Shown here: positions 1 through 64,000 of the stretch, piece after piece
Layout of the letters: each line of letters opens with the position of its first letter
Position numbering within the stretch: the stretch's first letter is position 1
Assembly: GCA_963729625.1 (NCBI GenBank)
Contig: CAVSOU010000010.1
Span: 1,312,001-1,376,000, forward strand
Reading direction: 5' to 3'
Source of the DNA: an uncultured bacterium
GTDB lineage: Bacteria; Chloroflexota; UBA5177; JANWHV01
DNA: 64,000 nucleotides
Notes under the pieces: generated by a model
The model's database searches: none
Told to the model about the DNA's origin: nothing
What the model saw: the letters and a program-made list of their open reading frames with translations, nothing else
Translations under genes and position numbers: made by a program

Positions 1-641
1 ATGGGCACGAGGCGTTCATGGACGTCGTGCAGCAGTTCGACGTCCGCGCCGACCTTGGCGCGCACGTGCTCAAAGAGGTGCGGCACGCTGCGGGCATAGC
101 TCTGCGGATCGAAATAAGCGCCCGGTACCGCGCCTTCGGGCGAGCGGCGTGTCGGTGCCAACCCCCCGTAGCCGCCCATCTGGCAACGAACGTACTGATA
201 GCCGTCGTCCAGGTAGGCCTGGACCTGTTCCACAACCTCACAAGGATCGCGTCCATCGGCATGGCGGTACACGGCAGCCCCGTCGCGGCACTTGCCGCCG
301 AACAGCTCGTACAGTGGCAAACCGGCCAGTTTGCCTTTGATATCCCACAGCGCCATGTCCACACCGGAGATGGCGTTGTTGAGCACCGGGCCATTGCGCC
401 AGTACGAGTTGACGTGCATGGTCTGCCAGGTATCCTCAACCCGCCGCGGATCGCGACCGATGAGCAGAGGGGCGAGGTGGTCGTCGAGGGCCGTGCGCAC
501 GGCAAGATAGCGCTGGGTGAATGTGGCGCATCCCAAGCCGTAGAGGCCTGGCTCCGAAGTCTCAACTTTCACGACGACGAGGGCGATGCCACGGGGCGCA
601 GTCAGGATCGACCGCACGGCGCGGATGATGAGCTCAGCCAT
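1..641 (-). CDS. Enolase-superfamily acid-sugar dehydratase (mannonate dehydratase/RspA-like); 3' end runs off the window
   Basis: Not in the ORF track. My minus-strand translation from ATG 641 (GGAGG upstream) gives MAELIIRAVRSILTAP..VVVKVETSEPGLYGLGCATFTQR..YWRNGPVLNNAISGVDMALWDIKGK..VELLHDVHERL, which are ManD/RspA-type motifs. Confidence 0.88.
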   Translation of the reverse strand, partial: MAELIIRAVRSILTAPRGIALVVVKVETSEPGLYGLGCATFTQRYLAVRTALDDHLAPLLIGRDPRRVEDTWQTMHVNSYWRNGPVLNNAISGVDMALWDIKGKLAGLPLYELFGGKCRDGAAVYRHADGRDPCEVVEQVQAYLDDGYQYVRCQMGGYGGLAPTRRSPEGAVPGAYFDPQSYARSVPHLFEHVRAKVGADVELLHDVHERLVP

Positions 642-699
642 CAGTACCTCCAATTTGGTCAGATACATGTGCGTGCGTAACGCTGCCCTTGTCCGTGTT

Positions 700-1214
700 C
701 TCGGTGCTCGGCAACCGGCCATCCCGTGCGTTGCCCTCCCGCCCGCTTGGCTGGATCGCGAGCACATCCGGCCGGTGGTATGCCGGGCTATAGTCCAGCA
801 CCGCGCGGGCCCGCGTGCCGTCGAGCAGCGACCACCGGCCCGTGGTGGCCCTCTCTACCGAGAACTGCGCGCTCCGCGGCACGTTTGGGAAGTAGCGTTC
901 CACCAGGGTATCTTTCGGCAGGTCCGACGTGGTGTCGGCGGAACATCGAATTCGAGCGCCCAACGCGCCGCCTCTTCCCACCTACCTCTATGCGGAATGA
1001 TCGCATACTCGGCCGTGCACGGTCCAACAAACTGGGCGCCGGGCACCGGGCAGACCCCATTATCCCGGAGCGGACTCTCCGCCTGCAGCGGCTCCGGGTC
1101 CGTCACGCCCAGGGCCGTCCCGGCCAGCTTGCCGCCTTGCAGCGCTGCAATCGGCATGCGCGTCGTATCTATTCCTGTGGTTTCACCGCTCGGGCAGCAG
1201 AGATCGTCATCCAA
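700..1214 (-). pseudogene. Patchwork of gene remnants (2-hydroxyacid dehydrogenase-like, GH38 C-terminal-like, NAD-dependent epimerase C-terminal-like)
   Basis: Short recognisable segments in minus-strand ORFs 855-1214 (AALQGGKLAGTALGVTDPEPL; PGAQFVGPCTAEYAIIPHRGRW) and 634-981 (ADTTSDLP..YFPNVP..SLLD..ARAVLDYSPAY). No full-length gene. Confidence 0.4.
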
Positions 1215-1492
1215 GTGTCATATTGGCGTCAGCCTCGTGTCATCTAGGAGTTGTACGGTGAGGATGCGCGGGCTGCAGTCGGTCCCTCACCCAGTGCAGT
1301 GGGACGCGCGCCGGAACTCTGACAAGGCAACCAGGGCGTTCTGACGTGTGCCTCGGAATGCTTTGTCCGCTCTCGCCGACTGGCCAGCACGGCAGGCATG
1401 TGCAGCGGGCTCTGCTCGCAAGAGCGATCGCGGTTCCGGCGGGAAGGATCATCGTGCAGCACCATGTTTCCCGTGTGAAAGGAGCCCTACCT

Positions 1493-3067
1493 ATGCATCG
1501 ACCCACGTCCCTGGCTCTGACTGCGTTGCTTACCCTGGCGCTGGCCGCGCCTGCGGTGCTCCTACCGGCGCGCGCCGGTGCCGCGTCGCAGAACGCGGGC
1601 GGCGACTGGCGACGCGGCTACCCCGGCCTGACCGGTACCCTCGTCGCCACCCCCCAGAATATGCTCCCGGCGACTCTCTTCCTGCAGGTCGGCGGCACGA
1701 CCATTCCCGTGGTGATCACCGCGGCCACCGCGGTGAGCGACGCCAACGGTAACTCGCTCAGCCTGACCGCGATGGTGGATGGCGACACCCTGCGGATTGA
1801 TGGACCCACCGACCAGAGCGGCCAGGTGGATGCCACCCTCGTCCAGGACCTGTCCCAACCCACCTCGAGTCCGACAGCGGTCCCGAGCACCTACCAGGCC
1901 TCGGGCACGCTTGCCGCAGCCTACCCGAACCTGCTGTGCCTGCAGAATGCCAGTGTGGCCGGAGGCGCAATCGCGCCGAACGCCGCGGTCGCCTCGCCCT
2001 GTCCGAGCAACGACCTCTCGGTCTACGTGACCAGCACCACGAGTATCGAGAACGCCTCAGGCGCCGGCATCGCCGTGACCTCGTTGGCATTCAACGATAG
2101 CCTGACGGCGACGGGCAGTCTGGTCAGCGGCCTGTTCACCGCCTCGCTGGTGCTAGATCTCACGCAGTCCGTGACCACTGTGCCGACCCTCACCTACCAG
2201 GTGAGCGGCACCCTGGCCGTGGCCTACAGCAGCGTGCTCTGCCTGCAGAACGCCAACGTTTCTTCCGGCACGCTCAGTCCCAACGCCCTGGTCAGCAGTC
2301 CGTGTCCCAGCAACGAGCTGGCCGTGTACCTGACCAGCGCGACAAGCTTTGTGAACGCCGGCGATACCGCGATCACCGCCAGCGGTCTCAACGTGAACGA
2401 CAGCCTGGCGGCAACGGGCACGCTGAGCAACGGCCAGTTTACTGCCTCGCAAGTGCAGGACCTCACGCTAGTGACTCCGACACCGACCGCGACGCCCGCG
2501 CTCTCCACCAGCTATCAGGTGACCGGTGCGGTTGCCACGAACTACGGCAGCATCCTGTGCCTGCAGAACGTGAGCGTTACCGGCAGCACCATCAGTCCCA
2601 ATGCGGTGATCAACGGTCCCTGTCCAAGCAACGATCTCGCCGTCTACGTGACCGGCAGCACAAGCGTGGTGAATGCCAGCAATACGGGACTGGCTGCCAC
2701 CGCGGTGTCCGTGAATGACACCGTGATGGCAACGGGCACGGTAAGCAACGGCCAGTTCGTCGCGACGCTGGTGCAGGACGTCACGCAGTCGACCACGGTC
2801 AACCAGTCCAGCTCGCTCACGCTCGTCGGCACGGTGCAGTCCTACAACTTCACCGGACGCAACCACAGCATCACAATCCGTGTGTCGCAGGGTGCGATGC
2901 GCGGCACATACACGATCAGTGTGCAGGGCAGCGCGCAGGTCTTGGCCCGCAGCGGCAGCCACACCAAATACACAGCGCTGCGCAAAGGGCAAACAGTGAC
3001 CTTTACCGCCCCCTATGCCGCACACGGGCACCGCTGGGGTGCGATCACACGCATCCAGATTCACTAG
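1493..3067 (+). CDS. Secreted Ser/Thr-rich repeat protein (DUF5666/OB-like repeats)
   Basis: GGAG then ATG 1493; signal peptide MHRPTSLALTALLTLALAAPA; three ~105-aa repeats YQxSGTLA..LCLQN..PCPSNDLxVY..L.V.D.L.ATG...GQF.A..VQD. Confidence 0.75.
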   Translation: MHRPTSLALTALLTLALAAPAVLLPARAGAASQNAGGDWRRGYPGLTGTLVATPQNMLPATLFLQVGGTTIPVVITAATAVSDANGNSLSLTAMVDGDTLRIDGPTDQSGQVDATLVQDLSQPTSSPTAVPSTYQASGTLAAAYPNLLCLQNASVAGGAIAPNAAVASPCPSNDLSVYVTSTTSIENASGAGIAVTSLAFNDSLTATGSLVSGLFTASLVLDLTQSVTTVPTLTYQVSGTLAVAYSSVLCLQNANVSSGTLSPNALVSSPCPSNELAVYLTSATSFVNAGDTAITASGLNVNDSLAATGTLSNGQFTASQVQDLTLVTPTPTATPALSTSYQVTGAVATNYGSILCLQNVSVTGSTISPNAVINGPCPSNDLAVYVTGSTSVVNASNTGLAATAVSVNDTVMATGTVSNGQFVATLVQDVTQSTTVNQSSSLTLVGTVQSYNFTGRNHSITIRVSQGAMRGTYTISVQGSAQVLARSGSHTKYTALRKGQTVTFTAPYAAHGHRWGAITRIQIH

Positions 3068-3094
3068 ACCGCGCGCAGTTGCCTTGGTAGCCAC

Positions 3095-3161
3095 GCAGCG
3101 AGGCCCCTCATCCGGTTGCACGCGTCCACGATGGACGGCAGCGGATGAGGGACCTCGCTGC
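3095..3161. terminator. Long inverted repeat between convergent genes (probable bidirectional terminator)
   Basis: gcagcgaggcccctcatccg (3095-3114) pairs 19/20 with cggatgagggacctcgctgc (3142-3161); inner gtcca-cga-tggac hairpin. Confidence 0.6.
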
Positions 3162-3234
3162 AGAGGAGTTGCCATGAGTCTGTTCTGAGCGTGGGACGCG
3201 TGCTTTGCCGGCCGCGGAGGACCACGTGAACGTA

Positions 3235-4128
3235 TTATTCATCTCGCGTGCCTACACCCCGGTCATGACTCGACGTGCCGAAATCTCGGGCACTGAGGTC
3301 GAACGTGCTGCCCTCCGTGCTGGCCACCATTGCGAAGGGCGGCCTGGTCCGAGCGACAGCCGAGGCGATCATCCGGTCGAGTTCTCCGTCGCTATGCGCC
3401 GGGTCGTGATGGAACGGCATCAAGTACTTCACCCTTGCCAGCGCCGCGAAGGCAAAGGCGTCCTGCATCGCACTGTGTCCCCAGCCAATTCGGTCGGCAT
3501 ACTCGCGCTCGGTGTACTGAGCATCGTGGATGAGCAGGTCGGCCTCTACCGCGAGATCGTAGCCCGACGTCCACTCGCCGCCCAGGTATCCTGCGCGCAA
3601 GCCCAGAGCCGGCTCATGGTCGGGCAGGTAGGCGAGCGCTGTACCCCCCTCCGTGATCCGATAGCCAACCGTCACATTTGGATGGCAGACCACCTGAGCA
3701 TCGACACAGAAGGGCCCGATCGCGATCTCGTCGCAGGGCACTTCGTGGATCTGCAGTTCGCACGGTAGGTCCCGCAGATGCACCGGGAAGAGCGGTGGCG
3801 ACAGATAGCGTGCCAGGCGGGCGCCCAGGCTTTGCGTCGTGCTGGCCGGGCCCCACAGGTGCACGGCAACGCGCGGGTCGAACAGGGGCGCGAAGAAACC
3901 CAATCCCTGGATGTGGTCCATGTGCAAGTGCGTGAGCAGCAGATCCACGCGACGCACCGATCCAGCCAGCGTGGCTCCAAGCCGACGGATACCCGAGCCC
4001 GCGTCCAGAATCAGCACTGTGTCATCGGATCCCCGTACCTCCACGCAGGAGGTATTGCCGCCGTAGCGCACCGTCTCCGGACCAGGGGTTGGCAGTGAGC
4101 CTCGAGTGCCCCAGAGCGTGACCTTCAT
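3235..4128 (-). CDS. MBL-fold metallo-hydrolase (putative cyclic-nucleotide phosphodiesterase type)
   Basis: MKVTLWGTRGSLPTPG..YGGNTSCVEV, THLHMDHI (HxHxDH), DAQY..GWGHS, FHHDP; start overlaps the upstream stop (ATGA). Confidence 0.9.
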   Translation of the reverse strand: MKVTLWGTRGSLPTPGPETVRYGGNTSCVEVRGSDDTVLILDAGSGIRRLGATLAGSVRRVDLLLTHLHMDHIQGLGFFAPLFDPRVAVHLWGPASTTQSLGARLARYLSPPLFPVHLRDLPCELQIHEVPCDEIAIGPFCVDAQVVCHPNVTVGYRITEGGTALAYLPDHEPALGLRAGYLGGEWTSGYDLAVEADLLIHDAQYTEREYADRIGWGHSAMQDAFAFAALARVKYLMPFHHDPAHSDGELDRMIASAVARTRPPFAMVASTEGSTFDLSARDFGTSSHDRGVGTRDE

Positions 4129-4520
4129 GGTACCGGCGCCGTCCAGAACAGAGCGACGGCGCCCAGGCATCGACCCGCCACGCCGACGAGTGGAAAGGCG
4201 GTAACCTCCACGTGCCTGGTCACGTGGTCCAGACCGCAGATGCACATTCGGCTGTGAACAGGCCGGTTGTTTGCGATGGCGACCAGCAGCGGCAGCGCCT
4301 CGGGCGAGAGGGCCTCCCCCGTCTCGTCGGTCGGCGCGAAAATGGCCGTCCACTCGGCGGCGGGCATCTCGCCCGTCTCGTCGAAACGCTTGGCAAAGAT
4401 AGCCTCTGCCGGTTCGTTGAAGTAGAGCAGTGTCCCAGCAGGATCTACGATAAGGATCGGCATTGCTAGGTAGCTCGCCAGCTGCCTGGTTAGGATGAGC
4501 TCGATCTCCTTCTGCGACAT
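4125..4520 (-). CDS. Stand-alone PAS-domain protein
   Basis: PILIVDPAGTLLYFNEPAEAIF is a PAS N-terminal motif; translationally coupled to the MBL gene. Confidence 0.8.
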   Translation of the reverse strand: MSQKEIELILTRQLASYLAMPILIVDPAGTLLYFNEPAEAIFAKRFDETGEMPAAEWTAIFAPTDETGEALSPEALPLLVAIANNRPVHSRMCICGLDHVTRHVEVTAFPLVGVAGRCLGAVALFWTAPVP

Positions 4521-4982
4521 TCCGGTTCTCCCCGCTATCCCAACCCTTTCGGCTCCTCGGTCGCTCTCGCGGCGACGCGCGACAGGTGTGGCGCCTCGCG
4601 GCTATGTTGGCCCTGCACCGACCGCACTTCCGGGATGAAACCGGAATCCCCGGCACCCACCCACTCGCCAACTGCGCCTCTTGCCCTAAGCGTACCAGAG
4701 GCAAGTGGTCAGCAGCGCTATCCTGCAAGCGATCCAGATCCTGGTGTCCCGTCGTGCTCAACAGTTTACCATGCCCAAGAGTGACGACTCAGTCGCCGGG
4801 CTGCGCAGACGGGATGCGTGCCTACCTGGGCCGTAGGCGTGACGCGCACCCGATAGCATGTCGGCAGTCGCTACTCGGCTCCATCCAGCGCCCGCAGGCG
4901 CTCGTGGGACACTGCAATGAGGCAGATGGCTCGCAGGAACAGCACAAGACCGCTGGTCTGACTACGCTGCGATTACGAGCTA

Positions 4983-5507
4983 TCACCCACGTGTGACGGG
5001 AGCACTCGTCAGGATAGGGTGCGCTATTCGAGAAGCATCCACGTCATACAGCAGTTCCCATGCCGGTTGCCATTTGCCATGCGAGAGCACCTGTATCACA
5101 ATTCTTGTCCGCCCTGCCATGGGGAAGATGACCATGCCGCTGTAGGTGTCGCCACCGGCAGGTTGGGCGTCGAACGCGGTCTGGCCCATACCCGGCATCG
5201 ATGGCATGTCCATCAGGTATTGCACGCGCAGCCCTGCGCGCAACCGAACGCTGAGCACGTCTGGTGCGTTGCTCGGCTGCGAGAGGTCGACCGTCGCCGG
5301 CTCAAACTCTGTGCGATGCTCTAGGCTCGGCCGCAGGGCCACCGAGGGCGACGCACGGCGCGCAGTGCCGGTTTCCGGTTGCCCGTGACGCCAGCGATAC
5401 GCTGGCAGCGCCAGCGCGCACGCCAGCACAAGCAACAACACCGCCTTGTACGCAACCCGTGGCATACGAAGCGCTCCTCTTCGGCCAAGCTCCAGCATCA
5501 CCGGCAC
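4983..5507 (-). CDS. Membrane-anchored YtkA/FixH-like protein
   Basis: N-terminal hydrophobic helix; YLMDMPSMPGMG..GDTYSG..FPMAGRTRI resembles the YtkA-like fold. Confidence 0.55.
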   Translation of the reverse strand: MPVMLELGRRGALRMPRVAYKAVLLLVLACALALPAYRWRHGQPETGTARRASPSVALRPSLEHRTEFEPATVDLSQPSNAPDVLSVRLRAGLRVQYLMDMPSMPGMGQTAFDAQPAGGDTYSGMVIFPMAGRTRIVIQVLSHGKWQPAWELLYDVDASRIAHPILTSAPVTRG

Positions 5508-5516
5508 AGCCGAGCC

Positions 5517-7826
5517 TCACCGCTCCGCCGACGTGCCGTAGATGTCCGTGGTCGCAGTGACCGCTCCTTGACTAGTATAGCCCCCGATCTGCAGTACCCT
5601 CCCCCCGCGCAGCAGCGCGGCGCCTTGCTCTGCGCGGAGGACCCGCATCGAACGAACAGAAGACCAGCGATGGCTCGCAGGATCGTAGATGTCGACGCTA
5701 CTGGTTCCTGATTCCAGACTTGCCTGGGCATCTTTCCCTGTGCTACCTCCGGCCACTAGCACGTCGCCGTTCGGCAGCAAGGTTGCCGTGTGCCGCGAGT
5801 GCGGATGCGGCATAGTGCCAGCAGAAGTCCAGGTGTTTGTCCGCGGGTCGAAGATCTCAGCCGTGTCCAGCAACGACGTAAACGCATGCTCGCCCCCAGC
5901 CACCAGGACCATATGATTAGGGAGCAACGTCGCGGTATGTCGGTACCGTACAGTGGACATTGGACCCGTTGCTTTCCAGCGGTTGCTCGCCGGATCGTAG
6001 ACCTCCGCGCTGGCGCTCCCGCCCCCGGCTACCAGCACCGTGCCGTTCGCGAGCAGCGTGGCCGTGGCATCCCATCGCGCGGTGCTCATGGGCGGGGCCG
6101 GAGCCCAGTCACCTTTCCGGGGATCGTAGATCTCAGTCGATCTGACAGGGGCCGTGTCGGTTGTCTCGCCCCCTGCTACGAGCACGGTGCCGTTCGGCAG
6201 CAGTGCCGCTACGTGCTCGTCACGCGGTGTGCGCATGCTGCCAGTCACGGTCCAGGTGCCGACCCGGGGGTCGTAGATTTCGGCATCCGCGAGATAGCTC
6301 TCCGAATCAGTGCCTCCTGCGACCAGCACTCGGCCGTTCAGCAATATGGTGGCGGTGAAATACTCGCGCGCAATGTGCATGCTTCCGGTGACTGTCCAGC
6401 GACCAGTTGAGGGGTCGTAAAGCTCGGCATCTGACAGTGGGCCATCTGCCCCCGATCCGCCCATGACGAGGATCCGGCCATCGCGCAACGTCACCGCCCG
6501 CGCGACACCCCGCGCGGTATGCATGGCTCGGCCCATGCGCCAGGTGCCTGGGAGGGACAGCAATGAAGCGGTTGGCATCGGCGTCTGCACAACCTTCGCC
6601 TCGGTGGGTGCCATGGTCGCGGTTGCGGATACCAGGACTGCTGCCGTCGAAGCCGGTGCGGCAACGTTTGTCGCGGCGACAAGGCTTGACGTGCCGTGGC
6701 TTCCGCTGTAACGCGTCAGCGCCACGACCCCGGCGAGCAGTACCAATACCGCGCCGCCTGCTATGGCGAGCAGCATCGGATTGAATACAGATCTCCCTCG
6801 CCGAGGAGCGCCCAAATTGGGCGATAGGGCGGTGGTGGTGCCGTGCGCCTCAGGGCCTGCATCGGCGTCCGGGGCGGCAACTTCCGCTGCCACGGGCGCC
6901 GATGCGGCTGCGGTAATGGTCGCCGCTGCCTCAAGTGTGCCTGTCGTGGCTGGCGGTACGGTCGCATGAGCGGGTTGATTTCCGACTCCGTCCTGGCGCA
7001 AAGCTGCGGCCAGTGCCGCGACGAAGTCAGCGGCCCAGCGATAGCGCTCGGCGGGGTCCTTAGCCAGCGCCTTATGAAACACCTCATCGACGGCGCCCGG
7101 CAACTTCGGGTTGAGCGTGCGCGGTGAAGGTAGCGGCTGCAGCACGTGGGCGATAAGGACTGCAGCCGGCGATTCACCCGTATATGGCACCCTACCAGCG
7201 AGCAATTCGTACGCAATTACAGCCACGGCATAGCGGTCGGTTGCGGGCGCAAGCTGCGCCCCGTTCGCGATCTCCGGCGCCATGTATGCCGGCGTTCCAA
7301 TCATTAGCCCGCCTGTGTCCCCCAGCTCCGACATGGGCTTGCCATTCGTTGCCAGTCCCAGCAGGCCCGAATCCGCAAGCACAGGTAAGCCGTTGCGGGT
7401 CAGCATGATGTTCGACGGTTTGATGTCGCCATGCACGACACCTCGCGCATTAACATAATCAAGGGCGGCAGCGACCGGCTCGAGCATGCTTACGACCTCA
7501 GTGGCGTCCAGCAACGTGCCCCCGAGATTGGCGAGAGTTTGGCCTTCGGTCAACTCCATGACCAGATAGGCAATCCCATCCTGTTCGCCATAGTCGATCA
7601 CCGGCACAATGTTCCTGTGGCGCAGCGAGGCGATAGCTTTCGCATCCCGCTGAAAGCGTTCGTGGAAACCCTCATGCGTGGTGCATGCAGGCGGCAGGAC
7701 CCTTATCGCCACCAGGTGCCCAAGGCTGGATTGGGACGCTCTATATACGGTGCCCAGTCTGCCGTGCGCGATTTCGTCGACGATCGAGTAGCCATCGCCG
7801 ATCTTCGTCCCCGGGGACACATCCAT
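5517..7826 (-). CDS. Hanks-type Ser/Thr kinase-like protein with TM helix and Kelch propeller (probable pseudokinase)
   Basis: HRNIVPVIDYG, HGDIKPSN and GTPAYMAPE present; VAIR and DSG replace VAxK and DFG; TM helix; about six Kelch repeats (HTATLL.NG.VLVAGG..AEIYDP..W). Confidence 0.9.
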   Translation of the reverse strand: MDVSPGTKIGDGYSIVDEIAHGRLGTVYRASQSSLGHLVAIRVLPPACTTHEGFHERFQRDAKAIASLRHRNIVPVIDYGEQDGIAYLVMELTEGQTLANLGGTLLDATEVVSMLEPVAAALDYVNARGVVHGDIKPSNIMLTRNGLPVLADSGLLGLATNGKPMSELGDTGGLMIGTPAYMAPEIANGAQLAPATDRYAVAVIAYELLAGRVPYTGESPAAVLIAHVLQPLPSPRTLNPKLPGAVDEVFHKALAKDPAERYRWAADFVAALAAALRQDGVGNQPAHATVPPATTGTLEAAATITAAASAPVAAEVAAPDADAGPEAHGTTTALSPNLGAPRRGRSVFNPMLLAIAGGAVLVLLAGVVALTRYSGSHGTSSLVAATNVAAPASTAAVLVSATATMAPTEAKVVQTPMPTASLLSLPGTWRMGRAMHTARGVARAVTLRDGRILVMGGSGADGPLSDAELYDPSTGRWTVTGSMHIAREYFTATILLNGRVLVAGGTDSESYLADAEIYDPRVGTWTVTGSMRTPRDEHVAALLPNGTVLVAGGETTDTAPVRSTEIYDPRKGDWAPAPPMSTARWDATATLLANGTVLVAGGGSASAEVYDPASNRWKATGPMSTVRYRHTATLLPNHMVLVAGGEHAFTSLLDTAEIFDPRTNTWTSAGTMPHPHSRHTATLLPNGDVLVAGGSTGKDAQASLESGTSSVDIYDPASHRWSSVRSMRVLRAEQGAALLRGGRVLQIGGYTSQGAVTATTDIYGTSAER

Positions 7827-7878
7827 GAGCGCCCACCTTTAGCTCTCCGAAGCGGTGCACGTGCACATGCGCCAGAGA

Positions 7879-9048
7879 TTAGCTGCCTATTGCGATCAAT
7901 GCACTTTCACCGGTAAGCGGCGTGAACAGTGAGTGATCACGATTCGCCAGCACCACGTACAGCGTATGAATGCCGGTCCTGGGAGTGACCTTGGCCAGGG
8001 CTGTGGCAGCCACATCAATGGTGGAGTTCGAGCTCGTGAGCACGAGGTTCCTGCTTGGATTCGCCTGGTCGACGAAGTCAACATAGACCTGGTAATAACC
8101 GCCGGATTCGGATCCGGGCGCAACGCCCTTGATCTGCAGATGGAGTGTAACCTTGCCGCCGGCGCGAATCGGCGTCGGCAGACCCGGCACCGCCCACTCC
8201 GCCACCTGCAAGGTAGGGCCAAGGCGGATCACAGTCGATGTCAGCACCAGCGGCTTGAGCAGGCTATGATCGTTGTTCGTGAGTGCCACGTAGAGTGCGT
8301 GCGTGCCTGTCGTCACGCCCGCCTTCGCCAGTTGGTCCGCTGTCACGCGGATCGTCGGTGTGGCGCCAGCCTGCAACCAGAACTTAAAGGGCGCATTGGG
8401 ATCGATGCTATCGACGAAGACGTGGTAGTGTCCGTACCCTGGCCGATTGACGTGGGAACCCAGATGCGCGGCGTCAAACAAGAAATGCCGGGGCTGAACG
8501 GCAAAGACAAAGCTACCGTCCGACGCCTCGGCCAGAGGATTGGTAACGCTGCCGATCCCACCGGTGATGGATATCGCCGCTGACTCCTTCGGTACGATGC
8601 TGATAACCGTCGAGGCAATGGCCAGCGGCTTGACCAGGCTATGATCGTTGTTCGCCAGCACAATGAAAAGCACGTGTGTGCCATTGCTCACGCCCGCCCT
8701 TGCCAGTTGGTCCGCAGTCACCCGAATTAGCGGGGCAGCGGCGGCGTTGACGTAGTACTTGAAGACGGAGCTGGGATCGAAGTAGTCCGCGTAAATGTGA
8801 TAGTGGCCGACACCGGGCCGGTTCGTGGAGCCAATATGCTTGGGATCGAGGATGAAGTTCTGGACACGGATAGCAATTTCAAACACGCCGCTCGCATCCG
8901 CCAGTTGCGGATGTGCATTGGTGCCGATTCGCGAGGTGATGGTGATAGTCGCGACGCCAACGCGGCTCCGCTGCGCATGAGCAAGAGTGCCGGCGAACAG
9001 GCTGATCAGAATGCAAAACCCTGCGAGGTAACGTGCCCTGGCAAACAT
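7879..9048 (-). CDS. Secreted protein with three tandem His-motif domains (DUF4399-like)
   Basis: Signal peptide; repeats GHYHIYAD..GTHVLFIVLANNDHSL, GHYHVFVD..GTHALYVALTNNDHSL and GYYQVYVD..GIHTLYVVLANRDHSL. Confidence 0.7.
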   Translation of the reverse strand: MFARARYLAGFCILISLFAGTLAHAQRSRVGVATITITSRIGTNAHPQLADASGVFEIAIRVQNFILDPKHIGSTNRPGVGHYHIYADYFDPSSVFKYYVNAAAAPLIRVTADQLARAGVSNGTHVLFIVLANNDHSLVKPLAIASTVISIVPKESAAISITGGIGSVTNPLAEASDGSFVFAVQPRHFLFDAAHLGSHVNRPGYGHYHVFVDSIDPNAPFKFWLQAGATPTIRVTADQLAKAGVTTGTHALYVALTNNDHSLLKPLVLTSTVIRLGPTLQVAEWAVPGLPTPIRAGGKVTLHLQIKGVAPGSESGGYYQVYVDFVDQANPSRNLVLTSSNSTIDVAATALAKVTPRTGIHTLYVVLANRDHSLFTPLTGESALIAIGS

Positions 9049-9220
9049 CGCGAACGCCCCTTCCCCTCTTCCATCCGGCCTGACTGTTGCAGCTCAAGTT
9101 ACTCGCAGACAACATCCATGGCGCGTGCCAGCGTGGTCGCTGAGCACGCCTCTCTAAGGGAAGTGTAATCGTTCAGGCCTTAAGAGGTCGGGGCCTGACC
9201 CAATACCACAAGGGAGCCGT

Positions 9221-11296
9221 TCAGGCGTGGTGCTGGGCCACGATAGTACCCTTATCGCCTACCGCGACGCACGTGTTGCCGTGGCAGCTGATGCCATTCA
9301 GCCCGTTCCCGGTGCCAGAAGTCTGGCTGTGCCAGGTCGTGCCCCCATCGGTAGTGGCCACGACGGCGCCCTGCTGGGCCACCGCAGAGCAGGTGCCAAC
9401 GGACGCGCAGCTGATGCCATTCAGCCCGTTCCCCGTGCCGGAGGTCTGGCTGTGCCAGGTCGTGCCCCCATCGGTAGTGGCCACGATGGCGCCCTGCTGG
9501 CCCACCGCGTAGCACGTAGCAACGGCCGGGCAGCTGATGCCATTCAGCCCGTTTGAGGTGCCTGAGATCTGGCCATGCCAGGTCTCACCGCCATCTGAAG
9601 TGGTCAAGATAATGCCCTGCTGGCCCACTGCGTAGCAGGTTGCAACGGCCGGGCAGCTGATGCCATTCATCCCGTTGCCGATGCCTGAGATCTGGCCCTG
9701 CCAGGTTGTGCCGCCATCGGTAGTAGCTACGATGGTGCCGTGCTGGCCTACTGCGTAGCACATGGTGGTCGGACAGCTGATGCCTCGCAGTCCGTTACCG
9801 GTGCCGGAGGTCTGGCTGTGCCAGGTCGTGCCCCCATCGGCAGTTGCCACGATAGTACCTTGCTGGCCCACCGCATAGCACGTAGTAGCGGCCGGGCAGC
9901 TAATGGCATTCAGCCCGTTGCCGGTGCCAGAGATCTGGCCGTGCCAGGTCGCGCCTCCATCGGCGGTGGCCTGTATGGTGCCGTTTTCGCCTACCGCATG
10001 GCAGGAGCCAACTCCAGAGCAGGTTATGGCAGACATGCGCAGGGCAATTCCCAAGTACGTTACCGGATAGGATCCGGCCTGAGCTGTCGGCTTGGGTGCA
10101 GCACTTTTCCCGCCCCCGCTGCTGCGCAGCAGCTCACCACCACCAGCCAAAGCCAGTAGCCCGGCGACAACCAGGAGCACGATGGCATACCGCGGGAGCT
10201 TCGGTCGAGGGCGTGTACCTGCCGGTGGCGCTTCCCGCGCGGCAACGGGTGGTGAGCTGGTCTCCTCGGCCAACACTACCGGTGAGGGCGAGGCTGGTAC
10301 CGGTTGAATCGACGCTTTAACCGAGTGTGGCGCATCCTGCGCAGCCACGGGTGATGCGGCGGCCTGCTCGGCTGTGACCGCCGGCGAGGGCGAGGCTGGT
10401 ACCGGTTGAATCGGCGCTCCAGCATAGGAAGGCCGCGCAGGTGGGGCGACGGCAGTCGGTTGCACGGCAGACTTGCCGAACTGGCCGGCTTCCTGCAAGG
10501 CCGCAATCAGCGCTGTTGCGGTGGGGTAACGGTCCTCGGGCGCCTTGGACAAGCCCTTGAGCAGAACCTCCTCGATGGCAGCCAGCAGGCTCGGATTCAC
10601 GGCACGCGGCAGCGGAAGCGGCTTGTGCACGTGGGCCAGCACGACTGCCAGCGGCGTGTCGCCGCTGAAGGGCACTTTGCCTGTCAGCATCTCGTAGGCA
10701 ACCACGGCCAGCGCATACCGGTCGGAGGCAGGGCCAACCTCCTCGCCCATGCCTTGCTCGGGCGCCATGTATTCGGGTGTGCCCACCGTAATCCCGGTGC
10801 TCGTGAGGCGCGACAGCGCTCCCACGATCTTGGCCAGGCCGAAGTCGGAAAGCACCGGCATGCCGTCACGGGCCAGCAGTATGTTGGAAGGCTTGATGTC
10901 GCGGTGCACTATGCCGCGCGCATGCGCGTAATCGATGGCCGCGGCGACTGGACGCAGGATGTCAAGCGTGTAGTCGAGTGGGAGCGGCGCTCCAAGCTGC
11001 TCGGCCAGCGTTCCGCCGTCGACGAACTCGCTGACAAGGTAGGTGATACCGCTCTCCTCGCCATAGTCGAACACGACCAGGATATTGGGGTGGCGCAGCT
11101 TTGCCACTGCGATCGCCTCCTGCTGGAAGCGCTCACGAAACCCTGCGTCGTCGGCGAAGAAGGCAGGCAGCACCTTGACGGCAACAAAGCGGGCCAGCGA
11201 CGCATGATAGGCCTTGTACACCGTTGCCATGCCGCCGCGCCCCACCTGCTCGATAATGCGGTAGGGTCCGATCGTGGCGCCGGGCGCCATGCTCAT
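9221..11296 (-). CDS. Ser/Thr protein kinase with TM helix and extracellular BNR/Asp-box (YCF48-like) beta-propeller
   Basis: Intact GRGGMATVY, VAVK, HRDIKPSN, DFG, GTPEYMAPE; Pro/Ala linker; TM helix; T.DGG.TW repeats. Start MSMAPG overlaps the cyclase stop (ATGA). Confidence 0.93.
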   Translation of the reverse strand: MSMAPGATIGPYRIIEQVGRGGMATVYKAYHASLARFVAVKVLPAFFADDAGFRERFQQEAIAVAKLRHPNILVVFDYGEESGITYLVSEFVDGGTLAEQLGAPLPLDYTLDILRPVAAAIDYAHARGIVHRDIKPSNILLARDGMPVLSDFGLAKIVGALSRLTSTGITVGTPEYMAPEQGMGEEVGPASDRYALAVVAYEMLTGKVPFSGDTPLAVVLAHVHKPLPLPRAVNPSLLAAIEEVLLKGLSKAPEDRYPTATALIAALQEAGQFGKSAVQPTAVAPPARPSYAGAPIQPVPASPSPAVTAEQAAASPVAAQDAPHSVKASIQPVPASPSPVVLAEETSSPPVAAREAPPAGTRPRPKLPRYAIVLLVVAGLLALAGGGELLRSSGGGKSAAPKPTAQAGSYPVTYLGIALRMSAITCSGVGSCHAVGENGTIQATADGGATWHGQISGTGNGLNAISCPAATTCYAVGQQGTIVATADGGTTWHSQTSGTGNGLRGISCPTTMCYAVGQHGTIVATTDGGTTWQGQISGIGNGMNGISCPAVATCYAVGQQGIILTTSDGGETWHGQISGTSNGLNGISCPAVATCYAVGQQGAIVATTDGGTTWHSQTSGTGNGLNGISCASVGTCSAVAQQGAVVATTDGGTTWHSQTSGTGNGLNGISCHGNTCVAVGDKGTIVAQHHA
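9224..10030 (-). repeat. Intragenic ~123-bp tandem repeats (about 7 propeller blades)
   Basis: Unit ISCPxxxTCYAVGQQGxIVATTDGGTTWxxQxSGTGNGLNG repeated with high DNA identity. Confidence 0.85.
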
Positions 11297-12360
11297 CCGT
11301 CGATCCCTTCGATCGCGTAAGCCTCGACCGGAGTTTTTCGTCCCTTCACGGTCAGCTGTCCGAGCGGACTGGCCCGCAATCCTGCCCCGGCCGCCTTCAG
11401 CACGGCTGCCGAGCAAATGATGCCGCCCGCCGGCGCGGCGCTTTGCAGGCGCGCGGCCACATTGACTGTATCGCCAATCGCCGTGTAGCACTGATACTGT
11501 TCGCTGCCCAGGTTTCCTACTATCGCCTCACCCGTATGCAGGCCGACCCCGTATTCCAGGTCCCGGCCGACTGCCTGCGTGGCCTGCTGAAAGGCAAGAG
11601 CACCCCGTACCGCCAGTCGCACATGATCCGCCTTCGGGGCGGGCGCGTTCCAGAGCGCCAGGATGGCATCGCCAATGTAGCGATCGATCGTGGCACCCTC
11701 GGCGCCCAACGCTGCTACCGCGGCACCGTGGTAACGTAGCAGCAGCCGCGAGACCGTCTCGGGCTCCTCCGCCTCGGCAAAGGTGGTATAGCCGCGCACG
11801 TCGGCATGCAGCACGCTGACGACCTGGCGCACGCCGCCTACGCCGATGAACGAGGGTCGATTGGCGACTTGTTCGGCAACCGCGCTGCCGAGGTAGCGAC
11901 TCAGGGCGTCGCGCAGTCGTGCTTCCTTCGCTCCTGCCGGATCATTTGGGCTGGGACGCGCCTGCGCATCCAGCTCTTCGGCGACGAAGAAGACCCCAGC
12001 CAAAGCGCCCGCATCGTCGCACAGTGGCCCAGCATTAGCACGCAGCTTGGCACGGCGGCCATCAGGCAGAGTCGCGGTCAGGGTGTGCGCGGCCGCGCTT
12101 CCCGCGCGAGACGCGAGGATGTAGAGGCGAAGCATACGATGCGCCAACGAGGGGCCGAACACGTCAGGATAGAGGCACCCGATCGCGCTCTCTGCTCGAA
12201 TACCGAAGAGCTGCTCGGCAACGACGTTCAGCATGGTGATTCTGCCTGCCGTGTCCATGGCCACCACGGCCGTGGGCGCGGCGTGCAACATTGCCAGGTT
12301 GATTCCAGCTGCGACGGCCGCCTGTGAGGCGACCACTCCTATACCTGTAACGGCTTCCAT
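11293..12360 (-). CDS. PAS-domain class III adenylate/guanylate cyclase
   Basis: PAS (VVAMDTAGRITMLN..AEQLFG); cyclase motifs SVLHADVRGYT, IDRYIGDAILA, GLHTG..VGNLG, YTAIGDTVNVAARLQ; RBS GGAGAGG before MEAVTG. Confidence 0.9.
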   Translation of the reverse strand: MEAVTGIGVVASQAAVAAGINLAMLHAAPTAVVAMDTAGRITMLNVVAEQLFGIRAESAIGCLYPDVFGPSLAHRMLRLYILASRAGSAAAHTLTATLPDGRRAKLRANAGPLCDDAGALAGVFFVAEELDAQARPSPNDPAGAKEARLRDALSRYLGSAVAEQVANRPSFIGVGGVRQVVSVLHADVRGYTTFAEAEEPETVSRLLLRYHGAAVAALGAEGATIDRYIGDAILALWNAPAPKADHVRLAVRGALAFQQATQAVGRDLEYGVGLHTGEAIVGNLGSEQYQCYTAIGDTVNVAARLQSAAPAGGIICSAAVLKAAGAGLRASPLGQLTVKGRKTPVEAYAIEGIDG

Positions 12361-12561
12361 GACACGGTGCCTCTCCCGGCAGAGCAAGTATGGTGAACCT
12401 ACGCCCGGGTCTTGCCGCGACCGGCCTGACGCGCTCGCTTCCGCACGTGTCTATCTTCGCACAAAATCAACGCGTGCGCCTGGCTTCCACGCCCTGAATG
12501 GGCAGTGCGACTCGAGACTACAGTGCTCCGCCAGGCATCGGCCATCTAGTAGTCAGTGTAT

Positions 12562-12589
12562 CGTGGGTTCGAGTCCCACCACCGTTACC
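12562..12589 (+). other. tRNA 3'-end-like fragment (T-arm plus acceptor strand); possible att remnant
   Basis: GTGGG-TTCGAGT-CCCAC-CACCGTTACC forms a perfect T-stem/loop; no matching 5' half found upstream. Confidence 0.4.
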
Positions 12590-12636
12590 CGCCAAGAGGC
12601 CAGCACGAAGCCACCATGTCACTGTTACAACTGCCA

Positions 12637-15600
12637 TCAGCTGGAACGAATCTCGACACCCTGTTGACTGGCTGCGACGATGTTGCCGAGCAAGTTCGCC
12701 GAGTCGGTTATGGGAATCGAGATCGCCGGGCCAGTGAGACTGGAGAACGAACAAGAGGCAATAGACGGCCTGCTAGTGTCGTCTGCCCAGATGCCATCAC
12801 CTTGCGACTGGGCAAAGACACTATCCGTGATCGTTGGATTGGCCCCTCGCACGACAGAGAGCACGCCTTCACCGGCTCCGCCGAAACCGCCAAAGGAGAC
12901 CTGCACGTGGCTTAGGATGGACTTTCCGCCGCTGGCTCCGTCCAGGATTATGTTCTGCCAGTCGCCCGCAGCGGGCCGCGAGCTGTTGCTCGTCACCACG
13001 ATGGGCGCATCGGCGCTGCCCAGGGCCCGCAAACCGCCCTCCACATGAAATGTTGCTCCGCGTGCCATCCTAAGCTCAACCCCTGGTTCGATCGACAGTG
13101 TCACATCCGCACTCACCAGTGCGCCATCCACAATGAGCGGTGCGTGCTGAAAGCGCCAGGTGGCGTCATGCCGCATAGGCGTGTCCCGCACCTCGATGCC
13201 CTGTTGATTTGGTCCCGCCGACGTCCCGGTAACGAACCTCATGCCGTCTACGGGAACCGAGATGGCCACCGCACCGCCTCCGGCGAATGCACAGTTGCTG
13301 ATCGTGGGTCTGCTATGGTCGTCAGCCCATATCGCGACGCTCTTCGCCTGCGCAAACACACTGTTACTGATTGCCGGAGCCGCTCCGGCGATCGCCGACA
13401 GCATTCCGTCGCCAGAACCATGGCTCCCGTAGGAAAGCCACACGTGGTTGAGAATGGACTCGTTGGTCCCCGTGCCGACGAAGTCTATGGCTTTCCAGTC
13501 GCCAGGAGCCGGATCATCTTCGTCGCTGGTAAGAATGATCGGCGTAGCCTCGCTACCCTGAGCCACCAGGGTGCCTGCGACGCTGAATGTCGCTCCCGAG
13601 GCCATTCGAATGACCGTGCCCCGATCAATCTTCAACGTGACGCCGGAGTTCAATGTGCCGCCGTCCAGCACGAAGGGCGCGTCCTGCGCATGCCAGGTGC
13701 CGTCATGCGTAATGTCCGTGCTGCGCACCTCTATGCCGATCTGGTTTTCGCCCAGCACGGAGCCGGCCACTTGGGCTGCGCCGTCCGCAGGCACGGAGAT
13801 TGCCGAACCGGCATCGTCGGCAAACACACAGTTGCTGATGGCAGGGCGACTGGCGTCATCCGCCCAAATCCCGCCCGACCTCCCATGGGCAAATACGGTG
13901 TGGCTAACAGTTGGCGTCGCTCCATCGATCACCGACAACATGCCGCCACTGGCGCCGCTCGCACCACCGTAATACACGTCTACATTCTCGAGCACGCTGC
14001 TGCTGGCACCGGCGCCGTCCAGCACGATATCGTCCCAATTTCCGGCCTCTGGTTGCGCACTCTGGCTCGTAATGATGATCGGTGCGCTGGAGCTGCTCGC
14101 GGCACGCAGAGTGCCCTGGATGTGGAGACTTGCCGCGGTTGCCATGCGGATCACAGTGCCTGGTGCTATCATAAGGGCCGCACCGTCGTCTACTGTGGCG
14201 CCGTCGAGCACGTAGGGCGCATCCTGCTGCTGCCACACGGTGGAATGGCCAACAACCGTGTCGCGAATCTCGATCCCGTTCTGGGCGGCGCCGAGCTCGG
14301 TGCCGGTCACGAACCCCGCTTCCTCAGCTGAAACGGACACGGCGAATACCGCGTCCGCGCCGAAGACACAGTCACTGATCGTGGGCCGGCTAGAATCGTC
14401 GACCCAGACGCCATCCGACTGGGCCTGTGAGAACACGCTCTGTCCAATCGTCGGGCTGGCCCCACCAGTTACTGAGAGTATCCCCGCTTCACCTCCGCGC
14501 CCGCTGCCATAAAAAGCCTGGACGTACTCCAGCACGCTTCCGCTGGCTGCCGCACCCGCGATGCTGATTGCGTGCCAATCGCCCGGCCGCGGCACTTCCG
14601 CGGCACTGGTGAAGATGATCGGCGATGCGGCATTGCCCTCTGCCAGGAGGGTCCCGTTCACGCCAAGTGACGTGCCGATACTCATCTTGATCACTGTGCC
14701 GGGCGCGATCGTCAGCGTCGCGCTTGTAGGGACCGTCACGCTGCTCGGCACATATACCACTCCCGACCAACGTGCTTGCACCGGGTTGGTTGCGGTCATG
14801 GTTGCGGTCGCGCCGACCGGGGGGAGGGCAATCTGCGCCGGAGGAGGCTGCGGTAGGTTCAGCACTGGGTGGGCTGGTGGTGGCAAAGGAAGGTTCAATA
14901 CAGGCGGAACAGTGGTAGGAGCGCTGTTCGGCACATTGTTCACCCAGGACACAACTCCGCCAAGACTCACAGCCTGAGGTTGCTGAGGTACCCCGCTTGC
15001 GAGCACGACGCTCTGCTCGCCGGTGCCGACAAGCACGCTCTTACCGTTGCTGGTGACCTGCACTTCGCCCTCGATGACCGTCACGACTGCAGCGTTGGTC
15101 TTGGGATCCAGTCTCACATCCAGGCGCGTGCCCCTGGTGGCCGCCACTGCCGTGCCGGCCTGAATCTGATGGCTCACGGCGCCATGAACTAACTCTAGGA
15201 ATAGCTCGCCGCGCGAAAGGGTGAGATGGAGTGGATCCTTGATTACTACGTCAGTATTCCCGTTGAGGTCGACCAATGAGCCGTCGCGGAGTGCGAGCGA
15301 CGCAAACTGCCCCGCGTCAGTGATAGCGTGGTAGCGGTCCAACAGGTCGGTGCCAACTCTCCCCGGAAGGGACTGGGCACGTGGCGGCTGAACGAGCATA
15401 CCAACCTTGATGGCGGCAACCGTCGCGGGCGGGCCAGGAACCACCGGAACGCTCAGCCTGGCCGTTGCATAGCCGCGGCTCTCGGCTTGCACCAGCATGC
15501 TGCCGGACGCAACGGCGTGAACCTCAATCTTGAGCACGCCGCGTGGTGCGGTGCCCACGATCGGCAGGCCAATCCCGGTGGCCGAGATCACAGCCCCGGG

Positions 15601-15828
15601 AACTGGCCGATTTGCTGCGTCGGTGACTCGTACTGCGAGCGTCACGTCACGGCCAAGTTTTACTTCGGCAGGCTGGACGTTGATGCGAAGGATCCGTGTA
15701 CCGGACCCTGTTGTAGCGGCGCCAGACTCAGCCACCGCGGCTTGAACCGGTGCCGATCTGGCTGAAGTCAACGGGATATGTCCAACGAGCAACACAGCCA
15801 GCACCAGGCCAAGACGGAGCAAGCGCAC
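12637..15828 (-). CDS. Secreted FecR-domain protein with Ig-like domain and four parallel beta-helix units (paralog 1)
   Basis: GGAGG then GTG 15828; signal peptide; ASLALRDGSLVDLNGNT..GELFLE..AVAATRGTRLDV..VVTVIEGEVQV (FecR); Pro-rich linker; L.I.PGT..GTL.A.G..PII.TS..PGDW repeats. Confidence 0.85.
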   Translation of the reverse strand: MRLLRLGLVLAVLLVGHIPLTSARSAPVQAAVAESGAATTGSGTRILRINVQPAEVKLGRDVTLAVRVTDAANRPVPGAVISATGIGLPIVGTAPRGVLKIEVHAVASGSMLVQAESRGYATARLSVPVVPGPPATVAAIKVGMLVQPPRAQSLPGRVGTDLLDRYHAITDAGQFASLALRDGSLVDLNGNTDVVIKDPLHLTLSRGELFLELVHGAVSHQIQAGTAVAATRGTRLDVRLDPKTNAAVVTVIEGEVQVTSNGKSVLVGTGEQSVVLASGVPQQPQAVSLGGVVSWVNNVPNSAPTTVPPVLNLPLPPPAHPVLNLPQPPPAQIALPPVGATATMTATNPVQARWSGVVYVPSSVTVPTSATLTIAPGTVIKMSIGTSLGVNGTLLAEGNAASPIIFTSAAEVPRPGDWHAISIAGAAASGSVLEYVQAFYGSGRGGEAGILSVTGGASPTIGQSVFSQAQSDGVWVDDSSRPTISDCVFGADAVFAVSVSAEEAGFVTGTELGAAQNGIEIRDTVVGHSTVWQQQDAPYVLDGATVDDGAALMIAPGTVIRMATAASLHIQGTLRAASSSSAPIIITSQSAQPEAGNWDDIVLDGAGASSSVLENVDVYYGGASGASGGMLSVIDGATPTVSHTVFAHGRSGGIWADDASRPAISNCVFADDAGSAISVPADGAAQVAGSVLGENQIGIEVRSTDITHDGTWHAQDAPFVLDGGTLNSGVTLKIDRGTVIRMASGATFSVAGTLVAQGSEATPIILTSDEDDPAPGDWKAIDFVGTGTNESILNHVWLSYGSHGSGDGMLSAIAGAAPAISNSVFAQAKSVAIWADDHSRPTISNCAFAGGGAVAISVPVDGMRFVTGTSAGPNQQGIEVRDTPMRHDATWRFQHAPLIVDGALVSADVTLSIEPGVELRMARGATFHVEGGLRALGSADAPIVVTSNSSRPAAGDWQNIILDGASGGKSILSHVQVSFGGFGGAGEGVLSVVRGANPTITDSVFAQSQGDGIWADDTSRPSIASCSFSSLTGPAISIPITDSANLLGNIVAASQQGVEIRSS

Positions 15829-16351
15829 TATCTCTACCTCCAAGGAAGGCCTGCTGACATGGAGCAAGGCTGGTCATCTACGTGCCACGTCGGCTATCTC
15901 GTGGGTCAGGGGGTTGACCTCAAGCTAAGGGGCTCGAACCTACGTGTCAAGTTGGGCGTCTATTTGGTGGATGCGCCAACCCTGACAGCAGTGATCAGCC
16001 GAGAGAGTTTGTCATGGCGTTGTGTGCAGCGCGCCCACCTGGAGTCCCAGAGCGCGTGCCTGCCCGAGCATCGGCGACCAACGTCTCGCACGCGGGATCG
16101 GCGAACGGTCCGTTATGGTTCGGCCAAGCCGACGTCACCCAATGACGCGCAGGGTAGGGCGTAGCCACGGCAGGGTTGGGCGGTCTGCATCAGACCGGTA
16201 TTCCAGACATAGCCCCATCGACGGCGCCGCTCAACTCGCGGGCACCCTGACACGTGAACACGCCGCAGAGCCTGGCTGCGCTGACCACGCGGGTTTCGCA
16301 CGCCGTGAGACGTAGCCTGCGTCTACGGGATGCAGATCGCTGCGAACGCGC

Positions 16352-17227
16352 TCAGGCGTGAGACAGAACCTTCTTCCCCGTTGTGCCTGTCCGCACCAGC
16401 ATCATGGTTGCCGCTTGATCGTGATCCAGTCGCTCCGCCACGGATCGCGATGCCCAGCCGGTCAGTTGCGTGCTCCCGCGAGTCGCAAGCACGACCAACT
16501 GCCCGCTGTGGCTCACAGATTGGATCTCTGCCGTGGGATCCCCCAGGACCACCCGGCACTCTCCCACGGTTATCCCTTGCGCAGCCAGCCGCTGCGAGAT
16601 CGACTCGAGGTATTGCTGCGCGGCCGCTCGCTCTGCTTCTCTCCCAATCACCCGTATCAGAGTTACGTCGTGTGCGATTGGTGCGAGGGATACGGCAACC
16701 GGCAGTGCGTCCTCATGCTCGGGCGAGCCATCCAGAGGTACCAGCACGTGCTCGAGGGAGATGGGAGCGCTGGAAGCGTGCACCAGGAGGATCGGCGCCG
16801 TCCCATGGCGCAGCACACGTTCGGCTACAGACCCGAATGCGAAGCGCGCCAGTCCACTGCGACCGTGGGTGCTCATGACAACCATATCGATACCTTCATC
16901 GCGCACATACTTGATAAGCGCCGATGCGACGTGGTGTCCATGTTCTTTCAGAGTGGCCGTTCGTCCGGCAACCCCGTTCTTGGCGAGGCGCTGGCACACT
17001 GCGTCCAGGTAGTCTGAGGCCGCTCGCACGTCACCCTCTAGGAGGTCGTTGCAGGCGTCCTGTGGAACATATGCCGCCCCGCCCACCGTCATTCGGGCAG
17101 CAGGCAAGCGCACCACACGGACGAGATCAATAGTTGCACCGTTCGCCTTGGCCATTTGATCGGCGATCGGGAGCGCGCATTCGGCTAGCTCTGAGCCATC
17201 TAGAGGAACCATCAGGTGGTGAAACAT
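16352..17227 (-). CDS. Tandem-domain universal stress protein
   Basis: LMVPLDGSELAE..VVMSTHGRSGL.RFAFGSVAERVLR; second domain VLVPLDGS. Confidence 0.93.
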   Translation of the reverse strand: MFHHLMVPLDGSELAECALPIADQMAKANGATIDLVRVVRLPAARMTVGGAAYVPQDACNDLLEGDVRAASDYLDAVCQRLAKNGVAGRTATLKEHGHHVASALIKYVRDEGIDMVVMSTHGRSGLARFAFGSVAERVLRHGTAPILLVHASSAPISLEHVLVPLDGSPEHEDALPVAVSLAPIAHDVTLIRVIGREAERAAAQQYLESISQRLAAQGITVGECRVVLGDPTAEIQSVSHSGQLVVLATRGSTQLTGWASRSVAERLDHDQAATMMLVRTGTTGKKVLSHA

Positions 17228-17485
17228 GATCTGCTCTCCTTTCTTGCTGCATCGCAGCCCGTAGCTGCTTAAGAAGCGAACGCAGCTTGCGGCTCACCGC
17301 ACGGCGTTCGCCGACTATTCGAGCGTCAAGTCAGCTGCCTCCAATCGCTTTATGGTCTGCCTCCAAGACCGTCGTACGCCTGTCGGGCGTGAATATGAAG
17401 GGCCGACCGTCACTGTCGTGACGCTAAACGTCACAATGTGTACGATAGTGGCTGCCATCAATGACTTCGAGCCAAGCGTACCTGC

Positions 17486-18520
17486 CTAACCCTGAGCCCG
17501 CCAGACCGCGGCAAAGTGTTTCGTCAGGTCCAGATACTGCGTGCCGTAGTGAATGCTGGGTTCGATGGTGTTGCCAAGATACCACTGGTTGAAGCTGCTG
17601 ATTGTGATCCACGCGGGCTTGCTGGCGATCGCTGCCTGCCAGCTCAAGGTGTATGTGGCTCCGTTGTCCCGCGGCACCACCAGCGGCTGGGGTTTCTGGC
17701 TATCGTTATAGCCCGGCAGCACGCCCGCGATCCAGAGTTTCTTCGTGCCGTGCGCCTGGTTGTACGCGTCGACCTTGGCGCGGAAGTTCTGGTAGAGCAT
17801 GATCATGTCGTGCTGGGTGATCCCCCAGTAGCCGGCTCCGACGAGGTGCATGCTGTCGAAGGTGTCGTCCAGCACAGTCACCTCGATAGTGTCCAGCGAC
17901 CAGAACGTCTTGCGCTGGGGATCGACCTGCTTGCGAATTGCTGCCCAGGTGGCCTGCGTGCGCCCGCCGCCAAAAGCGTCCCAGATGAAGAATACCGGCT
18001 TCCCCTGCCAGTGGAAGTAGGTGGATCGCGCGGTGTACGAAGCGATCGCGTAGTGGAGTTGCTGCTCGATGCGCGACTCGGTCTGCAGCAATGCGCCATC
18101 ATCTTCCAGCTGAATCGCAAGCACGAACTGCGTGCCGGTCTTCTTGTTCCACGCGGCGACGCGGTCCAGCATCGTGGCGAAATTGCTGTCCTCGGAGCTC
18201 CCCTTCCCCCACCAGGAGACGATGAAGCCCGTGACGCCGGCCCGCGATGCTTCGGCTATCTGGTCGTCAATGACCTTCGCATCATTCGAGCTGTACCTGG
18301 TGGCAGGCAAGTCGGACATCGTACAGGAGCACCAGCTCGACCGCGTGTACCAGGGGTAGTAGAAGGCAAGAACCGGCCGTTCAACGCCCGCCGCCGCGGC
18401 GTGCGGGAGCGCGGCCCCCGGCAGGGTCCCAAGCGTGAGCAGCAGCGCAAGAATGGCGATCCACAGCCTGCCAGGCTGCAAGGTATACACGGTACGAGTG
18501 GACGCATCGGCGTGAGTCAT
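17486..18520 (-). CDS. Secreted GH99/GH71-like (endo-alpha-mannosidase fold) protein with catalytic Glu pair replaced
   Basis: GGAGG then ATG 18520; signal peptide; VLAFYYPWY, GFIVSWWG, GKPVFFIW, GVLPGYND, PRDNG.TY..W, ISSFNQWYLGNTIEPS. Confidence 0.8.
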   Translation of the reverse strand: MTHADASTRTVYTLQPGRLWIAILALLLTLGTLPGAALPHAAAAGVERPVLAFYYPWYTRSSWCSCTMSDLPATRYSSNDAKVIDDQIAEASRAGVTGFIVSWWGKGSSEDSNFATMLDRVAAWNKKTGTQFVLAIQLEDDGALLQTESRIEQQLHYAIASYTARSTYFHWQGKPVFFIWDAFGGGRTQATWAAIRKQVDPQRKTFWSLDTIEVTVLDDTFDSMHLVGAGYWGITQHDMIMLYQNFRAKVDAYNQAHGTKKLWIAGVLPGYNDSQKPQPLVVPRDNGATYTLSWQAAIASKPAWITISSFNQWYLGNTIEPSIHYGTQYLDLTKHFAAVWRAQG

Positions 18521-18727
18521 CGGCTTTTCCCCTCCAATATCCGAGTGTATCGCCCAGGCGATGGTTGCAGTTTGACTGGTACCGTCGAGATCGTACGCTG
18601 TGCTTCCCGGGTTTCCAGACCAATCCGGCAATCGTGCTCCGGGCCGCGGCGCGTATTGCCTGACTCGGATCCCCACGAGACCGCCGCTGCGCGGCAGGTT
18701 GGCGCAGGTTGCCGGAATCTGCCTATC

Positions 18728-18756
18728 TTGACAGCAACGGCCTCGGCATGTAGGGT
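18728..18756 (+). promoter_or_regulatory. Sigma70-type promoter for FecR paralog 2
   Basis: TTGACA-17 bp-TAGGGT, 85 bp upstream of ATG 18842. Confidence 0.5.
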
Positions 18757-18841
18757 AAGATGTTGCCCTGGAACGGCGTGCACCGCCTCTCACATCCTCA
18801 TGTGCAACGGGCGCACGTTCACTGCCAGTCTGGAGGCCGAC

Positions 18842-21800
18842 ATGATTCGCTGGTTCCATCTGTGCGCGGCGCTACTGCTGATAGCGGCGCCGATGTCCGC
18901 TCCGATCCGCGGCGCGCGTGCCGCAGGCGCCGCAGCGCGACCGTACCTCTACGGCTCTGTACGTTCGAAGCCATCGCCCCCGTCGCTGCGGTTGAGCGTC
19001 CAGCCGCCACAGGTCAAGGTCGGACGCGACGTGCTGCTCGCGATCCACGTATCCAACACAGCGGGAAAGGCGGTCTCAGGGGCGCTCGTGACGATCACCG
19101 GCGTCAACAGGCCGGCAGTCGGCAGTACGCGTGGCGGCATTGTTTCCCTGGTCGTGCATGCTGGAACAGTAGGAAGTGCGCTGGTGCAGGTGAGTCACGC
19201 CGGCTACACCCCGCTTACCGCCCGCCTACCAATAGTATCGGGACCGCCTGCGACAGTGGCCGCGGTCAAGGCAGGGATCAGTGTGCTGGCGCCCAAAGCC
19301 AAGCCGGTGCTCGGAAGGGTCGGTACCGACCTTCTGGATCAGTACCATGCTTTGACCGGATCGGGTCAATACGCCTCCATTGCGCTGCGCGATGGATCGC
19401 TGGTCGACCTGAGCACCAATACCGACGTCGCGATCAAAGACCCGCTGCATATGACGCTCACAGGCGGCGAGCTGTTTCTGGAAGTTGTCCATGGAGCGGC
19501 TAGCCATAACATACAAGTAGGCACGGCGGTGGCCTCCACAAAGGGCACAAGGCTTGACGTCCGCGTGGACCGCAAGACCAAAGCCATCGTGGTCACTGTG
19601 ATCGAGGGAAAAGTTCAGGTAAGCAACCGGAAATCTACGGTGCTGATCGGAGCCGGACGCCAGACTGTTGTACCGCGCAACGGGCCACCGGGTCCGCCGA
19701 AACCGGCAAATCTGAGCGCTATCTTGTCCTGGATCAAGAAGCTTCCAAACACGACGGCTGCCACCGTTCCACCTGTTCTCAACGTACCGAACCCGCCACC
19801 CGCACGTGTGACGCTGCCGCCCACCCGCCTGCCGCCTACGATGACCGCGACAAATCCGGCACAGGCTACCTGGTCCGGAGTCGTCTCGGTCCCGGGCAAT
19901 ATCGACGTGCCCGCGGGCTCCAGCCTTACCATTCAACCTGGAACCGTGGTGCAAATCGCCGGCAACGCCGGGCTGAATGTGCAGGGCACGCTGCTGGCGC
20001 AGGGTACAGCTGCGAAACCGATCATCTTCACCAGCGCTGCGGACCGGCCGAAGCCAGGCGACTGGCAGTACATTTCCCTCGACCAACCGAGTGCAAGTGG
20101 TAGCCGTCTGGATTACGTGCAGATGTTCTACGGCAGCTGGACCGGCGGAGACGACGGCATGCTCTCGGTCACCGGCGGCGCAGCTCCAATGATCAGCAAC
20201 AGTGTCTTTGCCCAGGCGACTCAAATCGGAGTGTGGTCGGACGACAACAGCCGCCCCACCATCAGCGACTGCGTTTTCGCGGGCGACGGCGCAGCCGCCA
20301 TATCGGTGTCCGCCGAAGGCGCCGGTCTCATTAGCGGTACCCGACTCGGCCAGGGCCAGCGCGGAATCGAGATTCGTGACACGGCAGTCACGCACGACAC
20401 CGTGTGGCACCGGCAGGACGCGCCCATTGTGCTCGATGGCGCTACGGTTAATGCCGGTGCTGCTCTGACTATCGAGCCCGGCTCGGTTATTCGCATGGCG
20501 CAAGGCGCCGCATTGCACGACCAGGGCACGCTTCTGGCACAGGGTACGGCCGCGGCGCCAATCATCGTAACGAGTAATGCCGCCAACCCGGCACCGGGTG
20601 ACTGGCAGTATGTCGCCATCGACGGGCCCGCCGCGAGCGGCAGCCGGATGGACTACGTGCAGATGTTCTATGGCAGCTGGAAAGGCAGCGACATCGGCAT
20701 GCTGTCGGTCACCGGAGGCGCTACGCCGGGAATCGGCAACAGCGTGTTCGCGCAGGCCACGCGACACGGCGTGTGGGCCGACGATAGCAGCAGACCCACG
20801 CTCAGCAACTGCATATTTGCCGGCGACGCGTCGTCCGCGATCTTGGTGCCTGCCGACGACGGGACCCTGGTCACCGGCACGACGCTTGGACCCGGCCAGT
20901 CTGGGATCGAGTTGCGGGGCACGGCAATTACGCATGGAGGCACATGGCATCGTCAGAGCGCTCCGTACATCCTTGACGGCGGCGTTCTGGACGCCAACGT
21001 GAGCCTGACCGTCGAGCCCGGAACGCTGCTGGAAATGGCCAGCGGAGCTGCATTCCTCGTGCAGGGAACGCTCATGGCCCAGGGCACGACCGCAGCACCG
21101 ATCATCGTAACGAGCAGTTCCGGCAGCCCGGCGCCGGGTAACTGGCAGTATTTCGCCATCGACGGACCGGCCGCGAGCGGCAGCCGGATGGACTACGTGC
21201 AGATGTTCTACGGCAGTTGGAACGGCCGCGACCACGGCATGCTGTCGATCACTGGAGGCGCTGCGCCGGAAATCGGCCACAGCGTGTTCGCGCAGGCCAC
21301 CCGGAACGGCCTTTGGGCCGACGATACCAGCAGACCCACGCTCAGCAACTGCATATTTGCCGGCGACGCGTCGTCTGCAGTCTCGGTGCCGGCCGACGAC
21401 GGCACCGCGATCGGCGGCACGGCACTGACAGCAGGACAGCGTGGGATTGAGCTACGTGATACGGCCATCACTCATGATGGGACGTGGAGCGCGCAGGCGG
21501 CGCCGTTTATTCTGGACGGTGGCGTGCTGTCCACAGGGGTGACCGTGACAGTTGAGCCGGGCGTCTTCGTCCAGATGGCAGACGGAGCGGCATTCCGCAT
21601 CCAGGGCAGCTTGATCGCGGTCGGTACGGCCGCGAACCCGATTGTGATCACGAGTGTGAATGCGACCCCGGCGCCCGGAATGTGGAAATACATCGCCATC
21701 GAAGGCGCGGGTGCAGACGGCACGCGGCTCAACTATGTGCAGATATATTACGGAAGCCGGAACCGTGGCGACAACGGCATGCTCTCTATAACTGGAGGTG

Positions 21801-22003
21801 CCAGCCCGAGTATCCAGAACAGCCTTTTCGCGCAGGCGAGTGCGGTCGGGATCTGGGCGGACGACTTGAGCAGGCCGGCAGTAGCCTTGTGCACCTTTCA
21901 GCAGCTTGGCGGACCCGCGATGTCCATTCCAAAAGCGGACGCCGCACGCGTGCATGACAATCGCGTCGCTGCCGGCGTTCAGCCCATCGAGATCAGGGGC
22001 TAG
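18842..22003 (+). CDS. Secreted FecR-domain protein with Ig-like domain and four beta-helix units (paralog 2)
   Basis: GGAGG then ATG (MIRWFHLCAALLL); same FecR motifs as paralog 1; four ~180-aa units. The ORF-track extension to 17516 is the antisense shadow of the GH99 gene. Confidence 0.87.
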   Translation: MIRWFHLCAALLLIAAPMSAPIRGARAAGAAARPYLYGSVRSKPSPPSLRLSVQPPQVKVGRDVLLAIHVSNTAGKAVSGALVTITGVNRPAVGSTRGGIVSLVVHAGTVGSALVQVSHAGYTPLTARLPIVSGPPATVAAVKAGISVLAPKAKPVLGRVGTDLLDQYHALTGSGQYASIALRDGSLVDLSTNTDVAIKDPLHMTLTGGELFLEVVHGAASHNIQVGTAVASTKGTRLDVRVDRKTKAIVVTVIEGKVQVSNRKSTVLIGAGRQTVVPRNGPPGPPKPANLSAILSWIKKLPNTTAATVPPVLNVPNPPPARVTLPPTRLPPTMTATNPAQATWSGVVSVPGNIDVPAGSSLTIQPGTVVQIAGNAGLNVQGTLLAQGTAAKPIIFTSAADRPKPGDWQYISLDQPSASGSRLDYVQMFYGSWTGGDDGMLSVTGGAAPMISNSVFAQATQIGVWSDDNSRPTISDCVFAGDGAAAISVSAEGAGLISGTRLGQGQRGIEIRDTAVTHDTVWHRQDAPIVLDGATVNAGAALTIEPGSVIRMAQGAALHDQGTLLAQGTAAAPIIVTSNAANPAPGDWQYVAIDGPAASGSRMDYVQMFYGSWKGSDIGMLSVTGGATPGIGNSVFAQATRHGVWADDSSRPTLSNCIFAGDASSAILVPADDGTLVTGTTLGPGQSGIELRGTAITHGGTWHRQSAPYILDGGVLDANVSLTVEPGTLLEMASGAAFLVQGTLMAQGTTAAPIIVTSSSGSPAPGNWQYFAIDGPAASGSRMDYVQMFYGSWNGRDHGMLSITGGAAPEIGHSVFAQATRNGLWADDTSRPTLSNCIFAGDASSAVSVPADDGTAIGGTALTAGQRGIELRDTAITHDGTWSAQAAPFILDGGVLSTGVTVTVEPGVFVQMADGAAFRIQGSLIAVGTAANPIVITSVNATPAPGMWKYIAIEGAGADGTRLNYVQIYYGSRNRGDNGMLSITGGASPSIQNSLFAQASAVGIWADDLSRPAVALCTFQQLGGPAMSIPKADAARVHDNRVAAGVQPIEIRG

Positions 22004-22284
22004 AGTGTTCCATCTTCCCGCGTCGGACTTTCACATCGCTCCGCTCGGCGCACGCATCCGTCGTGGCCGTCCTGATCAACCGTACCGCCGGAGCCCTTTT
22101 TCGAGTGCTTACCCTGTGAGCTCGCCTGCCTGGTGCAAAGTTCGCGTGGAGCGCCCGGCCAGAAGCGGTCAGTCGAGCGTGGTCGTCAGCGCATGGCCAA
22201 CGCCGCCGTGATGCCGGCCTTCGGCCCCGGTGGCATCGCGAAGGATGAGATCGAGTGGGCAGGGCACCGGCCTCATAGCGACCA

Positions 22285-23040
22285 CTACTGAAGGATGCGG
22301 TCGACCAGGCGATTGAACGTCGCGGTTACGGGCAGATCCGGATACTTCACGGTGAAAACGCCACCGCTGGCGAGGGTCATGATCTCATCCGAGTGCGGGA
22401 ACACGGCAGCCACTTCACTGCTATACGTTTCTTGCACGCGCATCCGAACCGACTCGGCATCGAGGCTGGGCGGACACTTGTTCACGACGAGCAACAGCAA
22501 CGGGACGCTTAGCTTGCGCGCCACTTGCACGGTCACCCCGGTACCCTGATAGTCCTGCAAGTCTGGTCGCAGCACGATCAGCAGCACGTCGGAAATGGCG
22601 ATGGACAGCAGTGTCTCCTCGTTGAGGCCAGGGTGCGTATCGATAATCAGCGTGTCCAGCTTCAAATCGCGTACCAGGGCGTTGAACCCGTCGTTTAGCA
22701 ATCCAACGTCGTATCCCTCGCGCAAGATGCGAGCAATGTTGTTTGCCTGCACGCTGGCCGGCACCAGGAAGACGCGGCCGGGCAAATCCCCGGCTACCGT
22801 GTTCGTTACGTCATATGCGGCGTCCTTGATCTCGCACTTGCCCCACAGATAGTCGTTGAGGACGGGGCCGGCCGGATCCTGCGACATGCCGAACAGCACG
22901 TGGATACCGGGCGACATGATATCTGTGTCAACGATGCCCACACGCTGTCCACGTACAGCCAACAATGCCGCCAGATTCGCCGACGTATTCGACTTCCCAG
23001 TGCCCCCGCGGTAGCTATGAACCGAAATAATACGCGCCAT
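22285..23040 (-). CDS. MinD/ParA-family ATPase
   Basis: ISVHSYRGGTGKSN (deviant Walker A), IVDTDI..PG, IIDTHPGL, VVNK. Confidence 0.9.
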   Translation of the reverse strand: MARIISVHSYRGGTGKSNTSANLAALLAVRGQRVGIVDTDIMSPGIHVLFGMSQDPAGPVLNDYLWGKCEIKDAAYDVTNTVAGDLPGRVFLVPASVQANNIARILREGYDVGLLNDGFNALVRDLKLDTLIIDTHPGLNEETLLSIAISDVLLIVLRPDLQDYQGTGVTVQVARKLSVPLLLLVVNKCPPSLDAESVRMRVQETYSSEVAAVFPHSDEIMTLASGGVFTVKYPDLPVTATFNRLVDRILQ

Positions 23041-23070
23041 ATGTATTCCTCTCTTCGTGCAGTCCGGGTG

Positions 23071-23499
23071 CTATGCAGACGACTTTGGACGATGCACGAC
23101 GACAATGTTCCGGTTTCCCTCCGCGGTCCGCTCGTAGCGGAGCTCATCGGTGCCGCGAAGGGCCAGGAACACCCCGAGACCACCGATCTCACGCTCTTCC
23201 AAGGGCCGGTCCAAGTCGTCGGGCGACTGTGCTTCATGCGGGTCGAAAGGCTCAGCCTTGTCCTCGAGGCAGAGGCGCAACTCCGCCTCGTCAAGTTCCG
23301 CCCACATAGCGATCGGCCCTTGTCGGTTCGCCCCGGCATAGCCGTGTACGACAATGTTCGTGGCAATCTCGTCAACCGCAAGGCGCAATTGATATGAAGC
23401 CTTCCTGTCCAAACCGGCATCAGCCGCTGCGCGCAGCACGAACTGGCCGATATCCGCCAGCGATTCCAGGGTGCCAGGGACGGTCAGACGGTCCACCAT
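23071..23499 (-). CDS. RsbW/SpoIIAB-type anti-sigma kinase (GHKL)
   Basis: LAVDEIATNIVVHGY, ED...FDP, GGLGVFL, Y.R..GN. Confidence 0.92.
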   Translation of the reverse strand: MVDRLTVPGTLESLADIGQFVLRAAADAGLDRKASYQLRLAVDEIATNIVVHGYAGANRQGPIAMWAELDEAELRLCLEDKAEPFDPHEAQSPDDLDRPLEEREIGGLGVFLALRGTDELRYERTAEGNRNIVVVHRPKSSA

Positions 23500-23561
23500 T
23501 CTCTCCTTTGAAACCTGTTGTCTCTAGTCGCTGCCCGATCGGTCAGCGCCAGCACGCAACT

Positions 23562-24488
23562 TCAAGTGATTGCGAACGGTTCTTCCGTCGTCGACCGGCG
23601 CACTGCCAGCATCGTGATGTCGTCGAACTGCACCGCGGTGCCGATATGCGCGGTTAGATGAGCATGGACGCTCGACACCAGCTCTTTCGCCGAAGCCGGC
23701 ATCGGACTGTTGATGATCGATCGCAGTCTCGCTTCGGTGAAAAACGCGCCTGTGACATCTCGCGCCTCTGGCACACCATCGGTGAAGGCCAGCAACATGT
23801 CTCCAGGCGCAAATGTGACCTGCTGGATCGCAAAATCCACGTCCGGGACCATGCCGACTGCGGGTCCCGTTGGCGTAAGGCGCTGCTTCACGCCCGACTC
23901 GTTGAACAACCAGGGCGGGCAATGGCCGCCATTGATGTACGTCAGCACGCCGGACCCAGGGTCTAGCACGCCGAAGAACATGGTGGCAAACATGCTTGTG
24001 TCGCCATGATTCGTGATAATGTAGTTGTTGGTCAGCGTCATGGCGTTCTTCAGTGCGGTCGTGCCTGTGGAGGGGATGCCGCGGCGCCTGTCCGCGACCG
24101 GGCTACTGAGGAAGTCCGACTCTTCGTCGCCCATCCAGCGCAGCGAATAGTGCTGCTGAGCAAAGGCGCGAATGAGGCTGCGGAAAAGTGCCATAAACAG
24201 CGCCGCCCCTACCCCCTTGTCGCACACGTCGGCAATCACCAGGCCGAGCCGCCGGCCCTGGTTGAGCGGAAACGCATCGTAGAAATCGCCCGCTACCTCG
24301 CGCGCCGGCTCGAACTCCGCGGCAAGCTCCCAGCCCGGCACCTGCGGCAGCGTCTTGGGCAGAAAGCTGAGCTGAATATCGCGCCCGATCTGTATGTCAC
24401 GCTCGAGCTTGAGCAGCACCTCCTCGCGCTTGGCGTTGGCTGTGCTCTGCTGCCCAGCATCATCCTCTATCATGCAGTGGTTCTCCAT
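23562..24488 (-). CDS. PP2C phosphatase (SpoIIE/RsbU family) without a sensory domain
   Basis: IQLSFLP, EVAGDFYD, IADVCDKGVGAAL, MFATMFFG, INGGH, FTDGV.EA, QFDDIT. Confidence 0.93.
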   Translation of the reverse strand: MENHCMIEDDAGQQSTANAKREEVLLKLERDIQIGRDIQLSFLPKTLPQVPGWELAAEFEPAREVAGDFYDAFPLNQGRRLGLVIADVCDKGVGAALFMALFRSLIRAFAQQHYSLRWMGDEESDFLSSPVADRRRGIPSTGTTALKNAMTLTNNYIITNHGDTSMFATMFFGVLDPGSGVLTYINGGHCPPWLFNESGVKQRLTPTGPAVGMVPDVDFAIQQVTFAPGDMLLAFTDGVPEARDVTGAFFTEARLRSIINSPMPASAKELVSSVHAHLTAHIGTAVQFDDITMLAVRRSTTEEPFAIT

Positions 24489-24512
24489 CCCTGAGCTTGT
24501 GTTCGGACAGGC

Positions 24513-24827
24513 TCAGTAGGTGTCGACAATGGAGACACTGTGCTGGAAGCCTGTCATCTCCAGCGTGTCCCTCACGCCGTCTTGCAGGCCCACGAGCACG
24601 ACTTCCACCGAGCCACCCATCTTTTGCTTTGCAAAGATCAAGCCGCGCAAACCGGCGCTGGCCATGTATGACAGGCCGGACATAAAGATGACCAGCTTGC
24701 TCACGTGCGCGCCGGCCGCTTCCTCGACCTTCTCCCGAAACGCGGGAGCTACGCTAGCGTCAAGCTCGCCTTCCAAGGTGATCCGTGCTTCGTCCCCTTC
24801 GATCGTGAGCGTTGCATTGAAGGCCAT
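24513..24827 (-). CDS. STAS anti-sigma-factor antagonist
   Basis: LEGELDA..LSYMASAGLR..V.DTLEMTGF; RBS GGAG before MAFNAT. Confidence 0.92.
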   Translation of the reverse strand: MAFNATLTIEGDEARITLEGELDASVAPAFREKVEEAAGAHVSKLVIFMSGLSYMASAGLRGLIFAKQKMGGSVEVVLVGLQDGVRDTLEMTGFQHSVSIVDTY

Positions 24828-24869
24828 GTCCTGCTCCATTCCACATGCGAGCGCAGTCAATTGAGCTGA

Positions 24870-26996
24870 CTAGCGCCCAACCAAGATACAAACCGAGCGA
24901 TCGCTAAGGACCATAGCGTGCTGGTCGCTCAGCACGGGCTCGGCGCCAAGCTCCCAAACGTCATCGGGTGCAGCCACGCCGGTGTTGGCGAATACGTGCC
25001 AGGCACAGCCTTCGGGCAGTCCCGGCAACTCGAACACGTGGGATTCCCAGTGCATGTTCATTGCCACGTAGACAAAGTCATCCCGTTCGGTGCCGCCTCG
25101 CGCGTGATGTCCATCCAAGAGAAAGGCCAGCGTGCGACTCGTGCCGGACCAATCCGCGTTCCACGCCTGGGTGCCATGCCAGGTGATGTCGGAATAGCCG
25201 CTGCCTACGTAGTCGCGGTTGGAGAAGTGGTACTGGTTGCGCAGCACGGAATGTGCATGGCGGAAGTGGATGCAGGCTCGGCAGAAACGGAGGAGGCCCG
25301 CGTTGCTTTCAACCTGGCGCCAGTCCAGCCAGCTCAACTCGGAGTCGTGGCAATAGGCATTGTTGTTGCCTTGTTGGCTCCGCCCGATCTCATCGCCCAT
25401 CAAGATCATCGGCACGCCCTGACTCGTCAACAGCATCGCCAGCGCGTTCTTGATCTGTTTCTGACGCAGGAAATTGATCCCGGGATCGTCCGTCCATCCT
25501 TCTGCGCCGCAGTTCCAACTGTGGTTATCGTCAGTGCCGTCGTTGTTGAACTCGCCGTTGGCAGAGTTGTGCTTTTCGTTGAACGAGACCAGATCGGCGA
25601 GTGTGAAACCGTCGTGGCAGGTGATGAAGTTGACGGAGGCCGCGGCACCGCGCCCAAGCGCCTCGTAGAGATCCGGCGACCCTTGCAGCCGCTGACCCAT
25701 GTCGCCTACCACACCCTCATCACCTTTGAGGAAACGGCGCAGCGTGTCCCGGTACTTGCCGTTCCACTCGGCCCAGCGACCGAAGGCCGGGAAGCTGCCC
25801 ACCTGGTACAGTCCGCCGGCATCCCAGGCTTCGGCGATGAGCTTGCACTTTGCCAGCACCGGGTCGTAGGCCAGGGTCTCCAGCAACGGCGGGTTGGAGA
25901 GCGGCGCGCCGTTCTGGTCCCGTCCCAGAATCGCCGCGAGGTCGAAGCGAAAGCCATCGATGTGATACTCTGAGGCCCAATAGCGAAGGCAATCAAGAAC
26001 CATGTTGCGCACAATGGGATTGTTGCAATTGAGCGTGTTGCCCGTGCCACTGAAATTGAAGTAGTAGCCTTCGGGCGTCAGCATGTAGTAGGTCTTGTTG
26101 TCGATGCCTCGGAACGAGATGGTCGGACCGCGCTCGTTGCCCTCGGCAGTATGGTTGAACACCACGTCGAGGAACACTTCGATACCGGCGCGGTGGAGAT
26201 CTTTGATAAGCGCCTTCACCTCATCGACTTGCATCCCCAGCTTGCCGGTGGCCGCGTAGCCCGACTTAGGCGCGAAGAAGCCCACGGTGCTGTAGCCCCA
26301 AAAATTGTAAAGCGTCTCCCCTGTCTCCGGCAGCACGCGGCTGCCCTCAAACTCGTCGAACTCATAGATGGGAAGCAGCTCCACACAATTGACCCCGAGC
26401 CCCTTCAGATAGGGGAGCTTCTCGCGGATGGCGGCAAACGTACCGGGGTGTTTGGCGCCCGACGACGGATGCTGCGTGAAGGCGCGTGCGTGCATTTCAT
26501 AGATCACGAGATCCTCGATAGGGATCTCCAAAGGGCGATCGGACTCCCAGTCAAAGTCGTCGTATACCGGCCGCGCACGATGAGGGTAGGCGTCGTTCCA
26601 GTCGGGCTGCTTGCCCCAATGGTCACGGCCCGCGATCGCCTTCGCGTAGGGATCCAACAGGATCTTGGTCGGGTCGAATCGATGGCCCTCGCTCGGCGCG
26701 TATGGCCCTTCCATGCGGTAGCCGTACTCGATAGACTCGGGGTCGAGGTCGAAGACGACCATGGCGAAGACATTGCCGATGCGGAAGGCATCGGGAACTG
26801 GAATCTCCACCAGTGGCTCCGCCGCCCCCTTCTGGAACAGCACGAGCGTGCAGGTTGTCGCGTGGCGCGAATAGATGGAAAAGTTGATCCCGCCCGGTAC
26901 GAGCGTGGCGCCAAAGGGGAAGGGCTTGCCAGGGCGGAGCCGGTAGCCCAGGTGCTCGTGGGTTGGATGGACGTCGATGCGCTCCATAACTGGCAT
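24870..26996 (-). CDS. glgX: Glycogen debranching enzyme (GH13 isoamylase)
   Basis: GKPFPFGAT, LLDPYAK, NFWGYST.GFFAP, LDVVFNHTAEG, DGFRFDLA, LIAEAWD, FITCHDGFTL, QGVPMI.MGDE..QQGNNNAYC. Confidence 0.95.
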   Translation of the reverse strand: MPVMERIDVHPTHEHLGYRLRPGKPFPFGATLVPGGINFSIYSRHATTCTLVLFQKGAAEPLVEIPVPDAFRIGNVFAMVVFDLDPESIEYGYRMEGPYAPSEGHRFDPTKILLDPYAKAIAGRDHWGKQPDWNDAYPHRARPVYDDFDWESDRPLEIPIEDLVIYEMHARAFTQHPSSGAKHPGTFAAIREKLPYLKGLGVNCVELLPIYEFDEFEGSRVLPETGETLYNFWGYSTVGFFAPKSGYAATGKLGMQVDEVKALIKDLHRAGIEVFLDVVFNHTAEGNERGPTISFRGIDNKTYYMLTPEGYYFNFSGTGNTLNCNNPIVRNMVLDCLRYWASEYHIDGFRFDLAAILGRDQNGAPLSNPPLLETLAYDPVLAKCKLIAEAWDAGGLYQVGSFPAFGRWAEWNGKYRDTLRRFLKGDEGVVGDMGQRLQGSPDLYEALGRGAAASVNFITCHDGFTLADLVSFNEKHNSANGEFNNDGTDDNHSWNCGAEGWTDDPGINFLRQKQIKNALAMLLTSQGVPMILMGDEIGRSQQGNNNAYCHDSELSWLDWRQVESNAGLLRFCRACIHFRHAHSVLRNQYHFSNRDYVGSGYSDITWHGTQAWNADWSGTSRTLAFLLDGHHARGGTERDDFVYVAMNMHWESHVFELPGLPEGCAWHVFANTGVAAPDDVWELGAEPVLSDQHAMVLSDRSVCILVGR

Positions 26997-27002
26997 GGCC
27001 GG

Positions 27003-27344
27003 TTACCCCTTTCCCAGCGATGCCAACGCCGCGGCCACGCTCGGGTACGTGGTGAAGAACTCGAGGAACCCGGTCGCGGCCATCGTGTCCTGCAGATCCT
27101 CCGACAAGCCTACCAGGTGCACTGAGCCGCCTTTGGCGGTGGCGGACCGGTGCGCGGACAGCAGCATCCTCAGGCCGGCACTCGACATATACGCGACTCC
27201 CGTCATGTCCAGAATCACGCCCACCCCGGCCACCAATTGCTCCAGGATCCGTGCCTGCGCCACCGGCGCCGTGCTCCCGTCGATGTCGCCTGCAAGCTCC
27301 ACGACGGTCGCACCGTCCACGCTCTTGACCAGAACCTCCATCAT
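27003..27344 (-). CDS. STAS anti-sigma-factor antagonist
   Basis: LAGDIDGSTAP, LDMTGVAYMSSAGLR, TGF..FF; RBS GGAGG. Confidence 0.92.
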   Translation of the reverse strand: MMEVLVKSVDGATVVELAGDIDGSTAPVAQARILEQLVAGVGVILDMTGVAYMSSAGLRMLLSAHRSATAKGGSVHLVGLSEDLQDTMAATGFLEFFTTYPSVAAALASLGKG

Positions 27345-27420
27345 TGCCCTCCAGGCCCATGCACTTGGGCTCCATCCACCTGGGTAGAGACCCGCATCAC
27401 TTGTGCGGCAGCGCTCCGGG

Positions 27421-29238
27421 CTACCGAGTAGGCGTCAGCTGTACCTTTACGCGCACCTGATCGCGCGTGTCCGGCAGGTGCACGGTCAGTGCCTCGGTAT
27501 CAAAGTCGGTGTACGGCTCGTCATCCACCCACACGGCGGTCAGCTTCACGCTGCCCGGCGGCAGGATATCGGGCGAGACGCGGAGCAAATGGCCGGGAAA
27601 CGCATCGGGTAACGGCTTGAAGTAGAGCTCCATGGGCGTCTTGGTGATCAGGAGATTGATGTAGACCGCCGAGAGGTAGCACAACTCCGATGCATGGTAG
27701 AAGCTCATGGAGTGGCTGCCCTTGTAGCGCTCCGTCCCCACCAGATAGGGGATTCCACTGGCCAGCACGTTGAAGTACACACCACCGTCGTCGTGGTCGA
27801 GATGGAAGGCGTTGTAGAACGCGGCGGCCTCACGTGCATGCTTGAGGTTCTCGTCGCCGCCGAATGTGCCTGATAGAATTTGGTAGCACAGGATTGCCTG
27901 CTCCTGCTGCCACCAAGCCTTTCGGTCGTGCCAGGAGAAGCGATGGTACTTCTCACCTGGGGCCAGCGTGCGCTCCACCATGTCGTACCAGCCGCCGCGC
28001 TGTGTGTCGGAGCCGACCGCCGGCATGACGCGCCCGATCTTCTGCGCCAGCTTGGCGTAGCGTTCATGTGGCTGCGCATTGAAGATGCGCGTAAGGTTCC
28101 AGGCTATCTTCAGGTTGTGCCCGACGACCGCACGATCCTGCTGGAAGCCCCAGGTCTTGTCGTGGCTCCAGTCCTCGTAGAACCGCTCCTGGACGAATGG
28201 GCTGTGCTCGTCATCGGGGAAGTACTGTTCGATGCAATCGGCGCAATACTCCAGCATCTTCGCGTAGCGCTCATCCCCCGTGGCGAGCCACAGGTTCACC
28301 AGGTACGCGGGCGCATGGTCGCCCACGGAATTCCAGTTCTTTTTGCCACGATTGCGTCCAAGCGTCTCGCTGCGCGGATCGAGCGTAATCGGGTCAATGT
28401 GCGAGAAGTAACCCTTTCCTTTGTCGTCACGGAAGAACCGGTCAAAGAGGTCCATAGTTGCAACGGCGTCCGCGTGAATCCGAGGATCGCCCGTAATCCT
28501 GTAGGTCTGAATCGGACCTGCCAACGCATATATCTGCTCGTAGGCCGGAATGGCATCGTAGTCATCGCCAAATTCGGACGCGAAGACTTTGTCCTCGCGC
28601 GTGCCATGCACGTCGATGCCGTGATACCAGTACACGATGTTCTCATCTCGGTCGACGAAGCGCATATGTTCGCGCAAGTATTCGGTGCCCTTCTCGGCGC
28701 CCTCCAGGTACTTGTCTTCACCGGTCAGCATGTAGCATGAAGCGAACCCGTACACCATGCGGGAGATGGTGTCTGTCTCCTGCCGGAAGTCATCTTTCTT
28801 CTTGCCGCCGGTCAAACTGATCATCGTGCGGTAGTTGCGATAGTCGATGGGCTCGTCGCCGAATTGCCAGCGCAGATAGCAGTCGCCCACTGAGGCGATT
28901 TGCTTGATCCACCAGTCCGGCTTTTCGAACAGGTACTCCGTAGGTGTGCGGCCGACAAAGATCAAGCGTTTCGCTTCGTAGGAAAGCGTCTCCTCCGGGT
29001 AGAAGCTGCCGTAGGCGAAGAGGAACCGCCCAGGCACCAGCATCCGATTGATCAGGCCGGTGGCATCGGCATAGGGCTCGTCGGCGTTGCGCAGCAGCTC
29101 CGCATAGGCACCGTCGCTGATCTTGACGGGGAACTCTCGGCCGTCGGACGTCTTCAAGCCAAACGTGCGCTGGGCCTCGTCGAATGTTGTGACGTAGCCA
29201 GCGATCGTATCCGAGAAGGTGAAGCTGACGCTATTCAT
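27421..29238 (-). CDS. AGE (N-acylglucosamine 2-epimerase)-family (alpha/alpha)6 protein with extra N- and C-terminal domains
   Basis: AAGGAG then ATG 29238; R.VYGFA..Y..TG..YL..A..G..YL, VGHNLKIAW, GGWY, K.WWQQEQA, D...GG.YF, K..YH..E. Confidence 0.75.
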   Translation of the reverse strand: MNSVSFTFSDTIAGYVTTFDEAQRTFGLKTSDGREFPVKISDGAYAELLRNADEPYADATGLINRMLVPGRFLFAYGSFYPEETLSYEAKRLIFVGRTPTEYLFEKPDWWIKQIASVGDCYLRWQFGDEPIDYRNYRTMISLTGGKKKDDFRQETDTISRMVYGFASCYMLTGEDKYLEGAEKGTEYLREHMRFVDRDENIVYWYHGIDVHGTREDKVFASEFGDDYDAIPAYEQIYALAGPIQTYRITGDPRIHADAVATMDLFDRFFRDDKGKGYFSHIDPITLDPRSETLGRNRGKKNWNSVGDHAPAYLVNLWLATGDERYAKMLEYCADCIEQYFPDDEHSPFVQERFYEDWSHDKTWGFQQDRAVVGHNLKIAWNLTRIFNAQPHERYAKLAQKIGRVMPAVGSDTQRGGWYDMVERTLAPGEKYHRFSWHDRKAWWQQEQAILCYQILSGTFGGDENLKHAREAAAFYNAFHLDHDDGGVYFNVLASGIPYLVGTERYKGSHSMSFYHASELCYLSAVYINLLITKTPMELYFKPLPDAFPGHLLRVSPDILPPGSVKLTAVWVDDEPYTDFDTEALTVHLPDTRDQVRVKVQLTPTR

Positions 29239-29359
29239 CCAGGCGATCTCCTTGCAGCTGAAACACTTACCGCAGATACCGCATGCATCGACAAGCGTGG
29301 AGGTTGAGCTCGCAGTCAACCCCACCGTCCACGAGCGGCAATAGATGGCTCAATTCTTC

Positions 29360-29368
29360 ACTATAGCA
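29360..29368 (-). promoter_or_regulatory. Extended -10 element upstream of the AGE-glgX-partner-switch operon
   Basis: TG-C-TATAGT on the minus strand in an AT-rich intergenic patch about 120 bp upstream of the start. Confidence 0.4.
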
Positions 29369-29472
29369 GGAATAATCTACAAAAGTTGGGCATTACAGGT
29401 CGCTCGTGCCGGTTGGCGCCATCGAGGCGGTCGTGCCAGCGGCAGTGGCAAACAGGGCGCGTCGGGCTCCCA

Positions 29473-30282
29473 TCATTTCATGAAGCTGTCATCAAGGGGC
29501 TGGCCATCGACGACGGCCGAATCCCCTCCGTCGAAGGTCCGAGACCCGCGGACAGTTCGGGCCCGAAGCTGCAGGTTCTTGAAGAAATCGGTGTCGGCAA
29601 TCTCGGCCACCTGTTTAGCTTGGAGTGCAGGGTCGATTTCTATACGGAGCTCGCGCACCTGTTGCTTGAGCGCCTCCTCCCGGGCCTGCACTTCGCGCGC
29701 CATCTGCTGAAACTTGCGGGCAAGATGTCCCAATGAGTCAGTTCGCTGGGTTACTTCCTGCAGCGCTTCAGGGCGGAACGTGCCGACTTCAAGATCGTGG
29801 GCCGCAGCGGTGATCATTTCGACCATGCGAATATACTCGTAGTCCTCCGTCCGATCCGAATTGGTGCCCCGCAGGCGCTCGCACAGCACTTTGATCACGC
29901 CTTCAGCCACCTCACTGCGCTCGCTGAGCAGATGGCGAAATGCCGTGCTACTGAGCCGGTACAGCCGGCAGGCGGTGGCGGCTACTGCGGTGGCACTCCG
30001 TGTCTGCGAATCCAGTACCGCCATTTCACCAAATACTTCGCCCGGATAGTGGTGATCAAGCAGCAGGGGACCGTCGAAGATGCCGACTTTGCCGTCGACG
30101 ATGATATAGAGTGCGTCACCCATCTCACCCTTGGCGAAAATGGTCCGGCCGGCTTCGATGGCCACCGCAGTGAGGGCCTCTGCAACTTCGAGAAGCACGT
30201 GTTCGGGAGTGCCCGCCAGGATACCAATGCCGCGCAAGCAGGTCAATCGTTCTTCGATGTTCTTCAAGTGTTTCGCCCCCAT
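29473..30282 (-). CDS. Cyclic-nucleotide-binding protein with HAMP-like/coiled-coil C-terminal module
   Basis: IFAKGEMGDALYII.DG.V, FGEMAVLDSQTRSA (phosphate-binding cassette); tail LARKFQQMAREVQAREEALKQQVRELRIEID..VAEIADTDFF. Start uncertain. Confidence 0.85.
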   Translation of the reverse strand: MGAKHLKNIEERLTCLRGIGILAGTPEHVLLEVAEALTAVAIEAGRTIFAKGEMGDALYIIVDGKVGIFDGPLLLDHHYPGEVFGEMAVLDSQTRSATAVAATACRLYRLSSTAFRHLLSERSEVAEGVIKVLCERLRGTNSDRTEDYEYIRMVEMITAAAHDLEVGTFRPEALQEVTQRTDSLGHLARKFQQMAREVQAREEALKQQVRELRIEIDPALQAKQVAEIADTDFFKNLQLRARTVRGSRTFDGGDSAVVDGQPLDDSFMK

Positions 30283-30623
30283 CGTGCGACTAGCATGCGT
30301 GAGATTGGTAGTGCAGGGAAGCAACATTCCTTGTTGGGCTTCTCGATCGTAAACAACGAAGAACCGCCCCTTTCTCCAATCTATACTGCCAAGCCCAAGA
30401 AGCAAAGGGGTCGCTGCGAGCCGCGATTGCTCACCAGCGACTCCAGAGCCACGGGCGGGCACTGCAGACATGCAGCGTGAGCCTTCGTCGCCTAGCGGCT
30501 AGCTTTGGCAGACCGTTGGGAGAGCCCCACTGTGATAGTCAGCTAATTCGACAAGATGTATTATTGCGCAGCAAGAAGAACTCTGCCTATTCGACAGGCC
30601 TCCCTGTGATGAGGAGTTGTGCT

Positions 30624-33600
30624 ATGTATCGACGGCCGCGCGCCCTACTCGCGATTTCCGTGCTTCTGCTGGCGACTGCACCTGCGTCGCGTGTCTCCCA
30701 AATCGCCTTGGCACACTCGGACCAGGCATCGAAGTCGCCTGCGAGCCCGACGGCCCTGCTGAAGTTGAGCGTGCAGCCCCCCAAAGTCCAGGTCGGCCGT
30801 GACGTTTCGCTTCAGATCCGTATCACTGATGCCACCGGCAAGCCCGTGACGCGGGTCTTGGTCACCATCATGGGCGCCGGTCGCCCGGGCGCTGGCACGG
30901 CGAGCTCCGGCACACTCGTCTTTGCCGTGCATGCCGCATCGCTAGGCACGATCGTCGTGCAAGCTACCCACGCAGGTTTCGCACCCGCCACCGTGAAGCT
31001 GCCCATTATCTCAGGCTCTCCAGCCACCGTCGTCGCAATCAAGTCCGGGCTAAGAGTCCTGGCGCCCCACGCCAAACCGCAATCCGGCAAAGTGGGCACC
31101 GACCTTTTCGACCTCTATCATGGCGTTACCGCCAAGAGCCAGTACGCGTCGCTGGCGCTGCGCGACGGAACCTTGATGGACCTGAACGCGAGCACGGACG
31201 TAGTGATCCACGACCCCCTGCACACCACGCTTACGAACGGCGAACTCTTCCTGGAGGTCGTGCACGGCGCGGCGAGCCACCAGATTCAGGTTGGTAATGC
31301 AGTAGCCGCTACCAAGGGGACACGCCTCGACGTCAAGGGAAACTCCAAGACGAAGACGTGGGTAGTGACGGTGATTGAAGGGCAGGTCCAGGTGACCAAT
31401 GTTAAGGTAAAGGGGGCGCCGAGCACGATCCTTGTTGGGTCGGGGCAACAAAGCACCGTAGTCGGGAACCGCCCACCAAGCCCACCAGCGCAGGTGAACG
31501 TGAGCAAGGTGATAGTGTGGGTGAAGAATGTGCCTAACACCAATGCGACCACCGTTCCCCCGGTGCTCAACCTTCCCCTGCCACAATATGTACCTCCCGT
31601 TGTGGCTCCTCCGGCGGCCAGCTCGCCGGCGATCACCATCACCGGCACGCTGTCGACCAGCACCTGGACCGCAGGGGACGGCCCCTATCTCCTGAATGGC
31701 GGAGTGACCGTGCCGGCAGGGGCGGCACTGACCATCGCCCCCGGCACCACCGTGGAGATGGGCCCCTACGCCTACCTGGATGTGCTCGGCACGCTCACCG
31801 CCCGCGGCACCGACGCCACGCCCATCATCTTCACCAGCGCCGCGGCACAGCCCAAGCCGGGCGACTGGCAGTACATCCGTTTCGACGGCGCCCGGGCCGT
31901 CCGCAGCGTGTTCGACCACGTGCAGGTCTTCTACGGCAGCAGCAATGGCGGCGCCTCAGGCATGCTCTCGCTCACGGGTGGGGCCAATCTGACCATCAGC
32001 AACGACGTCTTCAGCCAGGCCAGCACGCTGGGACTGTGGATTGACGACACCACGCGCCCCACCGTCACCAACTGTGTCTTCGCCGGGAACGGCAGCTACG
32101 CCATCGAGGCCCCGGTCGACGACCTCGGGCTGATTACCGGCATCGGCTACGGTCCCGGGCAAACGGGCATGCGGGTGCGAGGTGGCACCGTCTCCCATGA
32201 TGCCACCTGGCAGCGTCCCGATGTGCCGGTTCAGCTGCTTGATGCCACGACCATAGCCACAGGCGTTACGGTCACTATCGCCCCCGGCACCACCGTGGAG
32301 ATGGGCCCCTACGCCTACCTGGATGTGCTCGGCACGCTCACCGCCCGCGGCACCGACGCCACGCCCATCATCTTCACCAGCGCCGCGGCACAGCCCAAGC
32401 CGGGCGACTGGCAGTACATCCGTTTCGACGGCGCCCGGGCCGTCCGCAGCGTGTTCGACCACGTGCAGGTCTTCTACGGCAGCAGCAATGGCGGCGCCTC
32501 AGGCATGCTCTCGCTCACGGGTGGGGCCAATCTGACCATCAGCAACGACGTCTTCAGCCAGGCCAGCACGCTGGGACTGTGGATTGACGACACCACGCGC
32601 CCCACCGTCACCAACTGTGTCTTCGCCGGGAACGGCAGCTACGCCATCGAGGCCCCGGTCGACGACCTCGGGCTGATTACCGGCATCGGCTACGGTCCCG
32701 GGCAAACGGGCATGCGGGTGCGAGGTGGCACCGTCTCCCATGATGCCACCTGGCAGCGTCCCGATGTGCCGGTTCAGCTGCTTGATGCCACGACCATAGC
32801 CACAGGCGTTACGGTCACTATCGCCCCCGGCACCACCGTGGAGATGGGCCCCTACGCCTACCTGGATGTGCTCGGCACGCTCACCGCCCGCGGCACCGAC
32901 GCCACGCCCATCATCTTCACCAGCGCCGCGGCACAGCCCAAGCCGGGCGACTGGCAGTACATCCGTTTCGACGGCGCCCGGGCCGTCCGCAGCGTGTTCG
33001 ACCACGTGCAGGTCTTCTACGGCAGCAGCAATGGCGGCGCCTCAGGCATGCTCTCGCTCACGGGTGGGGCCAATCTGACCATCAGCAACGACGTCTTCAG
33101 CCAGGCCAGCACGCTGGGACTGTGGATTGACGACACCACGCGCCCCACCGTCACCAACTGTGTCTTCGCCGGGAACGGCAGCTACGCCATCGAGGCCCCG
33201 GTCGACGACCTCGGGCTGATTACCGGCATCGGCTACGGTCCCGGGCAAACGGGCATGCGGGTGCGAGGTGGCACCGTCTCCCATGATGCCACCTGGCAGC
33301 GTCCCGATGTGCCGGTTCAGCTGCTTGATGCCACGACCATAGCCACAGGCGTTACGGTCACTATCGCCCCCGGCACCACCGTGGAGATGGGCCCCTACGC
33401 CTACCTGGATGTGCTCGGCACGCTCGACGCCCGCGGCACCGACGCCACGCCCATCATCTTCACCAGCGCCGCGGCACAGCCCAAGCCGGGTGACTGGCAG
33501 TACATCCGTTTCGACGGCGCCCGGGCCGTCCGCAGCGTGTTCGACCACGTGCAGGTCTTCTACGGCAGCAGCAATGGCGGCGCATCCGGCATGCTCTCGC

Positions 33601-33830
33601 TCACGGGTGGGGCCAATCTGACCATTACGAACTGCCTGGTCGCCGACGCCGCGCAGATCGGAATCTGGGTGGAAGACGGCAGCCATCCTACCATCGCCTA
33701 CTGTTCGTTCCGGGATGACAGGGGCGCGGCAATCAGCATTCCTGCGCCAGATCCGGCGCGTATTCACGACAACACGTTTGCGGCAGGCCAGGCAGGAATG
33801 GATGTGCGGACGAGCGGCGCCTCCTATTGA
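30624..33830 (+). CDS. Secreted FecR-domain protein with four near-identical beta-helix units (paralog 3)
   Basis: GAGGAG then ATG 30624 (MYRRPRALLAISVLLL); FecR motifs; 181-aa repeats. Confidence 0.87.
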   Translation: MYRRPRALLAISVLLLATAPASRVSQIALAHSDQASKSPASPTALLKLSVQPPKVQVGRDVSLQIRITDATGKPVTRVLVTIMGAGRPGAGTASSGTLVFAVHAASLGTIVVQATHAGFAPATVKLPIISGSPATVVAIKSGLRVLAPHAKPQSGKVGTDLFDLYHGVTAKSQYASLALRDGTLMDLNASTDVVIHDPLHTTLTNGELFLEVVHGAASHQIQVGNAVAATKGTRLDVKGNSKTKTWVVTVIEGQVQVTNVKVKGAPSTILVGSGQQSTVVGNRPPSPPAQVNVSKVIVWVKNVPNTNATTVPPVLNLPLPQYVPPVVAPPAASSPAITITGTLSTSTWTAGDGPYLLNGGVTVPAGAALTIAPGTTVEMGPYAYLDVLGTLTARGTDATPIIFTSAAAQPKPGDWQYIRFDGARAVRSVFDHVQVFYGSSNGGASGMLSLTGGANLTISNDVFSQASTLGLWIDDTTRPTVTNCVFAGNGSYAIEAPVDDLGLITGIGYGPGQTGMRVRGGTVSHDATWQRPDVPVQLLDATTIATGVTVTIAPGTTVEMGPYAYLDVLGTLTARGTDATPIIFTSAAAQPKPGDWQYIRFDGARAVRSVFDHVQVFYGSSNGGASGMLSLTGGANLTISNDVFSQASTLGLWIDDTTRPTVTNCVFAGNGSYAIEAPVDDLGLITGIGYGPGQTGMRVRGGTVSHDATWQRPDVPVQLLDATTIATGVTVTIAPGTTVEMGPYAYLDVLGTLTARGTDATPIIFTSAAAQPKPGDWQYIRFDGARAVRSVFDHVQVFYGSSNGGASGMLSLTGGANLTISNDVFSQASTLGLWIDDTTRPTVTNCVFAGNGSYAIEAPVDDLGLITGIGYGPGQTGMRVRGGTVSHDATWQRPDVPVQLLDATTIATGVTVTIAPGTTVEMGPYAYLDVLGTLDARGTDATPIIFTSAAAQPKPGDWQYIRFDGARAVRSVFDHVQVFYGSSNGGASGMLSLTGGANLTITNCLVADAAQIGIWVEDGSHPTIAYCSFRDDRGAAISIPAPDPARIHDNTFAAGQAGMDVRTSGASY
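31734..33625 (+). repeat. 543-bp tandem repeat, about 3.5 near-identical copies
   Basis: Identical off-frame ORFs at 31780, 32323 and 32866 and a near-identical one at 33409 (period 543); only a few substitutions in the last copy. Confidence 0.95.
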
Positions 33831-33962
33831 CGTGTAGGTAACCGTGTGCCACCCCGCATGCACCAACCCTTCCCGATTCTGCTATCGCTGGAATCGCGTT
33901 TACGAGATAGTATGGATTGGGCAATTGGACGCCATCGGAGATGCGGGTGGGGGACATCCACT

Positions 33963-34322
33963 ATGCGTGACGCCGAGATCCAGGGTTGGCTGAGCCAGCA
34001 CGAGAATGAGCCTCGGGTTCGTGGAGTCACTGCTGTCGATCTATTGGAGCTACCACCAGCGCTCAACCAGATTCTGCGGATGCTGCTTTCGCATGGGCCT
34101 ATGACGCAGTCGCAGATACAAGCCGCCCTGGCCGCGTTGCCGGACACGCTCTGGGTTGACGACAGCGACCTGCCCTTCGCACTTGACGGTCTGGTCAATC
34201 TGCAGTGGCTGCTACGCGAAGCGGCGAGTCCGCCGGAATCGGGGCCGGTATATCGAATCAACTTGCGCACGAAAGCCCGCAACACTGCTGTGACCGGCGG
34301 ATGGGAGGCGCTCGATTTCTAG
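33963..34322 (+). CDS. Small winged-helix-like protein
   Basis: GVTAVDLLELPPAL..ILRMLLSHGPMTQSQI..ALDGLVNLQWL..YRINL resembles a wHTH pattern. Confidence 0.55.
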   Translation: MRDAEIQGWLSQHENEPRVRGVTAVDLLELPPALNQILRMLLSHGPMTQSQIQAALAALPDTLWVDDSDLPFALDGLVNLQWLLREAASPPESGPVYRINLRTKARNTAVTGGWEALDF

Positions 34323-34350
34323 ACTCGGACTTGGGCTACTTGGGCAGACG

Positions 34351-35679
34351 TTGAACGTTCAGCGCGGCGAGTGGGCAGTGCTTAGCCGGTTTCTCGTGCT
34401 GTTCGGCATCCTCAGCCTGCTGATCGATGGCGTGGACGTACTGGCGACGAGCGACTACGTGCTCAATGTCGGCACCGACGCGATTCCCATCATCTGGTCA
34501 GCTGTCACTGTCACGCTGGTGGTCGTGTCTGCGGCGTATGCCTTGATTGCCGACCGCTTCCCCCGTCAAGTCGTGATGCGTATTGTGCTGACTGCCTTCG
34601 GCCTTGCATTCGTCGTGGTTTGGATGCTGCTGAATGGTTCGTTCCTGTCGAAGGCAGTGCTCTACAACGCTCTCTATTTGTTGACAAACGTGCAGATGAT
34701 CGTTCTGCCACTTGCGTTTTGGCCGATGGCCAGCGATCACTACAACGTCGCCAATAGCACCAGGTTGTTTCCGGCAATCGCGATGGCCGGCCTGATCGGC
34801 AAGATCGTAGGGAACTGGCTTGGGGGCGTGTCCGTTGCCTGGTTTGGGGCGCGAGGCCTGAACGGCAACGATCCCCTGCTGATAGGCGGGGGGGTGCTGT
34901 TTCTGGCTGCGCTGGCGATTCCTGCATTGGTACCGGAACGGCGAAGCGTGGAGGCGAGGTCGGGCTCACCCAAGCTCAGCATCGTCGACACGTTGCGAGA
35001 GGGCATGGACTTCGTACGCGAAGTGCCGTTGCTCCGCTACCTGGCGATCGTCTTCTTTGTCAATCAACTGGTCATAACGATTCTTGACTACCAGTACCTG
35101 GTGGTCGGCGCGGAGAGGTTTCCACGCGCCTCCGACTTCAGCGAGTTCTTCGGCAATCTTCGGGCACTCTGGAACGTGCTCGCCCTAGCCATGCAGGTGC
35201 TGATTGTCAGCCGCCTGAGTGCTCGGCTTGGACCGAAGAACATTTTTTTCCTGGTGCCAGGTGTGTTGGCGGCTGGGATGGCGGGCGCCGCCGTGGCCTA
35301 CGCATTCATCAGCGTGGTCATTGTGCGCTTCGCAGCCAATGTCATTACCACGACCTTTGAACGGCCGGCACGGAAGGCGGCCCAGGGCTTGGTGCCGGAG
35401 AGCAAGAGGGGCCGGGTGACCACCTTCATCGACAGCTTCCTCTTTGCCATTGCCCAGATCATCGGCTGCGCAATCATCGGGGCCGGAATCGTGCTCCGCC
35501 GCGCGGGAATTTTGGGTTCCACAGGCGTGGCGGTCGGTTATCTGGCGATCGGCGCCGGCTGCGCCCTTCTCGGCATATACTTTGTGATGCGTCTGCGCGC
35601 TACGTACGATGCCAGCCTGGTGAATTGGCGCCTGGCACGGCGCAAGCGGGTATCGGCCCTGGTCGACCTGGACCTATGA
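34351..35679 (+). CDS. Npt1/Npt2 (ATP/ADP translocase-like) MFS transporter
   Basis: About 12 hydrophobic segments; LNVQRGEW, FW.MA.D.Y....TRLFP.I...G..G.IVG, LDYQY, VP..KRGRV..FID. True start may be ATT 34315. Confidence 0.7.
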   Translation: MNVQRGEWAVLSRFLVLFGILSLLIDGVDVLATSDYVLNVGTDAIPIIWSAVTVTLVVVSAAYALIADRFPRQVVMRIVLTAFGLAFVVVWMLLNGSFLSKAVLYNALYLLTNVQMIVLPLAFWPMASDHYNVANSTRLFPAIAMAGLIGKIVGNWLGGVSVAWFGARGLNGNDPLLIGGGVLFLAALAIPALVPERRSVEARSGSPKLSIVDTLREGMDFVREVPLLRYLAIVFFVNQLVITILDYQYLVVGAERFPRASDFSEFFGNLRALWNVLALAMQVLIVSRLSARLGPKNIFFLVPGVLAAGMAGAAVAYAFISVVIVRFAANVITTTFERPARKAAQGLVPESKRGRVTTFIDSFLFAIAQIIGCAIIGAGIVLRRAGILGSTGVAVGYLAIGAGCALLGIYFVMRLRATYDASLVNWRLARRKRVSALVDLDL

Positions 35680-35785
35680 AGCGCGAAATCGGCGCCGCCT
35701 GCACCTGGCCAGAGCCCAATCAGTTGGCGCAACCATCGACCGGCGTCCGGCCCGTCACTGCATGACGGAGTAGAGGAGTACGAGC

Positions 35786-36850
35786 ATGCGGCGTGTGTTG
35801 TCGAACATCCTGAGGCGAGCCGGCTGGCTGCCGGCGACTGTGACATGGCATGTGCGGCCAGTAATTGCCAGGGTCATCCTCTGGATCCAACTCATGGCGG
35901 TGTTCCTGCTACTCTTTGCCCTGGCCTTTGGGGGCACGGTATACCTGTTCTACAACAATTCGTCCGACCAGGCCATGAGCGTGCTGCGCAACGATCTGAA
36001 TGGCAGCGCGACTGCTCTGGCCGCTCAGCTGGATGCCGCGACCGTGGCGAGGATACATGCCGTTGGGCAAATGAATGGCGAGTACAAAGCGGTTCAGGCG
36101 CAGCTGCTGTATCTGGTAGCCTCCGACCCCAAGATCCACGGTGCCTATATCTTCACGCGCAATCCTTCAGATCCCAAGACGATGCTCTGGATTGTCACGT
36201 CCAACCTGCATCCAAAATGTAAGTGCAACGTGACGCGCAACAAACCGTACGATCCTGCAACACACGCAGCCGAGATGTTCGCCGCGTTTCAGCATCCCAC
36301 CACGAGCCCCAATATCTATAGCGACGTGTATGGTTCGTGGTTGTCTGGCTACGCGCCGATTCGTGACGCCAAGGGAGCCACGGTGGCGATTGCCGAGGTG
36401 GACATGACTGCCCAGTCGGTGGTCACCGTGCAGAACAACATCAAAGATGCCAGCATTCGGGTGTTCGTCATCGTGCTGGCCTGCTTGCTGGCCGTCATCC
36501 CGCTCATGGCCGCCGTAATCACCAACCCGCTCAAGATTGTGACACTGGCTGCTCGGGCGCTCGAGGTCGGTAGCACCCCTGACAGGGCCGAGCTGGAGCG
36601 CGCCACGCAGGGCCGCGACGAAGTGAGCCAATTGGCGCGCGTCTTCATTCGCATGACAGACGAAGTGCGGGCCCGGGAAGAAAAACTCAAACGTCAGGTG
36701 GCGGAGCTCAAGATCGAGATTGACCTCGCCAAGCAGGATACCCAGGTGGCAGAGATTACGGAGACGGACTTCTTCCGCGAGCTCCAGCAAAAGGCGCTTC
36801 TCATGCGCGCGCGTGCCACGGAGCCAGTGCCGGCCCTGCCGGCTGTCTAG
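35786..36850 (+). CDS. Membrane sensor: TM-Cache-like-TM-HAMP plus the same coiled-coil tail as the cNMP protein
   Basis: YSDVYGSWLSGYAPIRDAKG.TVA..VDM (Cache-like); ITNPL..RDEVSQLARVF..M (HAMP); REEKLKRQVAELKIEID..VAEITETDFF. Confidence 0.85.
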   Translation: MRRVLSNILRRAGWLPATVTWHVRPVIARVILWIQLMAVFLLLFALAFGGTVYLFYNNSSDQAMSVLRNDLNGSATALAAQLDAATVARIHAVGQMNGEYKAVQAQLLYLVASDPKIHGAYIFTRNPSDPKTMLWIVTSNLHPKCKCNVTRNKPYDPATHAAEMFAAFQHPTTSPNIYSDVYGSWLSGYAPIRDAKGATVAIAEVDMTAQSVVTVQNNIKDASIRVFVIVLACLLAVIPLMAAVITNPLKIVTLAARALEVGSTPDRAELERATQGRDEVSQLARVFIRMTDEVRAREEKLKRQVAELKIEIDLAKQDTQVAEITETDFFRELQQKALLMRARATEPVPALPAV

Positions 36851-36916
36851 CTATGTTGCGACTAATCAACCGTGCGGCGCGGCGCGCCTGCCACGAGTCG
36901 GGGGAGTTCTGGTGAA

Positions 36917-37444
36917 ATGGTCGAACTGACTTTGACCGCAACGCTGACGGCGGAGCGGGTCACTGCTCGCCACAAACCGTTACTGCGCGAGGCCACACCC
37001 GGCGACCGGGACCGTCTTTGGCAGTTCATCACGAGATCGGGTCTGGAGGCCGCGGGCGCCCTCGAGTCAGGGACCCGTTTCTGGGTGCTGGAAGACGGTG
37101 ACGGGCAGATCGTGGCGAGCACCGGCCTTGAGTACGGGCCCACTGCCGTCCTATTTCGAAGTACCGCAGTCGACCGTGCCTACCGGCGCCGTGGCCTTGC
37201 CCTGGCCCTGTATGAGTTTCGCTTCGCGGTGGCTATGACCGAGGGCTACAAGATTGCCTATGGCTTCTGCGATACGCCGGGATTCATGCTGCGCACCGGC
37301 TGGCGAGCGGTGCCGGTGGCAGAGGTGGTGGAAGCGCTGCCTCAGGCTCACCAGGTTGCCCATTTCGCGCGGATCGGCTGGTTGCCTACGGAGCATGCTT
37401 TCCGCAGAGACTTGACTACCAGGTGGGATGACGGGCTGTCCTGA
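36917..37444 (+). CDS. GNAT-family acetyltransferase
   Basis: LREATPGD, GQIVASTGLE, AVDRAYRRRGLALAL (motif A). Confidence 0.8.
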   Translation: MVELTLTATLTAERVTARHKPLLREATPGDRDRLWQFITRSGLEAAGALESGTRFWVLEDGDGQIVASTGLEYGPTAVLFRSTAVDRAYRRRGLALALYEFRFAVAMTEGYKIAYGFCDTPGFMLRTGWRAVPVAEVVEALPQAHQVAHFARIGWLPTEHAFRRDLTTRWDDGLS

Positions 37445-37575
37445 GGAGAACGGCAATGCCCGGCGTTCACCCGGATGAGCCGGACTGGTAACACCCGACA
37501 AAAGTGGAGCAGTAAAGCGGTCGGCTTCGCGCTATGCCGTCGTTTGGTACCTTTAGGCCAGAAGGAGTTGGAAGG

Positions 37576-38397
37576 GTGAGACGCATCTTGGTCGGTCTTT
37601 CAGAGTTCGGATATTGGGGTGAGGAGTTGGTCGGCCCCTTGGAGGTGCTGCACGAGGAAGGGTACCACACAGACTTTATGACCCCTAAAGGGCGGCGCGC
37701 TCATGCACTCCCGCCCAGCATGACCGCCGGCTATCTCGACCCGCCGCTCGGCAAGGTCGTGACGGACGAGCACTTCGCAGCCGCGACGCGAGCGCTCGAC
37801 GCCTCGCCACAGCTCGACGATCCGGTCAATCTGTCGACGTGGTTTCCCGAGCGCCCGTACTTCAATGTGCCGAACTTTGGTCATGACCTGGAGGCCTATT
37901 ACGCTGCACGCGATACGTGCTGGCAGGAGCTCGAGGCATATGATGCGCTGTTGCTGGTCGGCGGCAGCGGCCCAATCGTCGATATGGTGAACAATCAGCG
38001 GCTGCACGATGTGATCCTTGGCTTCCTCGCCGCCGGCAAACTGATCGCTGCCGAATGCTACGGAGTTGCCTGCCTGGCCTTTGCTCGCGACTGGACGGAC
38101 CGCAGGAGCATTATCTGGGGCAAGCATGTCACCGGACACGCGATGGAGTATGATTACAAGGATGGCACAGGCTTCCTCAACACGGATATCAACATGGGAC
38201 CGCCCCCGTACCCACTTGAGCTCATCCTGCGCGACGCCACCGGGCCTGACGGCCAGTACCATGGTGGTGTAGGGCGCACTCTGTCGACCATTCTTGACTA
38301 TCCCTTCCTGACCGGGCGGTCCACGCAAGATTCCCACCTGGTCGGTGAACTCATGGTGCAGGTGCTCGAAAAGGGGCTCCGGCGATACGGCTGGTAA
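37576..38397 (+). CDS. DJ-1/PfpI (class I GATase-like) protein
   Basis: AAGGAG upstream of GTG; GYWGEELVGP, YDALLLVGGSGP..D, IAAECYG, GKHVTG, LTGRS. Confidence 0.85.
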   Translation: MRRILVGLSEFGYWGEELVGPLEVLHEEGYHTDFMTPKGRRAHALPPSMTAGYLDPPLGKVVTDEHFAAATRALDASPQLDDPVNLSTWFPERPYFNVPNFGHDLEAYYAARDTCWQELEAYDALLLVGGSGPIVDMVNNQRLHDVILGFLAAGKLIAAECYGVACLAFARDWTDRRSIIWGKHVTGHAMEYDYKDGTGFLNTDINMGPPPYPLELILRDATGPDGQYHGGVGRTLSTILDYPFLTGRSTQDSHLVGELMVQVLEKGLRRYGW

Positions 38398-38447
38398 GGC
38401 CGGCCCAAGTCGGACTCATATCCTGATTAGCGAGAGGTGTAGGCGCA

Positions 38448-40151
38448 ATGCAGGAAAATGGCCATCATGCGGTGCTGAGGCAGTTCGTGGCCGACGGGAT
38501 GCACTACATGTTTGGCAACCCGGGCACGGTAGAACAGGGATTTCTGGATGCCTTGAGCGATGTTCCGGAGTGCCGCTACATACTGACGCTCCAGGAGAGT
38601 GTGGCGGTCATGGCTGCCGATGGCTACGCCCGTGCCACGCACCGCCCCACGTTGGTACAGATTCATAGCTCCCCTGGACTCGGCAATGCTATTGGCGCCT
38701 TGTACCAGGCAAATCGTGGCCATTCGCCCCTGGTAGTGATCGGCGGTGACGCGGGCATCAAGTATCAACCGATGGACGCCCAAATGGCAGCGGACCTCGT
38801 TGCAATGGCCAGGCCGGTGACCAAGTGGGCGACAACGGTACTGGAATCCCAGTCGTTACTGCGAGTATTGCGACGGGCGATCAAGATTGCCGCTACCCCG
38901 CCGATGGGACCCGTCTACATATGTCTGCCGCAGGATATCATGGACATGCCCGCGTCCGAGCCCGTGTTCCCCACCAGCATCCCGTCTGTGCGCGTTGCGC
39001 CCCAGCCAAGCCTGCTGCAGCAACCGGCGGCCTTTCTGGCCGGGGCGTCTCACCCCATGATCTATGTCGGAGACGGCGTTGCCTATGCCGATGCCCAGGA
39101 TGAGCTGACACGGCTGGCCGAGCTTCTTGGCGCCGAGGTCTATGAGGCTGATGCGGGCGAAGTCAACATGAGCTACGACCATCCTCTGTATCAGGGGTCG
39201 ACAGGCCACATGTTCGGGTACCAGAGCCTGCCCATCATGCGGCGAGGTGACGTCAATCTCATCTGCGGCACGTATGTGCTGCCAGAGGTGTTCCCGGAGC
39301 TTGGCGACATCTTTGCCGACGGTTCGGTGGTCATCCATATCGATCAGAATGCGTACGAGGTCGGCAAGAACCATCGCGTTGACTTCGGCTTTGTTGCCGA
39401 TCCGAAGCTGACTCTCGCCGCCCTTGCCGATGCCGTGGAGGCAGCGGCCACGGCCGAGCAGAAGGCGGCCGCTCGCGAGCGCCTAGCCCGGATCACGGTG
39501 GATAGTGCTGAACGCCGCGCGAAGGCGCTCGAGTCGGATGTGTCGGTGCGGGATGTCATGCCGCTCCACATGGCTCGCTTCGCCGAGGAGTTGAAGAAAG
39601 CGTTGCCGGACGATGCGATAATCTTCGATGAAGCCCTGACTAACAGCCCCCCGATTAGCCGCTACGTCCTGCCCGGGCGCACCGGGCAGTACTTCGTCAC
39701 GCGTGGAGGATCGTTGGGCGTGGGATTCCCGGGAGCCATCGGCGTGAAGCTAGCGAATCCCCACAGGACCGTAATAGGTTTCAGCGGCGACGGCGGCGCG
39801 ATGTACACGATCCAGGCACTGTGGACTGCTGTTCGTCATAACGTGGATGTCAAGCTCGTGGTCTGCAACAATCGCTCATACCGGCTGCTGCAGCTGAACC
39901 TCCAGGCCTACTGGAAGGAACGAGGCGTCGAGCCTCGCGCGTTTCCGCTCAGCTTCGATCTGTCGCAGCCCGACCTGCGGTTCGATGAGATGGCAAGGTC
40001 CATGGGTGCCCAGGGCGTGCGGGTCGAGAAACCGGGGGAAATCGCCCCAGCCATCGAGAAGATGCTGGCAACGCCTGGCCCGTTTCTGATTGACTTGATT
40101 CTGGAGGGGGACACGCATCCAGAGTTGATAGGCGTTACTTGCGGCCAGTAA
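38448..40151 (+). CDS. ThDP-dependent enzyme (benzoylformate decarboxylase-like)
   Basis: FGNPGTVE, LQESVAVMAADGYAR, HSSPGLGNA, GGSLG, GDGGAMY..QALWTA..NNRSY. Confidence 0.92.
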   Translation: MQENGHHAVLRQFVADGMHYMFGNPGTVEQGFLDALSDVPECRYILTLQESVAVMAADGYARATHRPTLVQIHSSPGLGNAIGALYQANRGHSPLVVIGGDAGIKYQPMDAQMAADLVAMARPVTKWATTVLESQSLLRVLRRAIKIAATPPMGPVYICLPQDIMDMPASEPVFPTSIPSVRVAPQPSLLQQPAAFLAGASHPMIYVGDGVAYADAQDELTRLAELLGAEVYEADAGEVNMSYDHPLYQGSTGHMFGYQSLPIMRRGDVNLICGTYVLPEVFPELGDIFADGSVVIHIDQNAYEVGKNHRVDFGFVADPKLTLAALADAVEAAATAEQKAAARERLARITVDSAERRAKALESDVSVRDVMPLHMARFAEELKKALPDDAIIFDEALTNSPPISRYVLPGRTGQYFVTRGGSLGVGFPGAIGVKLANPHRTVIGFSGDGGAMYTIQALWTAVRHNVDVKLVVCNNRSYRLLQLNLQAYWKERGVEPRAFPLSFDLSQPDLRFDEMARSMGAQGVRVEKPGEIAPAIEKMLATPGPFLIDLILEGDTHPELIGVTCGQ

Positions 40152-40220
40152 TGGCATAAACGCGCGTGGTAGTCTGCGTTCGTGCTGGGCGAGGATTGAG
40201 ACAGTGCGGAAAGGAGCGCG

Positions 40221-40790
40221 ATGAAACTCACCGGGGCCAAGGTTGGCGTGCTCATCGAGGGCGACTTCTATGAGAACGAGATCCTCTATTACCAGCACCG
40301 CTTCCCTGAAGAAGGGATAGATCTGCACTTCTTGACCAGGCTGTGGGGGCAGCCTTCGCTGACTTTCCTCGGACACGAATATCGAGTGCCCTTTGAGTGC
40401 CGCGAGAGCTTCGAAGACCTGGATGATCAGGCTTTGCGTAGCTTTTCGGCAATTATCGTGCCGTCGGGCATTGTGGCTGACCGGTTGCGGTATACCGAGG
40501 ACATCAGTAAGCTGCCACCGGCACTCGAATTTCTCAAGCGAGCATTCGCCGAGCAAAGCATCATCAAAGGCATCATTTGCCACGGCCTGTGGCTGGTGGC
40601 ATCGGCGCCTGAGCTTGTGCGCGGCCGGCGGCTCGTCGTACACAACAATTTGATCGGCGATGCCAGAAATATGGGAGCCATCTACACGGATCAGGATGTG
40701 GTCGTGGATGGCGACCTGGTGACGGCGCGTACCGGCGGGCATTGCCATCAATTCGCACGCACAATCATCGATATCCTGGCCGCCCGCTAG
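40221..40790 (+). CDS. DJ-1/PfpI family protein
   Basis: GVLIEGDFYENE, ICHG.W, GAIYTDQDVVVDGDLVTAR. Confidence 0.9.
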   Translation: MKLTGAKVGVLIEGDFYENEILYYQHRFPEEGIDLHFLTRLWGQPSLTFLGHEYRVPFECRESFEDLDDQALRSFSAIIVPSGIVADRLRYTEDISKLPPALEFLKRAFAEQSIIKGIICHGLWLVASAPELVRGRRLVVHNNLIGDARNMGAIYTDQDVVVDGDLVTARTGGHCHQFARTIIDILAAR

Positions 40791-40930
40791 TGGGTCAAGT
40801 GCGTTGCTCATGGCCATTGCCACCGCGCCTGAGACTCCGGCCTTCAGGCCGGAGGGCCTCACCCGCTCGCCCAGCCGTGGCCTTCAGGCGGCATCTGAAC
40901 GGCGATGAACGTGACAAGCGACCCACCTAG
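40787..40930. mobile_element. MITE-like ~144-bp repeat, copy 1
   Basis: Ends CTAGTGGGTC...GACCCACCTAG; internal palindrome ctccggccttcaggccggag; second copy at 56262-56404. Confidence 0.7.
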
Positions 40931-40989
40931 CGCGTCAGCTGTGCCTGCCCAATAGCCCATTACCCTATGCGTAGAGGAGTTGAGCAACA

Positions 40990-41436
40990 ATGGCCGAACC
41001 CATCACCCTGGAACAGATCAAGAGACTGGTGGCTGCGTGGTATCTGGCGCTGGATCAGCACGACCCTATCGCAAACTGCTACGCGTTGCTCGCCGACCAG
41101 GGCCTCAACGTGCAATTCCCCGACGGCGACATCCGTGACCATGCCGGCTTCAAGAAGTGGTACGACCGGGTCACCAATTTGTTCTTCGACGAGAGTCATG
41201 TTGTCCAGAGCGTGGAAGCCGAAATCAAGGGTGATGCGGCCGACATCAGAGTCGTCGTGGGTTGGCAGGCCAGCTGGTGGGAGGCGCCTGCGGCGAAGAG
41301 CAAACGCGTCTCCATGGATGCGACGCAGGCATGGACGGTGCGCCGGTCGGCAAAGAATGCCTATGGTCTGGAGATCGTCACCTACAACGCGACCGTTGAG
41401 CCTTTCAAGTATGCGCCGGGATTTGCGCGCCTGTAG
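40990..41436 (+). CDS. SnoaL/NTF2-like protein
   Basis: RLVAAWYLALD, FPDG..GFKKWY....FFDESH.V, VGWQAS.W; RBS AGGAG. Confidence 0.8.
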   Translation: MAEPITLEQIKRLVAAWYLALDQHDPIANCYALLADQGLNVQFPDGDIRDHAGFKKWYDRVTNLFFDESHVVQSVEAEIKGDAADIRVVVGWQASWWEAPAAKSKRVSMDATQAWTVRRSAKNAYGLEIVTYNATVEPFKYAPGFARL

Positions 41437-41708
41437 CTCGCCGCCGCTCCTTAGGACCGAACTTGCTACACTGCCCTCATCAGGGCATCCTCACCTTGAC
41501 CGCATGAGGCTGTTCTTGACGGGTTGAAGCGGGTTTAGGAAAGGAAAGGCACGATCGTCTTCTCGTGGTTGAGCTGCACGCAGGCGCGTCCCCGGCTCTT
41601 CCGTTGGCCCACACCTCCTGGCCTTGGTGCCCCGCGCTAGACCTGGAGAACGTCCCCTCGCTCCGTTGTCACGAGTCCGATGTATTGACCACGTATTTGG
41701 AGGACGGC

Positions 41709-42200
41709 ATGCCGAAATTGACAGAGGCGGGTCTTCAGGAATTCATCCTGGAGTTCTACCGGCAGGCGGACAGTAGTGCTCCCCTGGTCTGGTTCCTTCC
41801 CTACATTGAAGACGATTTCCACATGGTCTGGACGCCCACGTGCGAATTTCGTGGCCAGGTGGGATTCGAGGAGTTCTACCGCAACCTTACTGGAAACCTG
41901 TTCGATCGCGTTCACCAGGTCTCCGATATCAGCATCAAGACTGACGGCGATAAGGCTGAGGTCACCTTCACCATTCACCTGACCGCCAAGGTATGGAGCG
42001 CTCCGCTACCAAAAAGCATCCACGCCGAGAACTACGCCAACTTCCGCTGGACCGTACGCACATCCGAAAAGACCGGCAATCTGGCCATCATGGACTACTT
42101 CCTGACGGGAGTGCGTTTCCCAGAAGGAAGCATTATTGTCGATGCGGACAAGGTCTTCAAGTACCCGAGCTGGATGCACGGCCCCTGGGGTTTCCCGTAG
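41709..42200 (+). CDS. SnoaL/NTF2-like protein (resembles 40990)
   Basis: GGAGG then ATG; EFY..D, FRGQVGFEEFY..L..FDRVH.V..I.I..DGDKAEV. Confidence 0.75.
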   Translation: MPKLTEAGLQEFILEFYRQADSSAPLVWFLPYIEDDFHMVWTPTCEFRGQVGFEEFYRNLTGNLFDRVHQVSDISIKTDGDKAEVTFTIHLTAKVWSAPLPKSIHAENYANFRWTVRTSEKTGNLAIMDYFLTGVRFPEGSIIVDADKVFKYPSWMHGPWGFP

Positions 42201-42477
42201 ATCGCTGGGGCCACGGTGAGCGGTACGCAGGCTGCGACCGGCACATGCGCGCCGTGAGAAGTCGCGGCACTGGCAAGGGGCTCCCGGGCCGGTACGGTGC
42301 TGCCTGCATGATGTAGGTGGCCGGAAACGCGCCAGAGGCAGTCGCTCACGGTTACTCGCCACCAGGCCGATACGAGTCGTCGACCGCGCGCGCAGTACGC
42401 ACGTCTTGATGCGCTCGCGGGGTTTGGTAACGGGCACAAGGTAACAGGCACGCGCGCCGAGTAAGGAGGCCAATGCT

Positions 42478-42891
42478 GTGACACCTTCCGACAACAGAGC
42501 AGTCGTTCAGGCCTGGGCAGATGCCCTGAGCGCCGGTGATATCGATAGGGCTCTCGTCCACCTCGCACCAGATTACGTCGGTCACTTTTCCGCAATGCCC
42601 GAGCCCGTGCAAGGACCCGAGGGCTTCAAGGGCATGTACATGTACTTCATCAAGCCTGCGTTCCCAGATCAGAAGATTACGATCGAGCGGCAGGTAATCT
42701 CAGGCGACAGGATAGCGATCCAATTATCGTGGACCGCGACGCACCAGGGCCCGTTTCTGAACACGCCGCCCACCGGAAGACGTGTCGAGGTCCCCGGCAC
42801 CGGCATCTTCCGTGTAGCCGGCGGCCAGATCGCCGAGGAGTGGATGCTCGAGGACTTCCTGGGCCTCTATCAACAGATCACTCAAGGCTAG
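42478..42891 (+). CDS. SnoaL-like ester cyclase
   Basis: AAGGAGG then GTG; NRAVV, GPEGFK, AFPD, GDRI, THQGPF...PPTGRRV, GQIAEEW..D. Confidence 0.9.
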   Translation: MTPSDNRAVVQAWADALSAGDIDRALVHLAPDYVGHFSAMPEPVQGPEGFKGMYMYFIKPAFPDQKITIERQVISGDRIAIQLSWTATHQGPFLNTPPTGRRVEVPGTGIFRVAGGQIAEEWMLEDFLGLYQQITQG

Positions 42892-42909
42892 TGCTGCAGG
42901 GAGGGCGTC

Positions 42910-43329
42910 ATGCCAGAACGGGAAAACGCGGCTATACTGGAACGCTACTACGAAGAAGTGGTGAACCAGGGGAAGCTTGACGTGGTCGACGACGTTATCG
43001 CGCCCGACTACGTATCGCATCATAACGACCCAGCCCACCTCCCCCCCGGGCCTCCTGGAGTCAAGGCGTTTGTCTCCATCACCCGAGCAGGGTTTCCCGA
43101 CCTCCACCTTACGGTTGATCAAGTCTTTGCTGAGGGCGACCAGGCAGCCTCGATGTGGACAATGGAGGGTACCCACACGGGCGAGTGGTTCGGCGCTCCC
43201 GCGACAGGCAAGCATGCGAAGTGGTCAGGCATCGTGGTATCGCGCTTTGAGAACGGCAAAATCGCTGAGGACTGGTACAACTTCGATCAAGTATCGTTGC
43301 TGCAGCAGCTCGGCATCATCCCGAGTTAG
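42910..43329 (+). CDS. SnoaL-like ester cyclase
   Basis: EVVNQG.LD, GFPDL, AEGD, GTHTGEWFGAPATGK, GKIAEDW..D..LLQQLG. Confidence 0.92.
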   Translation: MPERENAAILERYYEEVVNQGKLDVVDDVIAPDYVSHHNDPAHLPPGPPGVKAFVSITRAGFPDLHLTVDQVFAEGDQAASMWTMEGTHTGEWFGAPATGKHAKWSGIVVSRFENGKIAEDWYNFDQVSLLQQLGIIPS

Positions 43330-43617
43330 CCTTCTGGTCAGGAACTCGCAACGGCGGTGAAATGCAGGCCTCGCCGCAAGGCGAGGCGCTCGTTCCATCG
43401 CCGCTGCGGACCCACGTAACGCACAAGCGCGCTCGGATGTCTGGCCTGCGCCTGGCGCACCGGCCGGCTGACCTTGGTGAGATCGTTTGTTTGTTCTGCG
43501 GGAACATGTTGTGCCGGGTGAGCCACCTGCGATCCCGGCAGAACGCACGATGGAGAACCGCACGCCCGATCCAGTGACACGCGCTATTGCAAGGAGTGGC
43601 AGAAAGATGGGATTTCG

Positions 43618-44409
43618 ATGAATGCCAAGGGACAGCGTGAGCCAAACAGATTGAAGCGGAACCTCATGGCCGGCAAACCGTGCATCGGCACGGTGGTGAC
43701 CCTCAACAACGTCGCGGTGGCCGAAATGCTCGCCCGCGTCGGCTACGACTGGCTGTGGTTCGAGACGGAACACACCTCGCTTGAGCTGGAAAGCTTGCAG
43801 GCCATGCTTGCCGCCACAAACGGCTCTGACGTGAGCACGGTGATTCGCGTGCCGTGGAACGACAAGACCATGATCAAGCGCGCGCTCGACCTGGGTCCGG
43901 ACGCGCTCATCATTCCGGAGGTCAACACCCGCGCAGAAGCCGAGCAAGCCGTCCGTGCGATGAAGTACCCACCGTGGGGCGAGCGGGGCGCCGGTATGGC
44001 TCGCGCGCAGTCGTACGGCGGTCAGCTTGTGGAATACCTCGAGATGGCCAACGACGAAGTGATGGTGATTCCGATGATCGAGCATATCCAGGCCGTAGAG
44101 AACATCGATGAGATTCTCGCGGTCAAGGGAGTGGACTCGGTGATGGTCGGCGCGCTCGATCTCTCTGGGAGCCTGGGCCTGCTGGGCCAGACGGGCCACC
44201 CGGATGTCGAAGGTGCTGTGCAGCGGGTTTTGGCGGCGTGCAAGCGAGCAGGAATACCGTGTGGCGCCGTCGCCATGACGCCTGAACAGGCCAACGCACG
44301 GATCGAGCAGGGCTTCACCAACATCTCGTTGGGCATGGACGTGGTCTATCTCCGCGGCTCCGCGAAGGCTGCCGTGGAACAGGTGAAGCGCCCTGCCACC
44401 GCCAGCTAG
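43618..44409 (+). CDS. HpcH/HpaI-family class II aldolase
   Basis: GYDWLWFETEH, IRVPWND..IKRALDLG, YPPWGERG, MIE..AVENIDEI, VGALDLS.SLG. Confidence 0.92.
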   Translation: MNAKGQREPNRLKRNLMAGKPCIGTVVTLNNVAVAEMLARVGYDWLWFETEHTSLELESLQAMLAATNGSDVSTVIRVPWNDKTMIKRALDLGPDALIIPEVNTRAEAEQAVRAMKYPPWGERGAGMARAQSYGGQLVEYLEMANDEVMVIPMIEHIQAVENIDEILAVKGVDSVMVGALDLSGSLGLLGQTGHPDVEGAVQRVLAACKRAGIPCGAVAMTPEQANARIEQGFTNISLGMDVVYLRGSAKAAVEQVKRPATAS

Positions 44410-44502
44410 CCGTCGGCATGGCTACTGGCTCGCTCAAGCTCGTTTGGAATTAGGCAGAGGGGCCCCAAGGCCGGACCGGGCGCGCCTATCTGGATGGGCC
44501 TG

Positions 44503-45114
44503 TCAACCCTGGTGGTCGCCGGGCACGTGATCGAGCATCCGGCGCGCTTCGTCGTACTGCGCCATGGTGTCCACGTCGATCGCTATCCTGGCGTCTGGCG
44601 CCGGTACCGTGGCCACCAGGTCCGGGCGCTCGAGTAGCAGCGAGCGCACTCCACGGTCGCCAGTGATGGACATGACCAGAGGCCAGACTGTGCGATCGAG
44701 GAGCAGCGGTGCGCCGCTGTATCCGCCATACTCGGTGGCGATCAAGGGCTGACGTGTCTCCACATGCCGGGCCTCGAGTAACCCGAACAGGTCACTGGTG
44801 ACGAAGGGCTGATCGCCAATGACTAGTATGACGGCCGTGACGGCCGGTCTCAGGCAGGCAAGCCCAAGCCGGAGGGAGCTGCTCAGTCCCTCGACATGCT
44901 GCGGATTGATCACCACGTCGATACCGGCCAGGTCAACCGCGCGCGAAATCTCGTCAGCCGCGTGCCCCAACACCACCACCAATTGCGCGGGACCATACTG
45001 TCGCAGCGCCGCCAGAGGCCACTCCAGCAGAGGCCGCCCACCCAGCGGTAGCAGCTGCTTTGGTTGACCAAGCCGGCGCGAGGCGCCGGCCGCCAACACG
45101 AGGCCGGCTATCAC
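44503..45114 (-). CDS. Molybdenum cofactor cytidylyltransferase (MocA-like)
   Basis: LAAGASRRLGQPKQLL, GLSSSL, GDQP, GDRG.R, DVDT; coupled to the xdhC-like gene. Confidence 0.88.
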   Translation of the reverse strand: MIAGLVLAAGASRRLGQPKQLLPLGGRPLLEWPLAALRQYGPAQLVVVLGHAADEISRAVDLAGIDVVINPQHVEGLSSSLRLGLACLRPAVTAVILVIGDQPFVTSDLFGLLEARHVETRQPLIATEYGGYSGAPLLLDRTVWPLVMSITGDRGVRSLLLERPDLVATVPAPDARIAIDVDTMAQYDEARRMLDHVPGDHQG

Positions 45115-46217
45115 GAGCGTGTGCCGGCAAGCGCGCTCAGGGGGCCGCCAACCCTGCCGTGCCGCGTTGCCACGATCTCTGCCAGGATGCTCAGCGCAAT
45201 CTCCTCCGGCGTGTCTGCCCCGATGTCCAGGCCGATCGGGCCGCTCAGACGTTGCAGATCCCGATCGCTGAACCCCAGGGCCTGCAGGCGCTCGCGGCGC
45301 TGCGCGTGCGTCCGGCGGCTGCCAATCACGCCAACATAGGCAGCCGAACTGCTCAAGAGCACCGGCAGCAATGGCTCCTCGAACTTGGGGTCATGCGTCA
45401 ATACGGCCACACTGGTGGTAGGACCAATCGGCCGTCCGATGAGCGCTTCATGCGGCCAGGCGACGATGATCTCGGCAGCATGTGGAAAGCGCTCCCGCGT
45501 GGCAAAAGCCGACCTGGCGTCGATCACAATAACGCGGTAGCCGATCAAGCTCGCCATCGACGCCAGGGCAATCGAGACATGGCCGGCGCCGATGATAACA
45601 AGCGTGGCTGGTGGCACGTGCGACTCGACGAAGAGTTCCACCATCTGCTCGCCGTCCGGTGCATCACAGCCGAGCACACCGGAGTCCAGAGGATAGCGGC
45701 GCGTGCGAGAGCGTGACATGCTTAGGGCTCCCCGTGCGTCCTCTTCAACACGCGCATCGAGTTGACCAAGGCCCAGTGAACCCTGCTTTGAGCCATCCTG
45801 GAAGATCAGCATCTTTGCTCCAAGAGTTGCGGGAGCGCCGATCACCGTGACCTCGACCACCGGCTCCTGTGCTCGAATTGCTTGTGCCAGGCTGCAATAG
45901 TGCATCGTCGACAGGCGTTCGATGGACACACGCATGGCGCCGCCACACGCCAGACCGATCTCGAAGGCCATATCGCCGGTGAAGCCATACTCCACCACTC
46001 TCGGCGTTCCGCTCTCGATCACCTGCAGTGCGTGCTCGAAGACGTCGGCCTCGACACAGCCGCCGCTGACGGATCCCACGAATTCCCGCTCGGGCGTCAT
46101 CGCCATCTTGGCGCCAACACCCCGAGGAGTGGACCCTTCCACCGATACCACGGTCGCCAGCGCGACCTGCTTGCCCTGTTGGTGCCACAGGTCGATCTGA
46201 TCCAGAAGCTCCCGCAT
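45111..46217 (-). CDS. xdhC: XdhC/CoxI-family Mo-hydroxylase maturation factor
   Basis: ALATVV..GSTPR..GAKM, GSVSGGCVE, GLACGG, GAGHV, THD, YVG.IGSRR, PIGLDIGA.TPEEIALSI. Alternative start 46262. Confidence 0.92.
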   Translation of the reverse strand: MRELLDQIDLWHQQGKQVALATVVSVEGSTPRGVGAKMAMTPEREFVGSVSGGCVEADVFEHALQVIESGTPRVVEYGFTGDMAFEIGLACGGAMRVSIERLSTMHYCSLAQAIRAQEPVVEVTVIGAPATLGAKMLIFQDGSKQGSLGLGQLDARVEEDARGALSMSRSRTRRYPLDSGVLGCDAPDGEQMVELFVESHVPPATLVIIGAGHVSIALASMASLIGYRVIVIDARSAFATRERFPHAAEIIVAWPHEALIGRPIGPTTSVAVLTHDPKFEEPLLPVLLSSSAAYVGVIGSRRTHAQRRERLQALGFSDRDLQRLSGPIGLDIGADTPEEIALSILAEIVATRHGRVGGPLSALAGTRS

Positions 46218-46460
46218 CTGACTGCCCCAGGGATACTGCGGGGCCTGCTCATGCGGCCCCATACAGGATTATTCTAGCCGGTCCAACAGGAAGGTCGAAG
46301 ATGTGTCCTGGCGATGCGTCGTCGTGATAGGCCAGGTTGACTTCTGGTACTGTCAATTGCCCTCGCGCCGCACTTGCTATCTCACTGGCTTCCGAACTGC
46401 TACCATTTATCTTAGGACAGCCTCGCGCTGAGCAGAATCGTGAGAGGGTGGTTGCGAAGA

Positions 46461-47240
46461 ATGGGCAAGAAGGTTCTGGTACTCGCCTCCAATATTGGCT
46501 TGTGGGCCGAGGAATTGCAGGCTCCGTGGGACGCGCTCAACAAGGCGGGCTTTGACCTGACGCTGGCTACAGAGCAGGGGAAGACGCCGCTATCCTTGGC
46601 ACTCAGTGAGGATCCGGAGTTTGTGGATCCGGTCCAGAAGTACCATGTGAACCCTCCAGAAGTCGTGGAGAGGGTCAAAGAGATCTACGCAACCGGCGAG
46701 TGGGACAACCCGATCACTATCGCGTCCGCCAACATGGACGACTATGATGCGATTGTCGTCGTCGGAGGGCCCGGGTCACCGCTGGATCTGACTGGAAACG
46801 CGAAAGTCCATCGCCTGCTCGAGAAAGCATTTACGGACAGCAAGACCATCGGGGCTCTCTGCTATGCCGTGGGTGCGCTCGTGTGGGCACGGAACCCCTC
46901 CGACTGGAACAAGAGCATCATCTACGGAAAGCAGATAGTTGCCCATCCCAAAGAGTGGGATTTCACAGGCCCCCTTCCCTACCCGCTCTATGGAGCGACC
47001 CCCGACAATCCGGGCACCGATCTGGTCACGCCCGGGTTTGTCTATCCGCTCAGCCCCATTGTCGTAGATGCCGTAGGGCCAAGCGGGAAAGTTCATTCCG
47101 ACCCGACCGCCAATCGCGAGCATCCACAGGTGATGTATGACCCGCCTTTTGTCACCGCGCTGTCAGTCGAGTCGTCAATCGCCTTTGGTGAGAAGCTGGT
47201 CGAAGTTCTTTCGGCCAAGCTCGCCGGGGTGAGCGCCTGA
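46461..47240 (+). CDS. DJ-1/PfpI (class I GATase-like) protein
   Basis: GLWAEELQAP, YDAIVVVGGPG...D, IGALCYA, FVTA. Confidence 0.85.
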   Translation: MGKKVLVLASNIGLWAEELQAPWDALNKAGFDLTLATEQGKTPLSLALSEDPEFVDPVQKYHVNPPEVVERVKEIYATGEWDNPITIASANMDDYDAIVVVGGPGSPLDLTGNAKVHRLLEKAFTDSKTIGALCYAVGALVWARNPSDWNKSIIYGKQIVAHPKEWDFTGPLPYPLYGATPDNPGTDLVTPGFVYPLSPIVVDAVGPSGKVHSDPTANREHPQVMYDPPFVTALSVESSIAFGEKLVEVLSAKLAGVSA

Positions 47241-47408
47241 GACACAGACCACGGGGGAACGCAGGGCGAGGCTTTGGTGAATCGCCTACCGCTCCCGAAC
47301 GCTGTTGATCGCGCTCGTCTTGGCTGTCACAGGTCGTGTCCCAGGTAGGGGTACGCCCTGTCTTCTGGATGAGCCCTTAAGCATCTTGGTCCTATGGGAG
47401 TAAAGACG

Positions 47409-47756
47409 ATGGCACTCGATACGCCAGGCTGGAAGTTCTTTGAGAAGCACCTGCAGTTCTTCATTGATAAGGACGTCGACGGCTTGCTTGCCAGCGACTA
47501 TCACGACGACGCCATGTGCATATCCTACGACTTCGCAGTCAAGGGCAAGGAAGGCCTCAAGAGCCTGTTCACCGGTTACCTCGAGATGGTTGGCGACATC
47601 GCGCTCAGATCCACGGATCATTGGCGCGAGACCGAAGACTCTATCCTCATCGAGGCCACAATGGACACCTCGCGCGCCGGAGAGCGGAAAGTCTACGACA
47701 TCTTCATGATGAAGGACGGCAAGATCTCGCATCACTTCACCGGCGTACGAGCGTAG
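47409..47756 (+). CDS. SnoaL/NTF2-like protein
   Basis: KDVDGLL..Y.DDA, VKGKEGL, D.F.MKDGKI.HH; RBS GGAG. Confidence 0.8.
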   Translation: MALDTPGWKFFEKHLQFFIDKDVDGLLASDYHDDAMCISYDFAVKGKEGLKSLFTGYLEMVGDIALRSTDHWRETEDSILIEATMDTSRAGERKVYDIFMMKDGKISHHFTGVRA

Positions 47757-47850
47757 AAGCACTCGTATGTCGCACAGCAGCATTGGAGCCCGAGGAAGGC
47801 CCACCGGCTAGTAGTGCGCAGAACTGGTTTCTGGCGAGAAGGGGGAGACC

Positions 47851-50748
47851 TTGCGGATTTCGCTCACAGTCAACGGGCAGCCGTATCGAGCGGAGGTCGA
47901 GCCGAGACTGCCGCTTGTCGACTTGCTGCGTGACACGCTTGGTTTGACGGGCACGAAGAACGGTTGCGGCACGGGTGAGTGTGGTGCATGCACCGTTCTG
48001 CTCAACCACCGGTCGGTCAAGAGCTGCCTGTTGCTCGCCGCACAGGTGGACGGTGCCGAAATCACGACGATAGAGGGATTGGCCACGCGCGATCAGCTCA
48101 ATCCAATCCAGCAGGCATTCTGGGAGCAGTTCGCGGTTCAGGATGGATATGCTACGCCTGGTGCGGTGCTCGCGGCAACGGACCTGCTCGAACACAATCC
48201 GGCGCCGACCGAACGAGAGATCCGGGGCTGGCTCGATGGCTCGCTCGATCGAATTACCGGTTATCAGAACGTAGTGACGGCAATCAGTGCCGCCGCTGGA
48301 GTATTGCAAGGTACAGCACCCTCCCCCGATGGAGCTGCCCCTTCTCCGATTGTAGGCGCGTCAATCAAGACCAAGGAAGCGCCGGCGATGCTGCGCGGTG
48401 AAACACGCTATGTTGCCGACATTACACTGCCCGGCATGGTGCACGCTGCGATTCTTCGCAGTACGGTGCCACATGCTCGGCTCAAGCATGTCGACACGTC
48501 GGCTGCCAGTACGATGCCCGGCGTCGTGGGGGTGTATACCGGCGAGGACACGGCGGACATCATGCCGCTGCCTGTTATCTGGGTACCGCAGGATGTGGAA
48601 ACCCACTTCCCGCCTCACCCATCGGGCATGGTACCCGGCTCCCAGCTGGTTCTTGCGAGGGAGCGAGTACGATTCGTGGGTGATCCCATCGCGGTAGCGG
48701 TTGCGGAAACCCGACAGCAGGCCGTTGACGCTCTCGACAAGATCGTGGTCGATTATGAGCCATTGCCGTTCGTACTCGATGCCGAGGAAGCGCTCAAGGA
48801 TGGCGCACCACAGCTGCACGATACGGTGCCTAACAACCTTGTGTTCCGCGCTTCATACGGAGACAAGGCGCAGACGGAACAGGCTATCGCGGACGCCGAG
48901 GTCGTCGTGCGGCAGCGCATCCGCAGCCAGCGAATGATCGCCAACACTATCGAGACGCGCGGGGCAATCGGCAGCTACGACCAGACGACCGGCGACTACA
49001 CGCTGTGGACCAACGTGCAGCCGCTGTATCCGGTACGCCTGCTCATCTCCCTGTATGTGCTCGGTATCCCGTACAACAAGCTTCGCGTTATCGCCCCCGC
49101 AATCGGCGGCAGCAACGGCTCGAAGGGCTACCTGTTCGCCGACGGGCCGCTCGTGCTCTGGCTGTCGAAGAAGATCGGCAAACCGGTCAAGTGGATCGAC
49201 ACACGCGAGGGCATTGCCCAATCCACGCCACATGGTCGCGACCATGTTGACGATGTCACGCTTGCCGGTACGAAGGACGGCAGAATCACAGCGCTCCACT
49301 GCTCGGGCTACAGCAACATCGGTGCGTATCCGGTGATAAACGCCCCCGGTCAGCCGCGCACGCTGATTGGGAAGAGCATAACAGGCGCCTATGCAATCGA
49401 GCGCCCCTATTACGAAGTCGCAGTGGTCATGACGAACACGGTGCAGGTCGGCGCCCTGCGCGGCTCCGGCAGGGCCGAGGCCATCTACATGATCGAGCGC
49501 ATGGTCGACATCTACGCGCGCGAAATCGGCATGGACCCCGCCGAAGTCCGCCGCAAGAATATGGTGCAGCCGGATCAGCTTCCCTATGACAACAAGCTGG
49601 GCTGGCTTTATGACTCAGGCGACTACCCTGCGGCGTTGTCCAGGGCGCTGGAGGCGGTCGATTATGCCCACCGCGCGGAACGAAAGGCCGAAGCGCGCGG
49701 GCGTGGCAAGAGGCTGGGCGTGGGAATCGGCTCTTACGTCGCGGTCGCGGGTGTGGGCCCGTCGGCCAAGATGGGCAAGGAAGGGCTGGTAAGTGGTACG
49801 TGGGGTAGCGCTCATATCGGCGTTCAGCCAACCGGCGAGGTGGTTGTGACCACGGGCGCTCAACCCCATGGACAGGCCCACGAGACCACGCTGGCACAGA
49901 TCGCCGGTGCCGAGCTCGGCGTCCCTGTCGACAGGATTCGGGTCCGTCACTCGGACACGGAAGGGCCACTCCTCTATGGCCAGGGAAGCTATGGCAGTCG
50001 AACGCTCTCCGTCGAGGGCGCAGCTGTCCACCTCGCGGCGCAGAAGATCAAGGACAAGGCTCGGCGACTCGCGGCCCATCTCTTCAAAGCAAATGTCGAC
50101 GATATCATCTACGACGGGGACGCAGGCAAGGTCTTCCTGAAGTTCGCGCCAGACCAGGCGGTGATGCCGCTCCAACAGGTTGCGTTCGTGGCTTGGCTTG
50201 CCTGGGATCTGCCGGAAGGCATGGATCCCGTGCTGGAAGCACTCGCGTATTTCAATCCACCCGAGTTCAACTACCCATTCGGGACACACGTGGCCGAAGT
50301 TGAAGTCGACGAGGACACCGGCGAGGTTAGCCTGGTGCGCTATGTCGCGGTCGACGACTTCGGCACCGTCGTGAACCCCGGCGTTGTGGATGGCCAGACG
50401 CACGGCAATATCGCGCTGGGCGTAGGGCAGGCACTATTCGAAGAGGCTCTGTACGGTGCAGATGGGCAGCTCGTGGCGGGCGACTTCTCCGCGTATGCCA
50501 TTCCTCGAGCGTCGCAGCTGCCAAGCTTCGAGTTGCACCGCACGGTCACGCCTACGCCGAACAATCCGTTGGGGGCGAAAGGGGCAGGCGACGTCAGCAA
50601 TCCGCCCGTCGCTCCCGCGGTTGTCAATGCCGTTTGCGATGCGCTGAGCGACCTGGGCATCCGACACATCGAAACGCCGCTGACTCCCGAAAAGGTTTGG
50701 CGGGCGATGCAGGCGGCTACAGAACGTAGTGGGGCGGTGATTGCATGA
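47851..50748 (+). CDS. Xanthine-dehydrogenase-family Mo-hydroxylase with fused [2Fe-2S] (CoxS-like) and Mo-binding (CoxL-like) subunits; atypical ligands
   Basis: GTKNGCGTGECGACTV..KSC; YVADI..PGM.H..ILRS..HA; ALRGSGRAE; YDSGDY; HGQ.HET; YGSR; GQ.HG; GAKGAGD. Confidence 0.93.
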   Translation: MRISLTVNGQPYRAEVEPRLPLVDLLRDTLGLTGTKNGCGTGECGACTVLLNHRSVKSCLLLAAQVDGAEITTIEGLATRDQLNPIQQAFWEQFAVQDGYATPGAVLAATDLLEHNPAPTEREIRGWLDGSLDRITGYQNVVTAISAAAGVLQGTAPSPDGAAPSPIVGASIKTKEAPAMLRGETRYVADITLPGMVHAAILRSTVPHARLKHVDTSAASTMPGVVGVYTGEDTADIMPLPVIWVPQDVETHFPPHPSGMVPGSQLVLARERVRFVGDPIAVAVAETRQQAVDALDKIVVDYEPLPFVLDAEEALKDGAPQLHDTVPNNLVFRASYGDKAQTEQAIADAEVVVRQRIRSQRMIANTIETRGAIGSYDQTTGDYTLWTNVQPLYPVRLLISLYVLGIPYNKLRVIAPAIGGSNGSKGYLFADGPLVLWLSKKIGKPVKWIDTREGIAQSTPHGRDHVDDVTLAGTKDGRITALHCSGYSNIGAYPVINAPGQPRTLIGKSITGAYAIERPYYEVAVVMTNTVQVGALRGSGRAEAIYMIERMVDIYAREIGMDPAEVRRKNMVQPDQLPYDNKLGWLYDSGDYPAALSRALEAVDYAHRAERKAEARGRGKRLGVGIGSYVAVAGVGPSAKMGKEGLVSGTWGSAHIGVQPTGEVVVTTGAQPHGQAHETTLAQIAGAELGVPVDRIRVRHSDTEGPLLYGQGSYGSRTLSVEGAAVHLAAQKIKDKARRLAAHLFKANVDDIIYDGDAGKVFLKFAPDQAVMPLQQVAFVAWLAWDLPEGMDPVLEALAYFNPPEFNYPFGTHVAEVEVDEDTGEVSLVRYVAVDDFGTVVNPGVVDGQTHGNIALGVGQALFEEALYGADGQLVAGDFSAYAIPRASQLPSFELHRTVTPTPNNPLGAKGAGDVSNPPVAPAVVNAVCDALSDLGIRHIETPLTPEKVWRAMQAATERSGAVIA

Positions 50749-51617
50749 TTCCCGCGCAGTTTGAGTATGCGACGGCAACCAGCGTGAACGAAGCTGTGCG
50801 GTATCTTGAGGCGCATCCAGGCGCACGTGCGCTCGCTGGAGGCACGGGGCTGATCCCCGCCCTCTCACGCCGCCGCCTGACCGCAAGCGCCTTGGTCGAT
50901 CTTCAACACATACCCGGACTTGCGGCCATGACGCCGCTGGACACGGGTGGCGTGCGCATAGGGGCGCTTGCCACGCTCGCGGCGATTGTCGACAGGGAGG
51001 GTATGCGGGCAGCCTATCCGGTGTTGGCGGAAGCAATCGCTTCTGCCGCCGATCCACAGATTCGCAACCGCGCGACGCTCGGTGGCAGCCTTGTCCTCGA
51101 CCACCGGGGAGGAGATGTCGCGGCTGCGCTTTTGGCTTTGGGCGCGTCTATAAACGTCACTGGGCCTGCCGGCGATCGGGTGGTCGCCATCGACAGGCTC
51201 CTCAGCGATCTCGGAGCTGCTCGTCTTGCCCCAGCCGAGATCGTGACGTCGATCGATCTTCCCGGTGACGCCTCGGGCACTGCGTATGAGAAGATCCGCA
51301 ATCCTGCCAGCGGCTTTGCCATTTGCGGCATAGCTGCGTTGATCCGGCTTGGTGGGGAAGGCGCGGTGAGCCAGTGCCGCGTGGCGGTGACCGGAGCGAC
51401 CGCTGCTGTGACCCGTCTGCTGTTGCTGGAGGAAAGCCTCACGGGACAAGCTGCTTCTCTGGCGACGATTGCCGGCAGCGCGCTTGCGGCGCAAGTGGCA
51501 ACCCTCGCTTTCGCCGGCGACTGGCCGGCGTCTGCAGAGTTCCGAGCGCATTTGACTCGAGTACTGGCAGTGCGCGCCGTGCGACGCGCGGCAGAGCGCG
51601 CCGGATGGCGTGCGTGA
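50745..51617 (+). CDS. Mo-hydroxylase FAD-binding subunit (CoxM-like)
   Basis: MIPAQFEY, LAGGT.L, IGAL, DPQIRNRATLGGS, AYEK; ATGA overlap with the large subunit. Confidence 0.9.
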   Translation: MIPAQFEYATATSVNEAVRYLEAHPGARALAGGTGLIPALSRRRLTASALVDLQHIPGLAAMTPLDTGGVRIGALATLAAIVDREGMRAAYPVLAEAIASAADPQIRNRATLGGSLVLDHRGGDVAAALLALGASINVTGPAGDRVVAIDRLLSDLGAARLAPAEIVTSIDLPGDASGTAYEKIRNPASGFAICGIAALIRLGGEGAVSQCRVAVTGATAAVTRLLLLEESLTGQAASLATIAGSALAAQVATLAFAGDWPASAEFRAHLTRVLAVRAVRRAAERAGWRA

Positions 51618-51731
51618 GTCGCCACGGGAGCTCGGGCCTGTGCCCGCCCTCGTCCGGCGGATAGGACGCCAGGTGTCTTGGGGCGCAGGCATCTTGCCGG
51701 CCCTGGTTTGGAACGGAGAGGGTGATCAGCG

Positions 51732-52124
51732 GTGAAGAACGTACCTGACACAGCGCTCGGGCGCATGTATCGTGAGCACATCCAACATATCCTGGACAAG
51801 GACATCGAGTCACTGCTGGACCAGTATACCGATGATGCCCTGCTGATCAGCAGCTTCACCCGAAAGCCCCTCATCTACAAGGGTCGTGCGGAGATCCGCG
51901 AACATATGCAGGGTATTCTTGGCATCCAGGGCCTGGAAACCGACATCGCATTTTGGGCGGAGACAGAGAGTCCGCAGACTCTCATGATTGTGGAGGAGAT
52001 CACCATGCAAACTGCTGACGGGGAAGCACGCATGCGCTTCGCCGACAGCTGGGTGCTGCGTGAAGGGCGTATAGCCATACACTTTGCTGGGATGACCCAG
52101 TATCCCGACGGCTCGGTGGCCTAG
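51732..52124 (+). CDS. SnoaL/NTF2-like protein (resembles 47409)
   Basis: KDIESLLDQYTDDALL, KGR.EI, D.WVLREGRI..HFAG. Confidence 0.8.
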   Translation: MKNVPDTALGRMYREHIQHILDKDIESLLDQYTDDALLISSFTRKPLIYKGRAEIREHMQGILGIQGLETDIAFWAETESPQTLMIVEEITMQTADGEARMRFADSWVLREGRIAIHFAGMTQYPDGSVA

Positions 52125-52129
52125 CACAC

Positions 52130-52990
52130 ATGTCTGCCCTGCGCAACAAGTATCTGGCAATGCGCTATTTCCAGGAGATCATGGTCGGGGCCAACATCGC
52201 GACCATGTATGAGCTGGTGGCGCCAGAGTGTGTCCTGACTCTGCCCACATACCCCCATACCTACAGTGGCCCGGATGGCTGCAGAGACCTCGTGAGCATG
52301 CTGCACGGTTGTTTCCCAGATTACTTCATCCATCTCAATGACATGGTGGCATCCGGTGACACTGTGGTGACGCGCTGGCGATCTGGTGGCACGCACCTCG
52401 GCGCGACGTTCACATCAGTTGGCGGTAGTATTCCGGCCAGTGGGCGCTCGTTTGAAATTGACGGCATGACGTGGCTTCGCATGGCCGGTGGCCAGATCGT
52501 GGAAGCAATCGGCCATGAGGATACGGCCGGCATGTTCACGCAGCTTGGCGTGATCCCCAGTGCGTCGAGCGCCACAACGCCGGAGCAGAACCTTGCTACG
52601 GCGCACCGCTACTTCGATGAAGTCATGAATCAGGGCAAGCTGCGTGTGATCGAAGAGATCATGGCGCCCGGCATCCAGTTCATTATCCCAACTCAGCCGG
52701 AGCCTATCACGGGATACGGCAATATGGGCGGGTTTGTCGGCTATCTGCGCAACGCCTTCCCGGACATCCATTTTGCTGTTGAGCGTGAGATTGCGGTGGA
52801 TAACAAAGTCGCCGTGCGATGGTCCATCACAGGCACGCATGCCGGCGAATTCCTGGGCAAGCCGCCTACCGGGAACGCGATCGAGGACTTCGGCATCGAT
52901 ATCTTTACGTTTGAGGACGGTAAGATCCGGGCCGTGCACGTGAGCGAGAATGACTTCGGACTGTTTCAGCAACTCGAACCCAGAAAGTGA
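52130..52990 (+). CDS. Tandem two-domain SnoaL-like ester cyclase
   Basis: Two copies of RYF.E.M..G, FPD, V.RW...GTH.G, P.G, G.I, F.QL. Confidence 0.9.
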   Translation: MSALRNKYLAMRYFQEIMVGANIATMYELVAPECVLTLPTYPHTYSGPDGCRDLVSMLHGCFPDYFIHLNDMVASGDTVVTRWRSGGTHLGATFTSVGGSIPASGRSFEIDGMTWLRMAGGQIVEAIGHEDTAGMFTQLGVIPSASSATTPEQNLATAHRYFDEVMNQGKLRVIEEIMAPGIQFIIPTQPEPITGYGNMGGFVGYLRNAFPDIHFAVEREIAVDNKVAVRWSITGTHAGEFLGKPPTGNAIEDFGIDIFTFEDGKIRAVHVSENDFGLFQQLEPRK

Positions 52991-53021
52991 TTCGCGGTTG
53001 GCGCCTGCTGAAAAGACGCTG

Positions 53022-54551
53022 GTGAGTGCCCGACACGCCTATGACTACGTTGTGGTCGGCGCCGGCGCGAGCGGCTGTGTGCTGGCCAATCGCCTGAGTG
53101 CTGACCCGGCGACGCAAGTCCTGCTCCTAGAAGCCGGTGGGACCGACCACGAGCCCCGCATCCACAATCTGGACGGCTTTGTGCAGCTCTGGGGCACCGA
53201 TGTCGCCTGGGCTTTCCTCACTGAGAAGCAAGCTGGCCTCAATGGGCGGCAAATCCTGATCAACCAGGGCAAGGTGTTTGGCGGCGGCAGCTCGATCCAC
53301 GCCATGATGTACGTGCGCGGCAACCGCCTCAACTTCGATCAATGGAGCGCGCTTGGCGCGGATGGGTGGAGCTACGAGGAAGTACTGCCGTATTTTAGGA
53401 AATCTGAGAACTACGAGGGCGGCGCTTCAGCATATCGCGGCGTAGATGGCCCGCTCGATGTCCGACCGTGCCCCGACCCTGTCGCCCGCTCGCTCGCGTT
53501 TCAGGAGGCGGCCGTGGAGCTGGGTTACGACGGCCCGGATTGGGATTACAACGGTGCCCGCCAGGACGACGGCGTGGGACCGATCCAATTCAATATCGGC
53601 AACGATGGCCGTCGCGTCAGCGCGGCCACGGCGTTTCTCACGCCGGCACTCGGTCGCCCTAACCTCACTGTGCACACGCATGCCGAAGCTACCCGCGTGC
53701 TTTTCGCGGGCATGCACGCGGTGGGTGTCGAGTATCGCCAGGACGGCCAGGACCAGCAGGCCCGGGTCGCGCGTGAGGTAGTCCTCAGCGCCGGCACATT
53801 CATGTCGCCCAGGATTCTGATGCATTCCGGAATCGGACCGGCGCCGCACCTGGAGGCTCACGGCATCCCCGTGCTCGTCGACCTGCCCGGTGTTGGTCAG
53901 AACTTGCACGATCACCTGCAGATCTCGGTGGTCTACAAGTCGCGAGTACCCCTCGCCGATCCCACGCTGCTGGCCGGGAACGTCCTGTTCACGCGCTCCC
54001 GCAAGGGCACGCAGACCGCGCCGCCCGATCTGCAGATCATGTACAGCCCCGGCGTCCCGTCGGCCCTATCGTCCGCGATCCCAGGGCCTCGCCCAGCCAG
54101 CATTTTCATTCCCATTCTGCTGCAACCCCGTAGCCGGGGAGACGTCCGCCTGCGATCTGCCGACCCGACCGATGCGCCGGTCATCGACCCACAGTACCTG
54201 CAGCGCGAATGCGACCTCGAGGCCCTGCTGCAGTCGGTCCGTATAGTACGCGATCTGGCCGGTACCAGGGCGTTTTCCGATCTCAATGGCGGCGAGATAG
54301 CGCCGGGCCCGAATGCCGACCTCAAGGACTACGTCCGCCGCAGCGCGACGACCATGTGGCATCCTGTCGGCACGTGCAGGATGGGCCGCGATGCCCTGGC
54401 GGTGGTCGATCCGCAATTGCGGGTCGTTGGCGTCTCCGGGCTCCGTGTTGCCGATGCGTCGGTCATGCCGGCAATTCCCAGCGGCAATACATTCGCGGTA
54501 TGCGTGATGATTGGCGAGAAACTGATAGGCCTGTTACATGGCACTGATTGA
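53022..54551 (+). CDS. GMC-family flavin oxidoreductase
   Basis: YDYVVVGAGASGCVLANRLS, GKVFGGGSSI, GVGQNLHDH, WHPVGTCRMG, LRVADASVMP...SGNT. Start uncertain (52998 or 53022). Confidence 0.93.
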   Translation: MSARHAYDYVVVGAGASGCVLANRLSADPATQVLLLEAGGTDHEPRIHNLDGFVQLWGTDVAWAFLTEKQAGLNGRQILINQGKVFGGGSSIHAMMYVRGNRLNFDQWSALGADGWSYEEVLPYFRKSENYEGGASAYRGVDGPLDVRPCPDPVARSLAFQEAAVELGYDGPDWDYNGARQDDGVGPIQFNIGNDGRRVSAATAFLTPALGRPNLTVHTHAEATRVLFAGMHAVGVEYRQDGQDQQARVAREVVLSAGTFMSPRILMHSGIGPAPHLEAHGIPVLVDLPGVGQNLHDHLQISVVYKSRVPLADPTLLAGNVLFTRSRKGTQTAPPDLQIMYSPGVPSALSSAIPGPRPASIFIPILLQPRSRGDVRLRSADPTDAPVIDPQYLQRECDLEALLQSVRIVRDLAGTRAFSDLNGGEIAPGPNADLKDYVRRSATTMWHPVGTCRMGRDALAVVDPQLRVVGVSGLRVADASVMPAIPSGNTFAVCVMIGEKLIGLLHGTD

Positions 54552-54584
54552 TCGACACTCGTGGCTCAGGGAGGTAGAGGACAA

Positions 54585-55007
54585 GTGGTTCATACGGCGT
54601 TTGCCCACGTGGGGTTGACCTGCAAAGATCCTGTCGCGGTCGAGCGGTTCTATACTGAGCACTTTGGCTTCCGGCGAGCGCGCGCGATCCCGCTGGGGGG
54701 CACTGAACAGATCGTCTACATCAAGTCGGGCGATATGTACCTGGAGCTGTTCCAGGCGAAAGCGCCGGCCCCGATCGCGCCGCCCGAGCAGGATGGTTAT
54801 GGCTGGCCCGGCGTGCGCCACCTGGCGTTTGTAGTAGACGATGTCGATGCCAAGCTCGCCGAGCTTGGCAATGCCGCAAAGGTCACGCTTGGACCGCTGG
54901 ACTTCAGTGACTTCATTCCAGGATGGCGAACCGCCTGGGTTGCCGATCCGGAGGGCAACATTGTCGAGATAAGCCAGGGGTATCAGGACGATCCGGGCCT
55001 GATCTAG
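54585..55007 (+). CDS. VOC/glyoxalase-family protein
   Basis: HVGL, FY...FGF, LELF, RHLAF.VDDVD, DPEGNIVEI; GGAGG/GAGG upstream. Confidence 0.9.
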   Translation: MVHTAFAHVGLTCKDPVAVERFYTEHFGFRRARAIPLGGTEQIVYIKSGDMYLELFQAKAPAPIAPPEQDGYGWPGVRHLAFVVDDVDAKLAELGNAAKVTLGPLDFSDFIPGWRTAWVADPEGNIVEISQGYQDDPGLI

Positions 55008-55135
55008 TCGACTGCCAGGTATCAGGATGTGCGCCGGCCTAACACCGGAGTACGCAGCACCCACTGCTGTGGGTCGCGGTGCCCAAATGCCATAGCTTCG
55101 GGATGGGAGCACTGCTGAACTGGGGGAAACCACGC

Positions 55136-56233
55136 ATGGCTGTCGCCCACGTTGGCGCCTTCGTCGTCGGCATGGCACTGGTAATTCTGACGCTCCGTTC
55201 GTCCATTCGCACGTTTGTGCTCCCCAGGAGCATCAACGACTCACTCACGCGTGCTGTGTTTCGAGCCATACACAGGCTGTTCCTGCTGTTTGCGCCGCCG
55301 GCGCGGGCCTATGAGGAGCGCGATCGGATCATGGCTTTGTTTGCGCCGGTGGCCTTGCTGAGTCTGCCGGTCGTGTGGATTGCTATAGTCACGACCGGGT
55401 ACGCAGGCATGTTCTGGGCCTCCGGCGCCCGCGATGCGCAGGCCTCTTTCACGATCAGTGCATCGTCCATGGTCACGCTTGGGTTTGACGCGCCGCACGG
55501 CCTGCTGCAGACCTTCCTTGCGTTTAGTCAGGCGTCGGTCGGCCTGGGTCTGGTGGCTCTCCTCATCGCCTATCTGCCGACCATCTACGGCGCGTTCTCC
55601 AGGCGCGAGTTGGCCGTCAACATGCTCGAGGTCCGGGCCGGGTCACCGCCATCGGCCGTCACCCTCATTACTCGATTTCAGCGCCTGGAGAAGCTGGAGC
55701 GACTGGAAGCGTTTTGGGAGGGCTGGGAAGTCTGGTTTGCCGAGCTGGACGAGACGCATACCTCGATCGGCTCGCTGGCGCTGTTCCGTTCACCGCTTCC
55801 CCAGCACTCATGGATTACGGCAACTGGTGCCGTGCTCGACGCGGCTGCTCTGCGCTGTTCGGTGGTAGCGTTGCCGCGAGAGCCGCAAGCCGAGCTGACC
55901 CTGCGGGCAGGGTATCTGGCGGTGCGCCATATCGCGGACTTCTTCAAGCTTCGGTATGAGGCTGATGTCGACTGGCGGTCTCCGATCAGCGTCGCGCGTC
56001 AGCAGTTTGACGAGGCATGCGCGAGTCTCGCGGAGGCCGGTGTTCCACTGAAAGACGATCGCGACCAGGCATGGAAAGACTTCGTAGGCTGGCGCGCCAA
56101 TTACGACGGCGCCTTGCTGAGCTTAGCTGCGCTGACCATCGCGCCGAGTGCGCCGTGGCTGTCAGCTCACGCGCGTGGAGCACCGCCGATAGCGGCGAGA
56201 GACGGAGCAAAGCGCTCGGACAACCTCGAGTAG
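55136..56233 (+). CDS. Membrane protein with ion-channel-like pore segment
   Basis: Several TM helices flanking S.SSMVTLGF, then LLIAYLPTIYGAFSRRE and a soluble C-terminal domain. Confidence 0.65.
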   Translation: MAVAHVGAFVVGMALVILTLRSSIRTFVLPRSINDSLTRAVFRAIHRLFLLFAPPARAYEERDRIMALFAPVALLSLPVVWIAIVTTGYAGMFWASGARDAQASFTISASSMVTLGFDAPHGLLQTFLAFSQASVGLGLVALLIAYLPTIYGAFSRRELAVNMLEVRAGSPPSAVTLITRFQRLEKLERLEAFWEGWEVWFAELDETHTSIGSLALFRSPLPQHSWITATGAVLDAAALRCSVVALPREPQAELTLRAGYLAVRHIADFFKLRYEADVDWRSPISVARQQFDEACASLAEAGVPLKDDRDQAWKDFVGWRANYDGALLSLAALTIAPSAPWLSAHARGAPPIAARDGAKRSDNLE

Positions 56234-56261
56234 CACTATTCCGTCGCGTAAGGGCAACGGG

Positions 56262-56404
56262 CTAGTGGGACAAGTGCGTTGCTCATGGCCATTGCCGCTT
56301 CATGTGACACTCCGGCCTTCAGGCCGGAGAGCCTCACCCGGTCACCCAGCCGTGGCCTTCAGGCCGCATCTGAACGGCGATGAACGTGACGAGCGACCCA
56401 CTCG
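56262..56404. mobile_element. MITE-like repeat, copy 2
   Basis: CTAGTGGGAC...GACCCACTCG; closely similar to 40787-40930. Confidence 0.7.
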
Positions 56405-58282
56405 CTATGTGTGGCCCGCTCCCGCTCCTTCAGACGGCTGCTCCAGCTGCGGGCCAAGTCCATAAACACGAATGGCGGTGGTCCGTCCCTTGACGTGGAT
56501 ATCGCCGAGTTGAGTGGGAGTGAGTTCTGCTCTGAGCTCGGGAGCCAGTGCGTCGACAACGGCCGCGCTGGCCACGATCGAGAAGCCGGAGTCCTTGGTA
56601 TGGCTCTCCAGGCGTGAGGCAGTGTTGACTGTATCGCCGATCGCCGAGTATTCGCGCTTGGACGGCGCACCCATGACGCCAACAGCCGCCGGACCGTGAT
56701 GCAGTCCGATGCCGACCGCAATCCGCAGGCCGAACGTAGTCGAGAATTCTTCGTTGAGGGCGTGCAGCCGTTGTTGCATTGCCAGCGCAGCGCGAACGGC
56801 CTTGGTTTGAGGCTCTGCGAGGTCGGAAGGCGCTCCAAACAGCGCCATGACGGCGTCTCCCACATATTTGTCGACCGTGCCATCCTGTCGCTGTATTTCT
56901 TCCACCATGGCACTGAAGTAGCGGCTCAAGAGCCGCACGATGGCCTGGGGCGGCAACCCTTCGGAGAGCGTTGTGAAGCCACGGATGTCGGAGAACAGGA
57001 CCGTGATCTCGCGTAGCTCGCCCTCCAGACCAAAGGCGTCGGGATCATCGACGATACGCGATACCACGCCGGGCGCTACATACCGGCCGAAGAGCGAGCG
57101 AAGCTCGCGATGGGCGCGCTGCTCCGTGGAAAACCGCGCCCCAAGCACCGAAAGCGGCGCCAGTACAAGCGCGAGTGTCGGCGAGCTTACGTCGACCCAC
57201 ATGCTGGCTGCCAGGAAAGCCGCTACGCTTGCACCTAACGCGATCACCGTGAGGCAGGCTGTGACCAGCAAGGTTGTCAGAAGCCGGGCGCGAATCGCCC
57301 AAGCGGAGACCAGGATTGCCAAGGGGAAAGTAAGGAGAATCTGCATGGGCGTGCCGGGCCTCCGCAGCGGATCATGTTCCAGAAGGGTGTTAAGGGCGTT
57401 GGCATTCATCTCAATGCCATACATGAGGTCGCTGCCGCCAAGGTTTTGCGCGTCGCCGCTGTCAACAGGCGTTGCGAAATAGTCCTTGTCGGTGCTCAGC
57501 TCATCGCCGATGGCCACGATCGCGCCCTTGACGGCCGCTAGGTTCTGCGTGCCGTTGAGTACCGCGGCGAGCGAATATGTTGGGTACGTGGCGCCCGCAG
57601 GCCCGGCGAAATTGACCAGGAATGTGCCACCGCTCGTAGTCGGGTGCTCGCCGAGAGCGATCGCGGCTGCCAGGGCAAATGACGGCGGCGCACTGCCCGT
57701 AGCAGTTCGCACGGCCTCGATCCAATAGTTGTAGGCGCGATACTGAGCATTTGGGTCGTTGCTGTCCGGAGGCGGGAGGTTGACCACGCCGACTCCGCGC
57801 GCCGCCGCTGCAATGCTGCTTTGGAGCGGTACCAAGCTTATCGAATTCGTGTACATGGTCGAACCGAGCGCAATCTCCTGAGCGAGAATCACGTTGCCGG
57901 CTCGACGAATGGCGCTGCTCAACTGGGCAGTGCCGCTCCGATTGTCTTCGTAGAGACGGTCGACCGCGATGAGCCGTGCGCCGGCCGCGTGCAGGCGGTC
58001 CAGCAGCTGCGCGGTCGCCTCGCGCGACCAGCCGCCAAGCGCCTGGTCGCTGTTTTGGTCATACGCGACGATGATGATTGGGGCTCGCGGCGGATCGAGC
58101 CCAGCCAGGTGCCTCAGCGTAAACAACCGGCTCTGCCATGCAAGGTCCACCGGCTCGAAGGCGCCACGCAAGGCCATGGCGCCGCACACGAAAAGCACTG
58201 CAAGCGCGGCAACCGCACAAGCGATTCGAGTTCTGCGGCGGGCGCGTTGCGCCGCTCCTCTAGGATTTCGCGTCTTCGGCAC
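56405..58282 (-). CDS. CHASE2-domain membrane adenylate cyclase (class III)
   Basis: IIIVAYDQ.S...G.WSR..A.LL..L..AGAR.I..D (CHASE2), D.F.TP, MYGIE..AN, three TM helices; FGRYV, VLFSDIRGFT, DKYVGDAVMA, YSAIGDTVNTASRLES. Confidence 0.92.
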   Translation of the reverse strand: MPKTRNPRGAAQRARRRTRIACAVAALAVLFVCGAMALRGAFEPVDLAWQSRLFTLRHLAGLDPPRAPIIIVAYDQNSDQALGGWSREATAQLLDRLHAAGARLIAVDRLYEDNRSGTAQLSSAIRRAGNVILAQEIALGSTMYTNSISLVPLQSSIAAAARGVGVVNLPPPDSNDPNAQYRAYNYWIEAVRTATGSAPPSFALAAAIALGEHPTTSGGTFLVNFAGPAGATYPTYSLAAVLNGTQNLAAVKGAIVAIGDELSTDKDYFATPVDSGDAQNLGGSDLMYGIEMNANALNTLLEHDPLRRPGTPMQILLTFPLAILVSAWAIRARLLTTLLVTACLTVIALGASVAAFLAASMWVDVSSPTLALVLAPLSVLGARFSTEQRAHRELRSLFGRYVAPGVVSRIVDDPDAFGLEGELREITVLFSDIRGFTTLSEGLPPQAIVRLLSRYFSAMVEEIQRQDGTVDKYVGDAVMALFGAPSDLAEPQTKAVRAALAMQQRLHALNEEFSTTFGLRIAVGIGLHHGPAAVGVMGAPSKREYSAIGDTVNTASRLESHTKDSGFSIVASAAVVDALAPELRAELTPTQLGDIHVKGRTTAIRVYGLGPQLEQPSEGAGAGHT

Positions 58283-58398
58283 GTCTAGTTCCCGCCGCCA
58301 ACAAAACATACAGGGCACGCCGAAGCGCGATTGGAGCCGTCGTACGCTCGCCTTCGACTGCGTCCGTCAGATGACCTGGGCGTGCCCAAGTCGTCGTT

Positions 58399-59772
58399 TC
58401 AGACTGAAGCTGCCACAGCGAGTTCTGTTGAGTGCTGGAAGCCACTCGTTTCTCCCACGGCTGTCACTATGTGTGTGCCGGCCAACTCGATCACCGGAAT
58501 AACAGCCGTAGTACTGAACGTGCCATCAGCAAGCACAGAAGGCAACGTCAATTGTACTCCATCCATTGAAATCAGCACGAGCTCGGAAGCCTGGAAACCG
58601 GTACCGCTGACGGTCACAGTTTGACCAGGAATAACGGCTGAAGGGTTACCCGGCACCAAAGATGTAAATGCAATACGCAACGTAGGCGGCCGAAAAGCCG
58701 GCGCAGTCGCCGTCGGCGTCACTGTCGGCGTCCCAGTCGCGGTCACCCGGGGCGTGAACGCCTGCGTGCCGTGCGCGGTCACTGTTGGCGTGAGCGTCTG
58801 CGTGGCGGCCGCCGGCGCCCTATGGATCGCCGTCGGCGCCTTCGTAGCCGCGCTAACAGGCGGAAACAGGTTCGACGGCAACACGGCCGCCGTGGTGTTC
58901 GGCAGCGCCCTTACCCACGACACGACCTTGCCCACATTCACGTTCTTGGGTGCACTCGGCGGCTGGTTGGCCACCACGGTCGCCTGCTGCCCGGCACGTA
59001 CCAACGTTGATTTCCCACGGTTGGTCACCTGCACGCGCCCCTCCAGCACCGTGACCACAAATGTCCGGCTCTTGGTCGTGTAGCGCACGTCGAACCGCGT
59101 TCCCTTGGTTGCCGCCACCGCCGTGCCCGCCTGTACCAGATGGCTCGTTGCACCGTGCACTACCGCCAGGAACAGCTCCCCGCCGGTGAGTGTTGCGTGC
59201 AGCGGGTCCTTGATCAGCACGTCGGTATTGCTGTTCAGATCTATCAGGGTGCCATCCCGCGCCGCCAGCGAGGCCAGTTGCGCCTGCCCCGTGAGCGCCT
59301 GGTAGTTCCCCAACAGGTCGCTGCCCACCGCGCCCATGTGGGCCCTGGCGTGTGGGACCAAAATACTCATGCCATGCACGATCGCCGCCACCGAGGCCGG
59401 CGGGCCCGGCACGATCGGCACCCCTAGCGTTGCGGCGCGAAACCCCGTCGCCGTGGCCTGCACCGTGGCGATGCCCAGCACGTTGGCGTGCACCATGATG
59501 GTGAGCGTTCCTCGTGCCGCGGTGCCCTGCAGCGTCTTGCCAACCCCGCTGATGCTGATATGCGCAGCGACCGGCTTGTTGCCCGAGCTGGTCACCACGA
59601 TGTGCAGCCGGACGTCGCGTCCCACGTTGATACGATTCGGGGTGACCGTCACGTGCAGGGTGGCCGTCGGCGCCGCGTAGGATCGCGCGGCATCCGCAGG
59701 CAGACCCTGCAATGCAGCCAGCACCGACACGAGTGCGACCAGAAGTACTCGATCGAGACTACGCAAAAGCAC
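58399..59772 (-). CDS. Secreted FecR-domain protein with Thr/Pro linker and C-terminal Ig/IPT-like domain (paralog 4)
   Basis: GGAG then GTG; signal peptide; RDGTLIDLNSNTDV..GELFL..AVAATKGTRFDV..VVTVLEGRVQV; PGQTVTVSGTGF...E.V..DGTFS..G.H.V.A.G. Confidence 0.85.
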   Translation of the reverse strand: MLLRSLDRVLLVALVSVLAALQGLPADAARSYAAPTATLHVTVTPNRINVGRDVRLHIVVTSSGNKPVAAHISISGVGKTLQGTAARGTLTIMVHANVLGIATVQATATGFRAATLGVPIVPGPPASVAAIVHGMSILVPHARAHMGAVGSDLLGNYQALTGQAQLASLAARDGTLIDLNSNTDVLIKDPLHATLTGGELFLAVVHGATSHLVQAGTAVAATKGTRFDVRYTTKSRTFVVTVLEGRVQVTNRGKSTLVRAGQQATVVANQPPSAPKNVNVGKVVSWVRALPNTTAAVLPSNLFPPVSAATKAPTAIHRAPAAATQTLTPTVTAHGTQAFTPRVTATGTPTVTPTATAPAFRPPTLRIAFTSLVPGNPSAVIPGQTVTVSGTGFQASELVLISMDGVQLTLPSVLADGTFSTTAVIPVIELAGTHIVTAVGETSGFQHSTELAVAASV

Positions 59773-59989
59773 TCCGGAGGAAGGGGGGGTTGCAGGCGCC
59801 CAGCCGATAGGACATAATTCACGCTACCTTGTTGCGGTGGTGTCGTCAAGCAGAGTGCCTTCGCGTTCCAGGGTCCGCAAATAGTCGTCTGCCCCTTCAG
59901 ACTCTCTATGTCAGGGGGCTCGCCCACGGCGGTCGACCATCAGATATACGGCCTCCCCTGGGCACCGAGTTGCTCCTTCGGCCAGAATG

Positions 59990-60230
59990 GTTTCAGCTGC
60001 AATGCTCGCGAGTCGATCAAGCTACTGCTGACATTACTGCGCGCTGCCTTCCCTACCTTCAGCACTGCCATCGTCGACCATGCTGCTACGGACAACATGA
60101 TCTTCGGCAGGGCTAGCACTACGGGGACCTTTACAGGTACGGCTACAACGGTTGGTGGTTCACACATTACACCGACGAACCAGTCATTCAGCATTGAGAT
60201 TCACGACCAGTTTCGGTTTGAGCGCCTCTC
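59990..60230 (+). pseudogene. Remnant of a SnoaL-like ester cyclase
   Basis: RAAFPTF...DNMIFGR..TGTFTG...PTNQSF.I..D.FRFE, then similarity is lost; no clear N-terminus. Confidence 0.5.
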
Positions 60231-60287
60231 CGATTACCAGTTGAGCCGGGGCCAGACCCAGCGCTCTGCCGTGACCCTCACCCCAGA

Positions 60288-60415
60288 TCTCAGGCCGGCG
60301 TGGACTTCCCGCCGCACCGCCTCTTCACGCTGGTAGCCGCACAGGAAGATCGTCTTCACGGCCCGGCCCAGTTCGAGGTGCACGGGAAGTGCCGTGCCCG
60401 GGTGAAGAATCGGCA
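60288..60415 (-). mobile_element. Degenerate Tn3-family transposase fragment
   Basis: ELGRAVKTIFLCGYQREEAVRREVHAGL matches the Tn3 TnpA ELGR..KT.FL..Y....LRR.I..GLN segment; a frameshifted R.FTR lies upstream. Confidence 0.7.
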
Positions 60416-60502
60416 CTCGGCCGCAGGCGTGCGCATCCTCGTCCGCCCACCCGTTTGCCGATTATGGCGTGCCCCCCCAACGATGCCGGCTGCTGCCCCT
60501 GG

Positions 60503-60943
60503 TCAGGGTCCCGCGTCGTCTGCCACTCCCTCCTGATCCGCAAGGCGGTTCAGAAACACAGCGGGCGTGACGATAGGTGGCCGGCAACCGGTCAGCCCGG
60601 TGAGATGCGGGTCGCCGGAGACCAGGTAGTCGACGCCCGCCTGTTGCGCCAGCGCGATCAGATAGTCATCGTCCGGATCGGGAGAGAGCGCCAGGGGCGG
60701 GGGACCGTCCGGCTGGATACGGGCGATTGTCCCCACGAGTGCCACGTACCGCCGCGCCTCCTCTGCTGAAAAGTAGCGCCGGAACTTGGCCCGCTGCAAA
60801 ACCTCGTCCAGTTCAGCCAGCACCAGGGGGGAGGCAACAAGCACATAGCGACCGTCAAGAGCGGCCGAGAGCACCCGTCCACACACGCCGTGCGGCGTGA
60901 TTGCGGCGGCGATCAGGACGCCGGGATCGAGGACGGCCTCCAC
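60503..60943 (-). CDS. PIN-domain toxin (VapC-like)
   Basis: AVLDPGVLIAA, L.EL.EVL.R.KF, DPDDDYLIALA....DYLVSGDPHL. Confidence 0.9.
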   Translation of the reverse strand: MEAVLDPGVLIAAAITPHGVCGRVLSAALDGRYVLVASPLVLAELDEVLQRAKFRRYFSAEEARRYVALVGTIARIQPDGPPPLALSPDPDDDYLIALAQQAGVDYLVSGDPHLTGLTGCRPPIVTPAVFLNRLADQEGVADDAGP

Positions 60944-60946
60944 CGG

Positions 60947-61222
60947 CTAGACAGAGGGTCGTGCACGGCGGGCCTCGTGCAGTTCGATGTTTGCCAGGTG
61001 CAGGGCTTCCTCGTCGTCCAGATCGGCACGCGGCGCAACCTGGTCGAGCAGGTTGCGGAGCGCGTCTCGGCTCGTGGGAACGGCAGCCTCGCGCAAATAC
61101 CGGCGCAACGCCTCTTCAAGTACCTCGTATTCATGGCGACCGGTGCTCGCCGCGAACACCTTTGCTGCACGGAGCAGCTCAGGGTCGACGTAGATCGTGG
61201 TCTTCTTGCGGCTACTGTTCAT
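60947..61222 (-). CDS. Ribbon-helix-helix antitoxin
   Basis: KKTTIYVDPELLRAAK..A...G....EVLEEALRRYL; lies directly upstream of the PIN gene. Confidence 0.82.
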   Translation of the reverse strand: MNSSRKKTTIYVDPELLRAAKVFAASTGRHEYEVLEEALRRYLREAAVPTSRDALRNLLDQVAPRADLDDEEALHLANIELHEARRARPSV

Positions 61223-61932
61223 AGCCGATAGTCTAGAGGTTTTCTGTCTTTCGTTCAATACGTACTGCAACACCCTTTGCAAAGTGTTCCCTGCTACATC
61301 GACGTGCGCTACATCCACGTTCACGTCGCCTGCGGTGAGCGATGGCACTGACGGTGTTGGTTCGCCGTTCCAGATGGCTAATTTGCACTTGGCTGCAGCT
61401 TCCGTGACACTGGGCCCTATTCCGTCGCGCACCCTGCAAGGTGACGCCCAGCCGATGCCGATAGTCTCTCGGCAGTTGCGGCCCGTCACATCCGACTAGT
61501 GTTCCTACCGGCGGCAGGCAGGGTTCGGCTCCGCGGCACGAACCTTGCCTGCTGCTGTATGTCCGTGCCGGGCCGGTCGGGGCCACCGCGTGCTGCCCGC
61601 CGTCCGGTGCGCAACTGCGTGCTTCGCTAGGCGTCTCACCCGCGCCATCCAAGGGGGCAGTGGCACTGCGTTGGTCCTCAGGGCCGGCGCTCCAAACATT
61701 CAGCCGAGCAACTGAGGCATCCGTTGGCCTGTACAACCCGAATTCGTAGCCCGGCCACGGGCGCAGGCGCCTTCATCGGTCACGCCTAGATGCGCCATGC
61801 TCTGGCCTGGCAGGCTCAGCACGGTCGCACACAAGCGCCATGACGCTCGGGCGCCTCCAGATCCGTGAAGACGGGCGCGCCGAAGCGCTACCCTGATGGG
61901 CAGCGTGTAGTCGTGAAGCAGAGTGGGCGTCG

Positions 61933-63255
61933 ATGACCGAGCGACCTGGACACGGGCAGAAGCCGTCGCTGATTACGGGTGTGGGCTATGCCCTGCGAGC
62001 GGCCCGCGGGCTCTTCACGCTCAATCTGCCGGTATCGGCCAGGGTCAGACGTGACTTCAAGCTGGATCTGCTGGGCGCCGTCCTGTATGGTGTGTTCAAC
62101 GGCGCCGTCGTGGGGTACATGCTGGTGGTCGCGCGCACGATTGGCGTCAGCCAGACCGGCATCGGCTTCCTCGTGGCCACACCGGCCCTTGGCGCTATAC
62201 TGTCCCTACCGGTGTCGCTCGCCGTCACCGGCGCTCGCTCGCGGCTCTTCCTCCTGCTGACCTTCTACCTTGGCCGCGCCCCGCTGCTGCTGTTGCTGTT
62301 CCTCGCCTCTCCATCTCCCTATCTGGTCGCGGCCTCCACGTTCTTCATCTTCGGCAGCCTCTCGTCGCCGTTCTACGCTGAGGTCATGCAGCATGTGTAC
62401 CCAAGTGAATTCCGCGGACGCCTCATGAGCCTGGTACGCATCGGTACGGGTGTGGCCACCACCCTGTCGTCGCTGGCTGCCGCGTATCTCCTGGGCGCGG
62501 GGAAGGTGTCGTACCAGGTCATGTTTGCCCTGGGTGCCGTGCTGGCACTGGCCGCGACCGTCGTGTTCGCGAGGATCACGCCGGTTCGGCCGCCGCCCCG
62601 GCCGCGACAATCCCTCCGCGACACGTTCGGGATCCTGGTGCGCGACAAGCCGTTTGCGCACTTTCAGCTGGCCCTCTATTGCATGGGCATCGGCAATATC
62701 ATGGCCGGCACGCTCTATCCGCTGGTTATTGTCGACAAGCTCCACGCCGGTTACGGGCCGTTCGGCGTGCTCGCGGTGATTACGTCGCTGGGCTATCTCG
62801 TGTCCTGGCTCGGTTGGGGTCGCGTCGTCGATCGGGCCGGCCCGGTGCCGACCATCCTGCTGGCCCAGGTATTCAATCTGGCACTGCCCGCCGGGATGCT
62901 GGTGGCCCCCAGCGTCTACTGGCTCGCTCCCGCCATGTTCTTGAATGGCGTCTCCAACGCCGGTTTCGAAATCGGGCCTTTTGCCTCGTCCATACACTTC
63001 AGCGCAGCAACACCCCAGGAAGTGCCCAGGTATATGGCGCTGCATTCACTGCTGTACGGCACGCGCGGACTGGCCTGTCCGTTCATCGCCACGCTGTTGC
63101 TCGCCGGCAATCGATTCACGTTGTCGATCGGCACGTCGTTGGTGATGGCGGTCGCCGGTGCCGTCCTGATGGGGCGCCTCTTTGCGATTGCGCGGCATAC
63201 GGATCGGGCTCGACAGGAGACCAACGGCCGAGAGCAGTGGAACACTGGGGCGTGA
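61933..63255 (+). CDS. MFS transporter
   Basis: About 12 TM segments; YP.EFRGRL, WGRVVDR.G motifs. Confidence 0.85.
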   Translation: MTERPGHGQKPSLITGVGYALRAARGLFTLNLPVSARVRRDFKLDLLGAVLYGVFNGAVVGYMLVVARTIGVSQTGIGFLVATPALGAILSLPVSLAVTGARSRLFLLLTFYLGRAPLLLLLFLASPSPYLVAASTFFIFGSLSSPFYAEVMQHVYPSEFRGRLMSLVRIGTGVATTLSSLAAAYLLGAGKVSYQVMFALGAVLALAATVVFARITPVRPPPRPRQSLRDTFGILVRDKPFAHFQLALYCMGIGNIMAGTLYPLVIVDKLHAGYGPFGVLAVITSLGYLVSWLGWGRVVDRAGPVPTILLAQVFNLALPAGMLVAPSVYWLAPAMFLNGVSNAGFEIGPFASSIHFSAATPQEVPRYMALHSLLYGTRGLACPFIATLLLAGNRFTLSIGTSLVMAVAGAVLMGRLFAIARHTDRARQETNGREQWNTGA

Positions 63256-63515
63256 TCGACAATCTTGTCCTGCTGCTCGAGCTCCAGGGTTTCGATCCTA
63301 CCAAGCCTCCCTTTACTAATCCGAAGAATCTTCCTACGTACCCTGTCGGCCTCTAGCGCTGAACGTCGAACGACCTCATCGGCAGCCTGATCGGTGCCGT
63401 TACCGCCGGGCAAGCCCAAGAGCGACTCGCCCGGCATGGTCTTTCCCGGGACAGCCATGTAACGCGTTGGCCAGGACCTCCGGCTTTCTACCAGCTAGGT
63501 TGCCGGGCGATCCGC

Positions 63516-64000
63516 CTAGGCAGGCATCGAAGCCAGGCGATCCGTCCCCGTTTCATGGGCCTGCTTCGGCGCCGGGAGCAGCACGAAAGTAAGCAGAACG
63601 CCCACTGCCAGCACAATTGCCGAGCCCGCGAAAGCGTAGTGATAGCCATCGATCCGCGCTGAGGCAGTGGATATCCAGTATGCCGGCAGTGGAAACTGCC
63701 CCACCTGGACATGATTCGCGGTGATGACATGATTGAAGCGCGTGGTGGACACCGTGACCAGGGCGGCTAAACCGACTGCGCCGCCAACCTGCTGCGACGC
63801 GTTGATCAGGCCGGAAGCCAGGCCAATCTCCTTCGGATCGACTCCCGCTACCGCGGCAATTGGCAATGGCACAAAGATGCAGCCCAGTCCTACCGCCACG
63901 ATCAGCATGCCGGGGATGAGGTTCAGGCCGTACGAGCCGTTCACCGGGAGGGCGAGGAACAGCAGCAGGCCGATGGTGGTCAAGGCCATGCCGATGGCGA
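63516..64000 (-). CDS. DHA2-type MFS efflux transporter, C-terminal part (start outside the window)
   Basis: PGMLIVAVGLG, AVAGV...GLASGLINASQQVGGAVGLA, DGYH.AF. Confidence 0.85.
   Translation of the reverse strand, partial: AIGMALTTIGLLLFLALPVNGSYGLNLIPGMLIVAVGLGCIFVPLPIAAVAGVDPKEIGLASGLINASQQVGGAVGLAALVTVSTTRFNHVITANHVQVGQFPLPAYWISTASARIDGYHYAFAGSAIVLAVGVLLTFVLLPAPKQAHETGTDRLASMPA

Follow-up and report, generated by a model that had tools for sequence, protein, structure and literature searches.

A phosphorylation switch and a sugar-epimerase-like enzyme co-travel with a fixed enzyme set in an extended version of the icfG gene cluster

Results

The 33-kb cluster within the window (the whole 64,000-nucleotide stretch of DNA analyzed here) is the cyanobacterial icfG gene cluster in an extended form. 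Across many bacterial phyla, a phosphorylation switch and a sugar-epimerase-like (AGE-like) enzyme co-travel with a fixed set of enzymes, and the switch appears to act on the AGE-like enzyme. What is new is that the system takes in part of the right arm in addition to the icfG-type left arm, as indicated by synteny, phylogenetic profile, and natural fusions. Its right-arm members are a PfpI-type DJ-1 protein, a ThiJ-like DJ-1 protein, a benzoylformate-decarboxylase-like ThDP enzyme, VOC and GMC proteins, and some of the SnoaL genes.

Pfam and NCBIfam matches showed the gene inventory of an earlier note to be real, save for three labels. The "wHTH" protein (33846-34322) matched no family even at E 1, the "Npt-like" transporter matched MFS_1 alone, and the supposed "Cache" protein gave only a sub-threshold HAMP match. 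All three DJ-1/PfpI genes were recovered by Pfam, as were five of the seven SnoaL/NTF2 genes above cut-off, the other two being weak. No PKS or NRPS domain was found among the 63 ORFs scanned, as claimed. The region holds 3 of the 5 DJ-1 matches and 6 of the 12 SnoaL_2 matches of the genome within 0.6% of the 5.41-Mb assembly, a concentration greater than chance.

Left arm and the predicted contact

22285-23040, minus strand: MinD/ParA-like ATPase (Pfam ParA, AAA_31, CbiA)
23071-23499, minus strand: RsbW/SpoIIAB-like serine kinase (Pfam HATPase_c_2, E 7e-22)
23562-24488, minus strand: PP2C/SpoIIE phosphatase, 308 aa (Pfam SpoIIE, E 1e-45)
24513-24860, minus strand: STAS2 (Pfam STAS, E 2e-17)
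24870-26996, minus strand: GlgX/isoamylase-type GH13 enzyme, 708 aa (TIGR02100, 711.9 bits, cut-off 640.9)
27003-27344, minus strand: STAS1, anti-sigma-antagonist-type (Pfam STAS, E 5e-23; TIGR00377, 82.8 bits, above cut-off)
27421-29325, minus strand: AGE-like (alpha/alpha)6 sugar epimerase/isomerase-fold protein, 634 aa (Pfam GlcNAc_2-epim, E 5e-10)
29473-30471, minus strand: cNMP-binding sensor (Pfam cNMP_binding, E 6e-20)

The AGE-like gene is the hallmark of the system. Our comparison set comprised 80 loci with this gene under 16 phylum labels, and the encoded protein was 58-70% identical (best tblastn segment) in all of them. A genome of the same genus carries two copies of the locus (A and B). 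The AGE-like structure model (pLDDT 81) best matched the folds of glucose 2-epimerase, cellobiose 2-epimerase, and mannose isomerase (TM 0.72-0.81, normalized to target).

STAS1, encoded between the AGE-like protein and GlgX, has two invariant serines (S54 and S55; n=38 sequences), and S68 of STAS2 is likewise invariant (n=37 sequences). AGE::STAS fusions were present at 14 of the 80 loci, with STAS parts that scored approximately 80 bits against STAS2 types versus 34 against STAS1 types. Judged by these scores, other genomes fuse the STAS2 type to the AGE-like protein. STAS2 is also predicted to bind the AGE-like enzyme directly, with a complex model score of 0.82 versus 0.00 for the best control. 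Together, the fusions and the complex model suggest that the switch acts directly on the AGE-like enzyme.

The PP2C/SpoIIE phosphatase is short and stand-alone here, without a sensor domain of its own; homologues at other loci span 278-844 aa, four with an N-terminal cNMP-binding domain. The RsbW-like kinase adjoins the cassette at 52 of 80 loci. Within the signalling part, the MinD/ParA-like ATPase is optional; it was found at 7 of 80 loci (3 phylum labels) and in both same-genus copies.

Sensors and input genes

34351-35679, plus strand: MFS transporter (MFS_1, 33.7 bits)
35786-36850, plus strand: sensor with a HAMP-like region (HAMP, E 6e-5, below cut-off) and the shared C-terminal module
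56405-58318, minus strand: CHASE2 adenylate/guanylate cyclase (Pfam CHASE2, Guanylate_cyc)
58399-59772, minus strand: FecR protein beside the cyclase

As the earlier note had observed, one sensor in each arm carries the same C-terminal module. This coiled-coil module, with 51% identity across 97 residues (E 8e-22), spans residues 217-312 of the cNMP protein and 249-345 of the HAMP protein. The cNMP domain shares 29-42% identity with the N-terminal parts of long PP2C proteins from L014, L015, L017, and L076. The same-genus match of the cNMP sensor begins at residue 52, and the true start probably lies downstream of the annotated one. A full-length homologue of the HAMP sensor occurs in L085 (34% over 326 residues), with module-bearing proteins in L012 and L044-L046. 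The MFS transporter, weak homologues of which adjoin the cassette in L012 and L085, is an optional part of this input module. The CHASE2 cyclase is a possible source of cyclic nucleotide. In copy B of the same-genus genome, it and the FecR gene stand immediately upstream of the gene for the cNMP sensor. None of the 80 loci has this pair (56405-59772), and its linkage was observed only within the genus.

Linkage of the right arm

37534-38397, plus strand: DJ1a, ThiJ-like DJ-1 superfamily, 287 aa (Pfam ThiJ_like, E 2e-21)
38448-40151, plus strand: ThDP enzyme (three TPP_enzyme domains)
40221-40790, plus strand: DJ1b, PfpI-type DJ-1, 189 aa (Pfam DJ-1_PfpI, E 3e-17)
40990-41436, plus strand: weakly SnoaL-like protein, 148 aa (SnoaL_4 and SnoaL_2, E 3e-4 to 5e-4)
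41709-42200, plus strand: weakly SnoaL-like paralogue of the preceding gene (SnoaL_2, E 0.0025)
42478-42891, plus strand: SnoaL (Pfam SnoaL, E 4e-33)
42910-43329, plus strand: SnoaL (Pfam SnoaL, E 3e-39)
46440-47240, plus strand: DJ1c, second ThiJ-like DJ-1 (Pfam ThiJ_like, DJ-1_PfpI)
47394-47756, plus strand: SnoaL3 (SnoaL_2, E 6e-7)
51732-52124, plus strand: SnoaL4 (Pfam, above cut-off)
52130-52990, plus strand: tandem two-domain SnoaL protein (Pfam, above cut-off)
52950-54551, plus strand: GMC flavoprotein oxidoreductase (GMC_oxred_N, GMC_oxred_C)
54561-55007, plus strand: VOC/glyoxalase-fold protein (Pfam Glyoxalase, E 3e-13)

The earlier note linked the two arms, a link that would have been refuted had they failed to co-occur in other genomes; they do co-occur. 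Orthologues of DJ1b, VOC, DJ1a/c, ThDP, SnoaL4, and GMC flank the AGE-STAS-GlgX-STAS cassette elsewhere, with at least one present at 37 of the 80 loci (12 phylum labels). The phylogenetic profile agrees: among 301 genomes of the window's phylum, DJ1b orthologues occurred in 8 of the 9 with an AGE-like gene and 0 of the 292 without, and ThDP orthologues (at least 60% identity) in 6 of 9 versus 0 of 292. Natural fusions also join these families, as DJ-1::AGE (54 protein clusters), DJ-1::VOC (14 clusters), GMC+DJ-1, and ThDP::DJ-1.

Of the accessory genes, DJ1b, whose ICHG Cys-His stretch aligns with that of PfpI, shows the tightest linkage to the cassette (30 of 80 loci; 11 labels). DJ1a, the ThDP enzyme, SnoaL4, GMC, and VOC are conserved accessory genes. 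DJ1a orthologues (at least 45% identity; 10 loci, 8 labels) mostly adjoin the ThDP gene, while those of DJ1c (at least 45%; 11 loci, 5 labels) typically precede a second type of ThDP enzyme. VOC orthologues (18 loci, 6 labels) mostly lie directly upstream of the AGE-like gene; GMC orthologues occur at 8 loci (4 labels) and those of SnoaL4 (64-80% identity) at 12 (4 labels). The best solved relatives are benzoylformate decarboxylase for the ThDP enzyme (E 7e-59) and alcohol and choline oxidases for GMC.

The 40990-41436 protein has counterparts with 83% identity in the two same-genus copies and with 36-48% identity at ten of the 80 loci; at one further locus, truncated by the end of its contig, the match is 85% across 48 residues. 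An overlapping frame (40967-41527, 186 aa) looks spurious, 40990-41436 being the real gene. The protein cluster that contains its paralogue draws on 11 loci plus this window (12 sources in all; 6 labels). SnoaL genes 42478-42891 and 42910-43329 have only distant relatives (<45% identity; 7-8 loci). SnoaL3 precedes the Mo-hydroxylase here and likewise in L013 and L076.

Lineage-specific additions

30477-33830, plus strand: FecR/beta-helix protein, 1117 aa (Pfam FecR, Beta_helix)
33846-34322, plus strand: 158-aa ORF (no family match)
36872-37444, plus strand: GNAT-like acetyltransferase (weak Pfam GNAT matches)
43618-44409, plus strand: HpcH/HpaI-type aldolase (Pfam HpcH_HpaI, E 6e-41)
44503-45114, minus strand: MocA, molybdenum-cofactor maturation (NTP_transf_3, E 9e-33)
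45111-46262, minus strand: XdhC, molybdenum-cofactor maturation (XdhC_C, E 1e-44)
47851-50748, plus strand: Mo-hydroxylase with fused 2Fe-2S domain (Pfam MoCoBD_1/2, Fer2_2)
50745-51617, plus strand: Mo-hydroxylase FAD subunit (Pfam FAD_binding_5)
55079-56233, plus strand: 384-aa ORF (no Pfam or NCBIfam match)

The Mo-hydroxylase, XdhC/MocA, HpcH, and GNAT genes, which the earlier note counted in the cluster, are lineage-specific additions, present at only 0 to 2 of the 80 loci, and not conserved partners. The Mo-hydroxylase, scoring below every NCBIfam equivalog cut-off, is an optional add-on: its family occurs in 132 of the 301 genomes of the phylum, and the AGE-like gene stands no more than 10 kb away from it in L013 and L076 (2 of 80) and in G047 of the phylum sample. 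It was absent, with XdhC, MocA, and HpcH, from 140 kb around both same-genus copies, and no Mo-hydroxylase was detected at E <= 1e-150 in that entire genome. HpcH, MocA, and XdhC, each at 0 of 80 loci, are specific to this genome's version.

Three genes were observed in the genus alone: the GNAT-like gene (both same-genus copies; 0 of 80 loci), the 158-aa ORF (directly after MinD in both copies, 57-61% identity; 0 of 80), and the 384-aa ORF (75% identity, after VOC in copy A). The last, left out of the earlier note, is also part of the region. The FecR/beta-helix gene between the arms, likewise left out, interrupts the cluster and lies outside the conserved system (0 of 80 loci); the window has four FecR-domain genes, three with beta-helix regions. 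The two divergent arms are present as described, but the rearrangement that splits them is peculiar to this genome. In the same-genus genome and in other phyla, a single strand carries the system genes.

Discussion

The best solved relative of GlgX is plant isoamylase 1 (E 6e-190), with which its GFRFDLA, AEAWDAGG, and CHDG stretches align; we take these to be the GH13 catalytic motifs. The earlier proposal that stored alpha-glucan is mobilised is weakened. According to passages of bioRxiv 10.1101/2022.11.21.517384, Synechocystis GlgX2 (slr1857, the icfG-cluster glgX) had no in vitro debranching activity, and its knockout was without phenotype. The chemistry put forward in the earlier note, either a sugar-derived small molecule or carbonyl detoxification, is hypothetical.

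Nor is the system wholly undescribed, as the earlier note had supposed. The left arm (AGE-like, STAS, GlgX, STAS, PP2C, and RsbW-like kinase) is homologous to the icfG cluster of Synechocystis, which has been known since the 1990s. Descriptions of that cluster appear in PMC12329169 and PMC8670252, which cite Shi et al. 1999. The AGE-like protein is a likely orthologue of Slr1855, and the RsbW/SpoIIAB-like kinase is a homologue of Slr1861. Compared with the Synechocystis left-arm set, the cluster is extended by right-arm enzymes of reactive-carbonyl-linked families.

Gene content of the region

Pfam and NCBIfam scans of 63 candidate ORFs in the window (G+C ~62%) confirmed nearly all of the gene inventory that an earlier note had drawn up from the sequence. 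The window belongs to a contig of more than 1.3 Mb in a 5.41 Mb assembly of 21 contigs (completeness 87%, contamination 5%). The left arm consists of the following genes:

30471-29473, minus: cNMP-binding protein
29325-27421, minus: AGE-like protein, 634 aa
27344-27003, minus: STAS protein (STAS1)
26996-24870, minus: GlgX-type GH13 enzyme (TIGR02100, 711.9 bits, above cut-off)
24860-24513, minus: second STAS protein (STAS2)
24488-23562, minus: short PP2C, 308 aa (SpoIIE, E 1e-45)
23499-23071, minus: RsbW-like kinase (HATPase_c_2, E 7e-22)
23040-22285, minus: MinD/ParA-like ATPase

Two STAS genes flank the GlgX-type gene directly downstream of the AGE-like gene, giving the order AGE, STAS, GlgX, STAS (29325-24513, minus). 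The kinase and PP2C genes lie directly downstream of these enzymes on the same strand, and we refer to the genes from AGE-like to kinase as the cassette. MinD/ParA proteins usually carry a deviant Walker A motif with a signature lysine (KGGxGK). At this position the MinD-like ATPase (22285-23040, minus) reads YRGGTGKS, with arginine apparently replacing that lysine.

The right arm forms a plus-strand series (33846-56233) which opens with an ORF of no family (orf158, 33846-34322), an MFS transporter, a HAMP-like sensor, a weak GNAT match, a ThiJ-like DJ-1 gene (DJ1a), a ThDP enzyme and a PfpI-type DJ-1 gene (DJ1b). Two weakly SnoaL-like genes, two clear SnoaL genes and an HpcH aldolase follow. 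MocA and XdhC genes lie on the minus strand between the aldolase and a second ThiJ-like gene (DJ1c), from which the series continues with SnoaL, a Mo-hydroxylase and its FAD subunit, SnoaL, a double SnoaL, GMC, VOC and a 384-aa ORF without a match (orf384, 55079-56233). A 186-aa frame at 40967-41527 was rejected as a spurious Arg/Trp/Ser-rich shadow frame, the real gene being 40990-41436 (148 aa). As a gene-finder, GC3 separated real and shadow frames poorly. DJ-1 and SnoaL folds are concentrated in the cluster far above chance: 0.6% of the assembly holds three of the genome's five DJ-1 matches and six of its 12 SnoaL_2 matches.

The inventory had passed over a 1117-aa FecR/beta-helix gene (30477-33830) between the arms, and its labels 'wHTH', 'Cache' and 'Npt-like' were unconfirmed in the family searches. 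The C-terminal module that it had noticed on one sensor in each arm is real (51% identity over 97 residues, E 8e-22). For 24500-33500, no RNA dataset was listed; five DNA runs contain part of this stretch, the best with a share of 0.35.

The flanks (5517-22003 and 56405-59772) are rich in signalling genes. Two Ser/Thr kinases (the first carrying Kelch repeats, the second BNR repeats) are encoded there, along with a PAS adenylate/guanylate cyclase, a CHASE2 cyclase and a tandem Usp protein. FecR-domain paralogues number four, three of them with beta-helix regions (1076-1495 aa). A PIN-domain gene (60503-60943, minus; PIN_3 E 6e-15) adjoins a small upstream ORF of no family, with which it may form a toxin-antitoxin pair. 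At the window edge (3-767, minus) lies a gene of the mandelate racemase / muconate-lactonising enzyme family, which is unlikely to be linked to the cluster because of its distance.

Relationship of the cassette to the icfG cluster

A search with the AGE-like protein, using one genome per species, returned at least 596 related stretches, of which the best 80 were analyzed. These 80 loci carry 16 phylum-level labels, taken from record titles and including 'unknown' and two proteobacterial classes. Among the best 80 of at least 596 loci, 38 were cyanobacterial, 10 Bacillota and 9 Chloroflexota; related genomes among them are not independent, and almost half are cyanobacterial. The remaining loci came from Bacteroidota, Verrucomicrobiota, Spirochaetota, Omnitrophota, Deinococcota, Planctomycetota, Myxococcota, Nitrospirota and others.

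Across all of the best 80 of at least 596 loci, the AGE-like protein was 58-70% identical to the window protein in the best tblastn segment. An alignment of 40 sequences gave a mean column identity of 67% with 8 invariant histidines. Neighbors identified by tblastn in the best 80 of at least 596 loci were GlgX (73), STAS2 (76), STAS1 (55), kinase (52) and PP2C (42), counts which are lower bounds because many loci are cut by contig ends. Gene order from clustered ORFs placed a STAS gene between AGE and GlgX in 36 other loci, and a STAS gene directly after GlgX in 36 other loci.

Two of these loci, from Synechocystis salina and Synechocystis sp. (L050, L051), encode AGE-like proteins 64-66% identical to the window protein over residues 30-634 and GlgX proteins with 68-73% identity. 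The S. salina locus reads 203-aa unknown, CMD-family, DJ-1, AGE-like, STAS, GlgX, STAS, 634-aa PP2C, kinase. This order matches the published description of the slr1852-1862 operon, which supports the identification as icfG; individual slr numbers for the S. salina genes are inferred from gene order. Judged from sequence and gene order, the left arm is a homologue of the icfG cluster.

PMC8670252 gives Slr1855 as an annotated N-acetylglucosamine 2-epimerase and Slr1856 as an antagonist, in an operon which also holds GlgX and IcfG. According to PMC12329169, Slr1861 is the kinase of Slr1856, Slr1859 and Ssr1600 and also an anti-SigC factor. Binding of Slr1861 to the antagonist Ssr1600 is reported there, the SigC contact itself being modelled, not measured (PMC12329169). 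According to the same paper, IcfG dephosphorylates Slr1856, not Slr1859, and icfG mutants show no growth on glucose at low inorganic carbon (PMC12329169). For slr1852-slr1862, both papers cite Beuf 1994 and Shi, Bischoff & Kennelly 1999 (PMC12329169, PMC8670252). Because its core is the icfG cluster described in these papers (PMC12329169, PMC8670252), the cluster is not the undescribed system that the earlier note had proposed.

A second cassette type, in which GlgX (~46% identical) precedes an AGE::STAS fusion, was found in L053-L055, L059-L063, L067, L068, L072-L074 and L026. Its neighbors in 10-12 of the best 80 loci were a response-regulator-flavoprotein oxidoreductase, a cNMP histidine kinase and LtrA, an order read in L060; six loci also carried a GH63/mannosylglycerate-hydrolase-like protein. 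AGE::GlgX fusions were absent among the homologues found, which included four longer AGE-like proteins at E <=1e-50 (37-41% identity) and no GlgX-cluster member longer than 738 aa.

Accessory genes beside the cassette

Accessory orthologues were called at >=45% identity and >=50% coverage. At least one was present in 37 of the best 80 of at least 596 loci, under 12 of the 16 labels.

Accessory orthologues beside the cassette (best 80 of at least 596 loci; phylum-level labels)
DJ1b: 30/80 loci, 11 labels
VOC: 18/80 loci, 6 labels
SnoaL4 (51732-52124 in the window): 12/80 loci, 4 labels
DJ1c: 11/80 loci, 5 labels
DJ1a: 10/80 loci, 8 labels
ThDP: 9/80 loci, 6 labels
GMC: 8/80 loci, 4 labels
Mo-hydroxylase: 2/80 loci, 1 label
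HpcH, MocA, XdhC, GNAT, orf158, orf384, FecR genes, cyclases: 0/80 loci

In 43 of the best 80 of at least 596 loci, many of them cut by contig ends, no accessory orthologue lay within 10 kb. Most of the cyanobacterial loci among these 43 carry just a distant DJ-1 (~30% identity). ORF clustering placed a second ThDP type in 10 further loci of the best 80 of at least 596. In 29 of the 71 loci with at least 1.5 kb of upstream sequence, the AGE-like gene was immediately preceded by a DJ1b-family or VOC gene in the same orientation.

A Deinococcota locus (L020, a Trueperaceae MAG) carries the whole set on one strand, with genes overlapping or nearly abutting. Its order is DJ1a, ThDP, SnoaL4-type, a homologue of the 148-aa gene, GMC, DJ1b, VOC, AGE, STAS, GlgX, kinase, PP2C, MinD, the second STAS being detected by tblastn only. 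A Bacteroidota locus (L028) resembles it, again with the whole set on one strand and short or overlapping junctions. Unbiased all-against-all clustering of 1248 ORFs recovered the same accessory families and added EthD, CMD, LtrA, TMEM175-like channel, SDR and cupin proteins. Counts from this clustering are lower bounds, as the greedy ORF choice lost real genes to antisense frames (e.g. VOC in the window, AGE-like in L036 and L076). Composition and order of the accessory set differ between lineages, which fits a toolkit better than a fixed linear pathway.

A protein of ~1005 aa with EthD, VOC, AtaL-like and two SnoaL domains (e.g. L045:1102-4119) lies upstream of the cassette in 11 of the best 80 of at least 596 loci (10 cyanobacterial, 1 unlabelled). 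It is a natural fusion of several small accessory folds.

Same-genus copies and rearrangement

A genome of the same genus (G001) holds two copies of the supercluster on one contig, each on a single strand. They lie at ~284-306 kb and 906-922 kb of contig C16 (1.22 Mb; loci L004-L011), and each is 70-91% identical to the window proteins. Both copies begin with (cNMP), AGE, STAS, GlgX, STAS, PP2C, kinase, MinD and proceed through orf158, (MFS), HAMP sensor, GNAT, DJ1a, ThDP, DJ1b and the 148-aa SnoaL-like gene. Copy A continues with SnoaL4, double SnoaL, GMC, VOC and orf384; in copy B, VOC separates DJ1b from the 148-aa gene. The division into 'two divergent arms' therefore arose by rearrangement in the window genome. 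A single inversion was insufficient to account for the difference in order from G001, more than one rearrangement being needed.

Three other genomes of the genus (83-92% complete) gave no AGE-like gene, and this absence together with the two G001 copies points to duplication or repeated acquisition. Copy B has a CHASE2 cyclase gene, paired with a FecR gene, immediately before the cNMP sensor gene; because of this adjacency, the cyclase may supply the cNMP signal.

The arms might also be neighbors by accident, the right arm being an independent catabolic island (e.g. for an aromatic or heterocyclic compound via Mo-hydroxylase, ThDP and aldolase) beside an icfG cassette. Such a reading draws on the scarcity of Mo-hydroxylase, XdhC, MocA, HpcH and GNAT in related loci (0-2 of the best 80 of at least 596). 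Mo-hydroxylase, XdhC, MocA and HpcH were likewise not found in the 140 kb fetched around the two G001 copies. A foreign FecR gene also splits the arms, and arm orientation is not conserved. The phylogenetic profile and the fusions described below bear directly on this possibility.

Phylogenetic profile and gene fusions

The profile covered 301 genomes sampled from the phylum to which the window belongs. Nine carried the AGE-like gene; these AGE-positive genomes are not independent because they are confined to five families. DJ1b (E <=1e-40, 63-88% identity) occurred in 8 of the 301 genomes, all eight AGE-positive; in six, among them the genome of the window, ~3 kb or less separates it from the AGE-like gene. 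DJ1b was missing from a single AGE-positive genome, which is 81% complete and has the AGE-like gene at a contig start. ThDP at >=60% identity was found in 6 of the 301, all AGE-positive, on the same contig and within ~11 kb. None of the 292 AGE-negative genomes held a DJ1b or ThDP orthologue, the best ThDP paralogue there reaching at most 43% identity.

The Mo-hydroxylase family, by comparison, occurred in 132 of the 301 genomes regardless of the AGE-like gene, as an accidental neighbor would. Only a single copy, that of genome G047 in this sample (59% identity), sits between ThDP and AGE-like genes.

Fusion proteins were sought among DJ1b relatives longer than 331 aa (E <=1e-30), which yielded 106 proteins. 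They were classified from precomputed Pfam entries, with domain order checked in six. More than any other class, DJ-1 + AGE fusions made up 54 of the 106 (~800-920 aa), many from named actinomycete isolates. The other classes were DJ-1 + ThiJ-like (22), DJ-1 + VOC (14), GMC + DJ-1 (4) and ThDP + DJ-1 (1); the rest comprised DJ-1 only (4), proteins with ankyrin repeats (3), GMC C-terminal domain only (3) and a PAS-GGDEF protein (1). Fusion proteins from metagenomes can be gene-calling artefacts; several of these come from named isolates. For example, P0037 (841 aa) consists of DJ-1 (9-186) and AGE (234-829), the AGE part being 59% identical to the window protein over 598 residues. Such Rosetta-stone fusions directly connect a gene of the right arm with the left arm's hallmark gene. 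In P0006, P0010 and P0058, DJ1b-type domains (64-72% identical) are joined to ankyrin repeats, and P0006 also has a prenyltransferase-like alpha-alpha toroid domain.

For DJ1a/b/c, ThDP, VOC, GMC and SnoaL4, accidental proximity is contradicted by synteny under 12 labels, the all-or-none profile and the fusions. It is tenable only for a sub-block of ~8 kb (43.6-51.6 kb), and even there, L013, L076 and G047 have a Mo-hydroxylase situated between the AGE-like gene and the accessory genes. As an account of the right arm, accident is very improbable. The earlier note's observation was largely correct. That the two arms form one system is well supported for this defined subset of genes.

Enzymes and possible chemistry

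The AGE-like model (pLDDT 81) has a fold matching glucose 2-epimerase, cellobiose 2-epimerase, mannose isomerase and sulfoquinovose isomerase. A sequence search of solved structures returned only marginal cellobiose 2-epimerase matches (E 0.002). The model includes an extra N-terminal beta domain (40-123) and a C-terminal beta sandwich (565-632). The closest solved relative of GlgX is plant isoamylase 1, and the stretches GFRFDLA, AEAWD and CHDG are kept, which we take to be GH13 catalytic motifs.

ThDP is closest to solved benzoylformate decarboxylases (E 7e-59) and has the three-domain ThDP architecture; its scores against NCBIfam equivalogs fall under the cut-offs (benzoylformate decarboxylase 299 vs 493, acetolactate synthase 300.7 vs 363). 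GMC is closest, among solved structures, to alcohol and choline oxidases. In DJ1b, an ICHG Cys-His stretch aligns with ICHG of Protease PfpI (8r3n), the cysteine preceding histidine as at the nucleophile elbow of PfpI/DJ-1 cysteine-dependent hydrolases or glyoxalase III. By inspection, DJ1a and DJ1c contain a cysteine within AECYG and ALCYA, respectively, presumably the nucleophile-elbow cysteine. SnoaL reached 33-36 bits against NF033407 (methyl ester cyclase), for which the cut-off is 200. As a member of the xanthine dehydrogenase / CO dehydrogenase family, the Mo-hydroxylase has its 2Fe-2S and Mo-cofactor domains, FAD subunit, XdhC and MocA all present; it scores under every equivalog cut-off (CO_dehy_Mo_lg 604.8 vs 991, glyceraldDH_alpha 561.6 vs 790).

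By analogy with these families, the enzymes may form a sugar-processing route. GMC would oxidise, ThDP would decarboxylate or cleave, and the DJ-1 and VOC proteins would handle reactive carbonyls. The accessory families are known to act on aldehydes and 2-oxo compounds by oxidising, cleaving or quenching them, and intermediates of these two kinds are therefore suggested. More speculatively, a branch of cleavage followed by oxidation could be contributed in the window genome by the HpcH aldolase together with the Mo enzyme, which resembles glyceraldehyde dehydrogenase.

The earlier note had envisaged mobilisation of stored alpha-glucan. This idea is weakened by the icfG-cluster GlgX2 of Synechocystis, which did not debranch glycogen in vitro and whose knockout was without phenotype (bioRxiv 10.1101/2022.11.21.517384). 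Beside GlgX, the ORFs scanned held no other glycogen-metabolism family in the cluster.

In a biosynthetic reading in line with the same note, the glucan would be converted into a sugar-derived specialised small molecule, with ThDP and aldolase forming C-C bonds and SnoaL proteins cyclising. Enzymes of the C-C-bond and cyclase-fold kinds are indeed present, there is tight co-inheritance with the GlgX/AGE pair, and spread is patchy (9 of 301 phylum genomes), as for specialised-metabolite clusters. We nonetheless consider this biosynthetic outcome improbable. The window ORFs scanned contained no PKS, NRPS or other scaffold synthase, and neither a glycosyltransferase nor a tailoring methyltransferase was seen among them. 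The HpcH aldolase is found beside the cassette in 0 of the best 80 of at least 596 loci, accessory composition differs between lineages, and GlgX2 is inactive on glycogen (bioRxiv 10.1101/2022.11.21.517384). Moreover, gut anaerobes, cyanobacteria and soil bacteria all carry the system, a spread more in keeping with a role in housekeeping or stress than with a niche metabolite.

The switch and its probable inputs

AGE::STAS fusions of 723-757 aa were present in 14 of the best 80 of at least 596 loci (12 cyanobacterial, 1 unlabelled, 1 Chloroflexia). The fused domain was of the STAS2 type in 14 of 14, averaging ~80 bits against STAS2 and ~34 against STAS1. Modelled as a complex, the AGE-like protein and STAS2 gave a score of 0.82 (runs 0.85, 0.82, 0.79), the best of three controls scoring 0.00; this score expresses model confidence and is not a measurement. 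Of 157 solved complexes, 116 attained this level, as did 2 of 215 mismatched pairs, counts which are only a rough calibration with user-supplied alignments such as those used here. The runs agreed in at least 96% of contacts, with pLDDT of at least 83 for the partner. Together with the fusions, the model suggests that STAS2 binds the AGE-like enzyme directly.

At the modelled interface, STAS2 contributes residues 67-69, including the invariant S68, and 72-79. The AGE-like side contributes residues 219-228, including invariant H220, D225, D227 and E228. A phosphate on S68 would be expected to clash with these acidic AGE residues. Both window STAS proteins keep conserved serines. For Slr1861 and IcfG, PMC12329169 reports that the kinase phosphorylates both STAS proteins and that the phosphatase acts on one.

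Related loci give an indication of the inputs. In four (L014, L015, L017, L076), the PP2C is 591-633 aa long and has an N-terminal cNMP domain 29-42% identical to the window cNMP protein. Where the PP2C is short (L012, L044-L046), the loci tend to have MinD as well as separate proteins with the C-terminal module of the window sensors at their end; the Deinococcota locus L020, also with a short PP2C, has MinD only. The sensors therefore look like detached input domains.

A different main output for this switch would be a sigma factor encoded elsewhere. The region would then be a general-stress island, its accessory genes stress-protective and co-expressed, with AGE-like and GlgX acting chiefly as carbon-status sensors which titrate STAS. 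Small folds such as DJ-1, VOC and SnoaL are typical of general stress regulons, and the accessory set here is variable and built from small folds (DJ-1, VOC, SnoaL, EthD, CMD, cupin). The AGE::STAS fusions fit a sensor equally well. Slr1861 binds Ssr1600 and is reported as anti-SigC, icfG mutants have carbon and glucose growth phenotypes (PMC12329169), and GlgX2 is inactive on glycogen (bioRxiv 10.1101/2022.11.21.517384).

Against this stand the Pfam results for the window, in which none of the 63 ORFs scanned belonged to a sigma-factor family. The putative catalytic motifs of GlgX and DJ1b are kept and the AGE-like protein is 67% identical per column across phyla, which is unusual for pure sensors. 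In addition, the DJ-1::AGE, GMC+DJ-1 and ThDP::DJ-1 fusions point to coupled catalysis, not mere co-regulation. On balance, we regard the stress island as unlikely, though with a stronger claim than the biosynthetic reading.

A proposed model of the extended system

With somewhat better than even confidence, we read the region as an extended icfG-type system, one horizontally spread unit of four layers. These layers are laid out from gene content, co-inheritance, fusions and folds, all of which were observed. The first, the enzyme core, would pair an AGE-fold epimerase/isomerase-like protein with a GlgX/isoamylase-type GH13 enzyme, interleaved with two phosphorylatable STAS proteins. The second, the switch, would be the RsbW-like kinase and PP2C. 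As the window PP2C is short, sensing would fall to separate cNMP and HAMP sensors with their common C-terminal docking-like module, the MinD-like ATPase and the MFS protein. The third layer would comprise the conserved accessory enzymes (DJ1b, ThiJ-like DJ-1s, ThDP, VOC, GMC, NTF2/SnoaL), co-inherited with and sometimes fused to the core, and the fourth the lineage-specific additions (Mo-hydroxylase with XdhC/MocA, HpcH aldolase, GNAT).

For the switch and its enzymes we infer binding, the effect of phosphorylation, substrate and chemistry as follows. Unphosphorylated STAS2 would bind the AGE-like enzyme via the face with the conserved serine. Phosphorylation by the kinase would release it, and PP2C, driven by cNMP and membrane signals, would reset it. 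The target of the switch would thereby be an enzyme, either in place of a sigma factor or in addition to one. A sugar, probably an alpha-glucoside or an oligosaccharide, would be what the enzymes under its control act on. A transcriptional output exists and could be the main one because Slr1861 is an anti-SigC factor in Synechocystis, according to PMC12329169.

In its most specific form, the proposal is a metabolic partner switch: STAS would dock in a phosphorylation-dependent manner on an assembly of AGE-like, DJ-1, VOC, GMC and ThDP proteins and gate the handling of reactive sugar-derived carbonyls, in a unit which moves horizontally across more than 12 phyla. We offer this version tentatively, as a possibility short of probable. 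If true, a type of signalling associated in textbooks with sigma factors would gain a post-translational, non-transcriptional output. An explanation could then also be at hand for the glucose/low-carbon phenotype of icfG mutants, which has lacked one since 1994.

Work dating back to the 1990s connects the icfG cluster with the regulation of carbon and glucose use in cyanobacteria, its enzymes so far being without an assigned role. What is new is that the cassette is co-inherited, and in places fused, with a defined set of enzymes from families that handle carbonyls, in bacteria of many phyla that include both gut anaerobes and cyanobacteria. These findings widen the range of outputs to be expected from partner-switching signalling. 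A full-text literature search, with most subscription journals outside its coverage, turned up no paper describing the extended cluster or the control of an enzyme by STAS proteins.

Comparison with known systems

The AGE-like protein shares the (alpha/alpha)6 barrel of the AGE superfamily (8h1l, cellobiose 2-epimerase, mannose isomerase, YihS), with a Foldseek probability of 1.00 and target-normalised TM of 0.72-0.81. It differs in being only 13-20% identical to these proteins and ~200 residues longer. Among PfpI/YhbO/DJ-1 proteins, DJ1b aligns over its full length with Protease PfpI (8r3n) and keeps the Cys-His stretch. The window VOC matches Pfam Glyoxalase, as do glyoxalase I-like VOC proteins. 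Unlike glyoxalases and deglycases, the window proteins all score under the NCBIfam equivalog cut-offs and have relatives fused to AGE, VOC, GMC and ThDP domains; we know of no such fusions among characterised members of these families.

As in the RsbV-RsbW-RsbU/sigma B and SpoIIAA-SpoIIAB-SpoIIE/sigma F modules, the cluster combines a STAS antagonist with a conserved serine, a GHKL-type kinase and a PP2C. In contrast to those modules, it is without a sigma-factor gene and interleaves two STAS paralogues with enzymes. One STAS type, the predicted binder, is fused to the AGE-like protein in 14 of the best 80 of at least 596 loci.

The closest counterpart is the icfG cluster of Synechocystis PCC 6803, which, compared via the S. 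salina locus, has the same genes and order: DJ-1, AGE-like, STAS, GlgX-type, STAS, PP2C and RsbW-like kinase. The window PP2C is shorter (308 aa vs 634 aa), with sensing on separate cNMP and HAMP proteins and a MinD-like ATPase in addition, and its kinase and phosphatase genes stand in the opposite order. The window DJ-1 is a DJ1b; this type is highly conserved and only ~32% identical to the DJ-1 of the Synechocystis type. Finally, the window adds ThDP, ThiJ-like, GMC and VOC genes, seven SnoaL genes and a Mo-hydroxylase module, and its cassette is inverted relative to the accessory genes.
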